Origin: an uncultured Oscillospiraceae bacterium
Lineage (GTDB): Bacteria > Bacillota > Clostridia > Acetivibrionales > DTU013
DNA length: 64,000 nucleotides
Direction: 5' to 3'
Assembly: GCA_964587755.1 (NCBI GenBank)
Contig: CAZPMC010000006.1
Location: 5,488 to 69,487 of the forward strand
Positions within the stretch are counted from its first letter, which is position 1. The number at the start of each line of letters is the position of its first letter. A program made the translations under genes and the position numbers. The notes below the pieces were generated by a model that ran no database searches, had not been told where the DNA came from, and worked only from the letters and a program-made list of their open reading frames with translations. Below are positions 1 through 64,000 of this stretch, one piece after another.

Positions 1-1
1 T

Positions 2-181
2 ATAAAGCTTATTGCCACGGATAAGATCAGGTGCTTTATCGAGACTATGGATAGAGGGCTAAACAAAGAGGAAAGGGAGTTTCTTAAGCAGTTAATTGTT
101 ACCAGTATGAACAGATCCTTCTGTTATGGCTACGGTATTGGGAAAATAGAAGGGGATACTAAAGAACGGGTTATATTATAG
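2..181 (+). CDS. 3' end of an upstream CDS (C-terminal 59-aa fragment), function unknown
   Basis: Frame 2 is open from the window edge to TAG at 179-181 (...SFCYGYGIGKIEGDTKERVIL*). No motif recognised. Truncated by the window edge. Confidence 0.3.
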   Translation: MKLIATDKIRCFIETMDRGLNKEEREFLKQLIVTSMNRSFCYGYGIGKIEGDTKERVIL

Positions 182-248
182 ATTTAAATTAAAGCAAAAA
201 ATGATAAAAAAGGACAAGCAAATTGGGTAATAAAGGTGTAGAATTTCA

Positions 249-277
249 TTGACATTGCTTTAATGCACTGGTAGAAT
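249..277 (+). promoter_or_regulatory. sigma-A type promoter for the ilv-leu leader
   Basis: TTGACA (249-254), 17-nt spacer, TAGAAT (272-277), directly upstream of the T-box leader. Confidence 0.6.
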
Positions 278-295
278 ATAATACAATTAATTTCA

Positions 296-565
296 AATAG
301 CCAAAGCGATGAAGGAAAAAAGACAATTCCGAGTGCTTAAGAGAGCCGGTGGCTGGTGGAAACCGGTGCATAGGTTTTGTGTATAGCTCGTTCCGGAGTC
401 TCATCATTGTAGTCGGCTGATGAAGATGATGACGGTAACTACGTTATAGTTAAGTACATATGTACTTGCCGAGGATAAGCTTTTATGCTTATCAAATCAG
501 GGTGGTACCACGTTGGATGATTCCCTTCGTCCCTGCAGTAATGCAGTGATGAGGGGTTTTTTATA
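296..565 (+). promoter_or_regulatory. T-box riboswitch leader, probable Leu (CUC) specifier
   Basis: Stem I elements are AGCGATGAAGG (305-315), the AGAGAG bulge (340-345) and the GGTGGAAACC distal loop (355-364). The specifier-loop context is tagCTCgttccGGAG, with CTC at 387-389. The conserved T-box sequence AATCAGGGTGGTACCACG lies at 495-512, followed by an intrinsic terminator. Confidence 0.8.
523..562 (+). terminator. T-box attenuator (intrinsic terminator)
   Basis: CCCTTCGTC (523-531) pairs with GATGAGGGG (548-556), including G-U pairs. An inner stem is CTGCA/TGCAG (533-546). A T6 run follows at 557-562. Confidence 0.75.
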
Positions 566-576
566 AGATAGGAGGG

Positions 577-2211
577 GTGAAAATGAAAATCAACGGTGCC
601 CAAGCAATAGTCAAATCACTTGAGTTAGAAAAAGTCGATACAATATTCGGCTATCCGGGTGCTGCTATCTCTCCGTTTTATGATGCACTATTGGAAGGGA
701 ATATAAGGCATATACTCACCCGCCATGAGCAAGGTGCTGCCTATGCAGCCAACGCTTATGCCCGAGTGACTGGAAAGGTGGGAGTATGTGTGGCTACCTC
801 GGGTCCGGGAGCTACAAATCTCATTACAGGGATTGCAAATGCTTATATGGACAGTATTCCCATAATTGCAATTACAGGACAGGTGGACAGCTCCATGATT
901 GGCACCGACGCCTTTCAAGAGGCTGATATTACAGGAGCTACAGCACCATTTTGTAAGAACAACTACCTTGTGAAAAAGGCAGAGGAGCTACCGAGAATAA
1001 TAAAGGAAGCCTTTCACATAGCGGCAACAGGCCGTCCGGGTCCCGTTGTCATTGATGTGCCGATAGATGTACAAAATAGCATTTTGGATTTTAAATATCC
1101 TGAAACTGTTGATATAAGGGGTTATAAGCCAACCGTGAAGGGGCACCCCATGCAGATTAAGAAAGCTGTTGCGGCTCTGGAAGATGCTAAGGCTCCTGTC
1201 ATTTGTGCAGGAGGAGGTGTTATTAGCTCTAAAGCTTCCGGCGAGCTCGTCGCTCTGGCGGAAAAATGCAATATACCTGTAGCGACTACATTAATGGGTA
1301 TTGGCTCTATTCCGTCAGACCATAAGCTTCATACCGGCATGGTCGGGACTCATGGAAGCTTTTTAGCCAATTATGCCGTGCACCATGCAGACCTGGTTCT
1401 CATAATCGGCGCAAGAGTCGGTGACAGGGCAATTGGAGCGGCTTCATCAATATCAAAAAAAGCTAAGGTGGTTCATATTGACATAGACCCTGCCGAAATC
1501 GGTAAAAACATAGAAGCGGCCATTCCTGTGGTGGGAGATGCTAAGCTGATTATAGGGGAAATGCTTGCGGCAGCGAAAGAACTAAGTCGAGATGAATGGT
1601 TAAATGAAATAGAAAAACAAAGAAAGCTTCGTAGGAAAGATAAACCAGCAGGAGACTGTGAAAGCTATGTAAATCCTAAATATGTGCTTTCCGTATTGTC
1701 GGAATTTATTCGGCCGGATACTGTTATTACTACAGAGGTCGGACAAAACCAAATTTGGGCGGCCAATAACTGCAGCATAAGAAAGCCGGGAACCTTTATT
1801 TCTTCCGGAGGTTTGGGAACTATGGGATATGGCCTGCCTGCTGCCATAGGCGCAAAGCTTGGAATCCCCGGTTCTCCGGTGGTGGTTATAAGCGGTGACG
1901 GGAGTTTCCAGATGTCAATGCAGGAGCTTGGGACAATAAAACAATACGGTATCGGAATCAAAATTATACTCTTCAATAATTGCCGTTTGGGAATGGTTCG
2001 TGAACTGCAGCTTAAGAGACATTGCGGAAGATATTCCCAATGCTGTCTTGATGACAACCCGGACTTTGTGATGATTGGAGCGGCATACGGCATTAAAGGG
2101 GAAAGAATCAGCTCCGACAAGGATGTCAGAGCAGCTCTTGAAAGACTATGCGCAAATGAGGGCTCGTACATTTTGGAATGTATTGTGGATCCTATGGAAT
2201 CAACACTCTGA
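577..2211 (+). CDS. ilvB: acetolactate synthase (acetohydroxyacid synthase) large subunit
   Basis: 544-aa ORF of the ThDP-enzyme family, with GYPGAAI near the N-terminus and the ThDP-binding GDGSFQM...NN motif. It is followed by ilvN and ilvC. The true start is probably ATG 583, with GGAGG at 571-575. Confidence 0.93.
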   Translation: MKMKINGAQAIVKSLELEKVDTIFGYPGAAISPFYDALLEGNIRHILTRHEQGAAYAANAYARVTGKVGVCVATSGPGATNLITGIANAYMDSIPIIAITGQVDSSMIGTDAFQEADITGATAPFCKNNYLVKKAEELPRIIKEAFHIAATGRPGPVVIDVPIDVQNSILDFKYPETVDIRGYKPTVKGHPMQIKKAVAALEDAKAPVICAGGGVISSKASGELVALAEKCNIPVATTLMGIGSIPSDHKLHTGMVGTHGSFLANYAVHHADLVLIIGARVGDRAIGAASSISKKAKVVHIDIDPAEIGKNIEAAIPVVGDAKLIIGEMLAAAKELSRDEWLNEIEKQRKLRRKDKPAGDCESYVNPKYVLSVLSEFIRPDTVITTEVGQNQIWAANNCSIRKPGTFISSGGLGTMGYGLPAAIGAKLGIPGSPVVVISGDGSFQMSMQELGTIKQYGIGIKIILFNNCRLGMVRELQLKRHCGRYSQCCLDDNPDFVMIGAAYGIKGERISSDKDVRAALERLCANEGSYILECIVDPMESTL

Positions 2212-2262
2212 GAGTTAAATATAAAGGTTTAGCTGTTAAGAAATAGAGAGGAGATAATCACT

Positions 2263-3776
<1,514 letters not shown>

Positions 3777-3860
3777 GTTGTTTATTAGAGAGATATATAG
3801 AGAGATAAAATGGCGGGAAATACCGCCGGATATTTATGAATATGAAAAGGGGAATGACGT

Positions 3861-5405
3861 ATGGGAAAGAGAATCAAAATTTTCGACACCACGTTGAGAG
3901 ATGGAGAGCAAACTCCGGGAGTAAATCTTAATATACAGGAAAAACTAGAAATTGCCCGTCAACTGGTACGACTAGGTGTAGATGTCATGGAAGCTGGCTT
4001 TGCTATTGCATCACCCGGTGATTTCCTCGCAGTTAAGACGGTGGCAGAAAATATAAAGGGCGCTACAATTGCAAGCCTGTGCAGGGCTGTTGAGCAGGAT
4101 ATAGACAGAGCCTGGGAAGCCGTACGCTATGCTGAGGCTCCAAGGATTCATACCTTTATTGCAACCTCGGACATCCACATGAAATATAAGCTCAGAATGA
4201 CTGAAGAGGAAGTTCTTAACAGGGCGGTTGCAATGGTAAAATACTCTAAAAAATATTGTTCCGATGTTGAGTTTTCTGCAGAGGACGCCAGTAGAACAAG
4301 AACAGAATTCTTGTACAGAATTTTAGAGGCCGTTATTAAGGCAGGAGCAACAGTTGTCAATATTCCTGACACTGTGGGATATGCATCACCCGAGGAATTT
4401 GGGAAATTGATAAAGGGCATAAGAGAAAATGTCCCCAACATTGACAATGCAGAAATAAGCGTCCATTGTCACAATGACCTTGGCATGGCTGTTGCAAATT
4501 CTCTGGAGGCAATGAAAAATGGAGCTACCCAGTTGGAGTGTACTGTAAATGGTCTTGGAGAGCGGGCAGGTAATGCTTCCTTAGAAGAGATTATTATGGG
4601 TATAACCACCAGGAAGGATTATTACGGGGATATTGTTCACAATATCGATACAAAGCAAATATATAGAACAAGCAGACTTGTCAGCAGACTTGCCGGTATT
4701 AAAGTGCAGCCAAACAAAGCAATTGTAGGGTCAAACGCTTTTGCACATGAATCCGGAATTCACCAGCATGGAGTTTTGTCGGAAAAGAGCACTTATGAAA
4801 TTATGACACCCGAATCCATAGGACTGTCTCAAAACAGAATGGTTCTTGGCAAGCTTTCAGGCAGGCATGCCTTTACTGAGAGGCTTAAAGAGATGGGCTA
4901 TAACCTGACTCCTGAAGATATATCTAAGGCATTTGAGAAGTTTAAGGATCTGGCTGACAAGAAGAAAACAGTTTCAGACAGAGATATTGAAGCTCTTGTG
5001 GAGGAAAAGGTATCTCAGGTTGTAGAAACATATAAGCTGGATAGCTTCCAGATTAGCAGCGGAAACAAAATTATTGCCACAGCAACCGTTAATCTTTTGA
5101 GAAATGGTGAGCCTGTGACAGAGGCTGCAGTAGGCGACGGCCCAATAAGTGCCGCATTTAAGGCTATTGAGAAAACTGTAGGCTTTTCGCTGGAGCTTCA
5201 GGATTATAGCTTAAAAGGTGTAACTGAAGGCGCCGACGCGTTGGGAGAAGCTACTGTGCGTGTAATGAAGGGCGACAGGATATATGTGGGCAGAGGTGTC
5301 AGTACTGATATTATAGAAGCAAGTGTTAAGGCATATATACATGCGATAAACAGGATAATAAACGAAAACGGCAAAGGTACAATGGTCAAGGAGGCTACTG
5401 TATGA
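3861..5405 (+). CDS. leuA: 2-isopropylmalate synthase
   Basis: 514 aa. Has the N-terminal [11 protein letters not shown] motif, [12 protein letters not shown], and a C-terminal LeuA dimerisation/regulatory domain. Confidence 0.9.
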
Positions 5406-6976
5406 AAAACATTGTTGTTTTGGATTCTACATTAAGGGACGGGGCTCAAGCCCAGGGTATATCTTATACTGTAGAAGACAAACTGAAAATTGTAAGGAAG
5501 CTTGACCTGTTGGGGGTTGACTATATTGAGGCCGGAAACCCGGGCTCAAATCCAAAGGATCTGGAATTTTTCGAGAGAGCAGGCAAGCTCAAGCTCAGCA
5601 GAGCAAAGCTAATAGCCTTCGGGAGCACAAGGAGGGTTGGCATTTCAGTAGAGGATGATGCAAATGTTAGATCACTCTTAAGAGCAGGTACGGATGCTGT
5701 TGTGATATTCGGCAAATCATGGGATTTTCAGGTGACTGATATTCTAAAGACGACATTGGATGAGAACTTAAGTATGATTGCCGATACAGTAAGCTATTTT
5801 AAAAGCTTGGGTAAGGAAGTCGTATACGATGCAGAGCATTTTTTCGATGGCTATGCAGCAAATCCGGAATATGCCTTAAAAACCCTTAAGGCAGCTTATG
5901 ATGCCGGGGCAGACAGCATTTGCCTGTGTGACACAAAGGGAAGTGCGCTTCCTCTAACCATATTCAAAATCACAAAGAGAATTGTTGAGATGTATGATAA
6001 ACCTATTGGTATACACTGTCACAATGACAACGGCATGGCTGTTGCCGGGTCAATAATGGCAGTGGAAGCGGGAGCGGCGCAAGTACAGGGGACGATTAAC
6101 GGGCTTGGGGAGAGATGCGGAAATGCGAACCTTTGCACCATTATACCTACCTTGCAGCTTCAAATGGGCTACAGTTGTATCCCAAAGAGCAGTATGCCTG
6201 AAATTACTGCAGTGGCCAGGTCTATCAGTGAAATATCCAATGTAATTCATGATGAGAGGGCGCCTTATGTCGGCAAGTATGCATTTGCACATAAGGCAGG
6301 TATGCATGCCGATGCTGTTGTAAAGAACACAATGGCGTATGAGATGGTAGACCCTGAGGTTGTTGGAAATGAGAGACTGTTCCTGATGTCTGAGGTGGCG
6401 GGCAGGAGTGCTGTGCTCAATATGATTCATAAAATAGAACCTTCAATTACAAAGGACTCGGAGGAGACAAAAATTATACTCCAGAAGCTTAAGGAAATGG
6501 AATATGAAGGATATCAGTATGAAGGTGCAGAGAGCTCATTTGAACTGATTATCATGAAGGTTTTGGGCAAATATCATCCATTCTTTGAGCTGGAGGATTT
6601 TAAGGTAATTGTAAACGAACCTACAACGTCATGTAAACGCAACTCTTCGGCTATGATTAAGGTTAAAGTCGGAGAGCAGGTTGAAATTACAGCAGCAGAG
6701 GGCGACGGACCGGTTAATGCCCTTGATAATGCACTTAGGAAGGCGTTATTAAGGTTTTATCCAAGTATTGCGGATATGAAGCTGACCGACTTTAAGGTAA
6801 GAGTATTGAATTCGGAAGCTGCTACCGCTGCAAAGGTTAGGGTTTTGATTGAGTCTACGGACGGGAATGAAGTTTGGACCACAATAGGGGTCTCCACCGA
6901 CGTTATTGAAGCCAGTTGGATAGCTCTTGTGGATTCCATTGAATATAAGCTGGGAAAGGAAGGCAAGTCAAATTGA
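5402..6976 (+). CDS. cimA: (R)-citramalate synthase (LeuA-family paralog)
   Basis: 524 aa. Has [22 protein letters not shown] and [12 protein letters not shown], with a long C-terminal domain typical of CimA-type enzymes. ATGA start/stop overlap with leuA. Confidence 0.75.
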
Positions 6977-7230
6977 TACTTATCGGAAAGCTTCATGTTG
7001 GAGGAAAGCTGGTCAGACAGGGCGATACAATGGATGAAGACGAAACAAAAAGCTTTAGAGACAAGCTAGAAAAGTGCCTTATAGAGCTTTGTGCACAAAT
7101 GGATATACCTGTGCCTCTTTGGCTTAAGAAGAATACAAGAGAGCTTGCCATTTTTAAAAGGACATTTTTCTCCTCCGAACAATTTATTGATAAGGTATGG
7201 TTTGATAAGTTCGAAATATTTTTACAATGA
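6973..7230 (+). CDS. small hypothetical protein (85 aa)
   Basis: ORF overlaps the cimA stop by 4 nt (TTG start preceded by AAGGAAGG) and is followed by a terminator-like hairpin. No motif recognised. An internal ATG at 7030 is an alternative start. Confidence 0.35.
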   Translation: MILIGKLHVGGKLVRQGDTMDEDETKSFRDKLEKCLIELCAQMDIPVPLWLKKNTRELAIFKRTFFSSEQFIDKVWFDKFEIFLQ

Positions 7231-7267
7231 AACAATCTATAATATCAGATTGGGATTAGACAAAAAA

Positions 7268-7322
7268 CCTCCGCATATAAATAGACTGTAACATATTGCA
7301 GCCTTGCGGAGGTGTTATTTTT
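7268..7322 (+). terminator. terminator-like hairpin ending the ilv-leu operon
   Basis: CCTCCGCA (7268-7275) pairs with TGCGGAGG (7305-7312), followed by TGTTATTTTT. The loop is large (29 nt), so strength is uncertain. Confidence 0.5.
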
Positions 7323-8022
7323 GAACAAGCTGAGATTTTATGCTGCGGCCTTCCTTGCGATTTTGTTTGCATTATCTGGAGCCCAGATTTATATTGATAA
7401 AAGGACAAATGTGGTATTAGATACTGATGCTGCTAAAGCAAAGGCGGTATATTCAGTATTTATTGAGATTGAAGATAAAACCCTTTATCTGTTAGAGGAC
7501 GGCAAATCTATAAAGGAATACATTATTGCCTCAGGCAAATCCGGTTATCCGACACCCTTAGGCAGTTGGACCATAGTTGAAAAGGGAGATTGGGGTGAGG
7601 GCTTCGGCGGCAGTTGGATGGGGCTTGATGTACCCTGGGGAAAGTATGGAATTCATGGCACTCTCTCTAACAGCTCTATTGGGTATGCATCAAGCGAAGG
7701 ATGTATCCGGATGTTTAATGATGATGTAGCTGAGCTGTACCATCTTCTGCCCATCGGGACTGAGGTAATGATAGTAAACGGCAAATTTGGTCCCTTTGGA
7801 AATGGCTTCGCAGAAATTAAAGCAGGGGACAGGGGCTCTGATGTGCTTGCAATACAGCGGCAGTTGAAAAAGCTGGGGTTTTATAAAGGTGAGCTTGACG
7901 GTATATATGAGGACGGGCTTAAAAAGGCGCTCCATGAATTCCAGCGCGCCAATGGATTGACGGCTAAAAATACAATTACTAAGGACGATTGGCTTATGAT
8001 GGGATTCAGGGAGTTTGAGTGA
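7321..8022 (+). CDS. L,D-transpeptidase (YkuD domain) with C-terminal peptidoglycan-binding domain
   Basis: Catalytic motif HGT...SSEGCIRM, an N-terminal signal/TM segment, and a C-terminal PG_binding_1-like repeat (GDRGSDVLAIQRQLKKLGFYKGELDGIY). TTG 7321 sits 8 nt after GGAGG. The ORF-track start GTG 7312 overlaps the RBS. Confidence 0.85.
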   Translation: MNKLRFYAAAFLAILFALSGAQIYIDKRTNVVLDTDAAKAKAVYSVFIEIEDKTLYLLEDGKSIKEYIIASGKSGYPTPLGSWTIVEKGDWGEGFGGSWMGLDVPWGKYGIHGTLSNSSIGYASSEGCIRMFNDDVAELYHLLPIGTEVMIVNGKFGPFGNGFAEIKAGDRGSDVLAIQRQLKKLGFYKGELDGIYEDGLKKALHEFQRANGLTAKNTITKDDWLMMGFREFE

Positions 8023-8032
8023 GTAAGATAGA

Positions 8033-8061
8033 TTGACTCTGATTGTGCCGGTTGGTATAAT
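8033..8061 (+). promoter_or_regulatory. sigma-A promoter of the GntR-family gene
   Basis: TTGACT (8033-8038), 17-nt spacer, and an extended -10 TGgTATAAT (8053-8061). Confidence 0.7.
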
Positions 8062-8075
8062 ACAAATATCATTAA

Positions 8076-8095
8076 CTTGTAGAACAACCTACAAG
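8076..8095. promoter_or_regulatory. palindromic operator, candidate GntR/FadR-type site 1
   Basis: CTTGTAG-AACAAC-CTACAAG is a perfect 7-bp inverted repeat just downstream of the promoter. It fits the GntR-type tnGT-N-ACna pattern. Confidence 0.6.
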
Positions 8096-8109
8096 CTAAT
8101 GATATTATA

Positions 8110-8829
8110 ATGAGCAATACACTTGGGAGAAGCCTAATTATGATGCCTATTGGGAAGCGGAATGTAGTAGATATGGCTTACGAGCAGATGAAGGATCTCA
8201 TCATAAACGGAGAGTGGAGGCCTGGCGCAAAAATACCCTCTGAGAATGAGCTGAAAGAAATGCTTAAAGTAAGCAGAAATACTGTAAGAAGTGCTATTCA
8301 AAAATTAAAAACCTTGGGTGTTTTAGAAACAAAGCAGGGGCAGGGGACATTTGTCTGTAAATCGGCATCAGCCGGCTTTGTGAACAGCTTCATGCCTTTT
8401 ATTTCTCTAAGCAAAGAAGATATTCTGGAAATCCTTGAATTCAGAAAAACCATAGAAATCGAGAGTGTTGAGCTTGCAGCCATAAGGCGAGACCATAAGG
8501 ACTTGGAATCAATAAAAGCTGCTGTAGATGAAATGGTGGGGAGCAAGGATGACTTTAAGAGGTATTCTATTGCTGATTATCAATTTCATCTTAGCATTGC
8601 CAGAGCATCAAAAAATAAAATATTTTATATGGTTCTAAAATATCTGAAGGATGTACTATACAATCATTTTGAGGATATGAATAAAGAGCTGGGAGCGGAA
8701 ATGAGTGTTGATAACCACTTAAGGATTTATGAGGCGATTCGGGACAGTGACCCTCAAATGGCAATATTACATATGAAGAACAATATTGAACTAAGTATAA
8801 ATGAAATGCGAAAACATAATGGGACATAG
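8110..8829 (+). CDS. GntR-family transcriptional regulator (FadR/FCD subfamily)
   Basis: N-terminal winged HTH (KIPSENELKEMLKVSRNTVRSAIQKLKTLGVLETKQGQGTFV) plus an all-helical FCD-like C-terminal domain. The start may be ATG 8140/8143. Confidence 0.85.
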   Translation: MSNTLGRSLIMMPIGKRNVVDMAYEQMKDLIINGEWRPGAKIPSENELKEMLKVSRNTVRSAIQKLKTLGVLETKQGQGTFVCKSASAGFVNSFMPFISLSKEDILEILEFRKTIEIESVELAAIRRDHKDLESIKAAVDEMVGSKDDFKRYSIADYQFHLSIARASKNKIFYMVLKYLKDVLYNHFEDMNKELGAEMSVDNHLRIYEAIRDSDPQMAILHMKNNIELSINEMRKHNGT

Positions 8830-8843
8830 TAATATTTTCAAAT

Positions 8844-8867
8844 AACTTGTAGCACAACCAACAAGTT
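8844..8867. promoter_or_regulatory. palindromic operator, candidate GntR-type site 2
   Basis: AACTTGTAGCACAACCAACAAGTT has nearly the same half-sites as 8076-8095. It lies between the regulator gene and the PfkB kinase gene. Confidence 0.55.
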
Positions 8868-8918
8868 CAAACAATAACAGCAATAAACGCAGAAATTAAA
8901 TTTGGGAGGTATCTAGAA

Positions 8919-9992
8919 ATGGAGCTAAAAAAGGATTTTACGTATTCACTAGTTGTTCCGACAAGCATGGGCATAAGAATCACACCAGTTAATGGGCAGC
9001 CTGTTCATTCCAGTGATACTTTTATGTTGCATGTAACAAGCGCTGAGACAAATGTTGCAAGTATTTCGTCATACCTGGGGCTGCCAACAAAGGTTTTGAC
9101 CACATTTGTAAAAGATAGCCCCATTGCCAGGCTTATAAAGGACAATTTGGCAAGCCGCCATATGGCTTATGAGGGGAAGGAGGTACCACAAGGAGAGCCT
9201 TGGGGATACCGTCATCAGATTAACATTGCTGACAGCGGCTTTGGAGTGCGTGGGCCGAGAGTGTACAATGACCGTGCAGGCGAGGTGGGGAGAACTCTGG
9301 ATGTCCGAGATTTTGATTTGGACAGGCTTTTTGGAAAGGAAGGCGTTCAGATAATTCATATGTCAGGTCTTATAGCGGCTTTATCACCTCAAACAGGCAA
9401 CTTCTGTCTTGAGCTGGCAAGAAAAGCGAGGAAGTATGGCACAAAGATATCCTTTGATCTCAATTTCAGAGATTCATTCTGGAAAGGCAGAGAAAAAGAA
9501 TTAAGAGAAATTTTCTCTGAGATAGCAAGTATTTCTGACATACTCATAGGCAATGAAGAAGACTTTCAGCTTAGTCTCGGGATTGAAGGCCCCAAGACCG
9601 GCGGTGAGGGAATTGCCGGAAAAATTGATGGCTTTAAGGAAATGATCGGAAGAGTGAAAAAAGCATACCCCAATGTTTCAGTTTATGCCAATACACTTCG
9701 CCAGGTAATAAGCACAAATAAGCATTTGTGGGGAGCGCTTATGCTTGAAGGCGAAAACTGGTACGTGGCCGAACCCCGCGAAATCCATGTCCTTGACAGA
9801 ATCGGAGGCGGTGATGGGTTTGTCGGAGGACTTCTTTATGCAATACTTAAGGGTTGGGCTCCCGAAAAGTGGATACAATTTGCCTGGGCGTCCGGTGCAT
9901 TGGCTACAACCTTCCTGACAGATTATGCACAGCCCGCAGATGAAGAGCAGATTTGGAGCATCTGGGAGGGTAATGCAAGGGTAAAAAGATAA
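8919..9992 (+). CDS. PfkB/ribokinase-family sugar(-acid) kinase, KdgK-like
   Basis: 357 aa. Has the C-terminal PfkB signature DRIGGGDGFVGGLLYAIL and AETNVA in the N-terminal region. Confidence 0.75.
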   Translation: MELKKDFTYSLVVPTSMGIRITPVNGQPVHSSDTFMLHVTSAETNVASISSYLGLPTKVLTTFVKDSPIARLIKDNLASRHMAYEGKEVPQGEPWGYRHQINIADSGFGVRGPRVYNDRAGEVGRTLDVRDFDLDRLFGKEGVQIIHMSGLIAALSPQTGNFCLELARKARKYGTKISFDLNFRDSFWKGREKELREIFSEIASISDILIGNEEDFQLSLGIEGPKTGGEGIAGKIDGFKEMIGRVKKAYPNVSVYANTLRQVISTNKHLWGALMLEGENWYVAEPREIHVLDRIGGGDGFVGGLLYAILKGWAPEKWIQFAWASGALATTFLTDYAQPADEEQIWSIWEGNARVKR

Positions 9993-10068
9993 GCTGTACT
10001 AAAATAATTAATAAGTGTTAACTAATACTAAACTATTAACCGAATTAAGTAGAATTGGAGGCACTACA

Positions 10069-11520
10069 ATGGCAAAAGCGGATATTGGATTAATCGGACT
10101 GGCAGTTATGGGAGAAAACCTGGTAATGAACATGGAAAGCAAGGGATTTACGGTAGCGGTGTACAATCGTACTGTTGAGAAGGTCTCTGACTTTGTAAAT
10201 GGCAGGGCAAAGGGGAAAAACATCATAGGGACATATTCTTTTGAGGAGCTGGTTGCTTCCTTGAAAAAGCCTCGTAAAGTAATGCTGATGGTCAAGGCAG
10301 GAAAACCTGTAGATGATTTTATAGATGCCTTGATTCCTTTGCTGGAGGAAGGCGACATTATAATTGACGGAGGAAATTCAAATTATAATGATACCATTCG
10401 CAGGACTAAGTATGTTGAGGAAAATAAGCTGCTTTATATGGGAACAGGTGTGTCCGGAGGAGAAGAAGGAGCTCTTATAGGCCCAAGTATAATGCCGGGG
10501 GGCTCGCCTGCAGCTTGGCCTCATGTAAAGCCTATATTCCAAGCGATTGCAGCCAAGGTTGAGGATGGCTCGCCATGCTGTGAATGGGTTGGTGAAAACG
10601 GAGCCGGTCATTTTGTAAAAATGGTACATAACGGAATTGAGTATGGTGACATGCAGTTGATTTGCGAAGCATATCACATAATGAAGGAACTTTTGGGAAT
10701 GTCTGCAGACGAAATGCATGAGGTATTCAGGGAATGGAATGAGGGTGAGCTCAACAGCTATCTTATAGAAATCAGCAGCAATATACTAAAGTATAAAGAT
10801 GAGGACGGAGAGCCTATAGTAAACAAAATATTAGATGTGGCCGGGCAAAAAGGTACAGGAAAATGGACAGGAATTGCTGCTCTTAACGAAGGAGTACCAT
10901 TGACGCTGATTGGCGAAGCAGTTTTTGCCCGTTGCCTGTCAGCAATGAAGGCAGAAAGAGTGGAAGCTTCCAAGGTACTGGCGGGGCCAGCTCCTACGTT
11001 TAAAGGCGACAGGAAGGCTATGGTTGAGGATATTAGAAAGGCACTTTACGCTTCAAAAATAATATCCTATGCCCAGGGATATACTCTTATGCGTGCGGCG
11101 GCGGAAACATATGGATGGAAGCTGAATTATGGCGGCATTGCTCTGATGTGGAGGGGAGGCTGTATTATACGCTCAACATTCCTTGGAAAGATTAAGGATG
11201 CATTCGACCAAAACCCTGATTTGGCAAATCTACTTCTGGATCCATTCTTTAAGGAGATAGTGGTAGGTGCGCAGGAAAGCTGGAGAAGAGTTGTCACTAC
11301 AGCACTCAGCAACGGTATACCTGTACCTTCATTAGCCTCTGCTCTTTGCTATTTTGATGGATACAGAAGTGCATGGCTGCCTTCGAATTTACTGCAAGCC
11401 CAACGGGATTATTTCGGTGCACATACTTATGAACGTGTCGACAGGCCGCGAGGCGAGTTTTATCATACGAATTGGACGGGACACGGAGGAGATACCTCTG
11501 CATCCACATATACAGTATAA
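10069..11520 (+). CDS. gnd: 6-phosphogluconate dehydrogenase, decarboxylating
   Basis: ADIGLIGLAVMGENLVMN Rossmann motif and GHFVKMVHNGIEYGDMQLI. GGAGG sits 7 nt upstream of ATG 10069; the ORF-track start at 10015 is an upstream extension. Confidence 0.92.
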   Translation: MAKADIGLIGLAVMGENLVMNMESKGFTVAVYNRTVEKVSDFVNGRAKGKNIIGTYSFEELVASLKKPRKVMLMVKAGKPVDDFIDALIPLLEEGDIIIDGGNSNYNDTIRRTKYVEENKLLYMGTGVSGGEEGALIGPSIMPGGSPAAWPHVKPIFQAIAAKVEDGSPCCEWVGENGAGHFVKMVHNGIEYGDMQLICEAYHIMKELLGMSADEMHEVFREWNEGELNSYLIEISSNILKYKDEDGEPIVNKILDVAGQKGTGKWTGIAALNEGVPLTLIGEAVFARCLSAMKAERVEASKVLAGPAPTFKGDRKAMVEDIRKALYASKIISYAQGYTLMRAAAETYGWKLNYGGIALMWRGGCIIRSTFLGKIKDAFDQNPDLANLLLDPFFKEIVVGAQESWRRVVTTALSNGIPVPSLASALCYFDGYRSAWLPSNLLQAQRDYFGAHTYERVDRPRGEFYHTNWTGHGGDTSASTYTV

Positions 11521-11534
11521 AGCTAAGAAGAAAA

Positions 11535-11570
11535 GGGGATGGTTCTTTTTGCTTTAAAAGAGTCATCCCC
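11535..11570. terminator. hairpin between convergent gnd and the NTPase gene
   Basis: GGGGATG-gt-TCTTTT pairs with AAAAGA-gt-CATCCCC. A U-run is present for the minus-strand transcript (complement of AAGAAGAAAA). The T-run on the plus side is weak. Confidence 0.6.
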
Positions 11571-11576
11571 CTTAGT

Positions 11577-12110
11577 TCAAAAGCTGTCTAGGTCTATGAG
11601 GAATACATCCTGGCGGGATTTCAGCTCGTCCAGAAAAGGACGGCTATCCTTTCTCAGCACTGCGATTACTCTTTTGCTCTCAAGGCATGCACGGAGTGCT
11701 TCTTGATAGACCGGTGCATTACTTTCAAGAAAGCCTATTTCATCGATCACGACCCAATCTGATTTATTTTCGAGACATTGCCTTAAAATTTTCACACCTG
11801 TGTCTTCAAAGCCTTTAAGTTCTGGTAAAACACCATTGCCTTGCTGGTTTTTCACTCCAATGATGGCATTGACAGAAGGATTTCTTATATCCTCCAATAA
11901 AATATATTCGGGGACGTTTCTGCAGGTTCTGATTGCCCGGGTAATAATCCCTGAGTAGTCAATATCATGTCCAAGTATAAATTTTAGAAAAGTTGATTTA
12001 CCACTGGCCTTACTTCCGGTAATAAAAAGATGTTTTTTAGAGCTTGCCAAAAAAGAGCCCCAAATTGATTTCATTAAATCTATATAGATGCCTTTGTTAA
12101 AACCACTCAT
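11577..12110 (-). CDS. P-loop NTPase, THEP1/NTPase_1-like
   Basis: 177 aa. Walker A ITGSKASGKST and Walker B-like VVIDEIGFLES. Confidence 0.6.
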   Translation of the reverse strand: MSGFNKGIYIDLMKSIWGSFLASSKKHLFITGSKASGKSTFLKFILGHDIDYSGIITRAIRTCRNVPEYILLEDIRNPSVNAIIGVKNQQGNGVLPELKGFEDTGVKILRQCLENKSDWVVIDEIGFLESNAPVYQEALRACLESKRVIAVLRKDSRPFLDELKSRQDVFLIDLDSF

Positions 12111-12158
12111 ACATTACACCCTTGCTTTTGTTGTGAGAGCAGCGCCCTGTTCATAAGT

Positions 12159-12938
12159 TCATTCCCTTACTATTAGATAGCGGTTATTATGCTCAATAAT
12201 GTCTATATCCCCGTATATTAGAGACAGCTTGTTTTTTAAATCGGCAGAATCAGAGCTCAGATAAATTTCTTCCTGTATATCACCGTCAGACATAAGCAGA
12301 AGCCGGTCACAGTACTGCAGCGCAAAATTAGGATCATGCATTGTAATCAAGCCGCACTTTTCCTGTGTGTGAATTGTGTCTCTTATTTTTGACAGTACCA
12401 GATTGCGATTAACAAAATCAAGTGCGCTGTCAGGCTCATCCATCAGCATAACAGGCGTATTTTGAATCAATGCTCTTGAAAGTATGACAAGCTGTTTCTG
12501 ACCTTCACTTAAATGAAGAAAATTATCATCAGCGAGATGTTCTATCCCCAGGGTTTGTAAGGACTGAACCGCTAAAAGCTTTTGTTTTTTACCCGGAGAC
12601 TGGAAAAAGTGCATTGAAGAATTAAAGCCCATTATTACAACGTCAATGACGGAGGTGTTGTAAACAATACTGTGCCTTTGAGGTATATAGCTAATTAACC
12701 TGGCTCTGCTCTTCTCATTTAAACTGAGTATGTCTATGTCGCCCCATAAGCATGCCCCGCTGCTTGGTTTTTTCAAGCCACAGATCCCACGCATCAGCGT
12801 GGTTTTCCCTGAGCCATTTAGACCTAAAAGTGCAGTAAATTCACCTTTACGAAGAGAAAAGCTTACATTCCGGATGATGTGCTTTTTCCTGTATGAGATA
12901 TTTAGATTATTAATAATCAAAGATTTTTGTTCATTCAT
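12159..12938 (-). CDS. ABC transporter ATP-binding protein (iron-chelate/cobalamin FepC/BtuD type)
   Basis: Walker A GLNGSGKTT, signature LSEGQKQ, Walker B LMDEPDSALD. Overlaps the upstream permease gene. Confidence 0.88.
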   Translation of the reverse strand: MNEQKSLIINNLNISYRKKHIIRNVSFSLRKGEFTALLGLNGSGKTTLMRGICGLKKPSSGACLWGDIDILSLNEKSRARLISYIPQRHSIVYNTSVIDVVIMGFNSSMHFFQSPGKKQKLLAVQSLQTLGIEHLADDNFLHLSEGQKQLVILSRALIQNTPVMLMDEPDSALDFVNRNLVLSKIRDTIHTQEKCGLITMHDPNFALQYCDRLLLMSDGDIQEEIYLSSDSADLKNKLSLIYGDIDIIEHNNRYLIVRE

Positions 12939-13945
12939 TCAAGTCTTTTCCCCCGACGACTCATAAAATATGCTAAAAATGGCGCACCTATAAGCGAAGT
13001 CATTATGCTTATGGGAACCTCACTGCTGGAGATACTTCTTGCGAGGCAATCCGCTGCAAGCAATATGACAGCACCCACAAGTCCACTGAAGACAGATGTA
13101 TTAAAATTATTTCTCTTCAGGATTATCCTGCCGATATGAGGAGCAATTAGTCCAATAAAAGAAATCAATCCAGTGATGCATATAACGCTTGCTACAACTA
13201 GTGTTGCGCATAGCAGAACACCTAGGCGTATATACTGTACACGAACCCCGAGCATTTTGCTCTCATCATCATTTAAAGACAGCAATGTGATTTGCCATCT
13301 GAAAACGAATAAACCTGCCATACCCAATAAAAAAACAGGGAGTATAATAAACAGTTTTTCATTTGTAATATTCCCAAAGCTCCCCATAGTCCAGAATTCT
13401 ATTGATGCAAGCTGACGTTCCGGGTCTGCAAAAAATTTAAGAGTCATAATGAAAGCCTGTGCAAGTGCGTTGATTACTATACCGGAGAGAACATAAGTAG
13501 CAATGCTTTTATTATTGGCGACACTCACAAGCCCCAAAAGGAAAAGCAAGACAACCAGGCCGCCTGCAAATGCGCTGGCAGCGATGACAATAGTTCCGCT
13601 GCCAAGGAACACAATCGCAAAAGCAGCACCCATGCTGGCCCCTGATGAAACACCTATAATATCGGGTGAGGCAAGAGGATTTTTAAATATTGTCTGGTAG
13701 ACACAGCCGGCAACGCTGAGTCCGAAGCCGGCTAAAACTACCATTATGGTTCTTGGAAGGCGCAAGGTGAGAAATACATTCCGCGTCATTTCTTCTACCT
13801 GCTTTCCAGAAATAATGTTAAGTATCTCCTCTATTGATATTGGATATTTGCCTACTCCGATGGAAACCATGATAGCACAGAGGAGTAATGCTATTATTAT
13901 ACCGTAAAGAGCAATTATTTTTCTTCTTTCGGATACAGAAACCAT
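12935..13945 (-). CDS. FecCD-family ABC permease (iron-chelate/B12 type)
   Basis: 336 aa, polytopic. The LRLPRTIMVVLAGFGLSVAG motif is typical of FecCD/BtuC. Confidence 0.88.
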   Translation of the reverse strand: MVSVSERRKIIALYGIIIALLLCAIMVSIGVGKYPISIEEILNIISGKQVEEMTRNVFLTLRLPRTIMVVLAGFGLSVAGCVYQTIFKNPLASPDIIGVSSGASMGAAFAIVFLGSGTIVIAASAFAGGLVVLLFLLGLVSVANNKSIATYVLSGIVINALAQAFIMTLKFFADPERQLASIEFWTMGSFGNITNEKLFIILPVFLLGMAGLFVFRWQITLLSLNDDESKMLGVRVQYIRLGVLLCATLVVASVICITGLISFIGLIAPHIGRIILKRNNFNTSVFSGLVGAVILLAADCLARSISSSEVPISIMTSLIGAPFLAYFMSRRGKRLE

Positions 13946-15081
13946 TATTTTGTAATTTCCTCTTTGTTTATTTCAAAATCATAAAATTCTTTATAGAATT
14001 CTGCCGCATCTTCCATAAATTTATCAAAGGGATATTTGTTTTCATGCAAAATGCTTGTCAGCCACATAGTGCCAAGAATTCCGGAAGGTACAGGAGAATC
14101 CCAGGCTTCGAAGCTTTCAGGCATCTTATAGACTGCTTTATTTTTAACCGCGTTTATGGATTGAAGCTTTGAATCCTTCAGAACATCCTCCTTGGTGTAT
14201 TCCGCAAAGGGTACAATGATTATTATATCAGGATTATACGCCAATAGCTGCTCATATGATATAGTTGCCCAATAAGTATCGTCGATATCCGAGGCAACAT
14301 TTTTCCCGCCGGCTGCTTCAATAAGAGAGCTTTGATACATTTTTGATGTAGCAGTAGAAAGCATATCGCTGTTGCCAGCTAAATAAATATTTTTTTGAGC
14401 GCTGGCGTCTTTTGTGAGATTTGAAATTTCACCAATTTTTTTATCATAGTATTCTATAAGCTTACGAGCCCTGTTATCTGCACCTGTTGCCTTACCGATA
14501 AGTGTTATTGTTTCTTTCAGCAGCTCCATATCCTCTGGATTTACTCCAATGACATTGACACCTGACTTTTCAAGTGTTTCGATACTGTCCTTGAGCTTAA
14601 TGGGGAGAATTACAAGATCGGGCTTTAACGCAAGGCATCCCTCTAAATCAAACTGCTTAGCTGTTCCGACATTTGGAAGGTTCAAAATTTCCGGTGCAGC
14701 CAGTGAATAAATGGGCCTGCTGCCTGCTTTTGCTTCGACACCGACTATTTTATCCTCCAAACCTAAAGCTATTAATAAGGATGTAGTAATATAATAGCCG
14801 CTTACTATCTTTGTGACCTCATCTGTGATGGTTATTTGTCTGCCAAGCTGATCAGTTACAACGATTGGCTCGTTTGAACTATCAGATGTTGCGGTTTCAG
14901 TGCCAGTTGTTTCATTGCCGGTAGTTTCGGTGCCGGCAGTTTCTGTACCATTGGTTTCAGAGCTTTGCGTTGAAGGCTGTTTATCTGATGTTTGGGTATT
15001 ACTGCATGCTACAGATGAAAACAGCATTGCCACTACCAATAAAATTACTGCGATTTTTGTTAAAAATCCTTTTTTGTTCAT
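13945..15081 (-). CDS. ABC substrate-binding lipoprotein (periplasmic binding protein, BtuF/FhuD class)
   Basis: Lipobox LFSSVAC, a Thr/Glu/Gly-rich linker, then a PBP fold. The ATG at 15081 has GGAGG 8 nt upstream; the ORF-track start at 15096 lies upstream of that RBS. Confidence 0.82.
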   Translation of the reverse strand: MNKKGFLTKIAVILLVVAMLFSSVACSNTQTSDKQPSTQSSETNGTETAGTETTGNETTGTETATSDSSNEPIVVTDQLGRQITITDEVTKIVSGYYITTSLLIALGLEDKIVGVEAKAGSRPIYSLAAPEILNLPNVGTAKQFDLEGCLALKPDLVILPIKLKDSIETLEKSGVNVIGVNPEDMELLKETITLIGKATGADNRARKLIEYYDKKIGEISNLTKDASAQKNIYLAGNSDMLSTATSKMYQSSLIEAAGGKNVASDIDDTYWATISYEQLLAYNPDIIIIVPFAEYTKEDVLKDSKLQSINAVKNKAVYKMPESFEAWDSPVPSGILGTMWLTSILHENKYPFDKFMEDAAEFYKEFYDFEINKEEITK

Positions 15082-15262
15082 AGATGAATCCTCCAAGTAT
15101 TTCAGTCGTTATGTTTTTAAAAATACAACGGTAATGTAACCAGTATAATATTAAAAAATCATTTTGTAAACCAAATTTGAAGTAAAACTCAAAAAATAAA
15201 CCTAAAGAATACAAAGACATACTCAAGTATTTCTCAAACTGACCTATAACGATACAAAAAGT

Positions 15263-15291
15263 TTGACTTTTACGACAAGAATATATATACT
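15263..15291 (+). promoter_or_regulatory. sigma-A promoter of the amidohydrolase/xdhD gene block
   Basis: TTGACT (15263-15268), 17-nt spacer, TATACT (15286-15291). This gives a 5' UTR of about 110 nt. Confidence 0.55.
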
Positions 15292-15409
15292 ATTATTACT
15301 CAAAGAGTTTACAATAATATTATAAAGATATAACAATTTCATGATTGCTTGAATTTTACATTCCGGTTTGTTAACACTTATAAAAATATAATAAAAAGGA
15401 GAAAAGGCA

Positions 15410-16765
15410 ATGAAAATTATTAAAAATGCAATGATCGTCGTACCTGACAAAGAAAAACGCTTAATCCGTGATGGATTTATCCGCATTGACGGCAATTTGA
15501 TTGCTGAGATTGACTCAATGGACAAGCTGACTCCTCAAAAGCTTGAAGGTGCAGAAGTCATCGACGCGAAGGGCAAAATTGCCATTCCAGGCTTTGTTTC
15601 CACCCATAGCCATTTGTACAGCGCTGTTGTACGCAGCTTACCTCACTCAGGCTATGATGATGTAGACTTCTCGTTTGTTTCCTGGATGGAGAGATTCTGG
15701 TTTGCAATGCTTGAAGACAAGGTTACCAGAGAGGATATTTATGCCGGCACATTGATTAACTGCATTGAAAACATAAAGCACGGTTATACAACAACATCTG
15801 ATACATGTGAAGGCTCCTACGCACTTCCCGGAGCATTGTTTGAAACCGGCAGGGCTGTTAAGGAATCGGGAATGCGCGGTGTACTTTCCTTTGAAACAAC
15901 AGGAAGAATCAGCGAAGAAAACGCTATGTTGGGACTCAAAGAGAATGTTGATTTTATTGAGCATTGCCGTAAGCATGAGACTGACGGACGTATAAGAGGT
16001 GTAGTAGGGGTACACACTACATATACCTGCTCAGGTGACCTGATTCAAAAATGCAAGGCAGAAGCTCAACGCCTTGGTGTGGGAATACAGATGCATCTTG
16101 CCGATGACCGCTGGCACAGCTTCCATTCAACTCTAAAGTATGGAAAACGCTGCCTGAAGTGGTTGGAAGATCTTGAATTCTTAGGACCCGACGTATTATT
16201 CTTCCACTGCAGCTATATGGATAACAGGCTTGATCCTGCTATTATGAAGCATTACGGCTGCAACATTTCGCACCAGCCTGTTTCCAATGCAAGCTTCGGT
16301 TTCTGGCCAAACATGGTTCCATTCATTGATGCAGGTGTAAATGTATCACTCGGAACTGATGGACAGACACAGTCCATGTTTGAAAATATGCGTGCTGCAC
16401 AGATGATACACAGAATCCGTTATGAAAATCTTGAGCTTCTTCCTGACGAGGAAATGTTTGAAATGGCAACAATAAACGGAGCAAAATCATTACATCTTGA
16501 AGATGAAATAGGTACTCTTGAGGTTGGTAAGAAGGCTGATATAGTACTGCTGAAAAATAACAGCCCGGTTCCTGTATTTGAGAACAATATTATGAACTTC
16601 ATTGTTACAGTAGCTGACAGTGCTCATGTGGATACAGTATTGATTGATGGAAGGATGGTAGTTAAGGGCGGCGAGTACTTACTGCTTGACGAGGAAGAAG
16701 TCAGGGCACGCTGCCAGGAGCAGGCTGTTGATTTCTGGAAGCGCAATGACTGGCCGACTCCATAA
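15410..16765 (+). CDS. amidohydrolase, SsnA-like (ATZ/TRZ chlorohydrolase/aminohydrolase family)
   Basis: 451 aa. Metal-binding STHSHLYS, SFETTGR...ENVDFIEH (compare E. coli SsnA CFETTDR...ENIRF), and a GTDG motif. Confidence 0.8.
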   Translation: MKIIKNAMIVVPDKEKRLIRDGFIRIDGNLIAEIDSMDKLTPQKLEGAEVIDAKGKIAIPGFVSTHSHLYSAVVRSLPHSGYDDVDFSFVSWMERFWFAMLEDKVTREDIYAGTLINCIENIKHGYTTTSDTCEGSYALPGALFETGRAVKESGMRGVLSFETTGRISEENAMLGLKENVDFIEHCRKHETDGRIRGVVGVHTTYTCSGDLIQKCKAEAQRLGVGIQMHLADDRWHSFHSTLKYGKRCLKWLEDLEFLGPDVLFFHCSYMDNRLDPAIMKHYGCNISHQPVSNASFGFWPNMVPFIDAGVNVSLGTDGQTQSMFENMRAAQMIHRIRYENLELLPDEEMFEMATINGAKSLHLEDEIGTLEVGKKADIVLLKNNSPVPVFENNIMNFIVTVADSAHVDTVLIDGRMVVKGGEYLLLDEEEVRARCQEQAVDFWKRNDWPTP

Positions 16766-16814
16766 AACGGCGTTTAATGAAAACTGTTTGCACAAACATA
16801 AAGGAGTAAATTAT

Positions 16815-18044
16815 ATGAGTGATTATATAGCAAAATATTCCGGCGATTATGTCGGAAAAGATAAGTATATAACAAATGAAGAAGTGTGCCAAATTCTCTC
16901 TGACATAGTGACTGTTGATAGCACATTCGGCAGAGAGGGAGAATGCGGAAGGCTGATTGAAAAGATATGCAAGGAGCATGGGCTTAATGTTGAGATTATG
17001 CCTGTGACCGATGAACGTTTCAATGTGATGATTACCGTCGGTGCAGACAGTTACAAGAGCAAAAAGCTCGGGCTGATGCTCCATGGACATTATGATACGG
17101 TACCGGCTTTGGATATGGAGGATCCCTTTGTTACTAAAATACGTGACAATAAAATGTGGGGAAGGGGTATTGTAGACCAAAAGTCAGGTTTGGTGGCCTC
17201 AATTTGTGCAGCAATTGCCATTAAGCGTTCAGGCAAGCAGCTTAAAAAACCTTTCTGTGTTGCTGCTGTTGTTGACGAGGAGTCAGAGCACAGGGGAAGC
17301 TATACATTAGTAAGAAGTGGAATAGATGCTGAATATGCAATTGTTACCGAGCCTACCAATACAAGAACTGTTGAGTTTGGCTGCAAAGGCACTACTCCCA
17401 TCCGTATTACAGTTAAAGGCCGTACTGCCCATGCAAGTAACCCTTGGATAGGGGTAAACGCAATTGAAAAGGCAATGCCGATATTGAACGGTTTGTTTGC
17501 TATGAAGTTCCCTGAGAAAGATTTGGGAGAGTTCGGAAAGCTACAAGGCACACTGTGTGTAAGCAAGCTTGATGCAGGAACGGCATACAATAATGTTCCC
17601 GGAGAAGCCGTTATATGGATGGACAGAAGAACCGTCCCCGGTGAAAATACACCGTTGGCTTTAGCCCAGGTAAATTTGGTTATTGCAGAAGCTAAGAAAC
17701 ATGATCCTGAGCTTGATGCCTTTGCAGAAGTAGCTCGTCCTGACTGGCATTGGCAGCCTATTCGCGAACGGGGTCTAAATCCCACAGTTATGGACAGTGA
17801 TTGTGAGATTTACCATATTCTTAAAAGGGCAGCTAATAAGAGCGGATTAACTACTTTAGAAAAGCGTTATTCCAACGGTTACAATGAAATGGATTTCCTA
17901 ATTAACGATTTGAATATACCGACGCTAGTTTACGGACCTGGTGATGGGCAGATGGCTCACAGCCCTCGTGAAGAAGTTGATATTGATGATGTCTGCAATG
18001 TAGCGGAAGTATATTGCAATATGATCGAAGAAATTTGCATGTGA
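16815..18044 (+). CDS. M20-family metallohydrolase (ArgE/DapE/N-carbamoyl-amino-acid amidohydrolase-like)
   Basis: LHGHYDTVP, GRGIVDQKSG and VVDEESEH metal-ligand motifs. AAGGAG lies upstream of ATG 16815. The ORF-track start at 16686 overlaps the preceding gene. Confidence 0.8.
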   Translation: MSDYIAKYSGDYVGKDKYITNEEVCQILSDIVTVDSTFGREGECGRLIEKICKEHGLNVEIMPVTDERFNVMITVGADSYKSKKLGLMLHGHYDTVPALDMEDPFVTKIRDNKMWGRGIVDQKSGLVASICAAIAIKRSGKQLKKPFCVAAVVDEESEHRGSYTLVRSGIDAEYAIVTEPTNTRTVEFGCKGTTPIRITVKGRTAHASNPWIGVNAIEKAMPILNGLFAMKFPEKDLGEFGKLQGTLCVSKLDAGTAYNNVPGEAVIWMDRRTVPGENTPLALAQVNLVIAEAKKHDPELDAFAEVARPDWHWQPIRERGLNPTVMDSDCEIYHILKRAANKSGLTTLEKRYSNGYNEMDFLINDLNIPTLVYGPGDGQMAHSPREEVDIDDVCNVAEVYCNMIEEICM

Positions 18045-18100
18045 GACAAAAAAGAAGCAATGAAGGGCTCACGACTACTATGATTTAAGGGGGAAGTGAT

Positions 18101-19189
18101 ATGGCATTTAATGTTGATCTGTCTGTAGAAGTAGCAGGTGTAAAAATGAAAAACCCTCTGGTTCTTTCAGAAGGGCCATTGTCAGGAAGCAAGCGACTGA
18201 TTGAACGTGCCGCACAGCACAATATAGGAGCAATCGTAACAAAAAGTATCCAGCAGAAAGCGAATGTATCCGCAAACCCGTACATGATTGCTGCAAATCG
18301 CGGCTTGATTAATGCGGATTGGACTGATATCGGATTAGAAACATGGCTTGAAGAACTTAAGAAGATAGATATACCGATGCCGCTGATTACGAATATTGGA
18401 ACAAACAATGTCCCGCCAAAGCAGGCTGCCGAATGGGCAGGTATTCTGCAGGAGCATGGTGCGGCTATGGTCACATTCTCTGATTATGAGCCTGAAAATC
18501 TGGTTGATGCCGTAAGCTATGCACGAAAAGAAGTTGATGTACCGATTATGGTTAAGCTGCCTCCTTTTGTAAAGAATATTGCAGATTTGTGCAAACGCCT
18601 TGAAGCGGCAGGCGTAACCATGATAGCTGCAATGGACGCAGTCGGGCCTGCAATGGATATAGATATATCAAAACGCAAACCTATTCTCGGTAATGACGGT
18701 GCATTTGGTTATATGTCATCAGCTCCCATATTCCCGCTGACTCTTGCATATATTGCTGAAATCGCAGGAAGCGTTAGTGTACCTGTACTTGGTGTCGGAG
18801 GCGTTACAAGTGCAGCTGATGTAATTAAGCTGATAATGGCCGGTGCCACATGTGTTGGTATGGTAGGTACTCCTATTCTTAAAGGCCTTGGAATATTTGA
18901 CAAGATTGAAGCTGATCTTCGCAAATGGATGGCAGAAAACAACGTTAAGAACCTGGCAGAGATAAGAGGCTGTGCACAGCCGTATATACATCAGACTGAG
19001 AAATACGGATTGAAAGCCAAGGTCGATTATGACACATGTACTGCATGTGGTTTGTGCTTTAAATCATGCTATGCGGCTGCTTTGACACCAAACAGTGATA
19101 AAAAGCCTGTTGTTAACACCCAATACTGCTCAGGTTGCGGTGTTTGCCAGAGTGTATGCCCTGTTAAGGCTATTAATGTTAGAGAATGA
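18101..19189 (+). CDS. dihydroorotate/dihydropyrimidine dehydrogenase-like flavoprotein fused to a 2x[4Fe-4S] ferredoxin domain (PreA-like)
   Basis: DHOD-type TIM-barrel N-terminus (VAGVKMKNPLVLSEGP...VTKSI). The C-terminus carries CTACGLCFKSC and CSGCGVCQSVCP. Confidence 0.7.
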   Translation: MAFNVDLSVEVAGVKMKNPLVLSEGPLSGSKRLIERAAQHNIGAIVTKSIQQKANVSANPYMIAANRGLINADWTDIGLETWLEELKKIDIPMPLITNIGTNNVPPKQAAEWAGILQEHGAAMVTFSDYEPENLVDAVSYARKEVDVPIMVKLPPFVKNIADLCKRLEAAGVTMIAAMDAVGPAMDIDISKRKPILGNDGAFGYMSSAPIFPLTLAYIAEIAGSVSVPVLGVGGVTSAADVIKLIMAGATCVGMVGTPILKGLGIFDKIEADLRKWMAENNVKNLAEIRGCAQPYIHQTEKYGLKAKVDYDTCTACGLCFKSCYAAALTPNSDKKPVVNTQYCSGCGVCQSVCPVKAINVRE

Positions 19190-19205
19190 AATGAGGAAGA
19201 ACACT

Positions 19206-20393
19206 ATGCTAAATGAACAACGTCGCAATGCTTTGATAGAGCTTTGCAGGAATTTGATCAGTACTTATAGCGTAACCGGTTCGGAAAAGGATATTGCTCT
19301 GCTTATATGTGACCGGATGAAAGCGGCAGGCTTTGATGACGCCTGGGTGGACGAGCAGGGTAATGCAATAGGAAAGATAAAAGGTACAGGCGGAGGAAAA
19401 ACAGTACTTTTAGACGGACATATGGACACTGTTGAGGTTTCAGACATAAAGAAGTGGAAGCATGATCCTTTCGAGGCTGAAATAGACAATGGCCGTATTT
19501 ACGGAAGGGGAGCCGCTGATATGAAAGGTGCGCTTGCTGCCATGATTATGGCAGCAGGCTGGCTTGCCTCTGACAAGCGCCCGGCGGGCGATGTATATGT
19601 CACGGGCACTGCTATGGAGGAGATCTCTGAGGGATGTGCGTTGTCTCACATAATAAAAAATATAAAGCCGGACTATGTCATTATCGGTGAGGCAAGCATG
19701 CTAAATCTAAACATTGGTCAGCGTGGCCGGGGTGAAATTGTGGTAAGTACAAAAGGCAAGCCTGCTCACTCCTCAAATCCAGAGGTTGGTGTAAATGCTG
19801 TGTACAAGATGGTTAAGCTGATTGAAGGCATCCGCAATATCCCTGTTTCCAATCATGAATTACTCGGCGAAGGCATATTGGAGTTGACTGATATTATCTC
19901 ATCTCCATATCCCGGAGCATCTGTTGTGCCAGAATTGTGTACTGCCACATTTGACAGACGGCTTTTGATAAATGAGACTGAAGAGACAATTCTTGAACCA
20001 ATCCGTAAGCTCATAAATGAGCTTAAGAAGGAAGATCCAAAATTCGATGCCGAGACATATGTTGCAGGTATGGATTTGGAATTCTATACAGGATTTAAAA
20101 CAAAGCATTTAAAATTTGCCCCTGCATGGTGTCTTGATAAAGAAAAGAACGCTGATCTGATAAATTGTGCACTTGAGGCATTACGCACTTCAGGACTTGA
20201 TCCCAAAGTGTCAACCTATAAATTCTGCACAAACGGAAGTGCTTCTGCAGGCATTCACAACATTCCTACAATTGGCTTCGGACCGTGTGCGGAATCTCAA
20301 GCCCATGTAGTGGATGAATATGTTGAAATTGCTCAGCTGGAAGGAGCATGTTGCGGTTATTACAATTTGATTGACGCACTTTGCCGTCTTTAG
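19206..20393 (+). CDS. YgeY-like M20 metallohydrolase
   Basis: 395 aa. Has DGHMDTV, GRGAADMKG, QRGRGEIVV..GKPAHSS, and FCTNGSASAGIHNIPTIGFGPCAESQAHVVDE, which parallels E. coli YgeY [39 protein letters not shown] RBS upstream of ATG 19206. Confidence 0.8.
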   Translation: MLNEQRRNALIELCRNLISTYSVTGSEKDIALLICDRMKAAGFDDAWVDEQGNAIGKIKGTGGGKTVLLDGHMDTVEVSDIKKWKHDPFEAEIDNGRIYGRGAADMKGALAAMIMAAGWLASDKRPAGDVYVTGTAMEEISEGCALSHIIKNIKPDYVIIGEASMLNLNIGQRGRGEIVVSTKGKPAHSSNPEVGVNAVYKMVKLIEGIRNIPVSNHELLGEGILELTDIISSPYPGASVVPELCTATFDRRLLINETEETILEPIRKLINELKKEDPKFDAETYVAGMDLEFYTGFKTKHLKFAPAWCLDKEKNADLINCALEALRTSGLDPKVSTYKFCTNGSASAGIHNIPTIGFGPCAESQAHVVDEYVEIAQLEGACCGYYNLIDALCRL

Positions 20394-20422
20394 GGTGAAT
20401 CAAAGTTAAAGGGAGAATGTTT

Positions 20423-21838
20423 ATGGAGCTTTTAATTAAAAATGGAACGCTAATCACCGTTGATAATGAGAGAAGGGTTTTTAAAGGAGATATTGCCGTT
20501 GACAAAGGAAGGATCGTCCGCATAGGAGAAGACTTATCCGACATCAAGGCAGATAAGGTGATTGATGCTGATGGATGTGCTGTTATGCCCGGAATGATCA
20601 ACACCCACACACATATATATCAGGCTCTCATTGAAGGTATTGGCTACGATATGCATTTTGAACCCTGGAATTGGCGTTTTCTGTTTCCGGTTGTAAGCAG
20701 GATGACACCGGAGCATTCTTATGTGAGTGCGCAGGTGGCTGCTTTGGAGATGATAAAAAGCGGAACTACAACAGTATGCGACCACTGGTATATGCATACA
20801 TATTTTGAGAACGTACGCAATGTTGCGCAAGCTTTGGATCAAAGCGGAATGCGCTCCTGCATCGTATATGGTTTATTGGATCGTTCCTTTGCAGGTTCAG
20901 CCATTGACGACGAAAGCATGACAATGGTACACACCCGGGAGGATTTAATGGCTGATGCGGAAAAATTTGCAGCAAAATGGCATAGGACAAGACGCACCAC
21001 AGTTGCATTAGGAGTGGGAACAACGCAGGATGCTTCCCCAGAGCTTTTAAAAATGTCCCAGGAGTTTTGCCTTGCAAACGGTATGCAAAACAACTTCCAT
21101 GTTGCTGGCTGGAGCGAGCTTATTACAAACTGCTATAAACAATTTGGAATGCGTGATGTTGAGAACCTTGCGAGGCTCGGATATGTAGGACCAAACATGG
21201 TATATGTCCATGCCGTGTGGCTGACTCCCGAGGAGATAAAGATAATTGGGGATACGGATACAAAGGTAGCCCACTGCCCGGTTGCCAATTCGCAGCTGGC
21301 ATATGGTGTTTCACCTGTTAGCGAAATGTTGGCACGGGACGTTGCAGTCGGCTTGGGTACAGATGGTGGTGCAAGTTACACTTATGACATGTTTGAGGTG
21401 ATGCGTACAGCATCATATTTGCAAAAGCAGAAAAATCTATCAGCCGACTTTTTAACTGCTGAGCAGGCAATAGAGCTTTCCACAATTAACGGCGCCCGGG
21501 TGCTGAATATGCAGGACGAGATTGGTTCATTGGAAGCAGGTAAGAAGGCTGACATTATTATTGTAGATTTTAATAAACCACACCTGATTCCTGTAAACCG
21601 CTACACTCCCAAATTAGTGTACAGCGCAAACGGCGGTGATGTAAGGACCACCATAATCGACGGAAAGGTTGTTATGGAGGACTATGAGGTTAAGACACTT
21701 AATGAAAAAGAAATAATGAAGGATGCTATTCGCTGTGCTAAGGAACTTGTCAGCGGCGCATCAAATGATGATACAGAAAAATTACTAAATGCTCCGTGGG
21801 GACGCAAACGTCCTTATTGGAGAAGCAAGGAGGATTAA
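20423..21838 (+). CDS. amidohydrolase, ATZ/TRZ family (paralog 2)
   Basis: MPGMINTHTHIYQ, a GTDG motif and GSLEAGKKADIIIVD. GGGAG sits 7 nt upstream of ATG 20423. Confidence 0.8.
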   Translation: MELLIKNGTLITVDNERRVFKGDIAVDKGRIVRIGEDLSDIKADKVIDADGCAVMPGMINTHTHIYQALIEGIGYDMHFEPWNWRFLFPVVSRMTPEHSYVSAQVAALEMIKSGTTTVCDHWYMHTYFENVRNVAQALDQSGMRSCIVYGLLDRSFAGSAIDDESMTMVHTREDLMADAEKFAAKWHRTRRTTVALGVGTTQDASPELLKMSQEFCLANGMQNNFHVAGWSELITNCYKQFGMRDVENLARLGYVGPNMVYVHAVWLTPEEIKIIGDTDTKVAHCPVANSQLAYGVSPVSEMLARDVAVGLGTDGGASYTYDMFEVMRTASYLQKQKNLSADFLTAEQAIELSTINGARVLNMQDEIGSLEAGKKADIIIVDFNKPHLIPVNRYTPKLVYSANGGDVRTTIIDGKVVMEDYEVKTLNEKEIMKDAIRCAKELVSGASNDDTEKLLNAPWGRKRPYWRSKED

Positions 21839-21841
21839 GTT

Positions 21842-23200
21842 ATGGCTAAGCTTGAATTCCCAAAGGATTTTATTTGGGGCATCGGCAACGGTGCATATCA
21901 ATCCGAAGGTGGATACAATGAGGACGGAAGAGGCGAGACTATTTGGGACCGCTACTGTCACATACCCGGCCGGATTATTGACGGCGCCAGCGGTGATGTC
22001 ACATCGGATTTTTACCATAGGTATAAAGAGGACATTGCCCTGATGAAAAAGATGGGTATTCCGAACTTTCGCATGTCAATTTCCTGGGCGAGGATAATAC
22101 CTGACGGGAGAGGCGAAATAAATGAAAAGGGTATAGCCTTCTATCATTCTGTTTTGGATGAGCTGATAAAAAATGGTATCGAGCCCATGGTAAACCTTTA
22201 CATGTGGGATTTGCCACAGAAGCTGCAGGATATCGGAGGATGGGCAAATAGAGATGTGACAGATTACTTTGAAAGATATTGCCGGATTGTATTTAAGGAA
22301 TACGGCTCTAAGGTCAAGACCTGGCTTACATTTGATGAACCCTTCTGCTGTGCGTTTATAGGCAATTACCTGGGAACATACGCACCAGGGCTTACGGATT
22401 TCTCCACTGCTCTTTTGGTAAGCTACAATATGCTTCTTGCCCATGGCAAGGCTGTAAAAGCGTGCCATGAAATAATACCTGATGCAAAAATCGGTATAGC
22501 ACTAAACCTTTCAGACTGCAAAAGTGCAACTGACAAGAAGGAAGATATTGAAGCAGCAATTCGCGCAGACGGCTACCGTAACCGCTGGTTCCTGGATCCG
22601 ATTTACAAGGGAAGCTTCCCGCAGGACATGCTTGATTGGTACGAAAAACAGGGAGTAGTTATGCCAGAAATATTGCCGGAGGATTTGAAAATCATGTCCG
22701 AGCCACAGGATTTCCTGGGAATTAACTTCTATTCACCTCATTTCTACGTACATGACGAACAGGTCTGGCCAATAAAGCTGACTGGAGTTAAGGTAGGATA
22801 CCCGGTAAATTATATTAATTGGGAAATTGTGCCTGAGGCAATTTACAACATCCTCACCCGTGTTAAAAAAGATTACGGGGATATTGAGATAAAAATTACT
22901 GCCAACGGCAACTGTACTACGGATATTATCAATCGTGAGCACAAGCTTCTGGATGATGAGCGTATTGATTATATGTACAATCATCTTATACAGATAAATA
23001 AAGCAATTGAAGAAGGCATTCGTGTTACAGCGTATTATGCATTCTGCTTTACCGACAACCTTGAATGGACCCTTGGCTTTACTAAACGTTTCGGCCTTGT
23101 GTATGTTGATTTTAAGACTCAGGAGAGGATAGTCAAGGAAAGCGGTCACTGGTATTCTAAGGTAATAAGGGACAATGGCTTCGAGCTGGTTGACAAATAG
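21842..23200 (+). CDS. glycoside hydrolase family 1-like protein with a non-canonical active site
   Basis: Full-length GH1 fold (AYQSEGG, FRMSISWARIIPDG, NLEW, KRFGLVYVD). The TENG nucleophile motif reads ITANG (Ala354, GCC 22901-22903), NEP reads DEP (D165-E166), and YHWDLP reads YMWDLP (M121). Confidence 0.85.
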   Translation: MAKLEFPKDFIWGIGNGAYQSEGGYNEDGRGETIWDRYCHIPGRIIDGASGDVTSDFYHRYKEDIALMKKMGIPNFRMSISWARIIPDGRGEINEKGIAFYHSVLDELIKNGIEPMVNLYMWDLPQKLQDIGGWANRDVTDYFERYCRIVFKEYGSKVKTWLTFDEPFCCAFIGNYLGTYAPGLTDFSTALLVSYNMLLAHGKAVKACHEIIPDAKIGIALNLSDCKSATDKKEDIEAAIRADGYRNRWFLDPIYKGSFPQDMLDWYEKQGVVMPEILPEDLKIMSEPQDFLGINFYSPHFYVHDEQVWPIKLTGVKVGYPVNYINWEIVPEAIYNILTRVKKDYGDIEIKITANGNCTTDIINREHKLLDDERIDYMYNHLIQINKAIEEGIRVTAYYAFCFTDNLEWTLGFTKRFGLVYVDFKTQERIVKESGHWYSKVIRDNGFELVDK

Positions 23201-23263
23201 AATTTTGGAAGGCAATAGTTTTAAGCGATATAAATTTGGAATGATAGGAGATGGATAACTGCA

Positions 23264-24619
23264 ATGCGTGAATGTGATTTAATACTTGGAGGAAGCTACC
23301 TTCTCGCAATGGATGATAATGACACCCGAATCAGAAATGGTGGTGTGGCAATTAAAGATGGCAAGATTATTGCACTTGCGGAAATATCCGAGTTGAGAAA
23401 TCAGTATAAACCGAAAGAGGAAATCGTACACGAAAATGCAGTTATCCTCCCGGGCTTGATTGATGCTCATACCCATGAAACTTTAACAAGGGGCCTGCAT
23501 GAGGACCTCCCATTGATGCGGTGGTTGGAAGAGGTATGCTACCCCGTTGAGGCAAGCTATACACCGGAAGATATATATGCCGCTGCACTGATGACACAGA
23601 TGGAGCTTATACGCGGTGGAGTTACGACTTTTATTGATATATTCAGATATGCAGACCAAGCTATAAAGGTCATTGAAAAGTCCGGAATGAGAGCCATATT
23701 TACTCCCCAGTTTTTTGATGAGACTTCTGATACGCTGGAGAGTATTGATAAAACAGTGGATTTGATTGAGAAATATCATGGCAGCCAAAACGGCCGTGTC
23801 AGTGTCTGGTTTGGACCTCACGCACCTTATTCCTGCGGCCCCGAAAGCTATGCAAGGGCCGCTGAGCTTTCGAAAAAACTCGGTGTCGGAGTCCATACTC
23901 ATATGTGTGAGACAAAGGCAGAGGTTCAATTAATAAAAGAAAGATACGGAAAGGATCCTGTAGAATACCTCCATGAGGCAGGCGTTCTAGATGTTCCCTG
24001 TGTTTTGGCCCACTCTATCTACCTGACAGATGAAAATATTTCACTGTTGGCAAAGAAGCGGGATACTGCAGGACTTGTATATAACCCCATAAGCAATATG
24101 AAAATAGCCGATGGAATAGCAAGAATACCTGAGCTTCTTTCGGCGGGCTGTACGGTCGGCTTGGGCACTGATTCCAATTTATCTAACAATGGATTGGATA
24201 TGTTTGCAGAAATGCGCATAGGAAGTTACCTGCAGAAGGTGTTTAATGATGATGCGACCATAATGCCATGCTTTGAAATGCTAAAGCTGGCAACACGCGG
24301 CAGTGCAAAGGTTCTAAAAATGGAAGACAAAATAGGAAGCTTAGAACCCGGAAAATGTGCTGATGTTATTGCTGTAAGCTTCAGTAAACCGCATATGTGG
24401 CCTATTTATTATGAGAATCCAAGTAATATTGTTGAGCAGATTGTCTACTCGGCACGCGCTTCAGATGTTATAACAACTATAGTTGATGGTAAGGTTTTAA
24501 TGGATAATTATGTTATCCGGACACTTGATGAGAAAGGTGCTTTTGAGTTTATACAAAAAAGGGCAATGGATTTATATGCACGCAGCTTTCCAGACAGGGT
24601 AAGCAGTGAGAAAATATAA
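23264..24619 (+). CDS. amidohydrolase, MtaD/nucleoside-nucleobase deaminase-like (paralog 3)
   Basis: LPGLIDAHTHE..RGLHEDLPLMRWLEE, HTHMCE, a GTDS motif and GSLEPGKCADVIAV. Confidence 0.8.
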   Translation: MRECDLILGGSYLLAMDDNDTRIRNGGVAIKDGKIIALAEISELRNQYKPKEEIVHENAVILPGLIDAHTHETLTRGLHEDLPLMRWLEEVCYPVEASYTPEDIYAAALMTQMELIRGGVTTFIDIFRYADQAIKVIEKSGMRAIFTPQFFDETSDTLESIDKTVDLIEKYHGSQNGRVSVWFGPHAPYSCGPESYARAAELSKKLGVGVHTHMCETKAEVQLIKERYGKDPVEYLHEAGVLDVPCVLAHSIYLTDENISLLAKKRDTAGLVYNPISNMKIADGIARIPELLSAGCTVGLGTDSNLSNNGLDMFAEMRIGSYLQKVFNDDATIMPCFEMLKLATRGSAKVLKMEDKIGSLEPGKCADVIAVSFSKPHMWPIYYENPSNIVEQIVYSARASDVITTIVDGKVLMDNYVIRTLDEKGAFEFIQKRAMDLYARSFPDRVSSEKI

Positions 24620-24650
24620 ATATTTAAGCATGAGGAAGGAGCCAGTTAAG

Positions 24651-27434
24651 ATGAATGAAATAAAACTTACAGTAAACGGGAAACAGGTTACTGCTACCAA
24701 TCCAGAAATGACTCTTCTGAAATTCCTGCGCGAAGAATTGGGACTTGTTGGTGCAAAAGACGGGTGCAGCAGAAGCCAATGCGGTTCTTGTACGGTAATA
24801 GTAAATAAAAAAGCTGTTACTGCCTGTTCACAGAAGATGAAGAGGCTTGAGGGGGCAATTGTTGAAACTATAGAAGGATTGGCAGACGGCGACAAGCTCC
24901 ATCCCTTGCAGATTGCGTTTATGAAATTAAGTGCATTTCAGTGCGGCTTCTGTACTCCTGGAATGATAATGAAGGCTAAGGAGCTTTTAGACAAAAATCC
25001 TGACCCGTCGGAGGAAGAAATAAAAGAAGCATTAAAGAGAAACATTTGCCGCTGCACAGGGTACAAAAAGATTGTTGAAGCTGTTCAGCTGGCTGCCCGG
25101 ATTTTAAGCGGCAAAGAAGCAGTTGATTTATATGATGACGACGGCAGGGTAGGAGACCGTACTGTTCGTACCGATGCCCTTAGAAAGGTAAAGGGTCATC
25201 CTGTATACACCGATGACTACAAGCTGGTTAAACCGCTACAAGGGAAAATGCTGTTTTCTGAGTATCCTCATGCAAAGATATTGTCTATTGATATTGAAGA
25301 GGCGAAAAAAATGCCTGGTGTTGCTGCAATTGCTCTTTATAAAGACGTTCCCGGGCGAAAGGTATTTGGACAGGGAATGGTTCCGAATCAGCCTGTTATC
25401 GCAGGTGACATTGTCCGCTTTGTAGGCGATCCGGTGGCGGTAGTTTACGCGGATACAGAGGAACAAGCCTATGCAGCAATGGAACGTATTAAGGTCGAGT
25501 ATGAACCGCTGCCTGTCCTTACTTCCCCAAGAGAAGCCATGAAAGAGGATGCATTCAAGATATATGATGAGGGCAATATTCTTAAGCACCATCATACTCA
25601 CAAGGGAAATGTGGACAGGGGCTTTGAACAGTCAGATATCATAATTGAGGATACCTATTATACTCAATGTATTGATCATGGTTATATGGAGCTGGATGCA
25701 GCCCTTGCAGAATATGACGAAAATGGCAGGCTGATAGTGTACGGCTCTGTGCAGAATCCGTTAGGTCTGGTTAAGGACATAGCTGCGTGCCTGGCATTGG
25801 ACGAGGACAAGGTCCGTGTAGTTATCCGTCCAAACGGCGGTGCCTTCGGCGGAAGAGAAGAGCCTTCAGTTCATATCCAGGCAGCTTTAGGAACCCTGAT
25901 GACTGGAAGACCTGTAAGAATGGTTTTCAGCCGTGAAGAATTAAATATATTCTCAACAAAACGCCATGCAATGGAATTAAAATATAAAATCGGTGCTACC
26001 AAAGATGGCAAGCTGATGGCTATTAAGGCTGAGACTGTTGGTGATACAGGAGCCTATGATTCTTCAGGTGAATTTGTTTTATTCCGTGCATGCGTGTTTG
26101 GAGCAGGACCATATGAGATTCCAAATGCCTGGATGGACAGCTATGCAGTGTATACAAACAATGCAAATGCCGCTTCGATGCGCGGTTTTGGAAGCACCCA
26201 GCCATGCCTGGCAATGGAAGCAATGCTTGACAGGGTGGCAGAGGCATGCAACATTGACCCCTTTGAAATTCGCAGGATAAACGGATTGGATATTGGAAAG
26301 CAGACAATTACCGGCCATGTAATTGATTACGGAATAGGTTTTAAAGAAGCCCTTAATGCTATAGAAAGAGAAGTTAAGAAAGACGGATTGCCAGAACCTT
26401 CAGGTCCGAATAAGAAGATAGGTATCGGTATAGCAGGCAGTATGAAGAACGTCGGTCTGGGCTCGGGCTCTGAAGACTCTGCATGGGCTCAGATGCGTCT
26501 GGGTGAGGATGGGAAGATTGTTGTTATGATGGGTGCCGTTGAATTCGGACAAGGCTGCGATACGGTTATGGCTCAGATTGCAGCAGAGACTTTGGGTGTA
26601 TCCATCAGAAATATCCGGATGGCTCCGGTAGACACGGAATATACTCTCGACGGCGGGATTACAACTGCTTCAAGACAGACATTCGTTTCAGGCAATGCAG
26701 TTAAGACAGTCGGAAGCATTTTTAAGAACACTATGCTAAATTACGTTTCGGAAGTCTCCAAGATACCTGTTGGATATCTTGAATGTGACAAGGACGGAAT
26801 ATATGACGTACGTAAAGGGCAAAGCTTCAGGATGAGCTTTGAAGAACTGGCAAAGACAGCAAAGCAAAATAATCGTGATATACATGAAAAATATTATTAT
26901 GTTGCTCCTGAGACAAGACCTTTAAAGGAATGCTCGGATAACTTATCAAACGATGTGGTCGGACACAGGCTTCATTTCTCATACTGCTTCGGCGTACAGG
27001 CTGTAATTGTCGAGGTGGACGAGGAAACCGGAGAAGTGAAGGTGCTTCGTGCTTATGCCGCAAACGATGCAGGCCGTGCAATCAACCCTGCCCTCGTAGA
27101 AGGCCAAATCGAGGGTGGCGTTGCCATGGGAATCGGTTACGCACTTTCAGAGAACTTTGAAATGAAAGACGGGTATGTGGTGTCTAAGGAATTTAAAGAT
27201 CTGGGACTTCCAAGGTCAACAGATATCCCGACTGACATAAGGACAATTATTGTAGAAGAAAATCACCCTTATGGGCCCTTCGGTGCTAAAGGAATGGGTG
27301 AGTTGCCGTTGAATGCAACTGCACCGGCAATCTTAAATGCAATTTATGATGCTGTCGGAGTTAGAATAACATCATTACCTGTTAAGCCGGAAAAGCTTTC
27401 AGAGCTTATTAAGGATAAGAAAAAAAGTAGTTAG
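24651..27434 (+). CDS. molybdopterin-dependent hydroxylase, fused [2Fe-2S] plus Mo-binding subunit (XdhD-like, xanthine dehydrogenase family)
   Basis: 927 aa from ATG 24651. N-terminal CSRSQCGSCTV and QCGFCTPG [2Fe-2S] motifs, GGAFGGRE, and C-terminal PFGAKGMGE. No FAD-binding subunit gene is adjacent. Confidence 0.85.
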   Translation: MNEIKLTVNGKQVTATNPEMTLLKFLREELGLVGAKDGCSRSQCGSCTVIVNKKAVTACSQKMKRLEGAIVETIEGLADGDKLHPLQIAFMKLSAFQCGFCTPGMIMKAKELLDKNPDPSEEEIKEALKRNICRCTGYKKIVEAVQLAARILSGKEAVDLYDDDGRVGDRTVRTDALRKVKGHPVYTDDYKLVKPLQGKMLFSEYPHAKILSIDIEEAKKMPGVAAIALYKDVPGRKVFGQGMVPNQPVIAGDIVRFVGDPVAVVYADTEEQAYAAMERIKVEYEPLPVLTSPREAMKEDAFKIYDEGNILKHHHTHKGNVDRGFEQSDIIIEDTYYTQCIDHGYMELDAALAEYDENGRLIVYGSVQNPLGLVKDIAACLALDEDKVRVVIRPNGGAFGGREEPSVHIQAALGTLMTGRPVRMVFSREELNIFSTKRHAMELKYKIGATKDGKLMAIKAETVGDTGAYDSSGEFVLFRACVFGAGPYEIPNAWMDSYAVYTNNANAASMRGFGSTQPCLAMEAMLDRVAEACNIDPFEIRRINGLDIGKQTITGHVIDYGIGFKEALNAIEREVKKDGLPEPSGPNKKIGIGIAGSMKNVGLGSGSEDSAWAQMRLGEDGKIVVMMGAVEFGQGCDTVMAQIAAETLGVSIRNIRMAPVDTEYTLDGGITTASRQTFVSGNAVKTVGSIFKNTMLNYVSEVSKIPVGYLECDKDGIYDVRKGQSFRMSFEELAKTAKQNNRDIHEKYYYVAPETRPLKECSDNLSNDVVGHRLHFSYCFGVQAVIVEVDEETGEVKVLRAYAANDAGRAINPALVEGQIEGGVAMGIGYALSENFEMKDGYVVSKEFKDLGLPRSTDIPTDIRTIIVEENHPYGPFGAKGMGELPLNATAPAILNAIYDAVGVRITSLPVKPEKLSELIKDKKKSS

Positions 27435-27458
27435 TAAAGGTTGGAAAGAGGATTTAAT

Positions 27459-28655
27459 ATGGACAAAAAATTTTCATTGGCACCAATACAGAGGAAGGCT
27501 ACTGATAACAACAAGTTTCTCAGCGTAGAGCTGGGTGAACAGGTTGTAAATTATCACAAAAGCTTTCCTGCCTATGAGCAAACACCTTTAACCGATTTAC
27601 CAGAGCTTGCAAGGGAAATCGGAATCGAAAAGCTATATGTTAAGGATGAATCTTACCGATTCGGGCTTAATGCATTTAAGGTATTGGGCGGTAGCTACAG
27701 TATAGGTGCTTATCTCGCAAAAAGGTTACAGCTTGCTCCAAATCAGATAAACTACGGGACCCTCTGCTCTGATGCTGTCCGTGAGAAGCTGGGCGTACTA
27801 ACATTTGTCACTGCGACCGATGGGAATCACGGTCGCGGTGTGGCATGGACCGCACGGGAGCTCGGACACAAATCAGTGGTGTACATGCCTCATGGCAGCT
27901 CAGATGAGAGATTAGAAAATATAAGGGCAGAGGGCGCCGAAGCTGAGATACTTGACATGAATTATGATGAGGCTGTCAGGCTGGCAAATAAAATGGGTAA
28001 AGAGCATGGATGGATTATGGTACAGGATACGGCATGGGAAGGCTATGAGGAGATACCCCGCTGGATTATGCAGGGGTATTTGACGATGGCATATGAGGCT
28101 GCCACGCAACTGAAAGACCAAGTCCCGACTCATGTATTCTTGCAGGCAGGTGTCGGTTCATTGGCAGGGGCTGTTGCAGGTTACCTGGCTAATTACTATG
28201 GCAATAACAAGCCACAGATTGTTGTAGTTGAGCCGAATAAGGCAAACTGCATTTACAGGACTGCTGCTGCAGCTGACGATAAGCTGCACTTTGTAACAGG
28301 CAAGCTGGATACACTAATGGCAGGTTTAGCTTGTGGAGAGCCAAACCGGATAGGTTGGGAAATATTACAGGAGACTGCAGAATATGCAATATCGTGTCCT
28401 GATTGGGTAGCTGCTAAGGGAATGAGAATTTTGGCCGCTCCTATCGGAAACGACAGTAAAGTGATTTCAGGTGAAAGCGGAGCGGTTACCACAGGACTGG
28501 TCGCCCAAATCATGACAGACCCTGATTTAGCATGGATGAAGGATGAGCTGAAAATTGACAGCACGTCAAAAATCCTTTGTTTCAGTACTGAGGGGGATAC
28601 AGACAAGGAAAATTACCGCCGTATCATTTGGGACGGTGCTTACCCTGGGCTTTAA
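27459..28655 (+). CDS. dpaL: diaminopropionate ammonia-lyase (PLP-dependent), YgeX-like
   Basis: 398 aa. KDESYRFGLNAFKVLGG matches the YgeX/DpaL lysine motif region, and TATDGNHGRGVAW is present. Confidence 0.85.
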   Translation: MDKKFSLAPIQRKATDNNKFLSVELGEQVVNYHKSFPAYEQTPLTDLPELAREIGIEKLYVKDESYRFGLNAFKVLGGSYSIGAYLAKRLQLAPNQINYGTLCSDAVREKLGVLTFVTATDGNHGRGVAWTARELGHKSVVYMPHGSSDERLENIRAEGAEAEILDMNYDEAVRLANKMGKEHGWIMVQDTAWEGYEEIPRWIMQGYLTMAYEAATQLKDQVPTHVFLQAGVGSLAGAVAGYLANYYGNNKPQIVVVEPNKANCIYRTAAAADDKLHFVTGKLDTLMAGLACGEPNRIGWEILQETAEYAISCPDWVAAKGMRILAAPIGNDSKVISGESGAVTTGLVAQIMTDPDLAWMKDELKIDSTSKILCFSTEGDTDKENYRRIIWDGAYPGL

Positions 28656-28801
28656 TACAGAACATGAAAAGGTAGTTAAGAGTTAATCAAGAAAATGCAA
28701 TAACTGTATTAAAATGTTGACAATTATTAAAAAAAGAGATACTTTAGTAATATTATATAATATTTGTATTAAAGGGAAAATATTGCGGGAAGGTAAAAAT
28801 A

Positions 28802-29566
28802 ATGATGAGGTTAGACAGACTAAACAGTATGGAAGAGTATGTGCATGAATGCGGTAGTGTCTCTTTAAGCGACCTGGCTAAGAAATTCAATATTTCGATT
28901 AATACTGTTCGCCGGGATGTGGAGGAATTATTGGAACGGGGCACAATGAAAAAGGTGTACGGAGGCGTTGCATCTAACATAACTACACAAGTTATGCCTA
29001 TCAGTGACCGGGAAAACACTAATATTGCTGCAAAGCAGAGTATAGGGAAAATGGTTGCAAAGCTCATTGATAATGATTCAACGGTATTCATTGACTCGGG
29101 CTCAACACCTGCACAGGTTATTCAACACTTAGGCCAGAAAAACAATATAACTGTCATCACTAATAGTCTAAAAGCTATGTATGAGAGCTCAAAATATCCT
29201 AACATTAGGCTTTTAGGAATAGGAGGCTTGTACAATACCTTCAAAGGCTCTTTTGTCGGTTCCAGCACATTAGAAAACATTTCGAAACTAAATTTCGATG
29301 TAGTTCTTCTTGGTTCCACTTGTATTTCCTTAGAAAATGGGCTGACAATAAACTCATTTTTCGAAGTTGATATTAAAAGATGGCTTGTTCAGCATAACAA
29401 ACGTACTATATTAATGGCTGACACAAGCAAATATGATAAGACGGCTCTTTACTCCTTCAGTGATTTTAGCGATGTAAAGATTGTTGCTGCTGAGAAGCCT
29501 TTGCCCCCAAGGTACATGAAAGAGATTTCTGAGCGCGGCATGACCTTCCTTTGCCCGGATAATTAA
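28802..29566 (+). CDS. DeoR-family transcriptional regulator
   Basis: N-terminal HTH (VSLSDLAKKFNISINTVRRDVEELLERG) and a C-terminal DeoR sugar-phosphate-binding-type domain. Confidence 0.88.
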   Translation: MMRLDRLNSMEEYVHECGSVSLSDLAKKFNISINTVRRDVEELLERGTMKKVYGGVASNITTQVMPISDRENTNIAAKQSIGKMVAKLIDNDSTVFIDSGSTPAQVIQHLGQKNNITVITNSLKAMYESSKYPNIRLLGIGGLYNTFKGSFVGSSTLENISKLNFDVVLLGSTCISLENGLTINSFFEVDIKRWLVQHNKRTILMADTSKYDKTALYSFSDFSDVKIVAAEKPLPPRYMKEISERGMTFLCPDN

Positions 29567-29589
29567 ATATGAAAGGCAGGAGTACTCAT

Positions 29590-30489
29590 ATGAAAACTAT
29601 TATAGATGAAGTCACCGTTACACAGGTGATTTCAAAATTCATCACTTATTTTGCCAAGGTACTTCCTGATGATATAATAGCAAAGCTTCAAGAATTAAGA
29701 ACGCTGGAAACAGATGAATTGCCGGCGCTTATATATGATACTATGATCAAAAATCAGGAGCTGGCACAAAAGCTCGACAGGCCAAGCTGCCAGGATACAG
29801 GCGTAATACAGTTCTTTCCGAAGGCAGGTACAGCGTTTCCGCTGATTGACAGGTTACCTGATATATTTAAAAATGCAGTTTTAAGTGCGACGGTAAATGC
29901 ACCGTTGCGTCATAACGCAGTTGAAACATTCGACGAGAAAAATACAGGAAACAACACAGGCTACCGTGTGCCTACTATTGAATGGGAGATTGTACCCAAT
30001 TCTGATGAGCTTATTTTAGATATTTATATGGCAGGAGGAGGCTGTACTCTTCCAGGAAAAGCAATGGTGCTTATGCCGGGTGCCGGCTATGAAGGGGTAG
30101 TTGATTTTGTGTTGGATGTAATAACTTCTTATGGCATTAATGCATGTCCGCCCCTTGTTGTAGGAGTTGGAGTGGCAACCTCTGTTGAAACTGCTGCAAT
30201 GTTATCAAAAAAAGCAATTCTCAGACCTCTTGGTTCGAGAAATCCAAACGAACGGGCAGCGATGCTGGAAGCCCTTCTTGAGGAAGGAATCAATTCAATT
30301 GGTATTGGACCTCAGGGATTGTCCGGCAGGAAATCTGTTTTGGGCGTACATATCGAAAATGCAGCACGCCATCCATCAACCATAGGTGTAGCAGTAAATG
30401 TAGGCTGCTGGTCTCATAGGCGCGGACGCATCATTTTTAAGGCAGATGGCATATATGAAATTGTTTCGCATAAGGGGGTGCGTCTATGA
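29590..30489 (+). CDS. Fe-S hydro-lyase alpha subunit (class I fumarase / L(+)-tartrate dehydratase TtdA-like)
   Basis: The SCQDTGV motif is typical of the class I fumarate/tartrate hydro-lyase N-terminal domain. AGGAG sits 7 nt upstream of ATG 29590. Confidence 0.75.
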
Positions 30490-31094
30490 AGCATGTATTG
30501 ACTACACCGATCAAGGATACTGACATAGAGAAGCTTAAAATCGGGGACGTCATTTACCTGACCGGTCATATTGTGACCTGTCGTGATGTAGGACATCGCC
30601 GCCTAATTGAAGAAAAAAGGGCATTACCTGTAGATTTAGCAAACGGGGCAATCTTTCATGCAGGCCCGATTGTCAAAAAGCATGAAGACGGCCGGTATTC
30701 TATGGTTTCTATCGGACCCACTACAAGCATGAGGATGGAAAAGTTTGAGAAGGATTTTATTGAACAGACGGGCGTTAAGCTTATTGTGGGCAAGGGTGGA
30801 ATGGGTGAGAAAACCGTATCAGGATGCAAACAGTTTAAGGCAATTCACTGTGTATTTCCGGCAGGATGTGCAGTACTTGCAGCAACACAGGTGGAAGAGG
30901 TTGAAAGAGTTGAGTGGACAGAATTGGGAATGCCCGAAAGCCTTTGGGTAATGAGGGTAAAGGAACTAGGGCCCCTTATAGTTTCAATCGATATACACGG
31001 AAATAATATCTTTGAAAATAACAAAAAAATATTCAATGAAAGAAAAAAGAATGTTATAGAAAAGATACATAAAAATGTTGGCTTCATAAAATAG
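30486..31094 (+). CDS. Fe-S hydro-lyase beta subunit (TtdB / fumarase C-terminal domain-like)
   Basis: 202 aa with [13 protein letters not shown] overlap with the alpha subunit gene. Confidence 0.75.
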
Positions 31095-31118
31095 ATAAAG
31101 TAATTAAGGAGGCAGGAA

Positions 31119-31778
31119 ATGGAGCTTAATCGTTATTTAGATCATTCAGTACTAATTCCCAATCTAACTAAGGAAGAGGCGCGGGAAGGCATACAAATAG
31201 GGTTGGATCATAACGTCAGATCTGTTTGTGTACGTCCCTGTGATATTGACATGGCTGTGAGCATGTGCAAGGGAACAGATACAGCGGTATGCTGCGTTTT
31301 GGATTTTCCTCATGGCACAGGCGGGGCTTTAGCAAAAGAGGCTCTTGCTAAGATCTATGTAGATCAGGGCGTTGAGGAGATTGATATGGTTATGGATTAC
31401 TCCGCAGCCCGCTCGGATAGGTGGGACGTTGTGGAGGAGGGAATAAAACGGGTTGTTCAAGTGGCGCGCCCGAAAAATGTAATCGTTAAGGTTATATTCG
31501 AAACAAGCGAGCTTTCCAAAGAGCAAATTGAAAAGGCAACGGCTGCATCAATTTCTGCAGGTGCAGATTTTATAAAGAGTTCGACAGGCTTTGCCGGAAA
31601 TGTCACCGAAGAAGCTGTAAGATACATGATGGATGCAGCGGCAGGAAAAATCCAGGTCAAAGTCTCAGGCGGGATACCCAATTATCAGATGGCGAAGAAG
31701 TTTATCGAAATGGGTGCAACACGCCTGGGTGTAAAATACAGTGTGACTCCTGTATGGATGAGTGAATGCAGCCGCTAA
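31119..31778 (+). CDS. deoC: deoxyribose-phosphate aldolase (DeoC family)
   Basis: 219 aa. LDHSVL, VCVRP, VLDFPHG, and the Schiff-base region ADFIKSSTGF. Confidence 0.85.
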   Translation: MELNRYLDHSVLIPNLTKEEAREGIQIGLDHNVRSVCVRPCDIDMAVSMCKGTDTAVCCVLDFPHGTGGALAKEALAKIYVDQGVEEIDMVMDYSAARSDRWDVVEEGIKRVVQVARPKNVIVKVIFETSELSKEQIEKATAASISAGADFIKSSTGFAGNVTEEAVRYMMDAAAGKIQVKVSGGIPNYQMAKKFIEMGATRLGVKYSVTPVWMSECSR

Positions 31779-31857
31779 GAGCTGACATCTTCATGCAACG
31801 GAGTAATGCCGGAAACAGGCTGTAAGAAATAAGTCTCGCTGAAATGTAGCAGCCAAG

Positions 31858-31911
31858 AGTGCTTAGAAAAAACCGGCAGTGCCATTTGTTCCGGTTATGT
31901 TTCTAAGCACT
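31858..31911. terminator. long nested hairpin between convergent deoC and the chemoreceptor gene
   Basis: Perfect 12-bp outer stem AGTGCTTAGAAA/TTTCTAAGCACT, plus an inner AACCGG/CCGGTT stem. Confidence 0.6.
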
Positions 31912-31939
31912 TACTGTACTGCCCCAACCCTTGCCAATT

Positions 31940-33658
31940 TCACAGTTTAAATTGATGAATTATCTGCTTTAGCTGGTCTGCCATATCTGACAGAATGTTT
32001 GCTGAGGATGATATTTCTTCAAGGCCGGCTGTTTGCTCTTCTGCAGCCGAAGCGACATTTTCACTGTCATTGGAAGATTGTATGGCAATATCCTTCATTT
32101 CCTGGATCATAGAGTCGATTCTTTGCATTGCATCAGCCATTATTTCTATCTCAGTGGAAATATCTTTAATCTGCTGGTCTACATTTACGCTTGTTTTGAT
32201 GATACGGCCGAACGCTTCTTTAGCGTCTTCAGCCTTTTGCAATCCGTCATTTACGCTGATAACACCTTCATTCATTTTAGCGGCTACTTCTTTGGAAAAC
32301 TGTTTTACTTCGTTGAGTATAGTTGTTATCTCTTTCGTTGCAAGAGCTGTCTCTTCAGCCAACTTACGGACTTCTTCGGCAACAACGGAAAAACCTTTTC
32401 CATGCTCGCCTGCTCTTGCTGCTTCAATAGCCGCATTTAGAGCAAGCAGATTTGTCTGCGAAGCAATATTGTTAATTGCAGTTACGATACTCTCAATCTC
32501 TTTTGATCTTGAGTCCAGTAATCCGGATACATCTTGGGTTGACAGCAATTTCCCTTCTATATCTTTAATTTTCTCCAACATAGTTATCATTCTTTCATTT
32601 CCGTTGGCAGCGGCCTGAGTGGCTTCCCTGGAGGATTCTAGCACTGATTGGGCCTGTTCTTTCATATACAAGTTCTTTTTGTAAAAATCATTTACTGTTG
32701 AAGTGGTTTGATACGAATGCTCAGTCTGTTTTGCCGCTCCATGGGCGACCGATTGAATAGAGGTGGCAATAAGCTCAAGTGCCTTACTGCTTTGCTCTAC
32801 ATTTGCTTTCAAAAGTTCTGCAGAAAGGCTCACATCATCACTGCTGGTACTAATCCTTCCAACAAGGTCTCTCAGGTTTTCACACATTTTGTTAAAAGAG
32901 GCAGCTAAGACAGATAGCTCATCCTTAGATTTCACACTGATGTTCTCAACATTTAGTTCGCCCTTTGATATCTTATGAGCATTTGAAGCTAATTTCGAAA
33001 TAGTTCTGGCTATATTTCTGGAGAACAAAACAGACCATAATATACTTAAAGTCGTAAATGCAAGAGTTAAAACAATTAGAATAGTGCCGGTGAGCTTTGT
33101 TTTTTTGTTTAGTTCCTCTTTTATTATTTCATGTTGGGATAATTCACTGTTGATAAAATTACTGACGGTATTGCGTAAGAAAATCTGGGTTGACTTTTGC
33201 ATTGCCCCAAGATCCATGAGCCCGCTTACATCATTACCCTCATCTGCACCCTTTTGTATCAGCTCCCAATTCTCTAATGCTGTTTGATAATGTTTATCAA
33301 GGTACTTTAATGCTTGCTTGCCTGAATCACTTTCTACATTCAGCGAAAGTTCTTTAATATTGTTACCGATTAACATAAACCCGTCGGATATTTCCTGTTT
33401 AGCATTATAATCATTTTTCAAAATGAATTTATCCATTTTGTTGGAAATCATATCTAATGATGCCACAGATATTGCATTTAGCAAAATTGTAGTTTCCATC
33501 ATTGTATCCTGCTTTGAAATAATCCCGCTCAAAGCTGTATATGATATTATACACATTGAACTAAGAATATAAGCTATTAATACAAAAACCAAAATAAGTC
33601 TTGCTTTTAATGATTTGCGAACGTTAAGTTTCCCGGCTAAAAGTTTTATTATATTCAT
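31940..33658 (-). CDS. methyl-accepting chemotaxis protein
   Basis: 572 aa. Two TM segments flank an extracellular domain of about 150 aa, followed by a HAMP domain. Contains the highly conserved MA hairpin [35 protein letters not shown]. Confidence 0.92.
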
Positions 33659-33688
33659 TTATGTTTCTCTTCCCTAAATTATGCTAAT

Positions 33689-33706
33689 ATAGTCAGATAT
33701 GACTAT
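33689..33706. promoter_or_regulatory. 18-bp palindrome ATAGTCA-GATA-TGACTAT at the rpiB/mcp junction
   Basis: Perfect 7-bp inverted repeat overlapping the rpiB stop codon. It shares the TGACTA core with the direct repeats at 35205-35223. Confidence 0.3.
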
Positions 33707-34164
33707 TCGCTCAGGGCTCCAGTTTCTTCAATTTGTGAAATCATATCTATACGACTTTGGTGGGGGTCACCGAGAAATTCACCATTTAGCCATTGGTCGA
33801 CAATCATTTTAGCAAGCTCTCCTCCGACAACTCTTGTCCCGAGGGCAAGCATATTCGCATCATTGTGTTGCCTGGACATTAGTGCTGAATATGGTTCAGA
33901 GCAGCATACACAGCGTATCCCCTTAACCTTGTTGGCAGCTATGGAAATGCCAACTCCTGTGCCGCAAAAAAGGATACCTCTTTCACATACTCCGTCCTTT
34001 ACAGCATTGGCTGCCTTCAGTGCATAAACAGGATAATCGCACGGCTCGGTATCATATGAGCCGAAATCTTTGTATTCGATTCCTTTAGAATCAAGGTACT
34101 CCATAATAATTTTTTTAAGGGTAAATCCAACAAAATCACTGGCAAGTGCTATCATAGTATTCAT
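33703..34164 (-). CDS. rpiB: RpiB/LacAB-family sugar-phosphate isomerase
   Basis: 153 aa. GILFCGTGVGISIAANK and the C-terminal HQSRI region are typical of RpiB. Confidence 0.85.
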   Translation of the reverse strand: MNTMIALASDFVGFTLKKIIMEYLDSKGIEYKDFGSYDTEPCDYPVYALKAANAVKDGVCERGILFCGTGVGISIAANKVKGIRCVCCSEPYSALMSRQHNDANMLALGTRVVGGELAKMIVDQWLNGEFLGDPHQSRIDMISQIEETGALSE

Positions 34165-34174
34165 CTCCCGTTCT

Positions 34175-35044
34175 TTAAATGTTCTTTAAATGTGATATGC
34201 TGTTTTTTGCGGCTGTTACACCATCAGGTATCGGAAGGCATTCAACAGAAACGTATCCTTTGTAGGAAATTTTATTGAGTGCATCCAATACCTTCTTAAA
34301 ATCGATACTGCCCTCACCGCATGTACGGCGGGTATTATCCGCAACGTGAATATAGCCAAGTTTGTCCGAGCACAATAAAATCGCCTCTTCCATGCTGCTT
34401 TCTTCTATATTCATATGGAAAGTGTCTAAATGAACGAACAAATACTCGCTATTAAATTTATTTATGTATTCAAGTGTTTCTTTTGCGGTATTTAAGTAAT
34501 TGTTTTCGTATCTATTGATTACCTCAAGATAAATAGGTACTTCCTTAGACTCGCTATAAGAGAGGATTTCTTGTAAGCATTCAGCCATGCGTTGGTCCTC
34601 TTGTACTCTATTATCGGGGTCGGGAATTATACCGCGCATGCTGCCGATTATAACCCCGCACTTTAAAATCTCGCACCAGTCAATAAATTCCTTAATGCGT
34701 TTAACTGCGGCAGCTCGTACCTTAGGATCCTCATCAATAAAGCATAGCTTTTCTACCAGCTTGGAAAGGCCGGTGGCCACAGCAGAAATATTGATGCCGA
34801 ATTCCCGACAAAGCTCGGCAATTTCTTGTACAGGTGCATCCTTAGGAGTAAGAAGATGAAGCTCCAACGCATCATAACCAAGTTTTTTTGCTTGTTCAAA
34901 CAGGGGGCGCATGGGATTGCTGCAAAGCAAAACAGGTGCACCCTTAAGAGCCCAAGGAGCGGCGCTTACAGAAAATTTGAAGTTATTTACTGATTCTTGT
35001 GAGTAATTGCTCGTATCTTGTACTAAAGTGTCTACAGAATGCAA
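34175..35044 (-). CDS. xylose isomerase-like TIM-barrel protein (sugar phosphate isomerase/epimerase family)
   Basis: 289 aa. Has the pattern YDALELH...LEVINRYE..HLDTFHMNIEE..HVADN, characteristic of AP_endonuc_2/xylose-isomerase-like TIM barrels. Confidence 0.75.
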   Translation of the reverse strand: MHSVDTLVQDTSNYSQESVNNFKFSVSAAPWALKGAPVLLCSNPMRPLFEQAKKLGYDALELHLLTPKDAPVQEIAELCREFGINISAVATGLSKLVEKLCFIDEDPKVRAAAVKRIKEFIDWCEILKCGVIIGSMRGIIPDPDNRVQEDQRMAECLQEILSYSESKEVPIYLEVINRYENNYLNTAKETLEYINKFNSEYLFVHLDTFHMNIEESSMEEAILLCSDKLGYIHVADNTRRTCGEGSIDFKKVLDALNKISYKGYVSVECLPIPDGVTAAKNSISHLKNI

Positions 35045-35204
35045 TTTATTTACCCCCTCTTGATTAATTAAAAATTTAAAAGTTGTTAATTAAGTGGCAA
35101 TGCTACTTATAATATAAATATATAAGATACATCATCTAATTGCAAGCAAATATGATATAAATATAACAAAAACATTATCAAAATAATTGAAAATCAACAA
35201 GGAC

Positions 35205-35223
35205 ATGACTAATTTATGACTAA
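35205..35223. repeat. direct repeat ATGACTAA x2 with 11-bp phasing, candidate operator
   Basis: ATGACTAAtttATGACTAA ends 7 nt upstream of the -35 box of the hydantoinase promoter, in a divergent intergenic region. Confidence 0.4.
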
Positions 35224-35229
35224 ATGTAA

Positions 35230-35258
35230 TTGAAAAATATATAAGGTTATGGTAGAAT
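35230..35258 (+). promoter_or_regulatory. sigma-A promoter of the hydantoinase-like gene
   Basis: TTGAAA (35230-35235), 17-nt spacer, and an extended -10 TGgTAGAAT (35250-35258). Confidence 0.6.
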
Positions 35259-35302
35259 TCAGATGTAGATATTTGTATACTTAATCATATGGAGGCAAAG
35301 GC

Positions 35303-36601
35303 ATGTATGATATAAAAATAGTCGGCGGTCAGCTCTATATTGATGGAAAATGGAGTGAACAAAATTTATATATAAAGGGCGAAAAGATATCACAAATATC
35401 TGAAGCTGATTTGGATGCCAAAGAATCCTATGATGCAAGTGGAGCTTACATAATACCCGGCTTGATTGACAGTCATGTACACCTGGCAAGTCCCGGAAGC
35501 TCTTCTCCTTCCGATGACTTTTATTCGGGGAGTATTGCTGCTGTCAAAGGAGGGGTTACAACATTAATTGATTTTGTTGCCGAAAGGCGTTTGCCCGAAG
35601 AGATTGAGAGTGCATTTAATAAGAGAATGAAGGATGCTGAAGAGTGTGTAATAGACTATGCCTTTCATTGTGGTCTGTATCAGCCTGAAAACATTCCGGA
35701 GATTTCAAGAATATGCCTGTCTCTTGGCATACCATCGGTAAAGCTATATACTACCTATAGAAAAGAAGGCATTTATTCTGATGACAAGCATCTTTACGAG
35801 GTTTTAAAGCGTACCTCTGAAAAGGATATGATTGCACTTGTCCATACTGAAAACGATAATCTTACTTATCCAGAGTTTAATCTAATGGAACAATACGCCC
35901 AGCGACGGCCGGAAATCTGTGAAATATCTGAGGCGGTAAAGCTGGCTGAAATGACATCTTACAGTGGAGGACAGACTTATATGGTGCACGTTAGCTGCGG
36001 AAGCACCGTAACTGAGCTAAAAAATAGATTTGCAGACATTTTGAACACCTCCTTAATACTTGAAAGCTGTCCCCACTATTTCCTTTTTGACGATTCCATA
36101 TATAAATGTAATGATTCTTATCTTTATACAATGACGCCGCCTTTAAGAAATAAAAACGAAAGGCAAAGACTTATTGACAACATTGATTCAATCTATACCA
36201 TAAGTACAGATCACTGCCCGTTTGTAAGTTCTGAAAAAAATGTGAGCATTGATAACATCCCTATGGGTATCGGAGGGCTTGGCTACAGCTTCCAACAAAT
36301 GTACAGGCTTTTTGGCGTCTCAATAATAGACCTTTTTACTCAAAACCAGTCTAAAATCCACGGTATGTATCCGCGGAAGGGAGTTTTAGCAGAGGGCTCT
36401 GATGCTGATATAGCGATTTTTGAACGTATTGAGCCAGCCTTAAGCAAAGATATAAGGGGCAAATCAGACTATTCTATTTTCAAAGGTCTGGAAGAGACGA
36501 TTTATATACATACTGTATTAAGCAGAGGGGAATTTGTTATGAAAAACGGCGTATTAAATGCCGTGAAGGGGCACGGGCAATATATCAGGCGGAAATTATA
36601 A
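35303..36601 (+). CDS. cyclic amidohydrolase, D-hydantoinase/dihydropyrimidinase-like (HyuA-like)
   Basis: 432 aa. PGLIDSHVHL, SVKLYTTY (position of the carbamylated Lys), VHTEN and STDHCPF. Confidence 0.8.
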   Translation: MYDIKIVGGQLYIDGKWSEQNLYIKGEKISQISEADLDAKESYDASGAYIIPGLIDSHVHLASPGSSSPSDDFYSGSIAAVKGGVTTLIDFVAERRLPEEIESAFNKRMKDAEECVIDYAFHCGLYQPENIPEISRICLSLGIPSVKLYTTYRKEGIYSDDKHLYEVLKRTSEKDMIALVHTENDNLTYPEFNLMEQYAQRRPEICEISEAVKLAEMTSYSGGQTYMVHVSCGSTVTELKNRFADILNTSLILESCPHYFLFDDSIYKCNDSYLYTMTPPLRNKNERQRLIDNIDSIYTISTDHCPFVSSEKNVSIDNIPMGIGGLGYSFQQMYRLFGVSIIDLFTQNQSKIHGMYPRKGVLAEGSDADIAIFERIEPALSKDIRGKSDYSIFKGLEETIYIHTVLSRGEFVMKNGVLNAVKGHGQYIRRKL

Positions 36602-36632
36602 TTCGGCAACTTATTCTATTAACATAAAAGAT

Positions 36633-36661
36633 TTGACAATTCTAGCGTGTGCATATATACT
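36633..36661 (+). promoter_or_regulatory. sigma-A promoter of the BMP-type ABC transporter block
   Basis: TTGACA (36633-36638), 17-nt spacer, TATACT (36656-36661). Gives a 5' UTR of about 160 nt. Confidence 0.6.
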
Positions 36662-36677
36662 ATAAACACACAAAGAT

Positions 36678-36703
36678 GTAACTAAAAATTATGCCACAGT
36701 TAC
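36678..36703. promoter_or_regulatory. inverted repeat GTAACT-N14-AGTTAC just downstream of the promoter
   Basis: 6-bp perfect arms located at about +15 to +40 relative to the predicted transcription start. Confidence 0.3.
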
Positions 36704-36825
36704 TAACCACATTACAAAAATATAACAATACATAAATTATTAATCCTGTATATAATATGCTAATTTTCAAACTTTTATATTTGTTAGGTACCGTCAAGGG
36801 ATCAAAATAAAAAGGAGGAAATTCA

Positions 36826-37923
36826 ATGAAAAGGGTATTAAATGGAAAACTAGCAATGTTGTTAGTACTCGTACTGGTTGTATCGTTGTTCGCAGGATGT
36901 GGAAGCGCTAATAAGCAAACTCCATCTGATACAACGACACCGGCGGCGGAAACTACACAAGCAGAAGCAACTCAACAGGAAGAAGCACAAGATGAAAAGT
37001 TAACAATGGTCATGATTACAGATGCAGGCGGCCTAGGCGACAAAGGCTTTAACGACATCATCTGGAAGGGCATGGAGAAGGCAAGAGATGACCTCGGATT
37101 TGAGATCGCAGTCATTGAGTCAAGCGAAGCCGCACAATACGGTCCTAACATAGCAGCGGCAGCAGAGCAGGGATATGACATAGTTGTACTGGTTGGATTC
37201 TTGTTCACTGACGTACTTGCACAGGTTGCACCTCAATATCCGGACACTCATTTTGTAATGATAGACGGTGAAGTACCGGGTGACAATGTTTATTCATTCA
37301 AGTTTGAGCTTCAGCAATCAGGCTTCTTAGCCGGAGCACTTGCAGGCCTAATGAGCGAATCAAACAAATTCGGCGTTGTAGGTGGAATGGAAATACCTGA
37401 CGTTGTAGCTTGGGAATCAGGCTTTGCTTCCGGAATCAAAACTACACGTCCTGACTCTGAAATCAATATCACATACGTCGGCTCATTCGCTGACCCGGGT
37501 AAAGCCAAAGAATTAGCTCTTGCACATTTCAATAACGGCGCAGACATCTGCATGGAAATTTCCAGCGGTGGTGCGATTGGCGTTATAGAAGCAGCACGTG
37601 ATGCCAACAAAAAATTCGTTGCAACAGATAGCAGTAAAGATGAATTAGCTCCCGGACATGAGTTTACAGCAGCTCTTGCAAAAAGAGACGAAGCCGTATA
37701 CGCAGTTGCAAAAATGATTAAAGAAGGAACAGCAAAACCAGGCATCACTTACCTCTCAATGAAAGACGGTATCTTCGGTTTGCCAGAAGACACAGAAGAA
37801 AGATATGGAAGCGAAGCAGCAGCAACTATTGAAAAACTCAAGGAAATGATCTTAAGCGGAGAACTTGTCGTACCTAAGACAAAAGAACAGGTTGCAGCAT
37901 ACGAACCACCAACACTTGATTAA
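36826..37923 (+). CDS. BMP-family ABC substrate-binding lipoprotein (PnrA/nucleoside-binding type)
   Basis: Lipobox LFAGCGS, a Thr/Glu/Gln-rich linker, DAGGLGDKGFND and the GVVGGMEIP pattern typical of Bmp/PnrA proteins. Confidence 0.85.
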   Translation: MKRVLNGKLAMLLVLVLVVSLFAGCGSANKQTPSDTTTPAAETTQAEATQQEEAQDEKLTMVMITDAGGLGDKGFNDIIWKGMEKARDDLGFEIAVIESSEAAQYGPNIAAAAEQGYDIVVLVGFLFTDVLAQVAPQYPDTHFVMIDGEVPGDNVYSFKFELQQSGFLAGALAGLMSESNKFGVVGGMEIPDVVAWESGFASGIKTTRPDSEINITYVGSFADPGKAKELALAHFNNGADICMEISSGGAIGVIEAARDANKKFVATDSSKDELAPGHEFTAALAKRDEAVYAVAKMIKEGTAKPGITYLSMKDGIFGLPEDTEERYGSEAAATIEKLKEMILSGELVVPKTKEQVAAYEPPTLD

Positions 37924-37981
37924 ACTAATTACAGATCCAGCAAAGAACAAAAATCGGTGAGAACGTCTTCATTAAGCAGAC

Positions 37982-38006
37982 AAGCCTTCTCAATTTGAGA
38001 AGGCTT
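37982..38006 (+). other. perfect intercistronic hairpin after the binding-protein gene
   Basis: AAGCCTTCTCA-att-TGAGAAGGCTT (11-bp stem) with no following T-run. Lies 16 nt upstream of the ATPase start codon. Confidence 0.6.
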
Positions 38007-38022
38007 CCTGCGGGGAGGTTTA

Positions 38023-39573
38023 ATGAATAATATCATTGAAATGAGAAATATCGTCAAGAAATTTGGCGACTTTGTAGCTAACGATAATATTAATCTTGAA
38101 GTCAGAGAAGGAGAGATACATGCCTTGCTCGGTGAAAACGGAGCAGGTAAAAGTACTCTTATGAATGTACTGTATGGACTATATTCTCCCGATGGAGGGG
38201 AAATATATTTCAAGGGAGAAAAGGTCGAAATTAAAGGACCCTGTGATGCCATCAAATTGAATATCGGTATGGTTCATCAACACTTCATGTTAATACCTGT
38301 ATTTACCGTAGCCGAGAACCTGATACTTGGGGCTGAACCGGTTAAAGGCATATCCCTCGACATCAAGAAGGCAATATCACAAATCGAAACAGTTTCAAAG
38401 GAGTACGGCCTTGCTGTTGACCCTAATGCGCTGATTTCCAATATATCTGTTGGAATGCAGCAAAGAGTTGAAATTCTTAAGGTTTTGCTCCGCGGAGCTA
38501 AGGTTTTAATTTTTGACGAGCCGACAGCTGTTTTGACACCACAAGAAATAACTGAATTCTTTGGGATATGCAGAACCCTTCAGGCTCGTGGACATACGAT
38601 TATTATAATCACACACAAGCTTAAGGAAATAAAACAGATAAGTGACAGGGTTACTGTTATAAGAAAAGGTAAGAATATCGGGACTGTTGACACAAACACT
38701 GTCAGTGAACAGGACTTAGCCGAAATGATGGTTGGCAGAAAGGTTATACTGTGTGCAAATAAGAGTGAACAGGAATGTGGTTCACCGGTTCTTGAAATAG
38801 AGGATCTGCACGCAAATAATTACAGAGGCCTGCCAGCACTGCAAGGCTTGTCCTTGAAGGTATGTGCCGGCGAAATAGTGGGAATCGCAGGCGTTGAAGG
38901 CAACGGGCAGACAGAGCTGGCCCTTGTATTGAAAAAGCTTATAAACAAGACTAAAGGAACAATAAAGTTCTGCGGTAAGGAATATACAAAGAAAACTACA
39001 ACCCAGGGACTTATCGATGCAGGCCTTGCTCATATCCCTGAGGATAGGCAGAAACACGGCTTGATTTTGAACTTTTCCATAAAAGAAAATCTTATACTTG
39101 GATGCGAAGACAAGTCAGAATTTACAAAAAGCGTGTTTTTAGATGAGAAAAAAATCAGTTCTTACGGAGATGTTTTAATAGAAGAGTATGATATTAGATG
39201 CAGGGGAGCTGACATGCTGGCAGGAGGATTGTCGGGAGGAAATCAGCAAAAAGTCATACTGGCTCGTGAAATCTCGAGAAATCCTAAGCTGTTAATCGTA
39301 TCGCAGCCGACAAGAGGGCTTGATGTCGGCGCTATAGAGTATGTACATGCCCAGCTTCTTGAACAAAGGAAAAAGGGTTGTGCAATATTGCTGATATCCT
39401 ATGAGCTGGACGAAATAATGTCCTTAAGTGATAGAATACTGACAATTTACAACGGGAAAATTGTTTCAGAACACAGATGCTGCGATGTGACAAGAGAAAC
39501 GATCGGACTAGCAATGACAGGCATAACACAACACAAACAAGTAAACGATACGTCCCAAGAAGGAGTACAATGA
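38023..39573 (+). CDS. ABC transporter ATP-binding protein with duplicated ABC domains (nucleoside/sugar type)
   Basis: 516 aa. Walker A GENGAGKST, the first signature region, a second domain with LSGGNQQK, and Walker B. Confidence 0.9.
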   Translation: MNNIIEMRNIVKKFGDFVANDNINLEVREGEIHALLGENGAGKSTLMNVLYGLYSPDGGEIYFKGEKVEIKGPCDAIKLNIGMVHQHFMLIPVFTVAENLILGAEPVKGISLDIKKAISQIETVSKEYGLAVDPNALISNISVGMQQRVEILKVLLRGAKVLIFDEPTAVLTPQEITEFFGICRTLQARGHTIIIITHKLKEIKQISDRVTVIRKGKNIGTVDTNTVSEQDLAEMMVGRKVILCANKSEQECGSPVLEIEDLHANNYRGLPALQGLSLKVCAGEIVGIAGVEGNGQTELALVLKKLINKTKGTIKFCGKEYTKKTTTQGLIDAGLAHIPEDRQKHGLILNFSIKENLILGCEDKSEFTKSVFLDEKKISSYGDVLIEEYDIRCRGADMLAGGLSGGNQQKVILAREISRNPKLLIVSQPTRGLDVGAIEYVHAQLLEQRKKGCAILLISYELDEIMSLSDRILTIYNGKIVSEHRCCDVTRETIGLAMTGITQHKQVNDTSQEGVQ

Positions 39574-40682
39574 TGAATAAGAAGAGCTCGGGTATAAAGA
39601 GTATTTTATACAAAGCGTTAGATATGTTTCTTGACCCCATTATGGCAATAATATTTTCCCTTGTATTGGGAGCTATTATAATAGGGTCACTTGGATATGA
39701 CGTGAGCAAGGCATATAAAGCACTTGCATCAGGCGCATTTGGCAGCATCCGCTCAATTGGTCAGACGCTGCTTGCCGCCACACCTCTTATGTTTACCGCC
39801 ATGGCGTTTTCAATGGCCTACAGGTGCGGAATGTTTAACCTGGGTGGAGAAGGTCAGTTCTATTCGGGTGCCATTTTAGGTGCCTGGGTCGGGTTTGCCA
39901 TTAAGGGATTACCTGCACCGGTGCATATTTTGGTAGTTATTTTAGCAGGTGCCTTGGGGGGTATGATTACTGCATTTGTTCCCGGTATTCTCAAAGCGAA
40001 GCGCGGTGTTCATGAGGTTATAATTTGTATAATGATGAACTACATTGCTATAAATACAACTAATTATCTGGTGAGTTCCGGTGGTCCCCTTCGTCTTGGG
40101 AGCACAATGCCGGCAACACCCATAATACAGGAATCTGCAAAGCTCCCAATTGTGATTAAGGGTACTACTTTTACTGGTGGATTTTTTATAGCATGTCTGA
40201 TAGCCATAATTTATTACTTCTTCTTATGGAAAACGCGTGAAGGTTACAAAATAAGGGCAGTTGGAGGAAACCCTACTGCGGCTGAGTGCGGTGGTATCAG
40301 AAGTACAAAGTATTCTGTAATTGCACTTGTGATTGCGGGAGCAATGGCCGGAATCGGCGGATCTATTGAAATCATTGGAATACATAACAGATTCTATGCA
40401 AATTTCTCTTCAGGCTATGGTTTTGAAGGTGTTGCAGTAAGTATGCTCGGCGGAAACCATCCATTTGGAATCATTCTCTCGTCATTGTTATTCGGCGCCT
40501 TAAAATCAGGTGCTATGGCTATGCAAATTCAAGCGGGGACGAATGCGGAGCTGGTAAAAATCCTCCAAGCTCTTGTAATTTTCTTCATAGCCGGGAAATG
40601 GAGCATTCTGTATTTAATCACAAGGGCGAGAAAAAAGCGTCAAAACAACAAAAGTATGGATTTAAACATGGTCCAGGAATGA
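39570..40682 (+). CDS. ABC transporter permease (BMP-system, first permease)
   Basis: Polytopic membrane protein. The start ATG at 39570/39573 overlaps the ATPase stop, with AGGAG at 39561-39565. The ORF-track start at 39477 is an upstream extension inside the ATPase gene. Confidence 0.85.
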   Translation: MMNKKSSGIKSILYKALDMFLDPIMAIIFSLVLGAIIIGSLGYDVSKAYKALASGAFGSIRSIGQTLLAATPLMFTAMAFSMAYRCGMFNLGGEGQFYSGAILGAWVGFAIKGLPAPVHILVVILAGALGGMITAFVPGILKAKRGVHEVIICIMMNYIAINTTNYLVSSGGPLRLGSTMPATPIIQESAKLPIVIKGTTFTGGFFIACLIAIIYYFFLWKTREGYKIRAVGGNPTAAECGGIRSTKYSVIALVIAGAMAGIGGSIEIIGIHNRFYANFSSGYGFEGVAVSMLGGNHPFGIILSSLLFGALKSGAMAMQIQAGTNAELVKILQALVIFFIAGKWSILYLITRARKKRQNNKSMDLNMVQE

Positions 40683-40695
40683 GGAGGAAACTGCT

Positions 40696-41628
40696 GTGGA
40701 AGAAATTTTATCAATATTTAGCACAGGCTTTTTTGCTTCCGCTCTACGTATGGCAACACCGCTTATACTCGGTGGTATCGGCGCATTGTTCTCGGAGCGA
40801 GCCGGTATATTAAACCTTGGCGTTGAAGGTATGATGCTTATGGGAGCATTTGTTGCAGCTATTACATCACTTTTTACAGGAAGCCCTTGGCTAGGCGTTC
40901 TTGGTGGCGCTGCAGCCGGCGGACTGGTAGGCTTGCTGCATGCTTTCATGTGTATAAAAGTAAAAGCAAATCAAACTGTTATTGGTACAGGTATTAATAT
41001 TATGGCAATGGGGGTTCCCCCCATGATATTGCAGGCGCTCTACGGAAATCCGGGAAGCACACCCAGTGTTCCCAGCCTTAATTCAATAAGCATACCTGGT
41101 TTAAAGAGCGTACCTATTCTCGGTGAAATAATAGGAACACACAACCCGCTTACTTATATTGCTTTGCTGCTTGTACCCATAACCACGTTTTTTCTGTACA
41201 GAATGAAGACCGGACTTCAGATAAGAGCGGTGGGTGAGCATCCATTGGCTGCGGACACTGTGGGTGTTAATGTTTTCAGGATAAAGTACGGCTGTGTTAT
41301 TTTCAGCGGTGTTCTCTCCGGTATAGCCGGTGCATATTTGTCCCTTAGCCAGGTAGCCATGTTTGTAAAGGGAATGACAAACGGGCGTGGATTTATGGCA
41401 ATGGCAGCAATGATATTTGGAAACTGGACACCGGTGGGAGTATTTAAGGGTTCATTGCTGTTTGGTTTTGCAGACAGCCTTCAGATGTCTATTCAGGTTG
41501 CAGGCTGGCCTATACCTACAGACTTTTTGCTCAGCTTGCCTTATATACTGACAATAATTACCCTGGCGGGATTCGTAGGTAAGGCAGTCGGACCAAAGAG
41601 CGTCGGAAAGCCTTACATAAAAGAATAG
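40696..41628 (+). CDS. ABC transporter permease (BMP-system, second permease)
   Basis: 310 aa, polytopic. GTG start 7 nt after GAGGAGG. Confidence 0.85.
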   Translation: MEEILSIFSTGFFASALRMATPLILGGIGALFSERAGILNLGVEGMMLMGAFVAAITSLFTGSPWLGVLGGAAAGGLVGLLHAFMCIKVKANQTVIGTGINIMAMGVPPMILQALYGNPGSTPSVPSLNSISIPGLKSVPILGEIIGTHNPLTYIALLLVPITTFFLYRMKTGLQIRAVGEHPLAADTVGVNVFRIKYGCVIFSGVLSGIAGAYLSLSQVAMFVKGMTNGRGFMAMAAMIFGNWTPVGVFKGSLLFGFADSLQMSIQVAGWPIPTDFLLSLPYILTIITLAGFVGKAVGPKSVGKPYIKE

Positions 41629-41652
41629 CCAGAATAGTTGGGAGTAAAATTA

Positions 41653-43020
41653 ATGCTAGAAAATAAGCAATCTATTTTAATAAAAAACGCTCTTGTAGTA
41701 ACGATGAATCCCCATGATGAAATTTTCCGTGGAAGCATTTACATTGTGGACGGCAGGATTAAAGAAGTCGGTACTAAAAGAGAGACGGCAGACAAGGTGA
41801 TTGATGCCGGCGGCAGAATTGTAATGCCGGGATTTATTCAGACTCACATTCACCTGTGTCAGGTATTGTTCAGGGGATTAGCAGACGACATGGATGTTGT
41901 TGATTGGCTAAAGCATAGAATATGGCCCTTTGAATCAGCACATAATGAGGACTCAATAAATGCGTCGGCGTATCTAGGTATTGCAGAGCTTATTGCCGGC
42001 GGTACAACAACGGCATTAACAATGGAAACCACTCGGTACACCGACGGGGTTTTTTCCGCCATTGAGGAATCAGGATTCCGTGGGTTTTGCGGTAATGCCA
42101 TGATGGATGTGGTAGAGCCGGGAACAATGATGAAAGGACTAAGCACTCAGGAAAGTTTTGATGAGAGCAAGCGCCTTTTCAATACATGGCATGGAAAGGG
42201 AAACGGACGGGTCAATTATACAGTTATGCCCCGGGGAGCCAGAAATTGTTCTCCTGAGCTTGTTAAGCGTTCACATGCTTTTGCCCGGGAAAACGGACTG
42301 TTGCTGCACACCCATGTTTCTGAAAACGGGCCTTTGTCAGAAAGACTTAAAAAAGAAACGGGCTTAGGAGACATTGAGCTTCTCGAAAGTCAGGGCGTAG
42401 CTGACGAAAAACTAGTTGTTGCCCATGCCATATGGCTAAATGAAAATGATGTGGATATTATCAAGCGCAGGGGGGTAAAGATAGCCCATTGCCCTTCTGC
42501 CAATATGAAGCTCAGCTCAGGATTTTGTAAGGTTCCTGAAATGCTTGATATGGGGATTGACATTTCACTTGGCGCTGATGGAGCGCCATGCAACAATAAT
42601 CTGGATATGTTCAATGAAATGCGTCTAGCCAGCCTGATTCACAAGCCAAGATGCGGGCCTACATCAATGAAGGCATATGAGGTATTGAAGATGGCGACAA
42701 TGGGAGGCGCAAAATGCCTCGGAATTGAAAATGAAGTCGGAAGTCTTGAGACAGGCAAAAAGGCTGATATCATCATTATCAATACAGATGAGCTACACTG
42801 CAGTCCTATGGCAGGTGTTCCGGTAGAATCACAAATCGTGTACTCAATCAAGAGCTCAGATGTTGACACTACCATAATTGATGGTGTTGTTTTATATGAA
42901 AACAAAAAGTTTACGATAATGAACAAGAAAAAAATACTTGAGACTGCCGGAAGAGAAATTGAGAGGCTGTTAGACAGGGTGCCATTCGGCAAAGAGCTGA
43001 TAGAGTCGTTGCCGTATTAG
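41653..43020 (+). CDS. amidohydrolase, MtaD/guanine-deaminase-like (paralog 4)
   Basis: MPGFIQTHIHLCQ..RGLADDMDVVDWLKHRIWP, HTHVSE, GADG and GSLETGKKADIIII. ATG 41653 has a TGGGAG RBS. Confidence 0.8.
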   Translation: MLENKQSILIKNALVVTMNPHDEIFRGSIYIVDGRIKEVGTKRETADKVIDAGGRIVMPGFIQTHIHLCQVLFRGLADDMDVVDWLKHRIWPFESAHNEDSINASAYLGIAELIAGGTTTALTMETTRYTDGVFSAIEESGFRGFCGNAMMDVVEPGTMMKGLSTQESFDESKRLFNTWHGKGNGRVNYTVMPRGARNCSPELVKRSHAFARENGLLLHTHVSENGPLSERLKKETGLGDIELLESQGVADEKLVVAHAIWLNENDVDIIKRRGVKIAHCPSANMKLSSGFCKVPEMLDMGIDISLGADGAPCNNNLDMFNEMRLASLIHKPRCGPTSMKAYEVLKMATMGGAKCLGIENEVGSLETGKKADIIIINTDELHCSPMAGVPVESQIVYSIKSSDVDTTIIDGVVLYENKKFTIMNKKKILETAGREIERLLDRVPFGKELIESLPY

Positions 43021-43046
43021 ACGGATTAAAGGAGATGTATTATTTT

Positions 43047-43808
43047 ATGCGGCTTAAAAATAAGGTAGCACTTATAACCGGAGCGGGAACGGGAATGGGC
43101 AGAGAAACTGCAATGGAATTCCTGCGTCAGGGAGCAAAGGTGGTTATAGCTGATATTAATAAGGAAGCACTGGATACGGCAGTAGCCAAGGGGAAGGAAA
43201 TTTCTCCGGATATAACCGGTGTGCATGCAGATCTTACGAATGAAGAAGACTGTAAAAGATTTATTGATACGGCAGTTGAAGCATACGGAACAATAGACGT
43301 ATTGTTTAACAATCTTGGTATTAACCTTGCCGCTACCATAACCCAGACTACTTTAGAGCAGTGGGATAAGATATTTGCCGTAAATGTAAGAGCAATGTTT
43401 TTGACATGCAAGTACACGCTTCCCATAATGATGAAAAACGGGGGCGGTTCCATTATAAACACTTCATCTGGCGGTGGTATTGTTGCGCTTAAGGGACTTG
43501 CGGCATACAGCGCATCAAAGGGCTCTGTAATTTCACTTACCAGAAGTATTGCAGTTGATTATGCACCATATAACATCCGGTGCAATTATCTCGTACCGGG
43601 AGTTATTATGACGGAAATGACTAAAAAGGTAATTGATGAACAGGAGGACCCTGAAGCATACGCTGAAAACATGAGGACTAACAATCCGTTGCAAAGATTC
43701 GGAACAGAAAATGAAATTGCAATGGCAGCTGTATTTTTAGCTTCAGATGATACCAGATTTATGACAGGGGCAGGAGTCGTCGCCGACGGCGGATATTCAG
43801 CCCAATAA
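43047..43808 (+). CDS. SDR-family oxidoreductase (tandem paralog 1)
   Basis: TGAGTGMG cofactor motif, NNLG, and the YSASK catalytic motif. Start chosen by alignment with the paralog beginning MRLKDK. Confidence 0.85.
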   Translation: MRLKNKVALITGAGTGMGRETAMEFLRQGAKVVIADINKEALDTAVAKGKEISPDITGVHADLTNEEDCKRFIDTAVEAYGTIDVLFNNLGINLAATITQTTLEQWDKIFAVNVRAMFLTCKYTLPIMMKNGGGSIINTSSGGGIVALKGLAAYSASKGSVISLTRSIAVDYAPYNIRCNYLVPGVIMTEMTKKVIDEQEDPEAYAENMRTNNPLQRFGTENEIAMAAVFLASDDTRFMTGAGVVADGGYSAQ

Positions 43809-43860
43809 CACGCCAGTAATATCTGATACAAAATTAAAGTACCAACGGAGGATATAAACT

Positions 43861-44622
43861 ATGCGGTTAAAGGATAAAGTAGCAATTATTACCGGAGGCG
43901 CAAAAGGGATGGGCAGAACAAGCGTGCTCAGATTCCTGGAAGAGGGTGCAAAGGTAGTAGTTGCTGATATAGACGAAAAGGGAATGCTTGAAACTGTAGA
44001 ACTAGGCAAGCAGATTAGTGAAAATGTAATAGGCATGAAGGTAGATTTGACAAAGGAAAATGAAGTTAAAAATTTAGTTGATAAAACAGTCGAAGCTTTT
44101 GGGACAATAGATGTGCTTTTTAATAATGCAGGTATGAATCATGCTGCGCTCTTACATGAAACAACCCTGGAGGACTGGGAGCTTGTTTTTGATGTGAATG
44201 TCAAGAGCATGTTTCTCACATGTAAATATGTTCTGCCCATTATGATGGAAAAGCGCAAGGGCTCCATAATAAACACAGCATCACCCGGGGCATTAGTAGG
44301 CTTAAGAGGAATTTCAGCTTATTGCGCATCGAAAGGTGCAGTCCCGTCACTAACAAGAAGTATTGCTATTGACTATGCCCAGTACAATATCAGAGCTAAT
44401 TTTCTGTGCCCGGGTGTTATTTTGACAGAAATGACAGAAAAAATTATTCAGTCCAAGCCGGACCCGGATGAGTTCAGAGAATGGTACCGTAAGGCAAGGC
44501 CGCTGGGACGATTTGGCGAGCCTGTTGAAATAGCAAATGCCGCAGTTTATCTGGCATCAGATGAAACAACATTTATGACAGGTGCCTCCATTGTAGCAGA
44601 TGGTGGGTTTACAGCACAATAA
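43861..44622 (+). CDS. SDR-family oxidoreductase (tandem paralog 2)
   Basis: TGGAKGMG, NNAG and YCASK. Collinear with the upstream SDR along its whole length. Confidence 0.85.
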   Translation: MRLKDKVAIITGGAKGMGRTSVLRFLEEGAKVVVADIDEKGMLETVELGKQISENVIGMKVDLTKENEVKNLVDKTVEAFGTIDVLFNNAGMNHAALLHETTLEDWELVFDVNVKSMFLTCKYVLPIMMEKRKGSIINTASPGALVGLRGISAYCASKGAVPSLTRSIAIDYAQYNIRANFLCPGVILTEMTEKIIQSKPDPDEFREWYRKARPLGRFGEPVEIANAAVYLASDETTFMTGASIVADGGFTAQ

Positions 44623-44644
44623 TACAAACCGGGAGGAAGATAAA

Positions 44645-45595
44645 TTGAAAATTTATATGCCTACAGTTTTTCCCGATCCTTTAATGGAAGGCTGGGATTC
44701 AGATATTGTACTTGATGTCAACCGTACCGGGTATCCGGTAAGCAGGGAGGAAATGAAGGAGCACATTAAGGATGCTGATGCTGTTATCATAAACCTTGAT
44801 GATGTATTTGACAAAGAGATGATTGACAGTGCCCCAAAATTGAAGGTTATTACCTTATTTGCAGGCAGCACTTACAATATTGATGTGGAATACGCCAAAA
44901 GCCGCGGGATTACAGTGTGTACCACCCCCGGCGAGATTTTTGAAAACACGGCAGACTTGACGTTTGCGCTTTTATTGTCTGCTGCCAGAAGGATACCTGA
45001 GGCAGACAGATATATCCGTGCCGGCAAATATAACAATTGGTGCCCCGCAGACCTTTTAGGCAGTGATATTTATGGGAAGACACTTGGAATATTAGGCCTA
45101 GGTATGATTGGCACTGCAGTGGCAAGACGTGCAAAAGGTTTTAATATGAAGATACTCTATAATGCTGCCCGTGGACCTAAGCCGGAACTGGAAGAGGAAC
45201 TTGGCTGCCAATTCGTTTCATTTGAAGAACTTATTAAGCAATCCGACTTTTTAAGCTTACACTGCAAGCTAAATCCTGACACTGAACACATTATTGGCAG
45301 GCGCGAGATTTCTATGATGAAAAAAAGCGCCTATTTGATTAATACGGGAAGAGGAAAGCTTGTTGACGAAGAAGCACTGGCTGATGCTTTGGAGGCAAAA
45401 GAAATCGCAGGTGCAGGACTTGATGTATTCGAATATGAGCCGAAGGTTACACAAAAGCTTTTAACATTAGATAACGTTGTTTTGACACCACATCTGGGAG
45501 CATCAAGCCTGGACAACCGTTTGGAGATGGCAAGAATTGCATTCCGTTGTACAAGGGATGCCCTGAAAGGCTTAGAACCGGAGTTCCATGCGTAA
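44645..45595 (+). CDS. D-isomer-specific 2-hydroxyacid dehydrogenase (glyoxylate/hydroxypyruvate reductase-like)
   Basis: GILGLGMIGTAVARR NAD motif, NTGRGKLVDE and TPHLGAS. TTG 44645 sits 8 nt after GGGAGG; ATG 44657 is an alternative start. Confidence 0.82.
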   Translation: MKIYMPTVFPDPLMEGWDSDIVLDVNRTGYPVSREEMKEHIKDADAVIINLDDVFDKEMIDSAPKLKVITLFAGSTYNIDVEYAKSRGITVCTTPGEIFENTADLTFALLLSAARRIPEADRYIRAGKYNNWCPADLLGSDIYGKTLGILGLGMIGTAVARRAKGFNMKILYNAARGPKPELEEELGCQFVSFEELIKQSDFLSLHCKLNPDTEHIIGRREISMMKKSAYLINTGRGKLVDEEALADALEAKEIAGAGLDVFEYEPKVTQKLLTLDNVVLTPHLGASSLDNRLEMARIAFRCTRDALKGLEPEFHA

Positions 45596-45656
45596 GCTTA
45601 AATTAATTTTGAAAAGTCATTGCATATTTAATTTTGATAGATAGGGAGGAATTTTT

Positions 45657-46688
45657 ATGGCAAAAGTAAAGGTTGGTGTAGCAGGCTATGGTGTTATCGG
45701 CCAACGCCTTGCAGATGGTGTTGCACTTCAGGAGGATATGGAGCTTGTAGGTATTGCTGATGTGGCTCCAACACTTTCTATCAGAGCTTTAAAAGAAAAG
45801 GGTATGCCCTACGACCTGTATTTGGTAAATGGCAGCAATAAGTCACAGTTTGATGAGCTTAACATTCCTGTCTCGGGCACCTTTGACGACCTTCTTGACA
45901 AAGTAGACATCATGCTTGATTCATCACCCGGCGGTGTAGGAGAAAAGAATAAGGAAATCTACCAGGCGAAGGGTGTAAAGGCAATATTTCAGGGTGGAGA
46001 AAAGAACTCTGTTGCAGATGTCTTTTTCCATGGTTATGCCAACTATGAAAAGGGATTAAATCAAAATTACCTTAAGCTTACAAGCTGTAACACCACCGGT
46101 TTAATACGTTCGGTTGACTGCCTTGACAGGCTTTTCGGAATTGAAAGAGTTGCAATTACTATAGTTAGACGTGTTGCAGACCCCGGCGACTATCATAGGG
46201 GCTTGACAAATGCTTTACAGATGGAAAAAGCACCGTCACATCAGGCTGTTGACCTTATGGAAATCATGCCCCATGTGGAGGCTACAGGAATACTTGTTCA
46301 CACTCCAGTAACCCATGGACATATTATTACTGTAGTAGCTAAGGGCAAAGAGAAAATTACTAAGGAAATGGCTCTTGAAGCATTTTCAAAGCATGAACGC
46401 ATCAGAATAGTTTCAATTGACGAAGGCTTTAAGGGGAATGCATCTTTGTTCAGATATGCCCGTGACCTTGGTAACCCCAGAGGCGATATGTACGAGATTG
46501 CCATATGGTCTGACTCTATTGTTGAATACGGTGACGAAATCATGTTTGCTATAAACATTCCCCAGGAGGCTGTAACAATACCTGAAACCATTGATGGAAT
46601 CAGGGCGGCAATGGGAATGCAAACCGATAGATTAGAGGCTGTTGGGAAAACAAATAAATATTTGGGGTTGGGAAAGTGGAAAAAATGA
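45657..46688 (+). CDS. gap: glyceraldehyde-3-phosphate dehydrogenase, type II (archaeal type)
   Basis: 343 aa. KVGVAGYGVIGQRLADGVALQEDMELVGIAD and the catalytic SCNTTGL, as in archaeal phosphorylating GAPDH rather than the bacterial SCTTN type. Confidence 0.8.
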   Translation: MAKVKVGVAGYGVIGQRLADGVALQEDMELVGIADVAPTLSIRALKEKGMPYDLYLVNGSNKSQFDELNIPVSGTFDDLLDKVDIMLDSSPGGVGEKNKEIYQAKGVKAIFQGGEKNSVADVFFHGYANYEKGLNQNYLKLTSCNTTGLIRSVDCLDRLFGIERVAITIVRRVADPGDYHRGLTNALQMEKAPSHQAVDLMEIMPHVEATGILVHTPVTHGHIITVVAKGKEKITKEMALEAFSKHERIRIVSIDEGFKGNASLFRYARDLGNPRGDMYEIAIWSDSIVEYGDEIMFAINIPQEAVTIPETIDGIRAAMGMQTDRLEAVGKTNKYLGLGKWKK

Positions 46689-47929
46689 GAATTAAACAAC
46701 TTAATGGGATGAATGTAAGTGGAAAGCATGTACTTTTTCGTCCTGACATAAATTCTCCCATAGATCCTGATACGAAGAAAATTGTTAATGACAACAGAAT
46801 CAGAAAAATGGCCCCGACTCTTAAGTACCTTCTTGATGCAGGCGCTGCTGTTGCTATTATCGCACATCAGGGAGATACGCTGGACTACCAGAATTTGATA
46901 TCAATGCAAGAGCACGCTGAAAAGCTGTCTGAGGTAGTCGGATCTGAGATTAAATATATTGATGATGTGTGCGGGGATGCCGCCATAGCTTACGTCAAAG
47001 CCTTAAAGCCCGGCGAATGCATATTGCTTGGGAACTTGCGTTACCTTACCGAGGAGGTATCCACATTTGAACGGGATGTAAAGCTTACACCCGAACAGAT
47101 GAAGGATACATATCTCATTCGCAGGCTGGCGCCTTTGTTTGATCTCTATGTAAATGACGCTTTTTCTGCAGCCCATAGAAATTGTCCGAGCATGACGGGA
47201 TTTCAACACCTGCTTCCGTCAGCGGCAGGATTTCAGTTTTCCGATGAGTATTTTGCACTCAGCTCAGTGCGGGACAATACCAAGAGCCCTGCAGTGTTTG
47301 TGCTTGGCGGCGCCAAAATAAGCGATGCCTTCGGAATGATTGAGACTGTTCTTAAAAATGGAACGGCGGACAAGATATTAACAACAGGTATTACGGCAAT
47401 AACAATGCTGATTGCGTCAGGAGCTGACGTTGGAGAAAAGACATTAAAATTTCTAAAGGACAGGGATCTACTTGTTTTTGCAGAGCCGGCAAAAAAATAC
47501 TTAAAGGAATATGGCAGTAAAATAGAAATGCCTGTCGATTTAGCATATGAAGACAATGGTAGCCGGAAAGAAATAAGTGTTGATAAATTGCCTTTGGATA
47601 CTTTATATCCGGATATCGGGTCTAAAACCATAGAAAAATACTCATCCATACTAAAGGATGCAGGCACAATATTTGCAAACGGACCAGCCGGAGTTTACGA
47701 GAATCCGCTTTTCACAAACGGAACAGAGGGTATATGGAAAGCAATTGCTGACAGTGACGCCTATTCTGTCATTGGCGGTGGTGATACTGTAAGCTCTGCG
47801 ACAAAGTTTATAGATGTAAAGAAAATAAGCTATGTATGTACAGCCGGCGGAGCAATGGTGCGTTTTATGTCGGGTAAGAAATTACCGTTGATAGAGGCAA
47901 TGGAAAATTCATATGGAGGTGTGAAATGA
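46685..47929 (+). CDS. pgk: phosphoglycerate kinase, archaeal-like
   Basis: VLFRPDINSPIDP, AHQGD...DY, LGNLRYLTEEV and YVNDAFSAAHRNCPSMTGF resemble archaeal PGK, not the bacterial SHLGRPKG type. ATGA overlap with gap. Confidence 0.78.
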   Translation: MRIKQLNGMNVSGKHVLFRPDINSPIDPDTKKIVNDNRIRKMAPTLKYLLDAGAAVAIIAHQGDTLDYQNLISMQEHAEKLSEVVGSEIKYIDDVCGDAAIAYVKALKPGECILLGNLRYLTEEVSTFERDVKLTPEQMKDTYLIRRLAPLFDLYVNDAFSAAHRNCPSMTGFQHLLPSAAGFQFSDEYFALSSVRDNTKSPAVFVLGGAKISDAFGMIETVLKNGTADKILTTGITAITMLIASGADVGEKTLKFLKDRDLLVFAEPAKKYLKEYGSKIEMPVDLAYEDNGSRKEISVDKLPLDTLYPDIGSKTIEKYSSILKDAGTIFANGPAGVYENPLFTNGTEGIWKAIADSDAYSVIGGGDTVSSATKFIDVKKISYVCTAGGAMVRFMSGKKLPLIEAMENSYGGVK

Positions 47930-48750
47930 CCCCACTAAAGAAGTTTGCAACACAAATACGAATAGAGCAGATTAAATGTATTAAGCATCGCGGCTTTGGA
48001 CATATAGGGGGCGCTTTGTCGGCAACCGACCTGATAGCGGCACTCTACGGCGGTATCATGCGAATTGATCCGAAGAATCCAGAATGGCAGGACAGGGACA
48101 GGTTTGTATGCTCCAAAGGCCATGCCGGGCCTGCATTGTATGCAGCACTGGCTTTGAAGGGTTATTTCCCGTTTGATTGGCTTCTGACACTGAACAGACC
48201 AGGGACAAAGCTTCCCAGTCACTGTGATATGAATCTTACACCGGGTATCGATATGACAACCGGCTCTCTTGGTCAGGGAGCATCGACTGCCGCAGGCATG
48301 GCACTTGCACTGAAAAACAGTAAATCGGACGCCCGGGTCTACTTGCTTCTTGGCGATGGCGAATGTAATGAGGGTCAGGTGTGGGAAATGGTTATGTTTG
48401 CTGCAGCCAAAAAAATAAATAATCTTATTGCCTTTGTAGACTATAACCACAAACAGTTAGATGGCAGGACTGAGGATATCATTGATTTAGGTGATTTAAA
48501 ATCAAAGTTTGAATCCTTCGGTTGGTTTACCCAGTCTGTGGATGGCAACGATCCGGATGTAATTTTTGAAGCCATAAACAAAGCCAAAGACGAGCAAGGT
48601 GACAGACCTGCGATGATAATATTGAACACAATAAAGGGTGCTGGAGTTCCTTCAATAGAGAAAATGGAATTTAATCACCACATAAATATGAGTCCGGAAT
48701 TCTCGGATGAAGCAATAGCACATCTTGAGAAATTGCTTGAGGAGGTGTAG
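47926..48750 (+). CDS. transketolase, N-terminal (ThDP-binding) subunit
   Basis: 274 aa. GHIGGALSATDLIAALY and GDGECNEGQVWE. ATGA overlap with pgk. Confidence 0.9.
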   Translation: MTPLKKFATQIRIEQIKCIKHRGFGHIGGALSATDLIAALYGGIMRIDPKNPEWQDRDRFVCSKGHAGPALYAALALKGYFPFDWLLTLNRPGTKLPSHCDMNLTPGIDMTTGSLGQGASTAAGMALALKNSKSDARVYLLLGDGECNEGQVWEMVMFAAAKKINNLIAFVDYNHKQLDGRTEDIIDLGDLKSKFESFGWFTQSVDGNDPDVIFEAINKAKDEQGDRPAMIILNTIKGAGVPSIEKMEFNHHINMSPEFSDEAIAHLEKLLEEV

Positions 48751-48752
48751 AG

Positions 48753-49709
48753 ATGTTTACAGTTATTTATAATGGTGAATATGAAAAGGTTCTATTGAGG
48801 GACGTTTTTGCAAGTACTATGGAAAAGCTGTTTAAGCTTGACGATCAGGTAGTGTATCTTGATGCAGATCTGATGAACGCTTTTTCTACCCTCCAGTTAT
48901 CTAAAGATTACCCTGAAAAGGCAATTGACTGTGGTGTGCAGGAAGCCAATATGATCGGTATCGCAGCCGGCATGTCGGCAGTGGGGAGAAAACCGTATGT
49001 TCATACATTTGCAGCCTTTGCGTCCAGGCGCTGTTTTGACCAGGTATTCTTATCCGTAGGGTATTCTAAGAACAGTGTCCGGATTATTGGTTCAGATGCA
49101 GGTGTTACTGCTGCATACAATGGCGGAACACATATGCCCTTCGAGGATGTAGCAATGTACAGGACTATTCCCGGTGCAGCCGTTTTTGATATTGTGGATT
49201 CAGTACAATTTGAAAATGTATTGATGAACACAAAGGACAGACCCGGAGTTACATATATCCGTACAATCCGAAAAAAAGCGGTGGGTGTGTATGGTCCCGG
49301 CAGTGAATTTGAAATAGGGAAAGCCAACGTATTGCGGGATGGTTCAGATGTGACTATCATTGCATGCGGAATCATGGTTGCTGAGGCTCTAAAGGCTGCC
49401 CAAATCCTTGAAGAGCAGGGCATATCTGCCGCAGTTATTGATATCGTTACCATTAAGCCCGTTGACGAGCAAACTGTCATAGAATATGCAAAAAAGACCG
49501 GTGCTGTCGTGACTGCTGAAAATGCAAATATTATAGGCGGGCTTGGCAGTGCGGTTGCGGAAGTAGTAAGCAGGAAGCAGCCCACTAAGATGGGGTTTGT
49601 AGGTATAAATGACCTGTACGGGGAAGTCGGGGAAGAGGAATACTTGAGACAGCGTTTTGAACTGACTCCCGAGAAAATCGTAAAGGTAGTAAAGGATACA
49701 GTTAAATAA
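48753..49709 (+). CDS. transketolase, C-terminal (pyrimidine-binding) subunit
   Basis: 318 aa. DCGVQEANMIGIAAG and the GGTHMPFEDVAMYR pattern. Starts 2 nt after the N-terminal subunit gene. Confidence 0.9.
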   Translation: MFTVIYNGEYEKVLLRDVFASTMEKLFKLDDQVVYLDADLMNAFSTLQLSKDYPEKAIDCGVQEANMIGIAAGMSAVGRKPYVHTFAAFASRRCFDQVFLSVGYSKNSVRIIGSDAGVTAAYNGGTHMPFEDVAMYRTIPGAAVFDIVDSVQFENVLMNTKDRPGVTYIRTIRKKAVGVYGPGSEFEIGKANVLRDGSDVTIIACGIMVAEALKAAQILEEQGISAAVIDIVTIKPVDEQTVIEYAKKTGAVVTAENANIIGGLGSAVAEVVSRKQPTKMGFVGINDLYGEVGEEEYLRQRFELTPEKIVKVVKDTVK

Positions 49710-49745
49710 TGCAGCAATTAAAATATCAGGATTGAGAGGTATACT

Positions 49746-50513
49746 ATGAGTACGTCACTTTTTGATTTAACCGGAAAGATGGCCTTGATAACAGGGTCAG
49801 GGCAAGGCCTTGGCTTTGTAATAGCAAGAGGATTGGGAAAAGCAGGCGCAACTATAGTTTTAAATGATATTGATAAGGATAAATTGGATAAAGCAGTTGA
49901 GATTTTGAGAAATGAAGGGATTGAAACCCACGGAAGCTTGTTCAATGTCACAAAGAAGGATGAAATCGAGAAGGAAGTCAGGTTCATTGAGGAGAAAATA
50001 GGGCCTATTGACATACTTTTCAACAATGCAGGGATACAGCGCAGAATTCCTTTGGAAGATTTCCCTGAATCCGACTGGGATGATATAATGGAGATAAACT
50101 TAAAAGGTGTTTTCCTGACAAGCCAGCAGGTTGTTAAGGGAATGATCTCGCGCAGAAGAGGCAAGATTGTAAATATTTGCTCACTTCAAAGCGAGCTGGG
50201 ACGTCAAACCATAGCACCCTATGCTGCATCTAAAGGCGGTGTAAAGATGCTGACCCGGGGGATGGCTGTTGACTGGGGCAAGCACAATATTCAGACTAAC
50301 GGAATAGGGCCAGGTTATTTTATTACTGAAATGACGCAGAAGCTGGCAGACGACCCGGAATTTGACGCGTGGCTTAAGGCAAGAACTCCGGCAGACCGCT
50401 GGGGATTTCCGGAAGAGCTGGTGGGCACTGCAATTTTCCTGTCCTCTGAAGCATCTAACTTTATTAACGGCCAGATTATTTATGTTGACGGGGGCATATT
50501 AGCTTCAATCTAA
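49746..50513 (+). CDS. SDR-family oxidoreductase, gluconate 5-dehydrogenase/KduD-like
   Basis: LFDLTGKMALITGSGQGLG, NNAG, YAASKGG and a C-terminal GQIIYVDGG. Confidence 0.8.
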   Translation: MSTSLFDLTGKMALITGSGQGLGFVIARGLGKAGATIVLNDIDKDKLDKAVEILRNEGIETHGSLFNVTKKDEIEKEVRFIEEKIGPIDILFNNAGIQRRIPLEDFPESDWDDIMEINLKGVFLTSQQVVKGMISRRRGKIVNICSLQSELGRQTIAPYAASKGGVKMLTRGMAVDWGKHNIQTNGIGPGYFITEMTQKLADDPEFDAWLKARTPADRWGFPEELVGTAIFLSSEASNFINGQIIYVDGGILASI

Positions 50514-50529
50514 GGAGAAGTTCGGTTAA

Positions 50530-51108
50530 ATGACAGCTATAATATTGGCGGCAGGTTTTTCAAAGCGATTTAGGGGAAATAAACTGCTTGCCAAAATTAA
50601 TGGAAAACCCATAATTTCACGAGTTGTTGAAACTGTTCAGAAATGCGGCTTCGAGGAGATTATCCTTGTAAGCCGTTCTTCTGATGTAAAAGAGTTTTTT
50701 AAAGACGCAGATATAAAGGTCGTAATTAATGACAATGCGGCACTTGGAATCAGCACGTCCATAAAATGCGGTATTAGAAATGCCAGGTCTTCGGATTCAT
50801 TTATGTTTTTTGCGGCAGACCAACCCTTTATAGATGAAAAAACTGTTAAAGCATTGTTAGGAGCCTATAAAAACAAGAAGGGTTCTATAATAGTACCCAA
50901 ATACAATGGCGTCAACGGTAACCCTGTTATTTTTGCAGGACGTTGGAAGACAGAGCTTCTAATGTTGACAGGTGATATTGGAGGAAGGGCTATAATAAAA
51001 GCAAATCCTGATAAGGTTCATTATGTGCAGATAGATAATGAGGCTGCAGGAATAGATATAGATACAAGGGATGATTACAGGCTTAACAAAAACAGAGAAA
51101 ACAGCTAG
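50530..51108 (+). CDS. MobA-like nucleotidyltransferase, probable molybdenum cofactor cytidylyltransferase (MocA/YgfJ-like)
   Basis: 192 aa. The N-terminal AIILAAGFSKRFRGNKLL is typical of MobA/MocA NTP-transferases. Confidence 0.72.
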   Translation: MTAIILAAGFSKRFRGNKLLAKINGKPIISRVVETVQKCGFEEIILVSRSSDVKEFFKDADIKVVINDNAALGISTSIKCGIRNARSSDSFMFFAADQPFIDEKTVKALLGAYKNKKGSIIVPKYNGVNGNPVIFAGRWKTELLMLTGDIGGRAIIKANPDKVHYVQIDNEAAGIDIDTRDDYRLNKNRENS

Positions 51109-51113
51109 ATTTA

Positions 51114-51845
51114 TCAGTGAAATACAGCCTTATCAAGCACTTGCCCGATAGGCTCCTTTATAATCAGGTCAGCCCTGTCATCATAAGCGGTGGAAGATTT
51201 GTTGATTAATACAAGCCTGCTGCCTTTGTAATAATTTATAAGACCGGCTGCAGGATATACTGCAAGGGATGTTCCGCCTACAATGAGAGTGTCGGCTTTT
51301 ATTATATATTCTATAGCCTTACTCAAAATATCGTTGTCTAAAGCTTCTTCATAAAGAGTTACGTCAGGCCGGACAATATTTGTGCATTTATCACACTTAG
51401 GAACCGTATCGGCAGAATTTATAATATAGGACAAATCAAACTTTTTTCCACAACCTGTACAGTAATTTCTATGCACTGAGCCGTGGAGCTCAAATACATT
51501 TACGCTTCCGGCTAATTGGTGCAGTCCGTCTATATTTTGGGTTATCACGGCTTTAAGTGAGCCCCTCTCTTCAAGTGCGGACAGTGCTATATGAGCTTTA
51601 TTGGGTTTAGCATCTAAAAAAATCATATTATTTTTATAAAAATCAAAAAATTCCTCAGGATGGCTGACAAAAAAGGAATGACTAAGCATCACCTCAGGAG
51701 GATAGCCAAATTTTTTTATGGTTTTATAAATGCCGTCCTCACTTCTGAAATCAGGTATGCTGCTTTCTGTTGAAACACCTGCTCCGCCGAAAAATACGAT
51801 ATTTTGGGATTGGGCCAAAATATTTTTAAGCTTATCGATGCTCAA
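51114..51845 (-). CDS. cobB: NAD-dependent protein deacylase (Sir2 family)
   Basis: 243 aa. FFGGAGVSTESSIPDFRS, QNIDGLH and a zinc ribbon CTGCGKKF...CDKC. Confidence 0.9.
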   Translation of the reverse strand: MSIDKLKNILAQSQNIVFFGGAGVSTESSIPDFRSEDGIYKTIKKFGYPPEVMLSHSFFVSHPEEFFDFYKNNMIFLDAKPNKAHIALSALEERGSLKAVITQNIDGLHQLAGSVNVFELHGSVHRNYCTGCGKKFDLSYIINSADTVPKCDKCTNIVRPDVTLYEEALDNDILSKAIEYIIKADTLIVGGTSLAVYPAAGLINYYKGSRLVLINKSSTAYDDRADLIIKEPIGQVLDKAVFH

Positions 51846-51847
51846 AA

Positions 51848-52654
51848 TTAATCACCTGCTTCGTTTATATATTTATCAATAGCATATGCTACTCCGTCTT
51901 CATCACATGACTTTGTTACAAAGTCTGCTCTTTTCCTCACTAAAGCATGAGCGTTTTCCATGGCGACACCTAAGCCTGCGTATTCAATCATAGGCAAATC
52001 ATTTAAACCGTCACCAATGGCAATCATCTCTTCAGAGCTTATGTTGTAATACTGACCCAGCCTCTCCAAAGCTTGAGCCTTTGATACATTTTTGTCTACA
52101 AACTCCAAAAAGTAGGGCTGTGACGTATGAAAATTAATGCCCTGGCCAAGGTTATCGTGTAAAATAGGCTGGTACCTGGCGATGTTTTCAGCTTCATCAT
52201 ACCATAAAATCTTTGTTATACCGTTTTGAATGACTGCTTCTTCATTTTCTAATAATATTGGCTCAACACCAGATAAGCTCTTGTATTTTTCTGTTCTCTC
52301 ATTAAACTCGCTTACATACAGCTTGTTGTTTGACCAGACCATTACCGTTGGAGTAAAGCGCTTTGCCCAATAAAGAATACTTCTAGCATCCTCGGCACAA
52401 AGACATTGCTGGTATATTACCTGTCTTGACTTTCCCTTAACAATCATAGCACCGTTGTAGGTGATAAAAGGGGCATCCAAACCTAATATTTCGTTGTAGC
52501 GCTCAACGCCCTGAATGGGCCTGCCGGTTGAAACTGTAAACAATACACCCTTTTCAACAGCCCGCCTGATGGAAAAAACCGTCTTTTTTGTAATGATTCC
52601 CTGAGAGTTTAAAAGTGTCCCGTCCATATCTACAGCTATCAATTTGTATTCCAT
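51848..52654 (-). CDS. Cof-type HAD-IIB phosphatase (paralog A)
   Basis: MEYKLIAVDMDGTLLNS with the DxD motif, and GDGLNDLPMIEYAGLGVAMENA. GGAG precedes the ATG at 52654. The 369-aa ORF-track version extends upstream over the divergent promoter. Confidence 0.88.
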   Translation of the reverse strand: MEYKLIAVDMDGTLLNSQGIITKKTVFSIRRAVEKGVLFTVSTGRPIQGVERYNEILGLDAPFITYNGAMIVKGKSRQVIYQQCLCAEDARSILYWAKRFTPTVMVWSNNKLYVSEFNERTEKYKSLSGVEPILLENEEAVIQNGITKILWYDEAENIARYQPILHDNLGQGINFHTSQPYFLEFVDKNVSKAQALERLGQYYNISSEEMIAIGDGLNDLPMIEYAGLGVAMENAHALVRKRADFVTKSCDEDGVAYAIDKYINEAGD

Positions 52655-52796
52655 AGTATTCTCCGTATATTTATGTATAAATTTTAATGTTACCTTAAGT
52701 ATAGCATAGATATGGCGTAACCGTTTTATATTATTTTCCATGCTTTTGTAATTTTGTACATATTTTTGCCTGCCCCGAAAGATTAACATAATGTTA

Positions 52797-52812
52797 TGAA
52801 ATACGTGTTTCA
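52797..52812. promoter_or_regulatory. 16-bp near-palindrome TGAAATACGTGTTTCA upstream of the sugar-binding protein gene
   Basis: 7 of 8 positions are symmetric around a central CG. Lies about 35 nt upstream of the start codon. Confidence 0.35.
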
Positions 52813-52847
52813 TTTGAAATTGAAAATTAGAACGGGAGGAAAATGTT

Positions 52848-54236
52848 ATGTCAAGAAAAATAAGAGTTTTGGCTCTTGTACTGGCGCTTATTTTCGCAGT
52901 AGGAATTCTTGGTGGTTGCGGCGCAGGCAAAAATGACAAGACAGATGATAAAGGCACTCAAAGTACACCCGATGAAAAAATTGAACTATCTATGCTGTAT
53001 TGGGCAGATGATGTACAAAAAAAGCTGGTAACAAAAGCGTGCGAGGATTATGAGAAAGAAACCGGCATAAAGATAAATGCCGAGGCGTTACCAGCAGACG
53101 AAACCTTTGAAGCATACATACAGACACGTAAAGAGTCCAATACTCTGCCTGATGTAAGCTACATGGGAGAGACCGACATTGTTAAGTATAATGCAATGGG
53201 TATATTGGCGGATATAAGTGATTTATTTGAAGAAGGTAAAATTAACGAAAAGCTTGGTGCTGTTACTATTAAGAGCAGCGATGGAAAGATAATAGGCGTT
53301 GGCCTTTCAAACCAGTTGGTTCTTCTATACTACAATAAAGATATGTTTGATGCTGCAGGACTGGAAGCACCACCAAGCAGGGTTGAGGATGCATGGAGCT
53401 GGGATGAGTTTGTTGAGATTACAAAGAAGCTGACAGTTGATACAGAAGGGAAAAATGCTACAGAAGCAGGCTTCAATCCTAAGAAAATTAAAACATACGG
53501 TATTGGCTTCAACTGTCTTCGTGAATTCCACCAGTTCTGGAGCTTGTATGCCAACGGCGGCGGAGTTGTATCCCCCGACGGAAGCCAGTTCCTCTGGGAT
53601 AGTCCTAAATCCGTTGAAGGTCTTCAGAACCTTATCGACCTAATACATAAGCACAATGTTGCCAGCCAGGCTCTTTACACTTGGCAGTCTTCCATCGGAA
53701 GTGTTGCTGATGCTTTAGGCGGTGGTGGATACGCAATGTACACCAATGGTTCTTGGGATTTGGCTAATCTTCCTAATATTGAAGGAATAAATGTGGGTGT
53801 GGGTGTACTGCCGAAAATGGCAAAGGCTTCGACTATGAACTGTGGTGGACCAATGGTAGTATACAATACCTCTAAGCATCTTGCGGAGGCTAAGGCTTTC
53901 TACGCATATATGGTAGATCCTGAGAAAAACCTGGATATTATAAAGACCGGTGCATGGCTGCCCAATGAAGCAGCATGGTACACTGATGAAGCTCTGATAG
54001 CAAAATGGACTGCCGATCTGCCCAAAACAGCGGTAGAAGCAATACTCAGCTATTCAAACACAGAGGGCTCTATTGCTCAGTGGCCGGCCTATTACGTTCC
54101 TGCATACAACAAGATGGGTACCGAATATGAAAAATACATTGATCAAGCCTTGACCGGTGAGAAGACTGTTCAGGAGGTCTTTGATGAGTGTATGCCGACA
54201 ATAAAAGCTCATTTTGAAAGCGGTACCGTAGATTAA
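52848..54236 (+). CDS. CUT1-type ABC sugar-binding lipoprotein (solute-binding protein family 1)
   Basis: 462 aa. Lipobox ILGGCGA and a fold typical of oligosaccharide-binding proteins. Confidence 0.85.
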   Translation: MSRKIRVLALVLALIFAVGILGGCGAGKNDKTDDKGTQSTPDEKIELSMLYWADDVQKKLVTKACEDYEKETGIKINAEALPADETFEAYIQTRKESNTLPDVSYMGETDIVKYNAMGILADISDLFEEGKINEKLGAVTIKSSDGKIIGVGLSNQLVLLYYNKDMFDAAGLEAPPSRVEDAWSWDEFVEITKKLTVDTEGKNATEAGFNPKKIKTYGIGFNCLREFHQFWSLYANGGGVVSPDGSQFLWDSPKSVEGLQNLIDLIHKHNVASQALYTWQSSIGSVADALGGGGYAMYTNGSWDLANLPNIEGINVGVGVLPKMAKASTMNCGGPMVVYNTSKHLAEAKAFYAYMVDPEKNLDIIKTGAWLPNEAAWYTDEALIAKWTADLPKTAVEAILSYSNTEGSIAQWPAYYVPAYNKMGTEYEKYIDQALTGEKTVQEVFDECMPTIKAHFESGTVD

Positions 54237-54250
54237 TGTTGAGCCTCGGT

Positions 54251-54283
54251 AAAATACCGTTCTCAAATCGGGAACGGTATTTT
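54251..54283 (+). other. perfect intercistronic hairpin after the binding-protein gene
   Basis: AAAATACCGTTC-N9-GAACGGTATTTT (12-bp stem) lies between the binding-protein and permease genes. Confidence 0.6.
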
Positions 54284-54309
54284 ATCAAATACAGGGGAGG
54301 AATTTTAGA

Positions 54310-55254
54310 ATGAACAAGTTGAGAATAAAGCACAGCAAAAGGCTCCGAAAAGAATATCTGGCAGGATATTTATTTGCTTCCCCGGCGATTATCGGCTTTA
54401 TTGCATTGACACTGTATCCCATGCTGGCCAGTCTTTATTACAGCTTTAATAAAATAGGTCTGCAAGGGGACATACAATGGATAGGGTTGGACAATTTTAT
54501 CTTTATGCTGACCGATCCCACATCAGAGTTCAAAAAGTCGATAGCGGTTACTCTTATATATGCCGGTATAAATGTTGTATTGGTAATTGGCTGGTGCCTC
54601 GGTATTTCTCTTTTGCTTAACAGGGATTTTTACGGAAGAAATACACTTCGGGCAATATTTTACCTTCCATCTGTAATTCCTGTATTAGCCACAGCAATAC
54701 TTTGGAAAGTGATTTTACAAAACCAGGCTCAGGGCGGTTTAGTCAATCAGCTCTTACTTGCCTTAAATATGGAAACAGTTGAATGGCTTACCGATACAAA
54801 GATGATTTTTGTAACATTATTTATTATGAGCCTTTGGACTTGTGGCGGTACAATAGTTGTATTCCTGGCAACTCTTCAGGATGTGCCGGAAGAGCTGCTT
54901 GAATCGGTTGCTATAGATGGCGGCAATGCATGGCATAAGTTCAGGGCAGTTGTCTTTCCTACAATTGAGCCTGTACTGTTTTTTCAGTCCCTGATTTGTA
55001 TGATGACATCTGTTCAGATATTTACCCAAAGCGTCGCATTGTCATCTAACGGTGGGCCAAACCGTATGACTTATTTTATTAATGTTATGATATATGACCA
55101 TGCTTTTAAAAAAGTCGGCAGCAGGGGACTAGCATCAGCTGAAGCGTGGGCTGTATTTATTGTCATTCTTTTGCTTACCGCTGTCATGTTTATGCTTCAA
55201 AGCTTTTTCAGCCCCCATCGGGAAAAGCGCATATACAGAAGGAGGGTTAAGTAA
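54310..55254 (+). CDS. carbohydrate ABC permease (MalF/UgpA-like)
   Basis: 314 aa, 6 TM. Has an EAA-loop region with a DGGNAWHKFRAVVFP-like motif. Confidence 0.88.
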   Translation: MNKLRIKHSKRLRKEYLAGYLFASPAIIGFIALTLYPMLASLYYSFNKIGLQGDIQWIGLDNFIFMLTDPTSEFKKSIAVTLIYAGINVVLVIGWCLGISLLLNRDFYGRNTLRAIFYLPSVIPVLATAILWKVILQNQAQGGLVNQLLLALNMETVEWLTDTKMIFVTLFIMSLWTCGGTIVVFLATLQDVPEELLESVAIDGGNAWHKFRAVVFPTIEPVLFFQSLICMMTSVQIFTQSVALSSNGGPNRMTYFINVMIYDHAFKKVGSRGLASAEAWAVFIVILLLTAVMFMLQSFFSPHREKRIYRRRVK

Positions 55255-56108
55255 TGAATGAAACAGTTTCGAAGGACAGAGGGAAGGTTATTAATATTTT
55301 ATTGATAACACTTGTTACCGTATTAGGAATTCTTGTGGCATTTCCACTGTATTGGCTTATAAGAAGCTCCCTGGTCAGCAAGCCTGAATTTCTGGCAAGG
55401 CCGCCGGTTTGGATACCAAGCCGTTTAATGTTTTCAAATTTTTCAAAAGCAATTGAAAGAATAGATTTCCCGGTACAGTTGTGGAATTCCATTTCAATTG
55501 TAGTGCCTTACGTTGTAGGAAACGTTATTACTACAAGCTTTGCCGGGTATGCCTTTGCAAGGCTGCGTTTTCCTTTAAAAAAAATGTGGTATCTGCTTGT
55601 AATAAGCACAATGATGCTGCCAAGCGCTGTGACGTTAATACCGCAGTATATGATGTACAGCAGCCTGAAACTTGTAGGGACGAAGCTTCCATTGATTTTG
55701 CCTGCTTTTTTATGTGCAGGAGGCAATGCCTATTTTGTTTTTCTGCTTAGTAAATTTTTTAATACTATTCCCAAGGAATTGGATGAGGCTGCATGTATTG
55801 ATGGTGCCGGCTATTTTAGAACATATTTTGAAATATTGCTTCCTTTAATCCGCCCGGCTTTGATAGTTGTAGCTCTCTTCAGCTTTATTAATTGCTGGAA
55901 TGAGTTTTTCTACACACTTATCTATCTGCAGGGAGAGAAAATGTACACATTGACTCTCGGGCTGTATACAGTCAATGGACTTAGAATACCTAACTACGAG
56001 CAGGTTATGGCTTTAACGGTAATTATCGTACTTCCTTGTCTTATATTATTTATGATAGGTAACAAATATTTTATAAAGGGGATAGCCCTGACAGGAATAA
56101 AGGGATAA
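55254..56108 (+). CDS. carbohydrate ABC permease (MalG/UgpE-like)
   Basis: 284 aa. EAA motif DEAACIDGAGYFRTYFEILLPLIRPAL. The start overlaps the upstream stop. Confidence 0.88.
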   Translation: MNETVSKDRGKVINILLITLVTVLGILVAFPLYWLIRSSLVSKPEFLARPPVWIPSRLMFSNFSKAIERIDFPVQLWNSISIVVPYVVGNVITTSFAGYAFARLRFPLKKMWYLLVISTMMLPSAVTLIPQYMMYSSLKLVGTKLPLILPAFLCAGGNAYFVFLLSKFFNTIPKELDEAACIDGAGYFRTYFEILLPLIRPALIVVALFSFINCWNEFFYTLIYLQGEKMYTLTLGLYTVNGLRIPNYEQVMALTVIIVLPCLILFMIGNKYFIKGIALTGIKG

Positions 56109-56206
56109 GAGATTTAGCGACAAAGGTTCAGACGAGATTGTTTGGAGTAGTAAAAAGAGGTAAAATGGAACTATACGGGCTTTCTATTTTACAAGGAGAT
56201 AATAGG

Positions 56207-57523
56207 ATGTGTATTAGTAGAAGAATATTATTCTTGGCTGTTTTTGTACTAATTATTATGTCATCAGGGTGTGTATCGGAGCCAGTCTCCTCCTTACCCG
56301 GAAATGATAAGGTTGAGGTTGATTTGGCTTTGGCATCTTATGATCCTGAGGTGCCTGGTTGGAGCGCAGTTATTGAAGCGGCGAACAAAAAGCTTGCGCC
56401 CCAAAACATAGAAATAAAAATTAACAAAATACCGACAAGCACCTGGGAGCCCTATTATCAAAAAATACTTACGCTTATTGCCTCCGGGAATGCACCTGAT
56501 ATAGGACGAATAGCGGAATCATATCTTCCCATTCTCATTGAGAAAAATCAAATCGTAGAGGTAACGGATAAGATGGGGCAGATTGACAAGGAACAATACT
56601 TAGACGGTGCCTTTAGCGGGGCGGCCTTTGTTGACGGTAGGGTGTACGGTCTGCCATGTGGTATTTATACCATGCTTCTATACTATAATAGGGATTTGTT
56701 CGACGAAGCCGGAGTTGAATATCCGTCCAGCGACTGGAACAACCCGGTGACCTGGGACGAGTTTAGAAGCGTGGCGGCAAAGCTTACTAAAGGTGATGGT
56801 TCAGATAAGATATTCGGGGCACATCTAAATCTGGAGATATTGATGCTTAATCAGTATTTCATGGGCAATGGCGGAGCTCCTCTTTTTGATGAGAAGGGTG
56901 CATGTATGCTAAATCACCCCAAAAACGCTGAAATACTTGATCTGTTTGGGAAAATGTATACTGAGGACAAATCCTTAATGAGGCCTATAGATGCAAAAAC
57001 AGTGGGGTACGGTGACATGTTTAGAGCAGGAAAAGTAGGTATGATGGTGGAGGGTACATGGTTTCATTATAAAGCAAAGAACATAAAACAATTTGAAGCA
57101 GGTATCGCCGCAATTCCATCAAATACAGGAAGGTCAGTATGTACAAACTTTATAGACTCCTGGGTGATTTTCAACGGCTCAAAGCATGAAAATGAGGCAT
57201 GGGAAGCACTGAAGGCCATCATAAGTAAAGAGGCGTTCGATGCTCTTGCACCTCACAGTGTAGGAGGTATACCAATTACAAAAAGTACAATAGAGCAATA
57301 TAAGGAAAACATCGTGGGTGAGCATTTTGACAAATACGGTAAAAGTGCTTTTATTGAGAGTATTAATCATACTGTACAGGCAAGCTATTCAGTTAACATA
57401 AATTATTTTACCCGGGATTGGAATTATCTGCTGGAATCATACTCATTAGGAGGGATTACTACCGGAGAATTTATCGAAAGAGGCATGGAGGTTATTTCAG
57501 AAGGAAATATGATAAATAACTGA
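56207..57523 (+). CDS. solute-binding lipoprotein, probable sensor partner of the adjacent two-component system
   Basis: Lipobox MSSGCVS and a family-1 solute-binding fold. AAGGAG sits 8 nt upstream of ATG 56207. Lies directly upstream of the response regulator and kinase genes. Confidence 0.78.
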   Translation: MCISRRILFLAVFVLIIMSSGCVSEPVSSLPGNDKVEVDLALASYDPEVPGWSAVIEAANKKLAPQNIEIKINKIPTSTWEPYYQKILTLIASGNAPDIGRIAESYLPILIEKNQIVEVTDKMGQIDKEQYLDGAFSGAAFVDGRVYGLPCGIYTMLLYYNRDLFDEAGVEYPSSDWNNPVTWDEFRSVAAKLTKGDGSDKIFGAHLNLEILMLNQYFMGNGGAPLFDEKGACMLNHPKNAEILDLFGKMYTEDKSLMRPIDAKTVGYGDMFRAGKVGMMVEGTWFHYKAKNIKQFEAGIAAIPSNTGRSVCTNFIDSWVIFNGSKHENEAWEALKAIISKEAFDALAPHSVGGIPITKSTIEQYKENIVGEHFDKYGKSAFIESINHTVQASYSVNINYFTRDWNYLLESYSLGGITTGEFIERGMEVISEGNMINN

Positions 57524-57544
57524 TAAACAGAGGGGGATACCTTT

Positions 57545-59134
57545 TTGTATAAAGTGCTTATTGTAGATGACGACAAGGTAATACGACAAGATCTAAAAAC
57601 AATTCTTGATTGGCAAAAGTACGGATTCAAGGTCATGGCTGAAGCTGGTACGGGGCATGAAGCATTGGAGCAAATGAAGAAAAACACTTTTGACCTGGTG
57701 ATAACAGATATCTATATGCCAGTAATGGACGGCATCCAGCTGATACAAAGAGCAAAAAGTGAATATCCGTCTACAGAATTCATTGTTGTGAGTAACTATG
57801 ATGAGTTCAGATATGTTAAGACTGCTATGAAGTACGGCGCTCTTGATTATGTCTTAAAATATGAGATTGATGCCAATAGCTTTATCCCTATTATTACATC
57901 TGTACGAAATAAGCTGGAGGGCAGGCAAGAAAACAATAACACTGCTGTGGAGAGAATGAATGAGAATTGGAGACACGCGCTTGAGGAGAAATTCTGGAGG
58001 AATCTGCTGACCGACCAAAAAGACCTTGATACAATACAATCTGAGGGTAGAAGGCTTGGAATAGATGTAACTTGCAGCCCTCATGTTCTTCTTTTCTTAG
58101 ATGTCAGCTTCGGGCAGTTGGACAATGTACAAATAAATTATAAAATCAAAGAGCTTAATAAAAATATTAATAAGTTAGTACGTGAATGTAAGGAAAACTT
58201 TAAATACAGCTTTGTGCTCCGGGTCGAGGAATGCATGTGGGTGGTTATTCTAAAGTCCGGCGAGAAAAGCCAAAGTGCCATAAAGAACTCCGGCTTTTTA
58301 TTCTCCAGAAGTTTAATGAAGAAAATTAAAGATGGTTTTAATGCCAATATTGTATGCGAAATAGGAGATGTAATACTCAAAGCAGAGGAGTTTTCACGGG
58401 CATACAGGAGGATGAGGGAGTGTATTGAAAGTAAGTTTTATTATGGTTTGGACGTTGTTATTGATATGTCTTATATTAATGACATGAAGTTTAGTTATGA
58501 TGAAAAAGTGATGGAGTCTTTGAAAAAGAAAATTCTTGATGATGTTAGCCGGATGGATTTTAAAAAGGCTGAAAAAGAGCTCATATCTGCTGTTGAGGTT
58601 ATAAACAGCCAGAAGCTCAGCCCGGGATTGGTTTATGAATTTTTTACGGTGCTGCTTTTGTCAATGAAAGAAATAATGGCCGGGAAAGGCGTTTTCGATT
58701 ACGAGAGCAGCGGAATATCCATAGGGAAAAAAGTTAGATCCTTTAAAACACTTAAGGGTATTGAACAGTATATTATTCAATTACTGCAGACTGCTGACTG
58801 TATAACCCATAACGATGAGGGGGCTTGTTACAGGCCAGAGGTGCAAAAGGCTGTGTGCCTGATAAGGAATAACTACATGAAGACGCTGACATTAGACAGC
58901 GTATCTGAATCTGTCGGAGTTAGTAAAAACTATCTATGCAGACTTTTCAAGGAGGAGACTGGGGTAAATTTTATTGATTACCTCAATAAAGTCAGAATTG
59001 ACAAGGCAAAACAAATGATTATAAATACAGACAAGAGCATAAAAGAGGTTGCGTGCTTGGTAGGGATGGATTATGCTTATTTTTGTAAGGTTTTTAGAAA
59101 TTTAATGGGTAAAAGACCAAGTGATTTGAGGTAA
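57545..59134 (+). CDS. response regulator with AraC-type HTH output (YesN-like)
   Basis: CheY receiver (VLIVDDD...DLVITDIYMPVMDG) and a C-terminal AraC HTH (LDSVSESVGVSKNYLCRLFKEETG). TTG start after a purine-rich RBS. Confidence 0.9.
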   Translation: MYKVLIVDDDKVIRQDLKTILDWQKYGFKVMAEAGTGHEALEQMKKNTFDLVITDIYMPVMDGIQLIQRAKSEYPSTEFIVVSNYDEFRYVKTAMKYGALDYVLKYEIDANSFIPIITSVRNKLEGRQENNNTAVERMNENWRHALEEKFWRNLLTDQKDLDTIQSEGRRLGIDVTCSPHVLLFLDVSFGQLDNVQINYKIKELNKNINKLVRECKENFKYSFVLRVEECMWVVILKSGEKSQSAIKNSGFLFSRSLMKKIKDGFNANIVCEIGDVILKAEEFSRAYRRMRECIESKFYYGLDVVIDMSYINDMKFSYDEKVMESLKKKILDDVSRMDFKKAEKELISAVEVINSQKLSPGLVYEFFTVLLLSMKEIMAGKGVFDYESSGISIGKKVRSFKTLKGIEQYIIQLLQTADCITHNDEGACYRPEVQKAVCLIRNNYMKTLTLDSVSESVGVSKNYLCRLFKEETGVNFIDYLNKVRIDKAKQMIINTDKSIKEVACLVGMDYAYFCKVFRNLMGKRPSDLR

Positions 59135-59140
59135 ATAATA

Positions 59141-60964
59141 ATGGCAGCCTTAAAACTTATATTCCGGCCCTTTAGATATTTATACCTGTTTATTTCACAG
59201 AGCTTAAAGCATAAGCTCATACTTTCCTTTTTCTTGATTTCAGTAATGCCTATACTGCTTACGGGCAGCCTGATTTACAGGTTCACATCGGATATTGTAC
59301 TCAATAGGGTTACACAAAGCTCTACAGATCTCATTATGAAAAAAATCAGCTATTTTGATGAGGTTTTCTATGAAGTAAATAAAATGCTTTTAGAAGCCAC
59401 CTCATCTACAGATACAATAAAGTATTTAAATATAAGCAAAGACAATCTGGATTTGCCTGAATCACATCAAGTTCTTGATAAAATGGCATCAAAATTTGAA
59501 TATATGCTGCAGATTAAAGGGGATTTAATTGATTCCGTGATGATATTGCCAAGAAAAGGTTACTATCCTTTTTTCAGAGGATTACGAACTGTTGATTATG
59601 CAGATGATTTCAGTCAGTTAGGTATATACAAGGATACAATTGAAAGTAAGAATCTTGTTATGTGGTCCTCTGATAATGATACCGAATCCGGTGGCTACTA
59701 TATTACAGCCTCATCATGTGTAATTGACGGTTTGACTGACCAGGTAATCGGCGTTATAGTGGTTTATTTGGATATTGATAAAGTCCGGGGCATATTTGAG
59801 CATTCCAGTACAACTGAACACGAAGAGCTGTTTGTTTTGGACGCAAGCAATATGATTATTTACCATTCAGATTATTCAAGGATAGGAGGAAGCTTTGGAA
59901 ACGCTGAAATCCTTGACAGGATCGAACAGAACGCACAAAACAGCTTTATACATGATATAGATGGTGTAAGCAAGGTTGTTACCCATTATACCTCAGACAA
60001 CAGTGGATGGCGTATTATAAATACGGTCCCATATGATGATGTAATAAAGGATGTCGGTTTTATACCTTCTATCACAATGTCTGTATTATTAAGCTGCCTT
60101 ATTTACGCTTTTACTATTTCAGTGCTGATATACCGCAACATTTATAACCCTATTAAGAATTTAACCACGTCAATGGGTTTGTTAGGCGATGGAAACCTTG
60201 ACATCCGGGCTGATACAGGCAGGCGGGATGAATTCGGTAAGCTCTCAGAAGGTTTTAACAAAATGATAAAACGGATAGCAGCCTTGATTGAGAATATTAA
60301 GGTTGAGCAAAGACTTAAAAAGGAAAACGAAATAAAAGCCCTTCAATCTCAGATAACCCCTCATTTTATGTATAACACCCTAAATTGCATTAAGGCGATG
60401 GTAAGGGCAGGTAGGAGGGAGGATTCGGTGAACATGATTACCTCACTGATTACCCTTCTAAAAATCAGCTTCAGCAATACAAATGAGCATGTAACAATTT
60501 TAGAAGAGCTTAATTATGTAAGAAGCTATATCGAAATTATGGAATACAGGTATGAAAAAAATGTTGAGGTTGTATATGATATCGATAATAGCCTGCTTTG
60601 CTGCGGCATACTGAAGTTTGTACTTCAGCCTATTGTTGAAAATTGTTTTATTCATGCATTTACTGATACCGGCAGTGACTGGAGAATAAAGATCGCCATT
60701 AAAAAGAAGGATAATAACATAAAAGCTATTGTAAAGGATAACGGTAAGGGGATGAATCTAAGTGAGAAGCATCCTATAGATATATTAAGCGGCAGTTCAA
60801 GAGTGAAATTCAGCTCTATTGGTCTTAGCAACATTCAGGAGAGAATACGTTTGAATTATGGGGAGCATTACGGTGTAAATGTATCAAGCAAGGCAGGTGT
60901 CGGAACAACAATTGAATTGACCCTGCCATATATTGATGCCAATCAAAGCCAGGAAAGAGTATAG
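59141..60964 (+). CDS. sensor histidine kinase (YesM-like; HAMP, His_kinase, HATPase_c)
   Basis: 607 aa. Two TM segments flank an extracellular domain, followed by a HAMP domain. Has QITPHFMYNTLN (internal His-kinase motif) and a C-terminal ATPase with DNGKGM and GLSNIQERI. Confidence 0.9.
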   Translation: MAALKLIFRPFRYLYLFISQSLKHKLILSFFLISVMPILLTGSLIYRFTSDIVLNRVTQSSTDLIMKKISYFDEVFYEVNKMLLEATSSTDTIKYLNISKDNLDLPESHQVLDKMASKFEYMLQIKGDLIDSVMILPRKGYYPFFRGLRTVDYADDFSQLGIYKDTIESKNLVMWSSDNDTESGGYYITASSCVIDGLTDQVIGVIVVYLDIDKVRGIFEHSSTTEHEELFVLDASNMIIYHSDYSRIGGSFGNAEILDRIEQNAQNSFIHDIDGVSKVVTHYTSDNSGWRIINTVPYDDVIKDVGFIPSITMSVLLSCLIYAFTISVLIYRNIYNPIKNLTTSMGLLGDGNLDIRADTGRRDEFGKLSEGFNKMIKRIAALIENIKVEQRLKKENEIKALQSQITPHFMYNTLNCIKAMVRAGRREDSVNMITSLITLLKISFSNTNEHVTILEELNYVRSYIEIMEYRYEKNVEVVYDIDNSLLCCGILKFVLQPIVENCFIHAFTDTGSDWRIKIAIKKKDNNIKAIVKDNGKGMNLSEKHPIDILSGSSRVKFSSIGLSNIQERIRLNYGEHYGVNVSSKAGVGTTIELTLPYIDANQSQERV

Positions 60965-60986
60965 CGCTTTTATCCGGTTGCTTATA

Positions 60987-61802
60987 TTATATTTTACCGT
61001 TAATAATCCTTTCTAAGACATAGGCTACGCCGTCATCGTCATTTGACAATGTTACATAACCGGCAACTGCTTTTAATTCGTCAGGTGCGTTTTCCATCAC
61101 AACACCAAGACCTGCATATTCTATCATTGAAAGGTCGTTATAACTATCTCCGATAGCAACCATTTCATCCTGCTTAATACCGAACCGGGCTCCCAACATG
61201 CCCATTGCTGCTGCCTTTGATGCACGTTTATCAACAAATTCCAAATATTCCGGTTGAGAGGTGTAAAAGTCGACTTCAAGGTTTGAATTCTCCTTCAAAG
61301 TTTTTTCGATACACTCGATTTTATCCTTACTATCACAAAAAAGTATTTTAGTAATTCCTGACTGTATAAGAGCTTCCTCATCCTGGATAAGGGCGGGCTC
61401 AACGGAAGAATACTGCCTATACACCTCAAGGTCTGCATTGAAGGCTGAAGTAAATAATGCATCGGCCAAGCCGTCAGTTGTCCAGGCGATAATAGTGGTA
61501 TCAAACTTTTTCCCCCAGGAAAAAACGACTCTTGCATCATTAGGAGTCAGGCGCTGATCGAATATTATTTCTCCTGATTTGCCCATTACGATTAAAGCGC
61601 CGTTGTAAGCCATATAGGGTATGTCTAGGCCAAGAGCTTCAATATAAGGCTCTATTCCTTTAATGGGCCTGCCGGTGCATATTGCAACAATAATCCCCTT
61701 TTCTGTAGCCATCTTAATAGTTCTGATAGTCTTATCGGTAATCCTTTTATCACTGTTAAGCAACGTTCCGTCCATATCTACTGCTACTAATTTGTACTTC
61801 AT
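60987..61802 (-). CDS. Cof-type HAD-IIB phosphatase (paralog B)
   Basis: MKYKLVAVDMDGTLLNS and GDSYNDLSMIEYAGLGVVMENA. Collinear with paralog A. The ATG at 61802 is preceded by GAGGGGGA. Confidence 0.88.
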   Translation of the reverse strand: MKYKLVAVDMDGTLLNSDKRITDKTIRTIKMATEKGIIVAICTGRPIKGIEPYIEALGLDIPYMAYNGALIVMGKSGEIIFDQRLTPNDARVVFSWGKKFDTTIIAWTTDGLADALFTSAFNADLEVYRQYSSVEPALIQDEEALIQSGITKILFCDSKDKIECIEKTLKENSNLEVDFYTSQPEYLEFVDKRASKAAAMGMLGARFGIKQDEMVAIGDSYNDLSMIEYAGLGVVMENAPDELKAVAGYVTLSNDDDGVAYVLERIINGKI

Positions 61803-61987
61803 TATGTCCCCCTCAAAGATAGATGTCATACATCTTGAGTATATAATACCATGTCTCTTAATTCAACATCGCCCAAACAACGGAAAATGCCACAGCTATT
61901 GCTATTTAATATTATAATAGGATAAAATAAAGCTGGTTTAGGCTTGCTTAGTAGTTTGATGAGAAACGTAAATGGGAGACTTAAATT

Positions 61988-62776
61988 ATGCAAAAGGACA
62001 AATACGACTTTAAGGATCTTTTGAAAATCATGGAGAGGCTTCGCTCTGAAAATGGCTGTCCCTGGGATAGGGAGCAGACACATGAAAGCCTGAGGATATA
62101 TTTGATAGAGGAGACATATGAAGTACTGGAGGCTCTCGATGCTAAAGACATAGGGAAATTCTGCAATGAGCTTGGTGATTTGCTGCTGCAGATAGTGTTC
62201 CATGCCCAGATAGCCAAGGAGAGAGGGGATTTCCAAATAGAAGATGTAATTACCGAGGTATGCAGTAAGCTGGTCTCAAGACACCCTCACATTTTCGGGG
62301 ATGTTAAGGCAGATACATCTGAGCAGGTGCTTGTTAATTGGGAAGCTATTAAGAAAAAGGAGAAGAAGCTAAAAAGCCAGACAGGAGTTTTAAAGGATGT
62401 ACCAAAGAATCTGCCTGCCCTTATGAGAAGCTATAAGGTACAGCAAAAGGCTGCTCAGGTGGGTTTTGACTGGGACGATATAAAGGATGTATTCTCCAAG
62501 GTTGATGAAGAGCTGAATGAATTAAAGGAGGCATACAACAGTAAGGACGCTCAGAGAATAACTGATGAGCTTGGAGACACATTATTTTCAATCGTCAATC
62601 TAGCAAGGTTTCTAAACGTACAGCCTGAGCTGGCACTTACCGGTACGGTTAATAAATTTATCAGAAGATTTGAGTATGTTGAAAAACAAAGCCTTAAACA
62701 GGGGAAAAAGCTTGAGGAAATGAGCCTTGCCGAGATGGACAAGCTTTGGAATGAGGCAAAGAAGGATTTGGCTTAA
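61988..62776 (+). CDS. mazG: nucleoside triphosphate pyrophosphohydrolase MazG
   Basis: 262 aa. LRSENGCPWDREQTHESL and tandem EExxE-type MazG domains. Confidence 0.92.
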   Translation: MQKDKYDFKDLLKIMERLRSENGCPWDREQTHESLRIYLIEETYEVLEALDAKDIGKFCNELGDLLLQIVFHAQIAKERGDFQIEDVITEVCSKLVSRHPHIFGDVKADTSEQVLVNWEAIKKKEKKLKSQTGVLKDVPKNLPALMRSYKVQQKAAQVGFDWDDIKDVFSKVDEELNELKEAYNSKDAQRITDELGDTLFSIVNLARFLNVQPELALTGTVNKFIRRFEYVEKQSLKQGKKLEEMSLAEMDKLWNEAKKDLA

Positions 62777-62800
62777 GGATAAGAGGAAGGTGTTCAGATT

Positions 62801-63040
62801 ATGAGAATTGACAAGTATTTAAAGGTTTCAAGGCTGATTAAAAGACGTACTCTCGCAAATGAGGCTTGCGCGACGGGACGTGTAACCATAAACGGAAAAG
62901 TTGCAAAGCCCGGCTCAGAAGTGAAAACCGGGGACATTATAGAAATAAGATTAGGTAACAGCTTAACAACCGTTGAGGTCACGTCTGTTGCTGAACACGT
63001 TTCGAAGGCTGATTCAAAGCAGATGTATATTATCAAATAG
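62801..63040 (+). CDS. S4-domain RNA-binding protein (YabO-like)
   Basis: 79 aa. MRIDKYLKVSRLIKRRTLA...GRVTINGKVAKPG is an S4 motif. Conserved position between mazG and yabP. Confidence 0.85.
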   Translation: MRIDKYLKVSRLIKRRTLANEACATGRVTINGKVAKPGSEVKTGDIIEIRLGNSLTTVEVTSVAEHVSKADSKQMYIIK

Positions 63041-63045
63041 TCCTA

Positions 63046-63074
63046 TCATTTTATACCTTGTACATGCATATAAA
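63046..63074 (+). promoter_or_regulatory. candidate sigma-E-type sporulation promoter upstream of yabP
   Basis: TCATTTT, 14-nt spacer, CATATAAA compared with my recollection of the consensus (kmATATT-14-CATACAhT). B. subtilis yabP-yabQ-divIC is sigma-E dependent. Confidence 0.35.
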
Positions 63075-63108
63075 TCAAGTAGGATTGTATGCATCAAGGA
63101 GGCTATAA

Positions 63109-63402
63109 ATGATAGATGATAAAAAAGCTCCTAAGCCCAGGGCTCAAAACATTATTCTGGAAAACAGAGAGAAGCTGAATGTTTCCGGGGTAATAGATGT
63201 TGAGAGCTTTAACGATGAAAGCGTAATTGTTGATACAGAGCTAGGGTTGTTAATAATAAGAGGTTATGATCTGCACATAAACAAGCTGAATATTGAAAGC
63301 TCCGAGCTGGGGATAGAAGGGGAAATAGCAAGCATGGAATACTCTGACAGAGAAGGTTCAAGGGGTAAGGGCGGAGGATTTTTTGCCCGTATGTTCAAAT
63401 GA
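63109..63402 (+). CDS. yabP: sporulation protein YabP
   Basis: 97 aa. The NIILENREKLNVSGVIDVESFNDESVIVDTELGLLIIRG pattern is typical of YabP. Confidence 0.88.
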   Translation: MIDDKKAPKPRAQNIILENREKLNVSGVIDVESFNDESVIVDTELGLLIIRGYDLHINKLNIESSELGIEGEIASMEYSDREGSRGKGGGFFARMFK

Positions 63403-63791
63403 TAACTTCTGTCAGCGACCAGGCGTATGTGTTTTTTTGCACTATTATTAGCGGCATGGCTATTGCTCTGGCATATGATATCTTCAGAATATTCAGAAAA
63501 GCTGTCAAAACAAGTAGTGCAGTCACTTATGTGCAGGATTTATTGTATTGGCTTATTGCAGCCGCAATAATGTTTTTAACCGTATATTACAGCAATGACG
63601 GCCAGCTTAGGGCTTATTTATTTGCCGGAGCGATTATAGGTGTTATTTTATACGCTCTGCTACTGAGCAATATAATTATGAGGTCATCTCTATTTATAAT
63701 AAAAATTGCAGCAAAGGTGTTTAAAGCAGTTGTGTTTATTGTTTCCTACCCGTTAAAAATGATTGCTTATTTTCGCAAAAGGCAAAAATAA
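63399..63791 (+). CDS. yabQ: spore cortex biosynthesis membrane protein YabQ
   Basis: 130 aa, multi-TM. ATGA overlap with yabP and conserved gene order. Confidence 0.8.
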   Translation: MITSVSDQAYVFFCTIISGMAIALAYDIFRIFRKAVKTSSAVTYVQDLLYWLIAAAIMFLTVYYSNDGQLRAYLFAGAIIGVILYALLLSNIIMRSSLFIIKIAAKVFKAVVFIVSYPLKMIAYFRKRQK

Positions 63792-63876
63792 TAAATAATT
63801 GCAGGATTTTTTAAGGCAATATAGAATTTATAATATATAAGGGGAATTGGAATTGTGCCATATTGGCTTATGAGGA

Positions 63877-64000
63877 GCAATGGGAAATGAACAAAAGAAA
63901 AAAACCTCCATTTATGATACTTGTATTATGCTTAGCATTTCTCTATTTTTCGTATCTTGCCATTGGGCAGCAGAGGATTTTGGATGCCAAAAACCTTGAA
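63877..64000 (+). CDS. divIC: septum formation initiator (DivIC/FtsB family), 5' partial
   Basis: MNKRKKPPFMILVLCLAFLYFSYLAIGQQRILDAKNLE has a basic N-terminus, a single TM and the start of a coiled coil. GAGGAG sits 9 nt upstream. The position after yabQ matches the Bacillus order. Truncated by the window edge. Confidence 0.6.

Follow-up and report, generated by a model that had tools for sequence, protein, structure and literature searches.

A nucleoside-type importer joined to a reductive uric-acid-type gene cluster in uncultured Bacillota, with an atypical GH1-fold protein as candidate sugar-removing enzyme

The window, by which we mean the whole 64-kb stretch of DNA analysed, carries a catabolic supercluster of ~36 kb (about 15410-51108), the core of which is the interval 21842-44622 singled out in a preliminary description. 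Pfam was searched with all 56 plausible open reading frames (ORFs) of the window, and NCBIfam with the key ones; every gene named in that description was found where it had been placed. Fourteen related loci, about 11 of them distinct, were fetched, and the carriers are uncultured anaerobic Bacillota only. Common to all 14 is a module of substrate-binding lipoprotein (SBP), ABC system, deaminase, SDR and 2-hydroxyacid dehydrogenase. In the ~11 distinct loci, this BMP importer-deaminase-SDR-GRHPR-like module is fused to a uric-acid-type cluster, and sugar-handling and purine genes are interleaved in every variant. The purine-related genes of the window, apart from those of import, are the following:

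15410-16765, + strand: SsnA-like TRZ/ATZ-family amidohydrolase, candidate for the ring-cleaving step (best NCBIfam model SsnA, 302 bits, cut-off 444)
16686-18044, + strand: M20 (ArgE/DapE-type) deacylase, candidate ureido-group hydrolase (Pfam Peptidase_M20 and M20_dimer)
18101-19189, + strand: UacX/PydA(PreA)-like FMN reductase with 2x[4Fe-4S], probably dearomatising (DHO_dh and Fer4; PreA/DHODH matches)
19095-20393, + strand: YgeY-family M20 hydrolase (passes NF009555, 432 versus 321 bits)
20417-21838, + strand: TRZ/ATZ-family amidohydrolase without the HxxE catalytic Glu (motif NFHVAG; Pfam/NCBIfam and motif check)
23264-24619, + strand: TRZ/ATZ-family deaminase-like amidohydrolase with HxH and HxxE intact, always beside the Mo enzyme
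24606-27434, + strand: XdhD-like molybdenum hydroxylase with 2x[2Fe-2S], hammerhead and MoCo domains and no FAD subunit (Pfam/NCBIfam)
27441-28655, + strand: 2,3-diaminopropionate ammonia-lyase (YgeX), predicted last step to pyruvate (passes TIGR03528, 612 versus 532 bits)
35303-36601, + strand: HyuA-like hydantoinase/dihydropyrimidinase (30% identity to Escherichia coli HyuA)
50530-51108, + strand: MocA-type molybdenum cofactor cytidylyltransferase, probably serving the XdhD-like enzyme (TIGR03310, 178 bits, just under the cut-off of 186)

By homology, the genes at 15410-28655 appear to form a reductive uric-acid (2,8-dioxopurine) cluster of the Clostridioides difficile type, a pathway that has been reconstituted experimentally (10.1101/2025.05.19.654654) and that was overlooked in the preliminary description. 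The reductase at 18101-19189 has the same architecture as C. difficile UacX (10.1101/2025.05.19.654654), and the window's counterparts of E. coli XdhD (28% identity over the full length), YgeY (19095-20393, 32%) and YgeX (49%) accompany it in the cluster; the window's best match to E. coli SsnA is the protein at 15410-16765 (28%). The first M20 protein scores 214 bits with the NCBIfam DapE-ArgE model and 166 bits with YgeY. The amidohydrolase with intact motifs adjoins the XDH-like gene in 10 of the 14 loci. As a reductive uric-acid pathway, the left half would therefore account for the fate of the base. Import is encoded to its right:

36826-37923, + strand: BMP/PnrA-family SBP with a putative nucleoside-type pocket (PF02608, 211 bits; lipobox LFAGC)
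38023-41628, + strand: ABC ATPase with two fused ABC domains (38023-39573) and two BPD_transp_2 permeases (39477-41628), by Pfam; in 14/14 related loci
41638-43020, + strand: adenosine-type (5'-deoxyadenosine/MTA/SAH) deaminase-like amidohydrolase (passes NF005557, 545 versus 522 bits)

The preliminary description had proposed a nucleoside importer of the BMP/PnrA type, and such a system, with an ABC part of the CUT2 type, indeed occupies 36826-41628. The closest solved relative of the SBP is Clostridium thermocellum Lbp (7x0r), crystallised with guanosine bound (PMC9601137); other close structures, 4pev and 2fqw (PnrA), are likewise nucleoside binders. The PnrA/BmpA ligand residues F36, D108, F186 and D238, whose roles have been described (PMC13325309, PMC7093131), are invariant in 28 SBP orthologues, which thus all keep the aromatic sandwich of PnrA as well as the Asp pair that binds ribose. 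From this pocket we infer an importer of the nucleoside-binding kind. The deaminase, with the MTA/SAH deaminase 4f0r as its best PDB match, lies directly 3' of the permeases in all 14 loci. The remaining genes are mostly concerned with sugars:

28802-29566, + strand: DeoR-family regulator, sugar-phosphate-sensing type (HTH_DeoR and DeoRC)
29569-31094, + strand: TtdA/TtdB-type Fe-S dehydratase, L-tartrate dehydratase-like (alpha subunit passes NF006084, 501 versus 365 bits)
31119-31778, + strand: deoxyribose-phosphate aldolase DeoC (passes TIGR00126, 175 versus 117 bits)
31940-33658, - strand: methyl-accepting chemotaxis protein within the cluster (HAMP and MCPsignal; conserved in L001 and L007)
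33703-34164, - strand: RpiB-type pentose(-phosphate) isomerase (passes TIGR01120)
34175-35044, - strand: xylose-isomerase-like TIM barrel, relative of ketose/uronate 3-epimerases (best NCBIfam model IolO, 231 bits, cut-off 300)
43035-44622, + strand: two classical SDRs, generic by sequence (Pfam/NCBIfam)
44600-45595, + strand: D-2-hydroxyacid dehydrogenase of the glyoxylate/hydroxypyruvate/2-ketoaldonate reductase type (GRHPR-like), in 14/14 loci
45657-47929, + strand: archaeal-type (type II) GAPDH and PGK paralogue (Pfam/NCBIfam)
47926-49709, + strand: split transketolase, N and C subunits (Pfam/NCBIfam)
49746-50513, + strand: gluconate-5-dehydrogenase-like SDR (NF005983, 377 bits, under the cut-off of 408)

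DeoC, RpiB and transketolase, which had been named as the cluster's pentose-phosphate genes, are thus present, the last in split form. DeoC recurs in L001, L005, L009, L011, L012, L013 and L090; the DeoR regulator is its immediate upstream neighbour in L005 and L013, and in L001 and L090, as in the window, TtdAB lies between the two. In L088, the TtdA/TtdB-type dehydratase is contiguous with the type II GAPDH and PGK. The island is not self-contained: it cannot make the pentose phosphates on which DeoC, RpiB and transketolase depend.

The preliminary description had further pointed out that the usual nucleoside-splitting enzymes are missing, and this holds over the 56 ORFs of the window, none of which matches PNP_UDP_1, IU_nuc_hydro, pyrimidine-nucleoside phosphorylase, phosphopentomutase or ribokinase (Pfam, with NCBIfam for key ORFs). 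The window's only PfkB-family kinase (8919-9992, beyond the interval considered earlier) has 2-keto-3-deoxygluconate-kinase types as its best NCBIfam matches and no ribokinase match there, and is KDG-kinase-like. In seven annotated relatives of the locus, too, Pfam finds no phosphorylase, IUNH hydrolase, mutase or ribokinase among the genes called within +/-10 kb, and none occurs among the called genes of L001-L007 and L088-L090; nor is deoD, pdp or deoB part of any of the about 11 distinct cluster variants, the longest of which has about 35 genes. As an argument, however, absence from a 64-kb window is weak and has no bearing on the remainder of the genome. The same absence is the norm around distant BMP importers: of the families represented by the 140 ORFs nearest to them in 67 genomes, the 25 commonest (those with one member being unlisted) include no nucleoside phosphorylase, hydrolase or PfkB kinase, so that absence by itself carries little weight.

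One way of covering the missing step, put forward in the preliminary description, is a route in which an SDR oxidises the nucleoside sugar and the TIM-barrel protein then eliminates the base, as in 3-keto-glycoside/C-glycoside pathways. 3'-Keto-nucleosides readily shed their base, and in all 14 loci the importer has two SDR genes beside it, one of the SDR_X type and the other W-type or gluconate-5-dehydrogenase-like. By sequence, these SDRs look like generic reductases of the glucose, butanediol and acyl types. The TIM barrel is a member of PF01261, which includes 3-keto-glycoside lyases and epimerases as well; it matches 6wn6 weakly, and L012 has an extra GFO_IDH_MocA and PF01261 pair after its 2-hydroxyacid dehydrogenase. 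Against this, the best PDB matches of the window's TIM barrel are TM0416 (135 bits) and the D-allulose and L-ribulose 3-epimerases, with 3-keto-glucoside epimerase at 73 bits, and neither a GFO/IDH/MocA nor a GMC oxidoreductase is encoded in the window. The TIM-barrel gene is divergently paired with that of RpiB, and roughly half of the loci have no copy within +/-10 kb; the protein is therefore an improbable eliminase, and we regard a route through an SDR and the TIM barrel, with no part for GH1, as very improbable.

The other suggestion of the preliminary description, whose interpretation is partly supported overall, was the GH1-fold protein, and here the case has strengthened:

21842-23200, + strand: GH1-fold protein of a subfamily specific to the cluster (533 bits with the TIGR03356 beta-glucosidase model, above its cut-off of 478)

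Its description as atypical is borne out: the nucleophile motif reads ITANG in place of ITENG (codon 354 is GCC, two changes from a Glu codon), and the acid/base motif DEP in place of NEP. Glu166 is kept, with Asn165 replaced by Asp, His121 by Met, Trp398(401) by Phe and Glu354 by Ala. The protein belongs to a clade of 54 members at >=58% identity, to which ordinary BglA reaches at most 54%. Throughout the clade, position 121 is Met or Trp and position 398(401) Phe, and Asp stands at 165 in 51/54, whereas the opposite state is fixed at all three positions in 66 outgroup sequences (100%); Q20, E166, Y297, E408 and W409 are retained in every member. In eight of the 54 members, Ala or Gly replaces the nucleophile; these fall into >=3 lineages including basal ones, which amounts to at least three separate replacements, the window copy among them. 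The gene is still under purifying selection (dN 0.14-0.32 with dS saturated, also between two nucleophile-less copies). Through the changes at His121 and Trp398, every member has lost two glycone ligands, the classical ones around O2/O3, and the -1 subsite of the subfamily appears remodelled, with a dispensable nucleophile.

Wherever sequence reaches, GH1 is embedded in the cluster (its site lies beyond the fetched range in 4 of about 11 distinct loci), and GH1 and SBP orthologues are located on the same contigs, judging by contigs of equal length. The order PreA-(M20)-amidohydrolase-GH1-amidohydrolase-XDH, or GH1 followed by an ECF transporter, is found in L004, L005, L006, L009, L013, L088, L089 and L090; the amidohydrolase directly upstream is always of the 20417-21838 type, as in the order PreA-(M20)-amidohydrolase-GH1 of L006, L088, L089 and L090.

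This setting admits a reading without any glycosidic step, in which free purines or some other N-heterocycle enter through the BMP system, GH1 cuts a purine-derived ring and the sugar genes belong to a separate carbon metabolism. A precedent exists in soybean hydroxyisourate hydrolase, which is classed in GH1 but acts on a purine ring and in which glucose-binding residues have been lost (PMC1781453). GH1 is flanked by ring-opening amidohydrolases, some BMP proteins (AtzT, 3s99) bind bases, and the substrate assignment of the XDH-like enzyme is putative. We nevertheless consider this reading quite unlikely. AtzT has a Tyr/Trp and Asn/Glu pocket, unlike the Phe/Phe sandwich and ribose-binding Asp pair of the window's SBP; the deaminase after the permeases is of a nucleoside-acting type; sugar and purine genes are interleaved throughout; and every step of the published pathway has a candidate in the window without GH1. 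The soybean enzyme, moreover, depends on its nucleophile Glu, and the GH1 clade does not.

The explanation that we favour, with a confidence just short of even, is that the importer takes in purine (deoxy)nucleosides or close analogues, the adjoining deaminase strips the exocyclic amine (as its family membership suggests), and the base is broken down to pyruvate, NH3 and CO2 by the XdhD-like Mo enzyme, the UacX-like reductase, the SsnA-/HyuA-like ring openers, the M20 ureidohydrolases and YgeX, in an order of steps that we infer by homology. One large, conserved cluster would then unite an importer of the nucleoside type with the reductive uric-acid pathway that was described only recently. 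The N-glycosidic bond would most likely be cut by GH1, tentatively the likeliest dedicated sugar-removing enzyme. Since Glu166 is kept, the O2/O3 glycone ligands are lost and a double-displacement nucleophile is apparently unneeded, cleavage may be nucleophile-independent. The likeliest chemistry would be acid-assisted dissociative hydrolysis of an N-glycoside, in which Asp165/Glu166 activate either water or the leaving group; beta-elimination from a sugar pre-oxidised by one of the adjacent SDRs is an alternative. The freed, unphosphorylated sugar would pass to the SDRs and GRHPR-like dehydrogenase that always accompany the importer, which would account for a cluster without kinase, phosphorylase or mutase. 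If so, this would be a new way of stripping sugar from a purine.

Several observations count against GH1 in this role. It lies among the ring-degrading genes, away from the importer; the nucleophile Glu is present in 46/54 members, so that a classical mechanism may operate in most; and GH1 enzymes are pyranosidases, with no N-ribosidase known to us among them. DeoC, RpiB, transketolase and type II GAPDH, which pass curated models of enzymes acting on phosphorylated sugars, and the DeoR-type regulator point instead to pentose phosphates. A hydrolase and SDRs cannot yield these, and phosphate must therefore be added outside the cluster or by an unrecognised activity, the simplest candidates being PNP and phosphopentomutase, genes for which are, to our knowledge, present in nearly all Clostridia.

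The main rival accordingly assigns cleavage to housekeeping purine/pyrimidine nucleoside phosphorylases and phosphopentomutase encoded elsewhere, with DeoC, RpiB, transketolase, GAPDH and PGK of the cluster fermenting the pentose phosphates and GH1 doing another job. Outside help is required in any case, phosphorolysis spares ATP, which matters to a fermenter, and the BMP importers of the 67 other genomes do without a nucleosidase among their commonest neighbours. We rate this rival as unlikely, if a serious contender: a cluster holding its own versions of such usually housekeeping functions as RpiB, transketolase, GAPDH, PGK, DeoC and MocA has no deoD, pdp or deoB, and the altered GH1, the SDRs and the 2-hydroxyacid dehydrogenase are left without explanation. 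Nor does it sit well with the PGK paralogue, which lacks the phosphate ligand Arg65 (motif AHQGDT).

In the window, the reductive purine pathway carries a conserved, nucleoside-linked extension that includes a mechanistically remodelled GH1-fold protein (GH1). Pfam was scanned over all 56 plausible ORFs of the window and NCBIfam over the relevant ones, and every gene named in the preliminary description is present where that description placed it. The 64 kb come from a spore-forming Firmicute, have a GC content of ~42%, and extend from T-box-preceded ilv/leu genes on the left to MazG and YabQ on the right. Nearly all genes between 15410 and 51108 lie on the plus strand, in the following order:

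15410 onward: SsnA-like amidohydrolase, M20 protein, PydA/PreA-like FMN/Fe-S reductase, YgeY-family M20 protein
Next: TRZ/ATZ amidohydrolase, GH1 (21842-23200, plus strand), TRZ/ATZ amidohydrolase, XdhD-like Mo enzyme, diaminopropionate ammonia-lyase
Next: DeoR regulator, TtdAB, DeoC
Next, on the minus strand: MCP, RpiB, xylose-isomerase-like TIM barrel (34175-35044)
Next: hydantoinase, BMP/PnrA-type lipoprotein (SBP; 36826-37923, plus strand), ABC ATPase, two permeases
Next: adenosine-type deaminase (41638-43020, plus strand), two SDRs (43035-44622, plus strand), glyoxylate/hydroxypyruvate-reductase-like 2-hydroxyacid dehydrogenase
Ending at 51108: type II GAPDH, PGK, split transketolase, gluconate-5-dehydrogenase-like SDR, MocA

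The T-box leader (300-537, 106 bits), upstream of an ilvB-ilvN-ilvC-leuA operon, is the window's sole Rfam match above threshold. Rfam gave no riboswitch, whether of the purine, 2'-dG, xanthine, or any other type, in the intergenic sequence preceding the importer or in that preceding the first gene of the cluster, and a promoter and terminator scan performed no better than on shuffled sequence.

The left half of the cluster matches a reductive uric-acid cluster, so a known pathway accounts for what happens to the base. This anaerobic pathway was elucidated only in 2025, for free purines alone, when it was reconstituted in two preprints (including 10.1101/2025.05.19.654654). It starts with XdhD, which yields 2,8-dioxopurine, and this is dearomatised by YgfK or, in C. 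difficile, by the PydA-like UacX; ring opening by SsnA and HyuA is followed by removal of the ureido groups by YgeY and YgeW/UacY, and YgeX delivers pyruvate. Like the clusters of E. coli (ygeW-xdhD), C. difficile, and C. sporogenes, the window encodes an FAD-less XdhD-like enzyme, a PydA/UacX-like reductase, SsnA-like and HyuA-like amidohydrolases, YgeY, YgeX, and MocA. Curated cut-offs are passed by YgeX (49% identity to the E. coli protein) and YgeY. The SsnA-like (302 vs 444 bits) and HyuA-like (245 vs 393 bits; best match D-hydantoinase) amidohydrolases fall below theirs and are 28-30% identical to the E. coli proteins. The reductase consists of PF01180 and two Fer4 domains, without an FAD domain, and is PydA-like. 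The Mo enzyme combines Fe-S and MoCo parts without an FAD subunit, an architecture that matches the urate-to-isoxanthine XdhD type; its identity is 28% to XdhD and 31% to XdhA, it stays below the cut-off of the Se-dependent XDH model (719 vs 830 bits), and the XdhD-specific Glu606 falls in a segment without usable alignment.

Unlike the published clusters, this one has two or three extra TRZ/ATZ amidohydrolases and, in place of YgeW/YqeA or UacY, a second M20 protein; no carbamoyltransferase, carbamate kinase, or D-aminoacylase was found in the window. The TRZ/ATZ amidohydrolase that always precedes GH1 (20417-21838) lacks both the catalytic Glu of HxxE (NFHVAG) and the P-x-E Glu retained by two deaminase-like paralogues, and is probably not a deaminase. 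The cluster is also fused to a nucleoside-type importer, GH1, and sugar-handling genes, whereas neither preprint mentions nucleosides, such transporters, a glycosidase, or sugar-handling genes; the nucleoside-type front end is new relative to these published descriptions of the pathway. The cluster is bordered on the minus strand (11577-15096) by a FecCD-type ABC system (Peripla_BP_2, FecCD, ATPase) and a THEP1-like NTPase_1; such a system, plus a MocA-like gene, also occurs in a related locus (L002, 2628-6817) and may supply metal or cofactor to the Mo enzyme.

SBP matches PF02608 at 211 bits, and its lipobox (LFAGC, residues 21-25) marks it as a lipoprotein. It belongs to a CUT2-like system, with one ATPase bearing two ABC domains and two BPD_transp_2 permeases, that is kept in all 14 related loci retrieved around SBP. 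The solved structures most similar to it all belong to nucleoside binders: C. thermocellum Lbp (7x0r, 190 bits), 4pev, T. pallidum PnrA, BmpA, S. pneumoniae PnrA, and BmpD. Lbp is named after laminaribiose, and a laminaribiose binder would imply a beta-glucoside importer feeding an ordinary GH1; we rejected this idea, as the Lbp crystal structure holds guanosine and the transporter mutant still grows on laminaribiose (PMC9601137). Ligand residues were taken from the BmpD and BmpA papers (PMC13325309, PMC7093131), mapped via PnrA and Lbp alignments, and surveyed in 28 SBP orthologues with at least 53% identity. Phe36, Asn37, Asp108, Phe186, and Asp238 (PnrA numbering) are invariant in all 28, and with them the aromatic base sandwich (Phe36/Phe186, window F75/F221) and two ribose ligands (Asp108/Asp238, window D147/D268). 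A further ribose ligand, Lys260, is present in the window as K286 and kept in only 15 of the 28; close by, at the position of Gln241, K271 is invariant.

The system thus resembles characterised PnrA/BMP systems in its Bmp lipoprotein, fused double ATPase, paired BPD_transp_2 permeases, base sandwich, and both ribose Asp residues. It differs from them in that SBP is only ~30-40% identical to any characterised member, that Phe161, Gly212, and Gln241 are replaced by Trp, Ser, and Lys, respectively, in all orthologues, and that the importer sits in a catabolic rather than a salvage cluster. AtzT, which binds bases only, has a Tyr/Trp sandwich and Asn/Glu hydrogen bonds, unlike SBP. Directly after the permeases lies the deaminase gene, whose product exceeds the NCBIfam cut-off for 5'-deoxyadenosine deaminase (545 vs 522 bits) and whose nearest relative of solved structure is an MTA/SAH deaminase. 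Given the SBP relatives, the invariant ligand residues, and this adjacent adenosine-type deaminase, sequence points to a nucleoside or close analogue as the likeliest cargo.

A genome scan with SBP alone gave no confirmed relative, and one with an SBP alignment did. SBP orthologues are confined to uncultured Bacillota, in MAGs that carry the labels Candidatus Pelethousia, Oscillospiraceae, Christensenellaceae, or Clostridia; 14 loci (~11 distinct) were retrieved. SBP, the ATPase, both permeases, the deaminase, an SDR_X-type SDR, the second SDR, and the 2-hydroxyacid dehydrogenase are always contiguous in these loci, and the second TRZ/ATZ amidohydrolase adjoins the Mo enzyme in 10 of 14. The unit of RpiB, TIM barrel, and hydantoinase is variable, as are DeoC, transketolase, transaldolase, GAPDH-II/PGK, and TtdAB. 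None of these cluster partners occurs beside distant SBP homologues. The embedded MCP (31940-33658, minus strand), whose N-terminal sensor domain has no family assignment, recurs in two related loci (L001 and L007), a pattern suggestive of chemotaxis towards the substrate. Related clusters also encode a conserved protein of ~303-311 aa without a Pfam or NCBIfam match (L003 3329-4240; L004 4706-5617; L009 19726-20649; L012 19956-20867; and, in loci centred on GH1, L088 8392-9327 and L089 2102-3028). It always follows an ECF transporter composed of two ATPases, CbiQ, and a riboflavin/QueT-like S component; tblastn located neither of these, protein or ECF module, in the window.

The preliminary description had noted the lack of any canonical enzyme for splitting nucleosides or phosphorylating the sugar, and this was borne out: nucleoside phosphorylase, IUNH hydrolase, pyrimidine-nucleoside phosphorylase, phosphopentomutase, and ribokinase have no match among the 56 window ORFs. 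PF01048, PF00591, and PF01156 likewise have no match in these ORFs or in the called genes of L001-L007 and L088-L090, and the nucleosidase, kinase, and mutase families are missing from the called genes of those seven related loci (+/-10 kb) and three GH1-centred loci. The only PfkB proteins, one in the window (8919-9992) and one in L014, are KDG-kinase-like. We rejected the former as the missing ribokinase, its NCBIfam matches being 2-keto-3-deoxygluconate-kinase types. It adjoins a GntR regulator and 6-phosphogluconate dehydrogenase (together 8110-11520, just left of the cluster), and the related PfkB of L014 (6791-8314) lies directly before RpiB and the importer, beside an enolase-superfamily dehydratase and an IclR regulator; both neighbourhoods hint at a sugar-acid branch.

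As a control, 67 more distant BMP importers (35-40% identity; from Syntrophobacteraceae, Poribacteria, Actinomycetota, and others) were examined together with the two closest ORFs on either flank, giving 140 neighbour ORFs. Nucleoside phosphorylase, nucleoside hydrolase, and PfkB kinase are not among the 25 most recurrent families of these neighbours (single-member families unlisted), so BMP importers are not usually accompanied by a nucleosidase. The absence is real but uninformative by itself, and a 64-kb window cannot speak for the genome. PF06439, the 3-keto-disaccharide-hydrolase family, accounts for 7 of the 140 neighbours of these distant importers (L015-L087), one of them with an identified locus (L083 3636-4316, Candidatus Poribacteria); ThyX (7) and dUTPase_2 (4) recur likewise.

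The GH1 protein matches PF00232 at 534 bits and lies above the beta-glucosidase equivalog cut-off. Compared with BglA structures, its acid/base motif is DEP instead of NEP, with Glu166 kept, and its nucleophile motif is ITANG instead of ITENG; the nucleophile position is thus Ala354, encoded by GCC, which is two changes from any Glu codon. A database search delimited a clade of 54 proteins with at least 58% identity, sharply bounded, with ordinary BglA following at 54% or less. At positions invariant in an outgroup of 66 sequences, His121 is replaced by Met or Trp and Trp398 (window residue 401) by Phe in 54 of 54 members, and Asn165 by Asp in 51, while Gln20, Glu166, Tyr297, Glu408, and Trp409 are kept in all. 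The canonical -1 subsite comprises Gln20, His121, Asn165, Tyr296, Trp398, Glu405, and Trp406 (P. polymyxa BglA numbering), and the replaced residues are those that contact the glycone at O2 and O3 in classical GH1 enzymes (P. polymyxa BglA complex).

Of the 54 members, 8 have Ala or Gly as the nucleophile residue and 46 have Glu. In a neighbour-joining tree, the Ala/Gly members fall in the basal branches, in one isolated branch, and in the sub-branch of the window, which includes a 90%-identical relative with Glu. A sequencing error or pseudogene was rejected as the source of the Glu-to-Ala change, given the two-change codon, the recurrence of this state in seven further proteins of other assemblies, and dN far below dS. 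With dN at 0.14-0.32 and synonymous sites saturated, also between two nucleophile-less copies, the protein is maintained. That GH1 is a natural phosphorylase, with phosphate replacing the nucleophile, is unlikely, since 46 of 54 members keep Glu.

Wherever the surroundings are visible, GH1 directly follows the TRZ/ATZ amidohydrolase lacking the HxxE Glu, which in most of these loci itself comes after the PydA-like reductase; on its downstream side GH1 has either the second amidohydrolase with the Mo enzyme or an ECF transporter. GH1 and SBP orthologues share contigs in at least six further cases (contigs matched by length). GH1 absence was shown in no locus, and its expected position lies beyond the retrieved range in four distinct loci. 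GH1 is fixed in this cluster and not in the published uricolytic clusters, and correlates with the importer-and-sugar add-on.

These observations lead us to favour GH1, tentatively and somewhat short of probable, as the most likely dedicated sugar-removing enzyme, because it is a fixed part of the cluster, is its only glycosidase-like protein, and need not follow the textbook mechanism. Judged from the catalytic site, double displacement is not required, and in at least the Ala/Gly354 members the textbook GH1 mechanism cannot, on the residues present, operate. The chemistry we prefer would be N-glycoside hydrolysis driven by leaving-group activation. Plausibly, an adjacent SDR would instead first oxidise the sugar and GH1 would then act as an eliminase, with Asp165 near C2 as the base, a variant that would also explain the hydrophobic replacements around O3. 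In either case the sugar would leave unphosphorylated, which fits the constant SDRs and GRHPR-like dehydrogenase and the lack of kinase, phosphorylase, and mutase. In literature searches, nothing relevant emerged on either a GH1 N-glycosidase or a pathway that cleaves nucleosides oxidatively.

Several points stand against GH1 as the sugar remover. GH1 enzymes are pyranosidases, most clade members retain the nucleophile, and the gene is located among ring-opening genes. This last position would suit a non-glycosidic role in purine-ring hydrolysis, combined with base import, which we consider quite improbable. Altered GH1s are known: plant myrosinases, soybean hydroxyisourate hydrolase, and Klotho likewise retain the fold with canonical residues replaced and substrate class changed. 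Myrosinase lacks the acid/base Glu, not the nucleophile. In the present clade, unlike in myrosinase and the soybean enzyme, an invariant acid/base Glu is combined with Asp in place of Asn165 and a facultative nucleophile, and the proteins are bacterial and operon-embedded. The soybean enzyme, a GH1 acting in purine catabolism by hydrolysing the hydroxyisourate purine ring, is a precedent for a non-glycosidic role and keeps its HENG nucleophile motif (PMC1781453).

A further point is that DeoC (above the TIGR00126 cut-off, 175 vs 117 bits), RpiB, transketolase, type II GAPDH, and the DeoR-type regulator suggest pentose phosphates, which a hydrolase cannot provide; the cluster thus depends on outside help under either reading. 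The main rival accordingly has a housekeeping phosphorylase and phosphopentomutase, encoded elsewhere, supply the pentose phosphates, a possibility we rate as real but rather unlikely. Like the deo operon (deoC-deoA-deoB-deoD with DeoR), the cluster links DeoC and a DeoR-family regulator to nucleoside uptake; unlike it, no cluster variant has a phosphorylase or phosphopentomutase.

An oxidise-then-eliminate route through the SDRs and the TIM barrel had also been put forward. The cluster resembles such systems (GH4/GH109; DgpA-DgpBC and CarA-CarBC; bacterial 3-keto-glycoside systems) in having dehydrogenases and a PF01261 TIM barrel by a glycoside importer, and in the nucleophile-independent cleavage implied for GH1. 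It differs in that, in the window, SDRs alone stand in for the GFO/IDH/MocA or GMC oxidoreductases that accompany a PF01261 lyase in such systems, and the TIM barrel is an epimerase relative. The eliminase role proposed for this TIM barrel is weak: the nearest relatives of the protein are TM0416 and ketose 3-epimerases, and it is paired with RpiB and often absent. Among the loci, only L012, on a Christensenellaceae chromosome, carries GFO_IDH_MocA and a second PF01261 TIM barrel (6850-8864, between the 2-hydroxyacid dehydrogenase and DeoC); this pair is a hallmark of 3-keto-glycoside cleavage systems, and oxidative cleavage is thus not far-fetched in this cluster family.

The cluster points to a way for some anaerobes to channel whole nucleosides into the reductive uric-acid pathway, and pinpoints a GH1 subfamily defined by sequence (DEP motif, Met/Trp121, Phe401, facultative nucleophile). 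Were GH1 an N-glycosidase or lyase, it would represent a new reaction type in one of the best-studied glycosidase families and open a new entry into purine turnover in gut and sediment; if not, the cluster is still useful as an extended set of markers by which nucleoside-linked uricolysis can be traced in uncultured lineages of Oscillospiraceae, Christensenellaceae, and Pelethousia. In a fuller reading, which we regard as doubtful, a GH1-fold family that has given up its double-displacement nucleophile would act on purine N-glycosides or on ring-opened intermediates that still bear ribose. Cleavage would proceed through hydrolysis assisted by the leaving group or, after oxidation of the sugar by an SDR, through beta-elimination, and the sugar would enter a kinase-free, largely non-phosphorylative route through the SDRs and the GRHPR-like dehydrogenase. 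In some genomes, type II GAPDH and a PGK lacking Arg65 would convert an aldehyde via an acyl-phosphate to an acid, with ATP formation, before dehydration by TtdAB. If this is true, whole nucleosides would be fermented by anaerobes that use no phosphorylase, mutase, or ribokinase to do so.

The PGK paralogue is archaeal-like (best PDB match 2cun) and has Asp or Gly at the 3-phosphate ligand Arg65 (SHxGRP to AHQGD/G) in all four copies (window 46676-47929; L001 19855-21093; L007 3743-5002; L088 10390-11628), with Arg38, Arg122, and Arg170 kept; its substrate may be other than 3-phosphoglycerate. In L088 (9371-13142), type II GAPDH, PGK, TtdA, and TtdB are contiguous (window counterparts 29569-31094 and 45657-47929), an order that suggests conversion of an aldehyde via an acyl-phosphate to an acid with ATP formation, followed by Fe-S dehydration to a 2-oxo acid, for example from tartrate semialdehyde or glyceraldehyde to oxaloacetate or pyruvate. 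GAPDH, PGK, and TtdAB, together with the gluconate-5-dehydrogenase-like SDR and transketolase, recall 5-ketogluconate-to-tartrate chemistry.

What the first reader, a model, noticed from the sequence alone, without database searches (positions are those of the whole stretch)
28674..31778. DeoR regulator, two-subunit class I Fe-S hydro-lyase and DeoC aldolase as one tightly coupled operon
A DeoR-family regulator is followed by TtdA/TtdB-like (class I fumarase family) alpha and beta subunit genes, with a 23-nt gap before alpha and an ATGA overlap between alpha and beta. A DeoC-family aldolase gene comes 24 nt later.

I do not know this combination from a described pathway: an oxygen-sensitive hydroxy-acid dehydratase paired with a deoxyribose-phosphate-type aldolase. 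It could define a dehydratase/aldolase route for a sugar acid or a ring-opened base fragment produced by the flanking enzymes.

A tandem AGTTAAG-AGTTAAT repeat (28674-28687) and a TTGACA box (28717-28722) lie upstream.
Basis: partly seen in the sequence, partly recalled or inferred. Interest (0 to 1): 0.55.

Follow-up and report, generated by a model that had tools for sequence, protein, structure and literature searches.

The report
Tartrate dehydratase and DERA share operon
The four-gene operon is real, but its enzymes are orthologues of two known enzymes, L-tartrate dehydratase and deoxyribose-phosphate aldolase, that most likely work side by side inside a purine/nucleoside breakdown island and not as a new two-step pathway.

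Summary
DeoR (28802-29566), TtdA (29590-30489), TtdB (30486-31094, ATGA overlap) and DeoC (31119-31778) form one compact + strand unit, with a promoter conserved in the closest relative and a hairpin after deoC.

- The hydro-lyase is not a fumarase of unknown substrate. It is 58% (alpha) and 68% (beta) identical to E. coli L(+)-tartrate dehydratase and passes both NCBIfam equivalog cut-offs. It shows no clade-specific change at conserved positions.
- DeoC passes the DERA equivalog cut-off and keeps the catalytic Asp and both Lys.
- The unit lies in a Clostridial-type variant of the reductive uric-acid (2,8-dioxopurine) gene cluster, extended by nucleoside-uptake and sugar-phosphate genes.
- The ttdAB-deoC adjacency is conserved only in one monophyletic island clade (six lineages), under strong purifying selection.
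- Two sister loci keep the whole island with deoR-deoC adjacent and no ttdAB, and trees favour a secondary loss. One locus has ttdAB-deoC without deoR.
- The nearest outside TtdAB relatives sit with TRAP transporters and no DeoC. None of 93 other DeoC loci carries a TtdAB orthologue.

So the two enzymes can each occur without the other, and a serial dehydratase-aldolase route is unlikely. Why a transporter-less ttdAB is kept here remains unexplained.

The parts
28674..28687 (+). Tandem heptamer AGTTAAG-AGTTAAT, upstream of the promoter
   Evidence: Present as stated. Not significant by shuffling. Only the second copy (AGTTAATCA) is conserved in L025. Operator role untested.
28717..28745 (+). 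Probable sigma-70-type promoter of the operon: -35 TTGACA (28717-28722), 17-nt spacer, -10-like TACTTT (28740-28745)
   Evidence: Both elements and their spacing are conserved in the orthologous L025 intergenic region. Promoter function is inferred, not shown.
28802..29566 (+). DeoR-family transcriptional regulator, 254 aa (HTH_DeoR + DeoRC sensor domain)
   Evidence: Pfam PF08220 and PF00455. No NCBIfam equivalog cut-off is passed, so the effector is unknown. Present in 6 of 7 island loci and absent in L107.
29590..30489 (+). L(+)-tartrate dehydratase alpha subunit orthologue (TtdA), 299 aa, Fe-S hydro-lyase
   Evidence: NF006084 scores 501 bits against a cut-off of 365. 58% identity to E. 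coli TtdA over 285 aa with no gaps. C67, C186 and C273 and the TtdA-type GGGCTLPG motif are invariant in 115 family members.
30486..31094 (+). L(+)-tartrate dehydratase beta subunit orthologue (TtdB), 202 aa; its start overlaps the alpha stop (ATGA)
   Evidence: NF006082 scores 366 bits against a cut-off of 264. 68% identity to E. coli TtdB over the full length.
31119..31778 (+). DeoC-family class I aldolase, 219 aa, most likely deoxyribose-5-phosphate aldolase, with a clade-specific phosphate-pocket variant
   Evidence: TIGR00126 scores 175 bits against a cut-off of 117. The best solved structures are all DERAs (1mzh, 129 bits). D89, K124 and K153 are invariant. The motif is SGGIP + GVKY in place of SGGIR + GVG.
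31858..31911 (.). Long hairpin between the convergent deoC and MCP genes; probable operon end or bidirectional terminator
   Evidence: A 13 + 9 bp nested stem appears in both the MFE and the centroid fold. There is no clear U-tract on the + strand, and the pattern scan did not call it.

Best explanation
This is a four-gene operon embedded in a Clostridial-type purine/nucleoside fermentation island. The island is a variant of the reductive uric-acid (2,8-dioxopurine) cluster, extended with a Bmp-type nucleoside ABC importer, RpiB, split transketolase, type II GAPDH and PGK.

- A DeoR-family repressor, probably sensing a sugar phosphate, is transcribed from a TTGACA/TACTTT promoter together with three enzyme genes.
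- TtdAB is an oxygen-labile [4Fe-4S] L(+)-tartrate dehydratase orthologue that makes oxaloacetate.
- DeoC is a Schiff-base aldolase of the DERA type. It splits deoxyribose-5-phosphate from imported deoxynucleosides into glyceraldehyde-3-phosphate and acetaldehyde.

The two enzymes act in parallel as feeder reactions into central metabolism, not in series. A ttdAB cassette without a transporter, derived from TRAP-linked tartrate loci, entered the island lineage once. In most loci it sits between deoR and deoC. Most descendants kept it under purifying selection and one sublineage lost it.

Shown: orthology, operon layout, conservation pattern, separability of the genes.
Inferred: substrates, DeoR control, and the rationale. 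The rationale is that extra oxidisable C4/C3 carbon supplies pyruvate and reductant for the electron-consuming urate reduction.
For: Orthology:
- Alpha and beta pass the NCBIfam equivalog cut-offs.
- They are 58% and 68% identical to E. coli TtdA and TtdB.
- Cluster-ligand and substrate-loop motifs are invariant.
- Only 3 clade-specific substitutions fall at conserved columns, and 2 of them equal the E. coli residue.
- DeoC passes the DERA equivalog and keeps the catalytic residues.

Context:
- Island genes match the XdhD, UacX, SsnA, HyuA, YgeY and YgeX roles (papers).
- In unrelated bacteria DeoC commonly sits beside RpiB or Bmp ABC importers.

Conservation:
- The unit, or its ttdAB-deoC core, is kept in the window, L025, L002/L003, L004 and L107.
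- Contig-length matches between the TtdA and DeoC hit lists point to more lineages.
- dN/dS is 0.04-0.05 with saturated dS, the same as XDH and GH1.
- Island TtdA sequences are monophyletic.

Separability:
- L023 and L109 have deoR-deoC with no ttdAB in an otherwise syntenic island.
- Their position nested among ttdAB-bearing lineages has 90% bootstrap support in the outgroup-rooted DeoC tree, and {L107, L023, L109} has 100% support.
- Outside TtdAB relatives are TRAP-linked without DeoC.
- 0 of 93 other DeoC loci carry a TtdAB orthologue.
Against: - No dicarboxylate or tartrate transporter, malic enzyme or oxaloacetate decarboxylase is encoded in the 64-kb window. E. coli and the TRAP-linked loci always pair ttdAB with a transporter. 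The source of tartrate is therefore unexplained and could be internal.
- In L107 ttdA starts at the XDH stop. ttdAB-deoC are therefore co-expressed with the purine genes, which hints at a closer link than chance co-location.
- The island DeoC clade has relocated the basic residue of the phosphate pocket, so strict DERA specificity is not assured.
- No enzyme activity, transcript or regulator binding was tested.
Confidence: 0.55

Rival explanations
1. Serial pathway. The Fe-S hydro-lyase dehydrates a hydroxy acid produced by the flanking enzymes, either a sugar acid or a ring-opened base fragment. The DeoC-type aldolase then cleaves the product.
For: - The tight ttdAB-deoC adjacency (24 nt) has survived saturated synonymous divergence and rearrangements around it: deoR lost in L107, and the DAP ammonia-lyase gene (ygeX-like) or a RidA-family gene inserted upstream in other loci.
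- No transporter accompanies ttdAB.
- The DeoC pocket is remodelled.
Against: - DeoC with the same remodelled pocket persists without TtdAB in L023 and L109.
- TtdAB shows no active-site divergence from E. coli or TRAP-linked enzymes.
- Its expected product, oxaloacetate, is not a DERA-type substrate (established DERA chemistry, my own knowledge).
- The published urate pathway is complete without either enzyme.
Confidence: 0.1
2. The TtdAB orthologue acts on L-tartrate, or a close analogue, made inside the cell by the island's sugar-oxidising genes: three SDRs, a GhrB-like 2-hydroxyacid dehydrogenase, an IolO-like epimerase and a split transketolase. The route would resemble the 5-ketogluconate to tartrate route known from plants and Gluconobacter. 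The operon would then drain that product to oxaloacetate.
For: - ttdAB has no transporter.
- The window holds SDRs at 43035, 43861 and 49746, a GhrB-like gene at 44600, an IolO-like gene at 34175 and a split transketolase at 47926-49709.
- In L004 deoC is followed directly by transketolase, GAPDH-II, PGK and malic enzyme.
- GH1 is strictly conserved in the island.
Against: - This is purely combinatorial. No island enzyme reaches an equivalog cut-off for any step of such a route.
- The L023/L109 lineage drops ttdAB, while L023, the longer locus, keeps the island genes through the first SDR and L109 keeps it through RpiB.
- Transketolase, GAPDH and PGK are explained more simply as pentose-phosphate harvesting.
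Confidence: 0.1
3. In these organisms the enzyme serves another C4-dicarboxylate reaction, such as fumarate/malate, D- or meso-tartrate or mesaconate. For example, it could be the cell's fumarase feeding malic enzyme.
For: - Class I family members are known to be promiscuous (my own knowledge of FumA/FumB).
- E. bolteae carries two TtdAB-like pairs side by side (70% and 48% identity to the window's TtdA), which implies diverged specificities within the family.
- L004 has malic enzyme in the same gene string.
Against: - The TtdA-specific GGGCTLPG loop replaces the fumarase G-A/G-G-S-E-N loop and is invariant.
- Scores against the fumarase equivalog models are below their cut-offs: 234 against 276 for alpha and 203 against 269 for beta.
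- Identity to fumarases is only about 30%.
Confidence: 0.12
4. ttdAB is a functionless passenger, left by an old insertion and merely carried along with the operon.
For: It is dispensable in one sublineage. It has no transporter nearby.
Against: dN/dS of 0.04-0.05 across saturated synonymous divergence, intact ribosome-binding sites, translational coupling and invariant catalytic motifs.
Confidence: 0.03

Closest known systems
E. coli ttdR-ttdA-ttdB-ttdT (L-tartrate fermentation locus)
   Same: Two-subunit [4Fe-4S] hydro-lyase with an overlapping alpha stop and beta start. 58% and 68% identity, the same Cys ligands and the same substrate-loop motif.
   Different: The regulator is DeoR-type, not LysR-type TtdR. 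There is no TtdT antiporter or any other dicarboxylate carrier. The genes are embedded in a purine/nucleoside island and followed by deoC.
TRAP-linked ttdAB loci of Clostridia and relatives (L005, L108, E. bolteae L007)
   Same: These are the nearest sequence relatives outside the island clade (70-73% alpha identity), with the same alpha-beta overlap.
   Different: They carry GntR- or AraC-type regulators and DctPQM transporters, and no DeoC. The island clade lost or never took the transporter.
deo operons / nucleoside utilisation operons (E. coli deoCABD with DeoR; deoC-bmp-ABC operons in many bacteria)
   Same: A DERA-type aldolase under a DeoR-family regulator, close to a Bmp/PnrA nucleoside ABC importer and RpiB.
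   Different: No nucleoside phosphorylase or phosphopentomutase is seen in the window. The DeoC phosphate pocket is altered. ttdAB is interposed.
Reductive uric-acid / 2,8-dioxopurine degradation cluster (bioRxiv 10.1101/2025.05.19.654654; 10.1101/2025.04.24.650524)
   Same: The surrounding island has counterparts of XdhD (fused, without YgfM), PydA-like UacX, SsnA-like amidohydrolases, a HyuA-like hydantoinase, YgeY and YgeX.
   Different: The published clusters are not reported to contain tartrate dehydratase, an aldolase, DeoR, GH1 or nucleoside transport genes.

Membership tests
L(+)-tartrate dehydratase TtdAB (class I fumarase superfamily) | Separate alpha (Fumerase) and beta (Fumerase_C) subunits scoring above the curated equivalog cut-offs | tested here: met
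   NF006084 scores 501 against a cut-off of 365; NF006082 scores 366 against 264. The fumarase equivalog models score below their cut-offs.
L(+)-tartrate dehydratase TtdAB (class I fumarase superfamily) | Three Cys ligands of the [4Fe-4S] cluster and the conserved substrate residues (CQD, R of PLRHN, TT/R/K of beta) | tested here: met
   C67, C186, C273, Q68, D69 and R107 are invariant. The beta motifs GPTTSMRME and VGKGGMG are identical to E. coli.
L(+)-tartrate dehydratase TtdAB (class I fumarase superfamily) | High full-length similarity to the biochemically characterised E. coli enzyme | tested here: met
   58% (alpha) and 68% (beta) identity; the alpha alignment has no gaps and the beta alignment has a single one-residue gap.
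L(+)-tartrate dehydratase TtdAB (class I fumarase superfamily) | Genomic association with a tartrate/dicarboxylate transporter | tested here: not met
   None in the 64-kb window. This is a contextual feature, not a defining enzymatic one, and the rest of the genome was not available.
L(+)-tartrate dehydratase TtdAB (class I fumarase superfamily) | Stereospecific dehydration of L-tartrate to oxaloacetate | not testable with these tools
   Needs an anaerobic enzyme assay.
Deoxyribose-5-phosphate aldolase (DERA, DeoC) | Schiff-base Lys plus the Lys/Asp proton relay (E. coli K167, K201, D102) | tested here: met
   K124 (VKVIFET), K153 (DFIKSSTGF) and D89 (EIDMVM) are invariant in 18 clade members and align to DERA structures.
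Deoxyribose-5-phosphate aldolase (DERA, DeoC) | Score above the curated equivalog cut-off | tested here: met
   TIGR00126 scores 175 against a cut-off of 117.
Deoxyribose-5-phosphate aldolase (DERA, DeoC) | Canonical phosphate pocket (SGGIR loop and G-T/A-S-S loop) | tested here: inconclusive
   The glycines are kept, but Arg is replaced by P/L/V and a Lys/Arg appears in the last loop (GVKY) in 16 of 16 clade members. 98 of 105 nearest homologues have SGG[IV]R. The phosphate is bound largely by backbone amides (my own knowledge), so the effect is unknown.
DeoR-family repressor | N-terminal HTH_DeoR plus C-terminal DeoRC sensor domain | tested here: met
   PF08220 at 54 bits and PF00455 at 146 bits. 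No equivalog is assigned, so the effector is unknown.
Reductive uric-acid (2,8-dioxopurine) gene cluster | Co-location of SsnA, an XdhD homologue, a YgfK or UacX reductase, HyuA, YgeY and YgeX | tested here: inconclusive
   All roles have family-level counterparts in the window. YgeY and YgeX pass equivalog cut-offs. The SsnA-like, XDH-like and hydantoinase-like proteins score below theirs.

The most novel reading that the evidence does not exclude
The transporter-less TtdAB, and/or the island DeoC with its relocated pocket lysine, act on an intermediate generated inside the island. Candidates are tartrate or a tartrate-like diacid from the glycoside/sugar-oxidising genes, or a non-canonical deoxy-sugar phosphate. 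This would define an undescribed carbon branch of anaerobic purine-nucleoside or N-glycoside fermentation.
Probability: 0.15. Interest if true: 0.6.

Novelty: new variant of a known kind. Interest (0 to 1): 0.3.

Why it matters
The anaerobic urate (2,8-dioxopurine) pathway was worked out only in 2025. This island shows that some Clostridia-like anaerobes bolt extra modules onto it: nucleoside uptake, a DERA-type aldolase, a sugar-phosphate to ATP module, a GH1 enzyme and a tartrate dehydratase. If ttdAB simply feeds tartrate carbon and reductant into urate reduction, the finding is a modest note on operon mosaicism. If its substrate is made internally, it would reveal a new branch of anaerobic nucleoside catabolism. 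Either way, the result cautions against reading tight adjacency alone as evidence of consecutive reactions.

Tried and rejected
- Housekeeping fumarase: rejected. Scores are below the fumarase equivalog cut-offs, identity is about 30%, and the substrate loop is TtdA-type.
- General fumarase-DeoC association: L011 has DeoC (61% identity) next to a class I fumarase. The genes are convergent and sit among pst/phoU/phoBR housekeeping genes, so this is coincidence.
- Operator prediction for DeoR: neither the AGTTAAG/AGTTAAT tandem nor a TGTATTAAA triplet (3 of 4 window hits lie within 125 bp) is conserved in L025. A k-mer search across five orthologous upstream regions gave only AT-rich noise.
- Genome-collection scan with DeoC returned only 12 loci, the best at 61% identity, so the lineage was not found among the species representatives. 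The metagenome scan with the DeoC alignment used generic DERA patterns and returned no island member, so it served only as a negative control.
- Rfam scan of 27-36 kb: no riboswitch or leader.
- Literature searches for the enzyme pair, and for tartrate dehydratase with xanthine dehydrogenase: nothing relevant.
- Organism identification through cluster look-up: no names returned.
Full report
**1. Observation**

ORF listing and direct reading of 28500-32000 confirm four co-directional genes:
- DeoR, 28802-29566.
- The alpha subunit, 29590-30489. The mechanical ORF starts at 29569. The ATG at 29590 has an AGGCAGGAG ribosome-binding site and gives the 299 aa typical of homologues.
- The beta subunit, 30486-31094, with an ATGA stop/start overlap.
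- DeoC, 31119-31778.

Pfam gives HTH_DeoR + DeoRC, Fumerase, Fumerase_C and DeoC.

The AGTTAAG-AGTTAAT repeat and the TTGACA box are at the stated coordinates. The repeat is not beyond chance, and only its second copy is conserved in the closest orthologous locus. TTGACA and a downstream ATACTTT are conserved there with the same spacing. A long hairpin at 31858-31911 lies between deoC and the convergent MCP gene. No Rfam element is present.

**2. What the proteins are**

Hydro-lyase:
- NCBIfam places alpha and beta above the equivalog cut-offs for L(+)-tartrate dehydratase (501 against 365; 366 against 264). They fall below the cut-offs of the fumarase models.
- Against E. coli K-12 TtdA and TtdB (fetched) they are 58% and 68% identical, without gaps in alpha and with a single one-residue gap in beta.
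- The only solved relative of the alpha subunit above noise is a two-subunit fumarase alpha chain, at 149 bits.
- In an alignment of 115 family members, the cluster cysteines (C67, C186, C273), the CQDTG and PLRHN motifs and the TtdA-type GGGCTLPG loop are invariant, including in E. coli. In the fumarase alignment this loop reads GAGSEN.

DeoC:
- It passes the DERA equivalog (175 against 117).
- All its best solved-structure matches are DERAs.
- It keeps the Asp and both Lys of the catalytic machinery.

DeoR passes no equivalog model, so its effector is unknown.

**3. Context in the window**

From about 15.4 to 51 kb the window is one catabolic island:
- An SsnA-like amidohydrolase and two M20 hydrolases, one of which passes the YgeY equivalog.
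- A PydA/PreA-like Fe-S flavoreductase.
- Two TRZ/ATZ amidohydrolases flanking a GH1 glycosidase.
- A fused 2Fe-2S/molybdopterin XDH-like protein.
- Diaminopropionate ammonia-lyase (YgeX).
- The operon described here.
- An MCP, RpiB and an IolO-like TIM-barrel enzyme on the other strand.
- A hydantoinase-like amidohydrolase.
- A Bmp/PnrA nucleoside-type ABC importer.
- A protein passing the 5'-deoxyadenosine deaminase equivalog.
- SDRs, a GhrB-like dehydrogenase, type II GAPDH, PGK, a split transketolase and MobA.

Two 2025 preprints describe the reductive uric-acid (2,8-dioxopurine) pathway: XdhD, then YgfK or the PydA-like UacX, then SsnA, HyuA, YgeW/UacY, YgeY and YgeX, ending in pyruvate. 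The island has a counterpart for each role, in the Clostridial arrangement: XdhD without YgfM, and a UacX-type reductase. Neither paper mentions tartrate, an aldolase, a glucosidase, DeoR or nucleosides. The base-degrading pathway therefore needs neither TtdAB nor DeoC.

**4. Conservation**

| Locus | Similarity to window | Arrangement after XDH |
|---|---|---|
| L025 | TtdA 90% | YgeX-DeoR-TtdA-TtdB-DeoC, as in the window |
| L002/L003 | TtdA 84% | DeoR-TtdAB-DeoC |
| L004 | TtdA 77% | RidA-DeoR-TtdAB-DeoC, then PALP, transketolase, GAPDH-II, PGK, malic enzyme |
| L107 | TtdA 78% | TtdAB-DeoC, no DeoR; ttdA starts at the XDH stop |
| L023, L109 | DeoC 66% (L023) / 68% (L109) | DeoR-DeoC directly adjacent, no ttdAB |

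- All these loci follow the same amidohydrolase-GH1-amidohydrolase-XDH block. L023 is syntenic with the window through RpiB, the TIM-barrel enzyme, the hydantoinase, the Bmp ABC importer and the next amidohydrolase. L109 is shorter and ends at the TIM-barrel gene after RpiB.
- Contig-length matches between the TtdA and DeoC hit lists suggest at least three more lineages with both genes on one contig.
- Island TtdA sequences (at least 76.6% identity) are monophyletic in a tree rooted on E. coli. Only three substitutions fall at columns that are at least 90% conserved elsewhere, and two of these equal the E. coli residue.
- The closest outside relatives (70-73% identity) sit with GntR- or AraC-type regulators and DctPQM TRAP transporters, without DeoC.
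- Of 93 non-island DeoC loci, none has a TtdAB orthologue or a DeoR homologue nearby. The single fumarase neighbour, in L011, is convergent and sits in a housekeeping context.

**5. Gain or loss**

- A concatenated XDH + GH1 + amidohydrolase tree groups L107 with L023/L109 at 100% bootstrap.
- A DeoC tree with five outgroups attaches the root next to the window/L025 pair. It nests L023/L109 among ttdAB-bearing lineages at 90% bootstrap.
- The most parsimonious history is one insertion of ttdAB in the island ancestor, followed by one loss in L023/L109. DeoR was lost separately in L107.
- Between the window and L025, synonymous sites are saturated (dS above 1.2). dN/dS is 0.048 for TtdA, 0.037 for TtdB and 0.036 for DeoC, the same as XDH and GH1.
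- ttdAB is therefore a selected, functional resident, not a decaying passenger.

**6. Mechanism**

Shown: the orthology, the compact operon, long-term co-residence, and the fact that each enzyme gene occurs without the other in the closest relatives.

Inferred:
- DeoC handles the deoxyribose-5-phosphate part of imported deoxynucleosides. Its product G3P enters the island's GAPDH-II/PGK module. In unrelated bacteria DeoC often sits beside RpiB or Bmp ABC importers.
- TtdAB converts L-tartrate to oxaloacetate, in parallel with DeoC.
- DeoR controls the operon in response to a sugar phosphate.

A possible rationale rests on my own redox bookkeeping from the pathway. Urate reduction to diaminopropionate consumes four electrons, while its pyruvate yields only two. 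Extra oxidisable substrates feeding pyruvate would therefore help. This is speculation.

**7. What does not fit**

- No dicarboxylate transporter, malic enzyme or oxaloacetate decarboxylase is in the window, so the origin of the tartrate is open.
- In L107 ttdAB-deoC are fused to the XDH operon.
- All 16 island-clade DeoC proteins have lost the Arg of the SGGIR loop and gained a Lys/Arg in the last loop (GVKY). 98 of the 105 nearest homologues keep SGG[IV]R. The swap is independent of ttdAB presence.

These points keep alive a minority reading in which one or both enzymes act on an island-derived metabolite.

**8. Verdict**

The unit is a new variant of known systems, a ttdAB cassette and a DERA gene under a DeoR regulator inside a uricolytic/nucleoside island. 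Interest is 0.3. The most novel reading has a probability of about 0.15.

Noticed in passing
window 20417-24619 (also L002, L004, L023, L025, L107, L109): A GH1 'beta-glucosidase' (it passes TIGR03356) is strictly conserved between two TRZ/ATZ-family amidohydrolases, immediately upstream of the XdhD-like gene, in all seven island loci. A glycosidase has no role in the published 2,8-dioxopurine pathway. It may point to an N-heterocycle glycoside or nucleoside substrate.
   Followed up: partly
window 31119-31778 and P0121-P0135: The island DeoC clade has relocated the basic residue of the DERA phosphate pocket: SGGIR becomes SGG[IV][P/L/V], and GVG becomes GV[K/R]Y. This holds in 16 of 16 members, against 98 of 105 nearest homologues that keep the Arg. 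It is independent of ttdAB presence.
   Followed up: partly
window 45657-49709; L004 11502-16864: An archaeal-type (type II) GAPDH, PGK and a split transketolase belong to the island. In L004 they follow deoC directly and are followed by malic enzyme. This suggests a dedicated sugar-phosphate to ATP module.
   Followed up: no
window 28651-28773: TGTATTAAA occurs three times within 125 bp around the operon promoter (one copy inverted, two direct copies 60 nt apart). These are 3 of only 4 occurrences in the window. The motif is not conserved in L025.
   Followed up: yes
window 41638-43020: This amidohydrolase passes the NCBIfam equivalog for 5'-deoxyadenosine deaminase (545 bits against a cut-off of 522). 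It sits directly after the Bmp-type ABC importer, consistent with nucleoside rather than free-base uptake.
   Followed up: no
L007 6467-13050 (Enterocloster bolteae): Two TtdAB-like pairs sit in tandem (48% and 70% alpha identity to the window). They follow a TRAP transporter and precede DHDPS-like and citrate-lyase-like genes. This suggests diverged substrate specificities within the TtdAB family.
   Followed up: no
window 29651-29678: A near-consensus promoter-like site (TTGCCA, 16 nt, TG-TATAAT; 11 of 12 matches) lies inside the 5' part of ttdA. It is probably chance, since the total number of promoter-like sites in the region equals the shuffle expectation.
   Followed up: no
window 16686-16765, 19095-19189, 24606-24619, 39477-39573: The mechanical ORF starts (TTG/GVTG) overlap the preceding genes by 14-97 nt. 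Orthologues in L002 and L023 are shorter (YgeY 395-396 aa against 432 aa here), so the true starts are probably further downstream.
   Followed up: no

Follow-up and report, generated by a model that had tools for sequence, protein, structure and literature searches.

The window, i.e., the whole stretch of 64,000 nucleotides that was analyzed, was found to contain four genes at 45657-49709 encoding a homologue of glyceraldehyde-3-phosphate dehydrogenase (GAPDH) of type II, a kinase resembling phosphoglycerate kinase (PGK), and the two subunits of a split transketolase. A GGGAGG ribosome-binding site is located ahead of gap. ATGA start/stop overlaps were seen at 46685-46688 (gap/pgk) and 47926-47929 (pgk/tktN), and a 2-nt spacer (48751-48752) separates the transketolase genes, in agreement with the initial annotation of the four genes as translationally coupled. 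An alternative GTG start for pgk is present at 46676, and the public gene call is exactly the product that starts from the ATG at 46685. All motifs quoted in the initial annotation (GYGVIGQR, SCNTTGL, AHQGD..DY, LGNLRYLTEEV, and AHRNCPSMTGF) were found in the translations.

Table 1. The four genes and their neighbors in the window.
Feature	Position	Strand	Size or evidence
DeoR regulator, TtdA, TtdB (L(+)-tartrate dehydratase), DeoC-like aldolase	28802-31778	+	
RpiB/LacAB-like isomerase	33703-34164	-	translation; syntenic LacAB_rpiB gene in locus L084
Ketose epimerase, IolO/psicose-3-epimerase type	34175-35044	-	NF041099 231 bits, under cut-off 300
Upstream same-strand gene string	35303-43020	+	
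Two paralogous SDRs	43035-43808, 43861-44622	+	59% mutual identity
D-isomer-specific 2-hydroxyacid dehydrogenase (glyoxylate reductase/D-glycerate dehydrogenase-like)	44645-45595	+	2-Hacid_dh_C 217 bits
Type II GAPDH homologue (gap)	45657-46688	+	343 aa
PGK-like kinase, class A (pgk)	46685-47929	+	414 aa from ATG
Transketolase N-terminal (ThDP-binding) subunit (tktN)	47926-48750	+	274 aa
Transketolase C-terminal subunit (tktC)	48753-49709	+	318 aa
SDR resembling gluconate 5-dehydrogenase	49746-50513	+	NF005983 377.5 bits, cut-off 408

The GAPDH homologue scored above cut-off against NF003251 (type II GAPDH; 407 bits, cut-off 185) and TIGR01546 (301 bits, cut-off 233), and its PDB matches were four archaeal type II structures only, which bears out its assignment to type II. 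It groups with bacterial relatives in a tight clade (median identity 83%) with no more than 48% identity to other type II enzymes. At least 569 stretches from species genomes contain a match to the clade, and several phyla hold relatives at 76-85% identity. Cys140, His219, Arg167, Arg168, and His193 are retained, while His194 is replaced by Gln and Lys33 by Asp, both invariantly across the clade. Lys33 is the NADP determinant (PMC12041015). Since this position is Asp clade-wide, a preference for NAD+ is predicted, and the substitution would fit an oxidative, catabolic role. Horizontal acquisition of the genes had also been suggested as a possibility. A recent acquisition was not supported, as GC content, GC3, and codon usage of the module genes equal those of the rest of the window and the genes sit in an old bacteria-wide clade outside any archaeal lineage.

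The kinase matched Pfam PGK with 363 bits. Its best PDB match was the P. horikoshii enzyme (289 bits), compared to 216 bits for the highest-scoring bacterial PGK, and it is therefore nearer to archaeal than to bacterial PGKs, as first noted. Arg65-Pro66 was found to be replaced by Asp-Thr in 27/27 class A sequences and by Ser-Asp in 35/35 sequences of the sister class B; in 118/120 Thermococcales PGKs, by contrast, these positions hold Lys or Arg and then Pro. All remaining catalytic and basic-patch residues, including R38, H62, R122, and R170, are invariant, with four of the five basic-patch residues kept.

The N subunit of the transketolase matched Transketolase_N with 171 bits and contains the catalytic His residues. 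Both halves had the C. hydrogenoformans split transketolase as best match (6yak for the N subunit, 250 bits; 6yaj for the C subunit, 244 bits). The C subunit is a member of a distinct subfamily, whose signature is GSDxGxxAA[YF]NGGTH. At positions 461, 468, and 469 (E. coli numbering) canonical transketolases have His, Glu, and Asp, whereas the window enzyme and 28/28 transketolases linked to the GAPDH clade have Asp, Tyr or Phe, and Asn. Arg520 is kept, and Arg358 is Arg or Lys, with Thr in one sequence.

With these four genes the window has one copy of a three-enzyme module that is widespread among bacteria and occurs in hundreds of anaerobes; certain genomes have it twice (L021 and L029 on one contig). 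A PGK-like gene was located within 400 bp of the GAPDH gene in 73/82 loci. Among the 48 loci in which GAPDH is flanked by 6 kb or more on either side, PGK was found in 44, a ThDP-dependent C-C-cleaving enzyme in 27 (24 transketolase, 3 E1), a LarA homologue in 27, malic enzyme in 11, and at least three of iolB/D/E/G in 14. The LarA homologue scored 415 bits to Mar2 (6d6z) and 236 bits to lactate racemase and, judged from these scores, is of the malate racemase type. Where the transketolase is missing, a complete E1/E2/E3 complex with lipoylation genes replaces it beside GAPDH-PGK-malic enzyme-Mar. DeoR homologues flank GAPDH in at least 12 loci, and L006/L083 have DeoR-TtdA-TtdB-DeoC-like directly upstream of PALP-tktN-tktC-GAPDH-PGK-malic enzyme-LarA. 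The window trio resembles the trios found with malate racemase and malic enzyme, with identities of approximately 80% for GAPDH, 60-67% for PGK, and 55-59% for tktC. Neither IolC kinase, IolJ aldolase nor IolA dehydrogenase was found in the five loci combining inositol genes with the module, and these clusters were without any other aldehyde dehydrogenase. No tpi, eno, or gpm was recognized beside the gap-pgk pair in any examined locus. The genes behave as an accessory set that would yield ATP, as initially proposed, unlike a classical gap-pgk-tpi-gpm-eno operon.

Downstream of tktC in the window, the SDR carrying the JGI name gluconate 5-dehydrogenase is a candidate for making a 5-keto (ketol) donor for the transketolase. 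The 2-hydroxyacid dehydrogenase (316 aa in the public gene call), with glyoxylate reductase as its top NCBIfam match (300 bits, under cut-off), is a candidate consumer of a D-hydroxyacid product; its ortholog family was also found without the module. Both SDRs of the pair exceed the 215-bit cut-off of NF005559 (glucose 1-dehydrogenase subfamily), with 237 and 245 bits. The upstream string encodes a dihydropyrimidinase-like amidohydrolase, a BMP-family binding protein, an ABC ATPase, two permeases, and a member of the 5'-deoxyadenosine deaminase family (545 bits, cut-off 522). The same string was found in L081, L084, L085, and L086 and, because the L084-L086 copies are without gap-pgk-tkt, the string is separable from the module. 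The isomerase and the ketose epimerase form a divergent pair (33703-35044). Together with the BMP-type ABC transporter and two amidohydrolases, they might equally supply a pentose. TtdA (501.5 bits, cut-off 365) and TtdB (366 bits, cut-off 264), encoded next to the DeoC-like aldolase (175 bits, cut-off 117), are a candidate sink for D-malate or L-tartrate.

From the altered pockets and the conserved partners we infer the substrates and the direction of the module, and consider it somewhat more probable than not (about 0.55) that the transketolase cleaves a 5-keto-aldonate, and that the GAPDH and PGK homologues oxidize the resulting D-malate or L-tartrate semialdehyde via an acyl phosphate with formation of ATP. 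The split transketolase, with its remodeled substrate pocket, would take a sugar acid ending in a D-threo ketol. [quoted passage not shown] Transfer of the C2 unit to an acceptor would free a four-carbon (2R)-2-hydroxy-aldehyde acid, i.e., D-malate or L-tartrate semialdehyde, both carboxylate look-alikes of D-glyceraldehyde-3-phosphate. The GAPDH homologue is proposed to be the phosphorylating dehydrogenase that turns this aldehyde and phosphate into an acyl phosphate, probably with NAD+, and the PGK homologue to be an ATP-forming acyl-phosphate:ADP phosphotransferase that releases D-malate or L-tartrate. As suggested by the neighboring genes, the D-acid would in most loci reach central metabolism by way of malate racemase and malic enzyme, and in the window be handled by TtdAB, by the neighboring D-2-hydroxyacid dehydrogenase, or by the two together.

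Evidence in favor of the proposed route includes the family-wide alteration of positions that bind the substrate phosphate in PGK, transketolase, and GAPDH. The stereochemistry of the cleavage was worked out by hand. Both candidate 5-keto acids present the D-threo ketol needed by transketolase, and cleavage followed by oxidation leads to (R)-malate or (R,R)-tartrate. The E. coli L-tartrate dehydratase accepts just these two acids (bioRxiv 10.1101/2023.06.17.545066), which supports the route. Transketolase is able to split 5-keto-D-gluconate to tartaric semialdehyde (PMC12016104). The following observations count against it: malate racemase, malic enzyme, and iol genes are absent from the window, TtdAB lies approximately 15 kb from the module with opposite-strand genes between, and gap-pgk stands without a recognizable partner in about 10 loci. 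We found no description of the module or the route in the literature and, if the proposal is true, it represents an aldehyde-to-ATP route as yet undescribed.

It is rather unlikely that the pair is a true glyceraldehyde-3-phosphate (G3P) dehydrogenase and 3-phosphoglycerate kinase that works with an ordinary transketolase to turn pentose phosphates, derived from nucleosides or from other sugars, into 3-phosphoglycerate with a gain of ATP, thereby duplicating or replacing lower glycolysis. Activity on G3P and 3-phosphoglycerate is possible from the sequence, since the GAPDH catalytic residues and Ps-site arginines and four of the five PGK basic-patch residues are kept. The equivalog-level match to type II GAPDH, the strong PGK match, and the catalytic and most substrate-binding residues being intact in both proteins agree with this, but the invariant loss of PGK Arg65-Pro66 and of transketolase His461 and Asp469 is left unexplained. 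Adjacency of gap and pgk is the normal bacterial arrangement; however, the lack of tpi, gpm, and eno beside the pair and the single genomes with two copies speak against an ordinary glycolytic role. A pentose source is suggested by the RpiB-like isomerase, ketose epimerase, and DeoC-like aldolase close by, and by the nucleoside-type BMP transporter and the deaminase in the gene string of the module, but the window operon has no nucleoside phosphorylase, phosphopentomutase, or ribokinase. Also left unaccounted for by this reading are the conserved partners malate racemase, malic enzyme, and TtdAB, as well as iolGEDB clusters without iolC, iolJ, iolA, or another aldehyde dehydrogenase. In P. thermosuccinogenes, two type I GAPDHs accompany one type II enzyme, which is compared here as a bacterial type II GAPDH and not as a clade member; in E. 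coli extracts both type I enzymes were active on G3P, whereas the type II enzyme had no activity with NAD+ or NADP+ (PMC6543838). Based on these substitutions, partners, and assays the pentose-phosphate-derived G3P assumed initially is a doubtful substrate.

It appears improbable that the same transketolase, acyl-phosphate, and ATP chemistry acts on an aldehyde without charge, derived from a pentose or 5-deoxypentose that is not phosphorylated. Here D-glyceraldehyde would give D-glycerate, or D-lactaldehyde (from 5'-deoxyadenosine via 5-deoxyribose) D-lactate, and the adjacent D-2-hydroxyacid dehydrogenase, annotated by family as glyoxylate reductase or D-glycerate dehydrogenase, would then yield hydroxypyruvate or pyruvate. 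That PGK and transketolase have lost phosphate-binding residues would also suit uncharged substrates, but the invariance of GAPDH Arg167/Arg168 and PGK His62/Arg122/Arg170 points to a substrate with an anionic group. The deaminase scoring above its family cut-off agrees with a 5'-deoxyadenosine source, and the isomerase and epimerase could turn ribose or 5-deoxyribose into a D-threo ketose. However, the unit from the BMP protein to the dehydrogenase is found elsewhere without the trio, so its substrate need not be that of the trio, and the window trio is orthologous to those beside malate racemase and malic enzyme.

Compared to the archaeal type II GAPDHs of M. fervidus (1CF2) and P. horikoshii (2CZC), the window enzyme shares the curated-HMM family, length, fold family, Cys140, His219, and the Arg167/Arg168 anion site. 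It differs in its separate bacteria-wide clade, in Gln for His194 of the inorganic-phosphate site, in Asp for Lys33 and thereby a predicted use of NAD+ instead of NADP+, and in a catabolic gene context; its substrate is probably other than G3P. The PGK homologue has the full-length fold of the P. horikoshii (2CUN) and G. stearothermophilus (1PHP) enzymes, is nearer to the former, archaeal type, and has every catalytic and nucleotide-binding motif, with Asp23, Asn25, Arg38, His62, Arg122, and Arg170 kept. The module PGKs deviate at Arg/Lys65-Pro66 of the 3-phosphate pocket, and the canonical HxSTGGG reads YxCT(A/G)GG. With the C. hydrogenoformans transketolase (6YAJ/6YAK) the window enzyme shares the two-subunit architecture, ThDP motifs, and catalytic histidines, whereas the canonical HxGxxxGEDGxxH is changed to DxGxxxA[YF]NGGTH in all module-linked enzymes. 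The sulfo-TK pathway of sulfoquinovose degradation also uses a split transketolase, which cleaves a non-phosphorylated ketose with an anionic tail.

The C4-C5 cleavage of a 5-keto-aldonate proposed here is the reaction for which E. coli TktA R358I/H461S/R520Q was engineered on 5-keto-D-gluconate (PMC12016104). The phosphate-binding His461 is altered in both, here naturally and family-wide. That route, proposed for tartrate biosynthesis, uses a non-phosphorylating semialdehyde dehydrogenase, whereas the module would oxidize the aldehyde via an acyl phosphate and gain ATP. Inositol loci with the module share the first four enzymes of the canonical IolG-IolE-IolD-IolB-IolC-IolJ-IolA pathway, to 5-dehydro-2-deoxy-D-gluconate. 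Transketolase, GAPDH-II, PGK-like kinase, malate racemase, and malic enzyme replace the kinase, aldolase, and malonate-semialdehyde dehydrogenase, and ATP would be gained rather than spent; the window itself is without iol genes. A hydroxy-dicarboxylate acyl phosphate and a semialdehyde are also intermediates of the synthetic malyl-phosphate pathway (PMC5481828). That pathway is man-made and reductive, employs aspartate-pathway enzymes (engineered malate kinase and malate semialdehyde dehydrogenase), and proceeds through another semialdehyde, 2-hydroxy-4-oxobutanoate, whereas the module would be natural and oxidative and made up of homologues of GAPDH and PGK.

Open reading frames for gap, pgk and the two transketolase subunit genes, tktN and tktC, were located exactly where the initial annotation had set them, all on the + strand. 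The coupling it described is seen in the sequence, as ATGA start/stop overlaps join gap to pgk (46685-46688) and pgk to tktN (47926-47929), and a 2-nt spacer lies ahead of tktC. A ribosome-binding site, GGGAGG, is present upstream of gap. A promoter and terminator scan for the operon boundaries gave sites no commoner than in shuffled sequence. The gene immediately upstream of gap encodes a D-isomer-specific 2-hydroxyacid dehydrogenase, and the gene immediately downstream of tktC an SDR near gluconate 5-dehydrogenase (377.5 bits against a cut-off of 408). Two SDRs of the window exceed the cut-off of the glucose 1-dehydrogenase subfamily.

Genes of the module in the window
Gene	Position	Strand	Remark
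gap	45657-46688	+	ORF
pgk	46685-47929	+	ORF; public gene call is exactly the 414-aa product from ATG 46685
tktN	47926-48750	+	ORF
tktC	48753-49709	+	ORF

The type II label of the GAPDH was borne out. The protein passed both curated type II models (NF003251, 407 bits, cut-off 185; TIGR01546, 301 bits, cut-off 233) and its PDB matches were four archaeal type II structures only. A scan covering a single genome for each species gave at least 599 matching stretches, at least 569 of them encoding a relative. The best 80 of these at least 569 relatives were 76-85% identical to the window protein and came from Clostridia, Anaerolineae, Treponema and other Spirochaetes, Synergistaceae, Desulfovibrionaceae and Planctomycetes. 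Among full-length entries of a library clustered at 50% identity, two represent the clade, with 78% and 62% identity to the window protein, and the next ones reach 45% or less. By alignment, clade members share 83% identity at the median and never less than 58%, against at most 48% to any other type II sequence. The PGK matched PF00162 over its full length (363 bits, model positions 3-379). It is archaeal-like, as had been noted, scoring 289 bits against the PGK of Pyrococcus horikoshii and 216 bits against the best-matching bacterial PGK. An archaeal PGK was also the better match than a bacterial PGK for 63 of 63 PGK-like proteins encoded beside clade GAPDHs. These fall into class A, to which the window PGK belongs (59-67% identity to it), and class B (40-45%).

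Judged by these sequence comparisons, "type II" and "archaeal-like" are the right family labels, yet the genes are part of an old bacterial clade and not of an archaeal lineage. The possibility of horizontal acquisition raised by the initial annotation found no support as a recent event. The comparison with the rest of the window that it proposed found no deviation in the four genes, either in GC (0.437 vs. 0.432 ± 0.021), in GC3 (0.407 vs. 0.402 ± 0.031) or in codon-frequency correlation (0.94 vs. a control of 0.935 ± 0.024), and recent horizontal transfer was rejected on this ground.

GAPDH, PGK and transketolase are, as far as residue patterns tell, catalytically intact family members by HMM that each appear to lack one defining feature of the substrate site. 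Residue roles in type II GAPDH were taken from PMC12041015, which cites Charron et al. (2000). The window protein and 43/43 clade members all have Cys140 (in SCNT) and the base His219, and the clade retains Ser139, Asn141, Arg167, Arg168 and His193. His194 of the inorganic-phosphate site is Gln in all 43, against 60 of 74 others that have His. The NADP-determining Lys33, on which NADP+ binding is judged, is replaced by Asp in the same 43, and an acidic residue here predicts that the clade GAPDH prefers NAD+. A single published assay deals with a bacterial type II GAPDH, that of P. thermosuccinogenes, which need not belong to the clade; this protein had no G3P activity with either cofactor, and two type I paralogues were active. 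The same publication notes "no functional evidence in bacteria" for type II GAPDH (PMC6543838).

For the PGK-like proteins, residues Asp23, Asn25, Arg38, His62, Arg122, Arg170, Lys219 and Glu343 and the GGGD motif are invariant in both classes; the NGPxG motif is invariant too. The basic patch for the 3-phosphate of 3PG, made up of Arg38, His62, Arg65, Arg122 and Arg170, is incomplete, with Arg65 altered and the other four residues kept. Arg65-Pro66 of the 3-phosphate pocket has become Asp-Thr in 27/27 class A and Ser-Asp in 35/35 class B proteins. The pair is Arg-Pro in the G. stearothermophilus reference and Lys-Pro in that of P. horikoshii, and Lys or Arg followed by Pro in 118 of 120 Thermococcales PGKs; this reference set is small and its archaeal part narrow, since the P. 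horikoshii query gave Thermococcales only.

The split transketolase contains the Transketolase_N, Transket_pyr and Transketolase_C domains, and the best PDB matches of both halves were 6yak and 6yaj, the split transketolase of Carboxydothermus hydrogenoformans. Every clade-linked transketolase, including that of the window, carries the motif GSDxGxxAA[YF]NGGTH in the C subunit, where the C. hydrogenoformans and human enzymes, a small reference set, have HxGxxxGEDGxxH/Q. In E. coli numbering His461 is changed to Asp, Glu468 to Tyr or Phe and Asp469 to Asn, whereas Arg520 is retained, and so is Arg358, as Arg or Lys with a single Thr. The window enzyme also has Ala for Ser385 and keeps His473, so that its canonical pocket (Arg358/Ser385/His461/Asp469/His473/Arg520) is incomplete at 461, 469 and 385. 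All three enzymes thus have family-wide changes at positions facing the substrate phosphate or the adjacent hydroxyl.

For the gene neighbourhoods, ORFs were called in the loci of the best 80 relatives, clustered, and searched for by tblastn with representatives; L081, whose GAPDH is 90% identical to that of the window, and the window itself brought the number to 82. In 73/82 loci the GAPDH gene has a PGK-like gene no more than 400 bp away. Neighbours were counted in the 48 loci having at least 6 kb on both sides: a PGK-like gene was present in 44, a LarA homologue in 27, a split transketolase in 24, an E1 component in place of transketolase in 3, malic enzyme in 11, and three or more of iolB/D/E/G in 14. 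The LarA homologue resembles the malate racemase Mar2 (6d6z, 415 bits) more than lactate racemase (236 bits). No tpi, gpm or eno gene was recognised among the neighbours in the 82 loci by ORF clustering and sampled Pfam scans, which used no tpi, gpm or eno queries. In locus L082 the order by Pfam is IolG, MFS, IolD, IolE, IolB, LacI, LarA, GAPDH-II, PGK, tktN, tktC, and neither L082 nor the flanks of L044, L037, L068 and L069 contain the PfkB kinase (IolC), the aldolase (IolJ) or the aldehyde dehydrogenase (IolA). Cultured carriers of such an inositol cluster with the module are Dorea sp. D27 (L059) and Treponema primitia ZAS-10 (L055). The presence of iolG/E/D/B without iolC/J was noted in a recent study of hen gut bacteria by metagenomics and isotope probing (PMC13617567). 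The "novel" inositol route of Dysosmobacter welbionis is canonical kinase/aldolase chemistry.

In L061 transketolase is replaced by a complete E1alpha/E1beta/E2/E3 set with LplB and LipA, adjoining GAPDH-II, PGK, malic enzyme and racemase. L052 and L058 share this variant, with a 3-hydroxyacyl-CoA-dehydrogenase-like gene beside the full set (4306-16354 in L061) and xanthine-dehydrogenase-family subunits and XdhC on the flanks. Two GAPDH-II copies occur on contig CAXXUL010000003.1 (L021 and L029) and in MAG UBA6114 (L017 and L049). In such two-copy genomes one copy stands alone or with transketolase only, lacking PGK; the L029 copy belongs to a full inositol cluster, together with PGK, racemase and transketolase.

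The product of IolB is 5-dehydro-2-deoxy-D-gluconate. Read from its CH2OH end it is a ketose whose C3 and C4 have the D-threo configuration required by transketolase, and the configuration of 5-keto-D-gluconate is the same (Fischer projections, by hand). Cleavage by transketolase would give OHC-CHOH-CH2-COO- or OHC-CHOH-CHOH-COO-, in which the carbon beside the aldehyde would be configured as in D-G3P, with a carboxylate in place of the phosphate. Oxidation of the aldehyde would then give (R)-malate or (R,R)-tartrate (CIP priorities checked by hand). 5-Ketogluconate is known to lead to L-(+)-tartrate, in agreement with the (R,R)-tartrate outcome. There is precedent for cleavage of 5-keto-D-gluconate to tartaric semialdehyde by transketolase, and the E. 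coli variant engineered for it is altered at R358, H461 and R520 (PMC12016104).

Context, stereochemistry and residue patterns taken together suggest to us, with a probability of about 0.5, that the bacterial GAPDH-II and PGK-like proteins are a non-glycolytic pair, a phosphorylating D-malate/L-tartrate semialdehyde dehydrogenase and a malyl-/tartryl-phosphate:ADP phosphotransferase. Joined by the specialised transketolase, the two would make up a so far undescribed branch, yielding ATP, through which anaerobes of gut, rumen and termites ferment myo-inositol and further sources of 5-keto-aldonates. This mechanism would account for the D-to-L malate racemase and malic enzyme that accompany the module, and for anion-binding arginines being retained in a partly remodelled phosphate pocket. 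Inositol clusters would need no other aldehyde dehydrogenase, and ATP would be gained rather than spent. The full-text literature searched, outside which subscription-only papers lie, held no description of the module combination, of a natural malyl-/tartryl-phosphate-forming dehydrogenase or of a function for bacterial GAPDH-II.

The initial annotation had read the module as converting pentose-phosphate-derived G3P to 3-phosphoglycerate. Its view of an accessory module held, given the partners of the genes, but the substrate it named is doubtful. Plain conversion of G3P to 3PG agrees with the HMM assignments and intact catalytic residues of GAPDH and PGK, and RpiB-like, epimerase and DeoC-like genes are nearby. 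We consider it unlikely because it leaves the residue substitutions, the conserved partners and the inositol clusters without IolC/J/A unexplained. An uncharged aldehyde, D-glyceraldehyde or D-lactaldehyde, would suit the deaminase family and the D-2-hydroxyacid dehydrogenase encoded next to the module; it clashes with the retained arginines and with the orthology to trios beside malate racemase, and appears improbable.

No iol, malate racemase or malic enzyme genes were found in the window, and the inositol route is therefore not directly transferable to it. About 15 kb upstream of the module are genes for DeoR, TtdA, TtdB and a DeoC-like aldolase; both TtdA and TtdB exceed the L(+)-tartrate dehydratase equivalog cut-offs. 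The two acids that L-tartrate dehydratase of E. coli accepts (bioRxiv 10.1101/2023.06.17.545066) are exactly the products predicted for the module, (R)-malate and (R,R)-tartrate. Gene order in L081 is the same as in the window. In a Bacillota MAG, loci L084 and L083 (the same as L006) are contiguous on one scaffold, and the genes of window 15.4-51.1 kb are all found again there, on one strand and in altered order. The series ends with XDH-like, RidA, DeoR, TtdA, TtdB, DeoC-like, PLP enzyme, tktN, tktC, GAPDH-II, PGK, malic enzyme, malate racemase and MCP genes. Because TtdAB and the module are carried in one string here, their link is more than proximity. The four genes that L006/L083 have joined to the tkt-gap-pgk-malic enzyme-racemase string are those at window 28802-31778 (DeoR, TtdA, TtdB, DeoC-like).

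The string that begins with the dihydropyrimidinase-like gene, continues with BMP-ABC, deaminase and SDRs and finishes with the 2-hydroxyacid dehydrogenase was found without the trio in L084, L085 and L086 (Neomoorella glycerini), which rules out the BMP-ABC-deaminase-SDR-dehydrogenase unit as a fixed partner of the module. An ordinary aldehyde dehydrogenase takes the place of the trio in L086 (CP046244.1, 2519041-2540015), where GAPDH-II, PGK and transketolase are absent; the unit is followed there by an XDH-family enzyme, an M20 peptidase, a 3-hydroxyisobutyrate-dehydrogenase-like protein, the aldehyde dehydrogenase and a CdaR-type regulator. This arrangement may be a non-phosphorylating alternative. 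Our best guess for what feeds the window transketolase is a 5-keto-aldonate, with a nucleoside-derived pentose or 5-deoxypentose a lesser possibility.

A methyl-accepting chemotaxis protein gene lies beside the module in the window (31940-33658, -), L006 (14832-16973) and L061 (16400-18178). The three proteins are only 24-31% identical to one another and the loci are otherwise arranged differently; the proteins could sense the pathway substrate. Window 15410-28655 is a same-strand island for N-heterocycle (purine-type) degradation, syntenic in L084/L083. It encodes three Amidohydro_1 enzymes, two M20 peptidases, a PreA-like DHO_dh with a 4Fe-4S protein, a 942-aa Mo enzyme of the xanthine-dehydrogenase family, a PLP enzyme and a GH1 beta-glucosidase (above the equivalog cut-off). 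The last gene of the operon encodes a MocA-like molybdenum cofactor cytidylyltransferase (178 bits, cut-off 186) that probably serves the XDH-family enzyme; a convergent Sir2-family deacetylase gene follows (together 50530-51845), and the pair is also found after the operon in L081. The mechanical ORF of the first permease (39477-40682) begins 97 nt inside the ABC ATPase gene. At 366-369 aa, its orthologues from L081 and L084 suggest a true start near 39567-39573, overlapping the ATPase stop. Genes for a GntR/FCD regulator, a PfkB-family sugar-acid kinase (weakly like KDG and IolC kinases) and 6-phosphogluconate dehydrogenase at 8110-11520 are a further hint of gluconate-type metabolism in the region. 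Two adjoining LeuA-family genes (HMGL-like plus LeuA_dimer; 3861-6976) follow ilvB/N/C and overlap by 4 nt, one ending at 5405 and the next beginning at 5402; one of them may encode citramalate synthase.

If the proposed pathway is correct, it would be the first functional assignment for bacterial type II GAPDH, would add two enzyme activities and a transketolase subfamily to those known, and would provide a natural counterpart of malyl-phosphate chemistry hitherto regarded as synthetic. It would also explain the many anaerobes that have iolG/E/D/B without iolC/J. The canonical inositol route costs one ATP; here one would be gained by substrate-level phosphorylation, which is of weight for fermenters. 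The module genes, in at least 569 stretches with one genome per species, are now labelled as glycolysis by annotation pipelines, and this would distort metabolic models of gut and rumen communities. The enzymes could serve as parts for the production of tartrate, malate or 2,4-dihydroxybutyrate.

The classical gap-pgk-tpi-gpm-eno operon combines a type I gapA with tpi, gpm and eno, whereas the neighbours recognised in the module loci are transketolase, LarA, malic enzyme and iol genes. The canonical inositol cluster joins iolG/E/D/B to iolC/J/A, whereas related module loci have iolGEDB only and the window has no iol genes. In its mode of working the proposed module would resemble both substrate-level phosphorylation by GAPDH and PGK and the transketolase-dependent catabolic routes.
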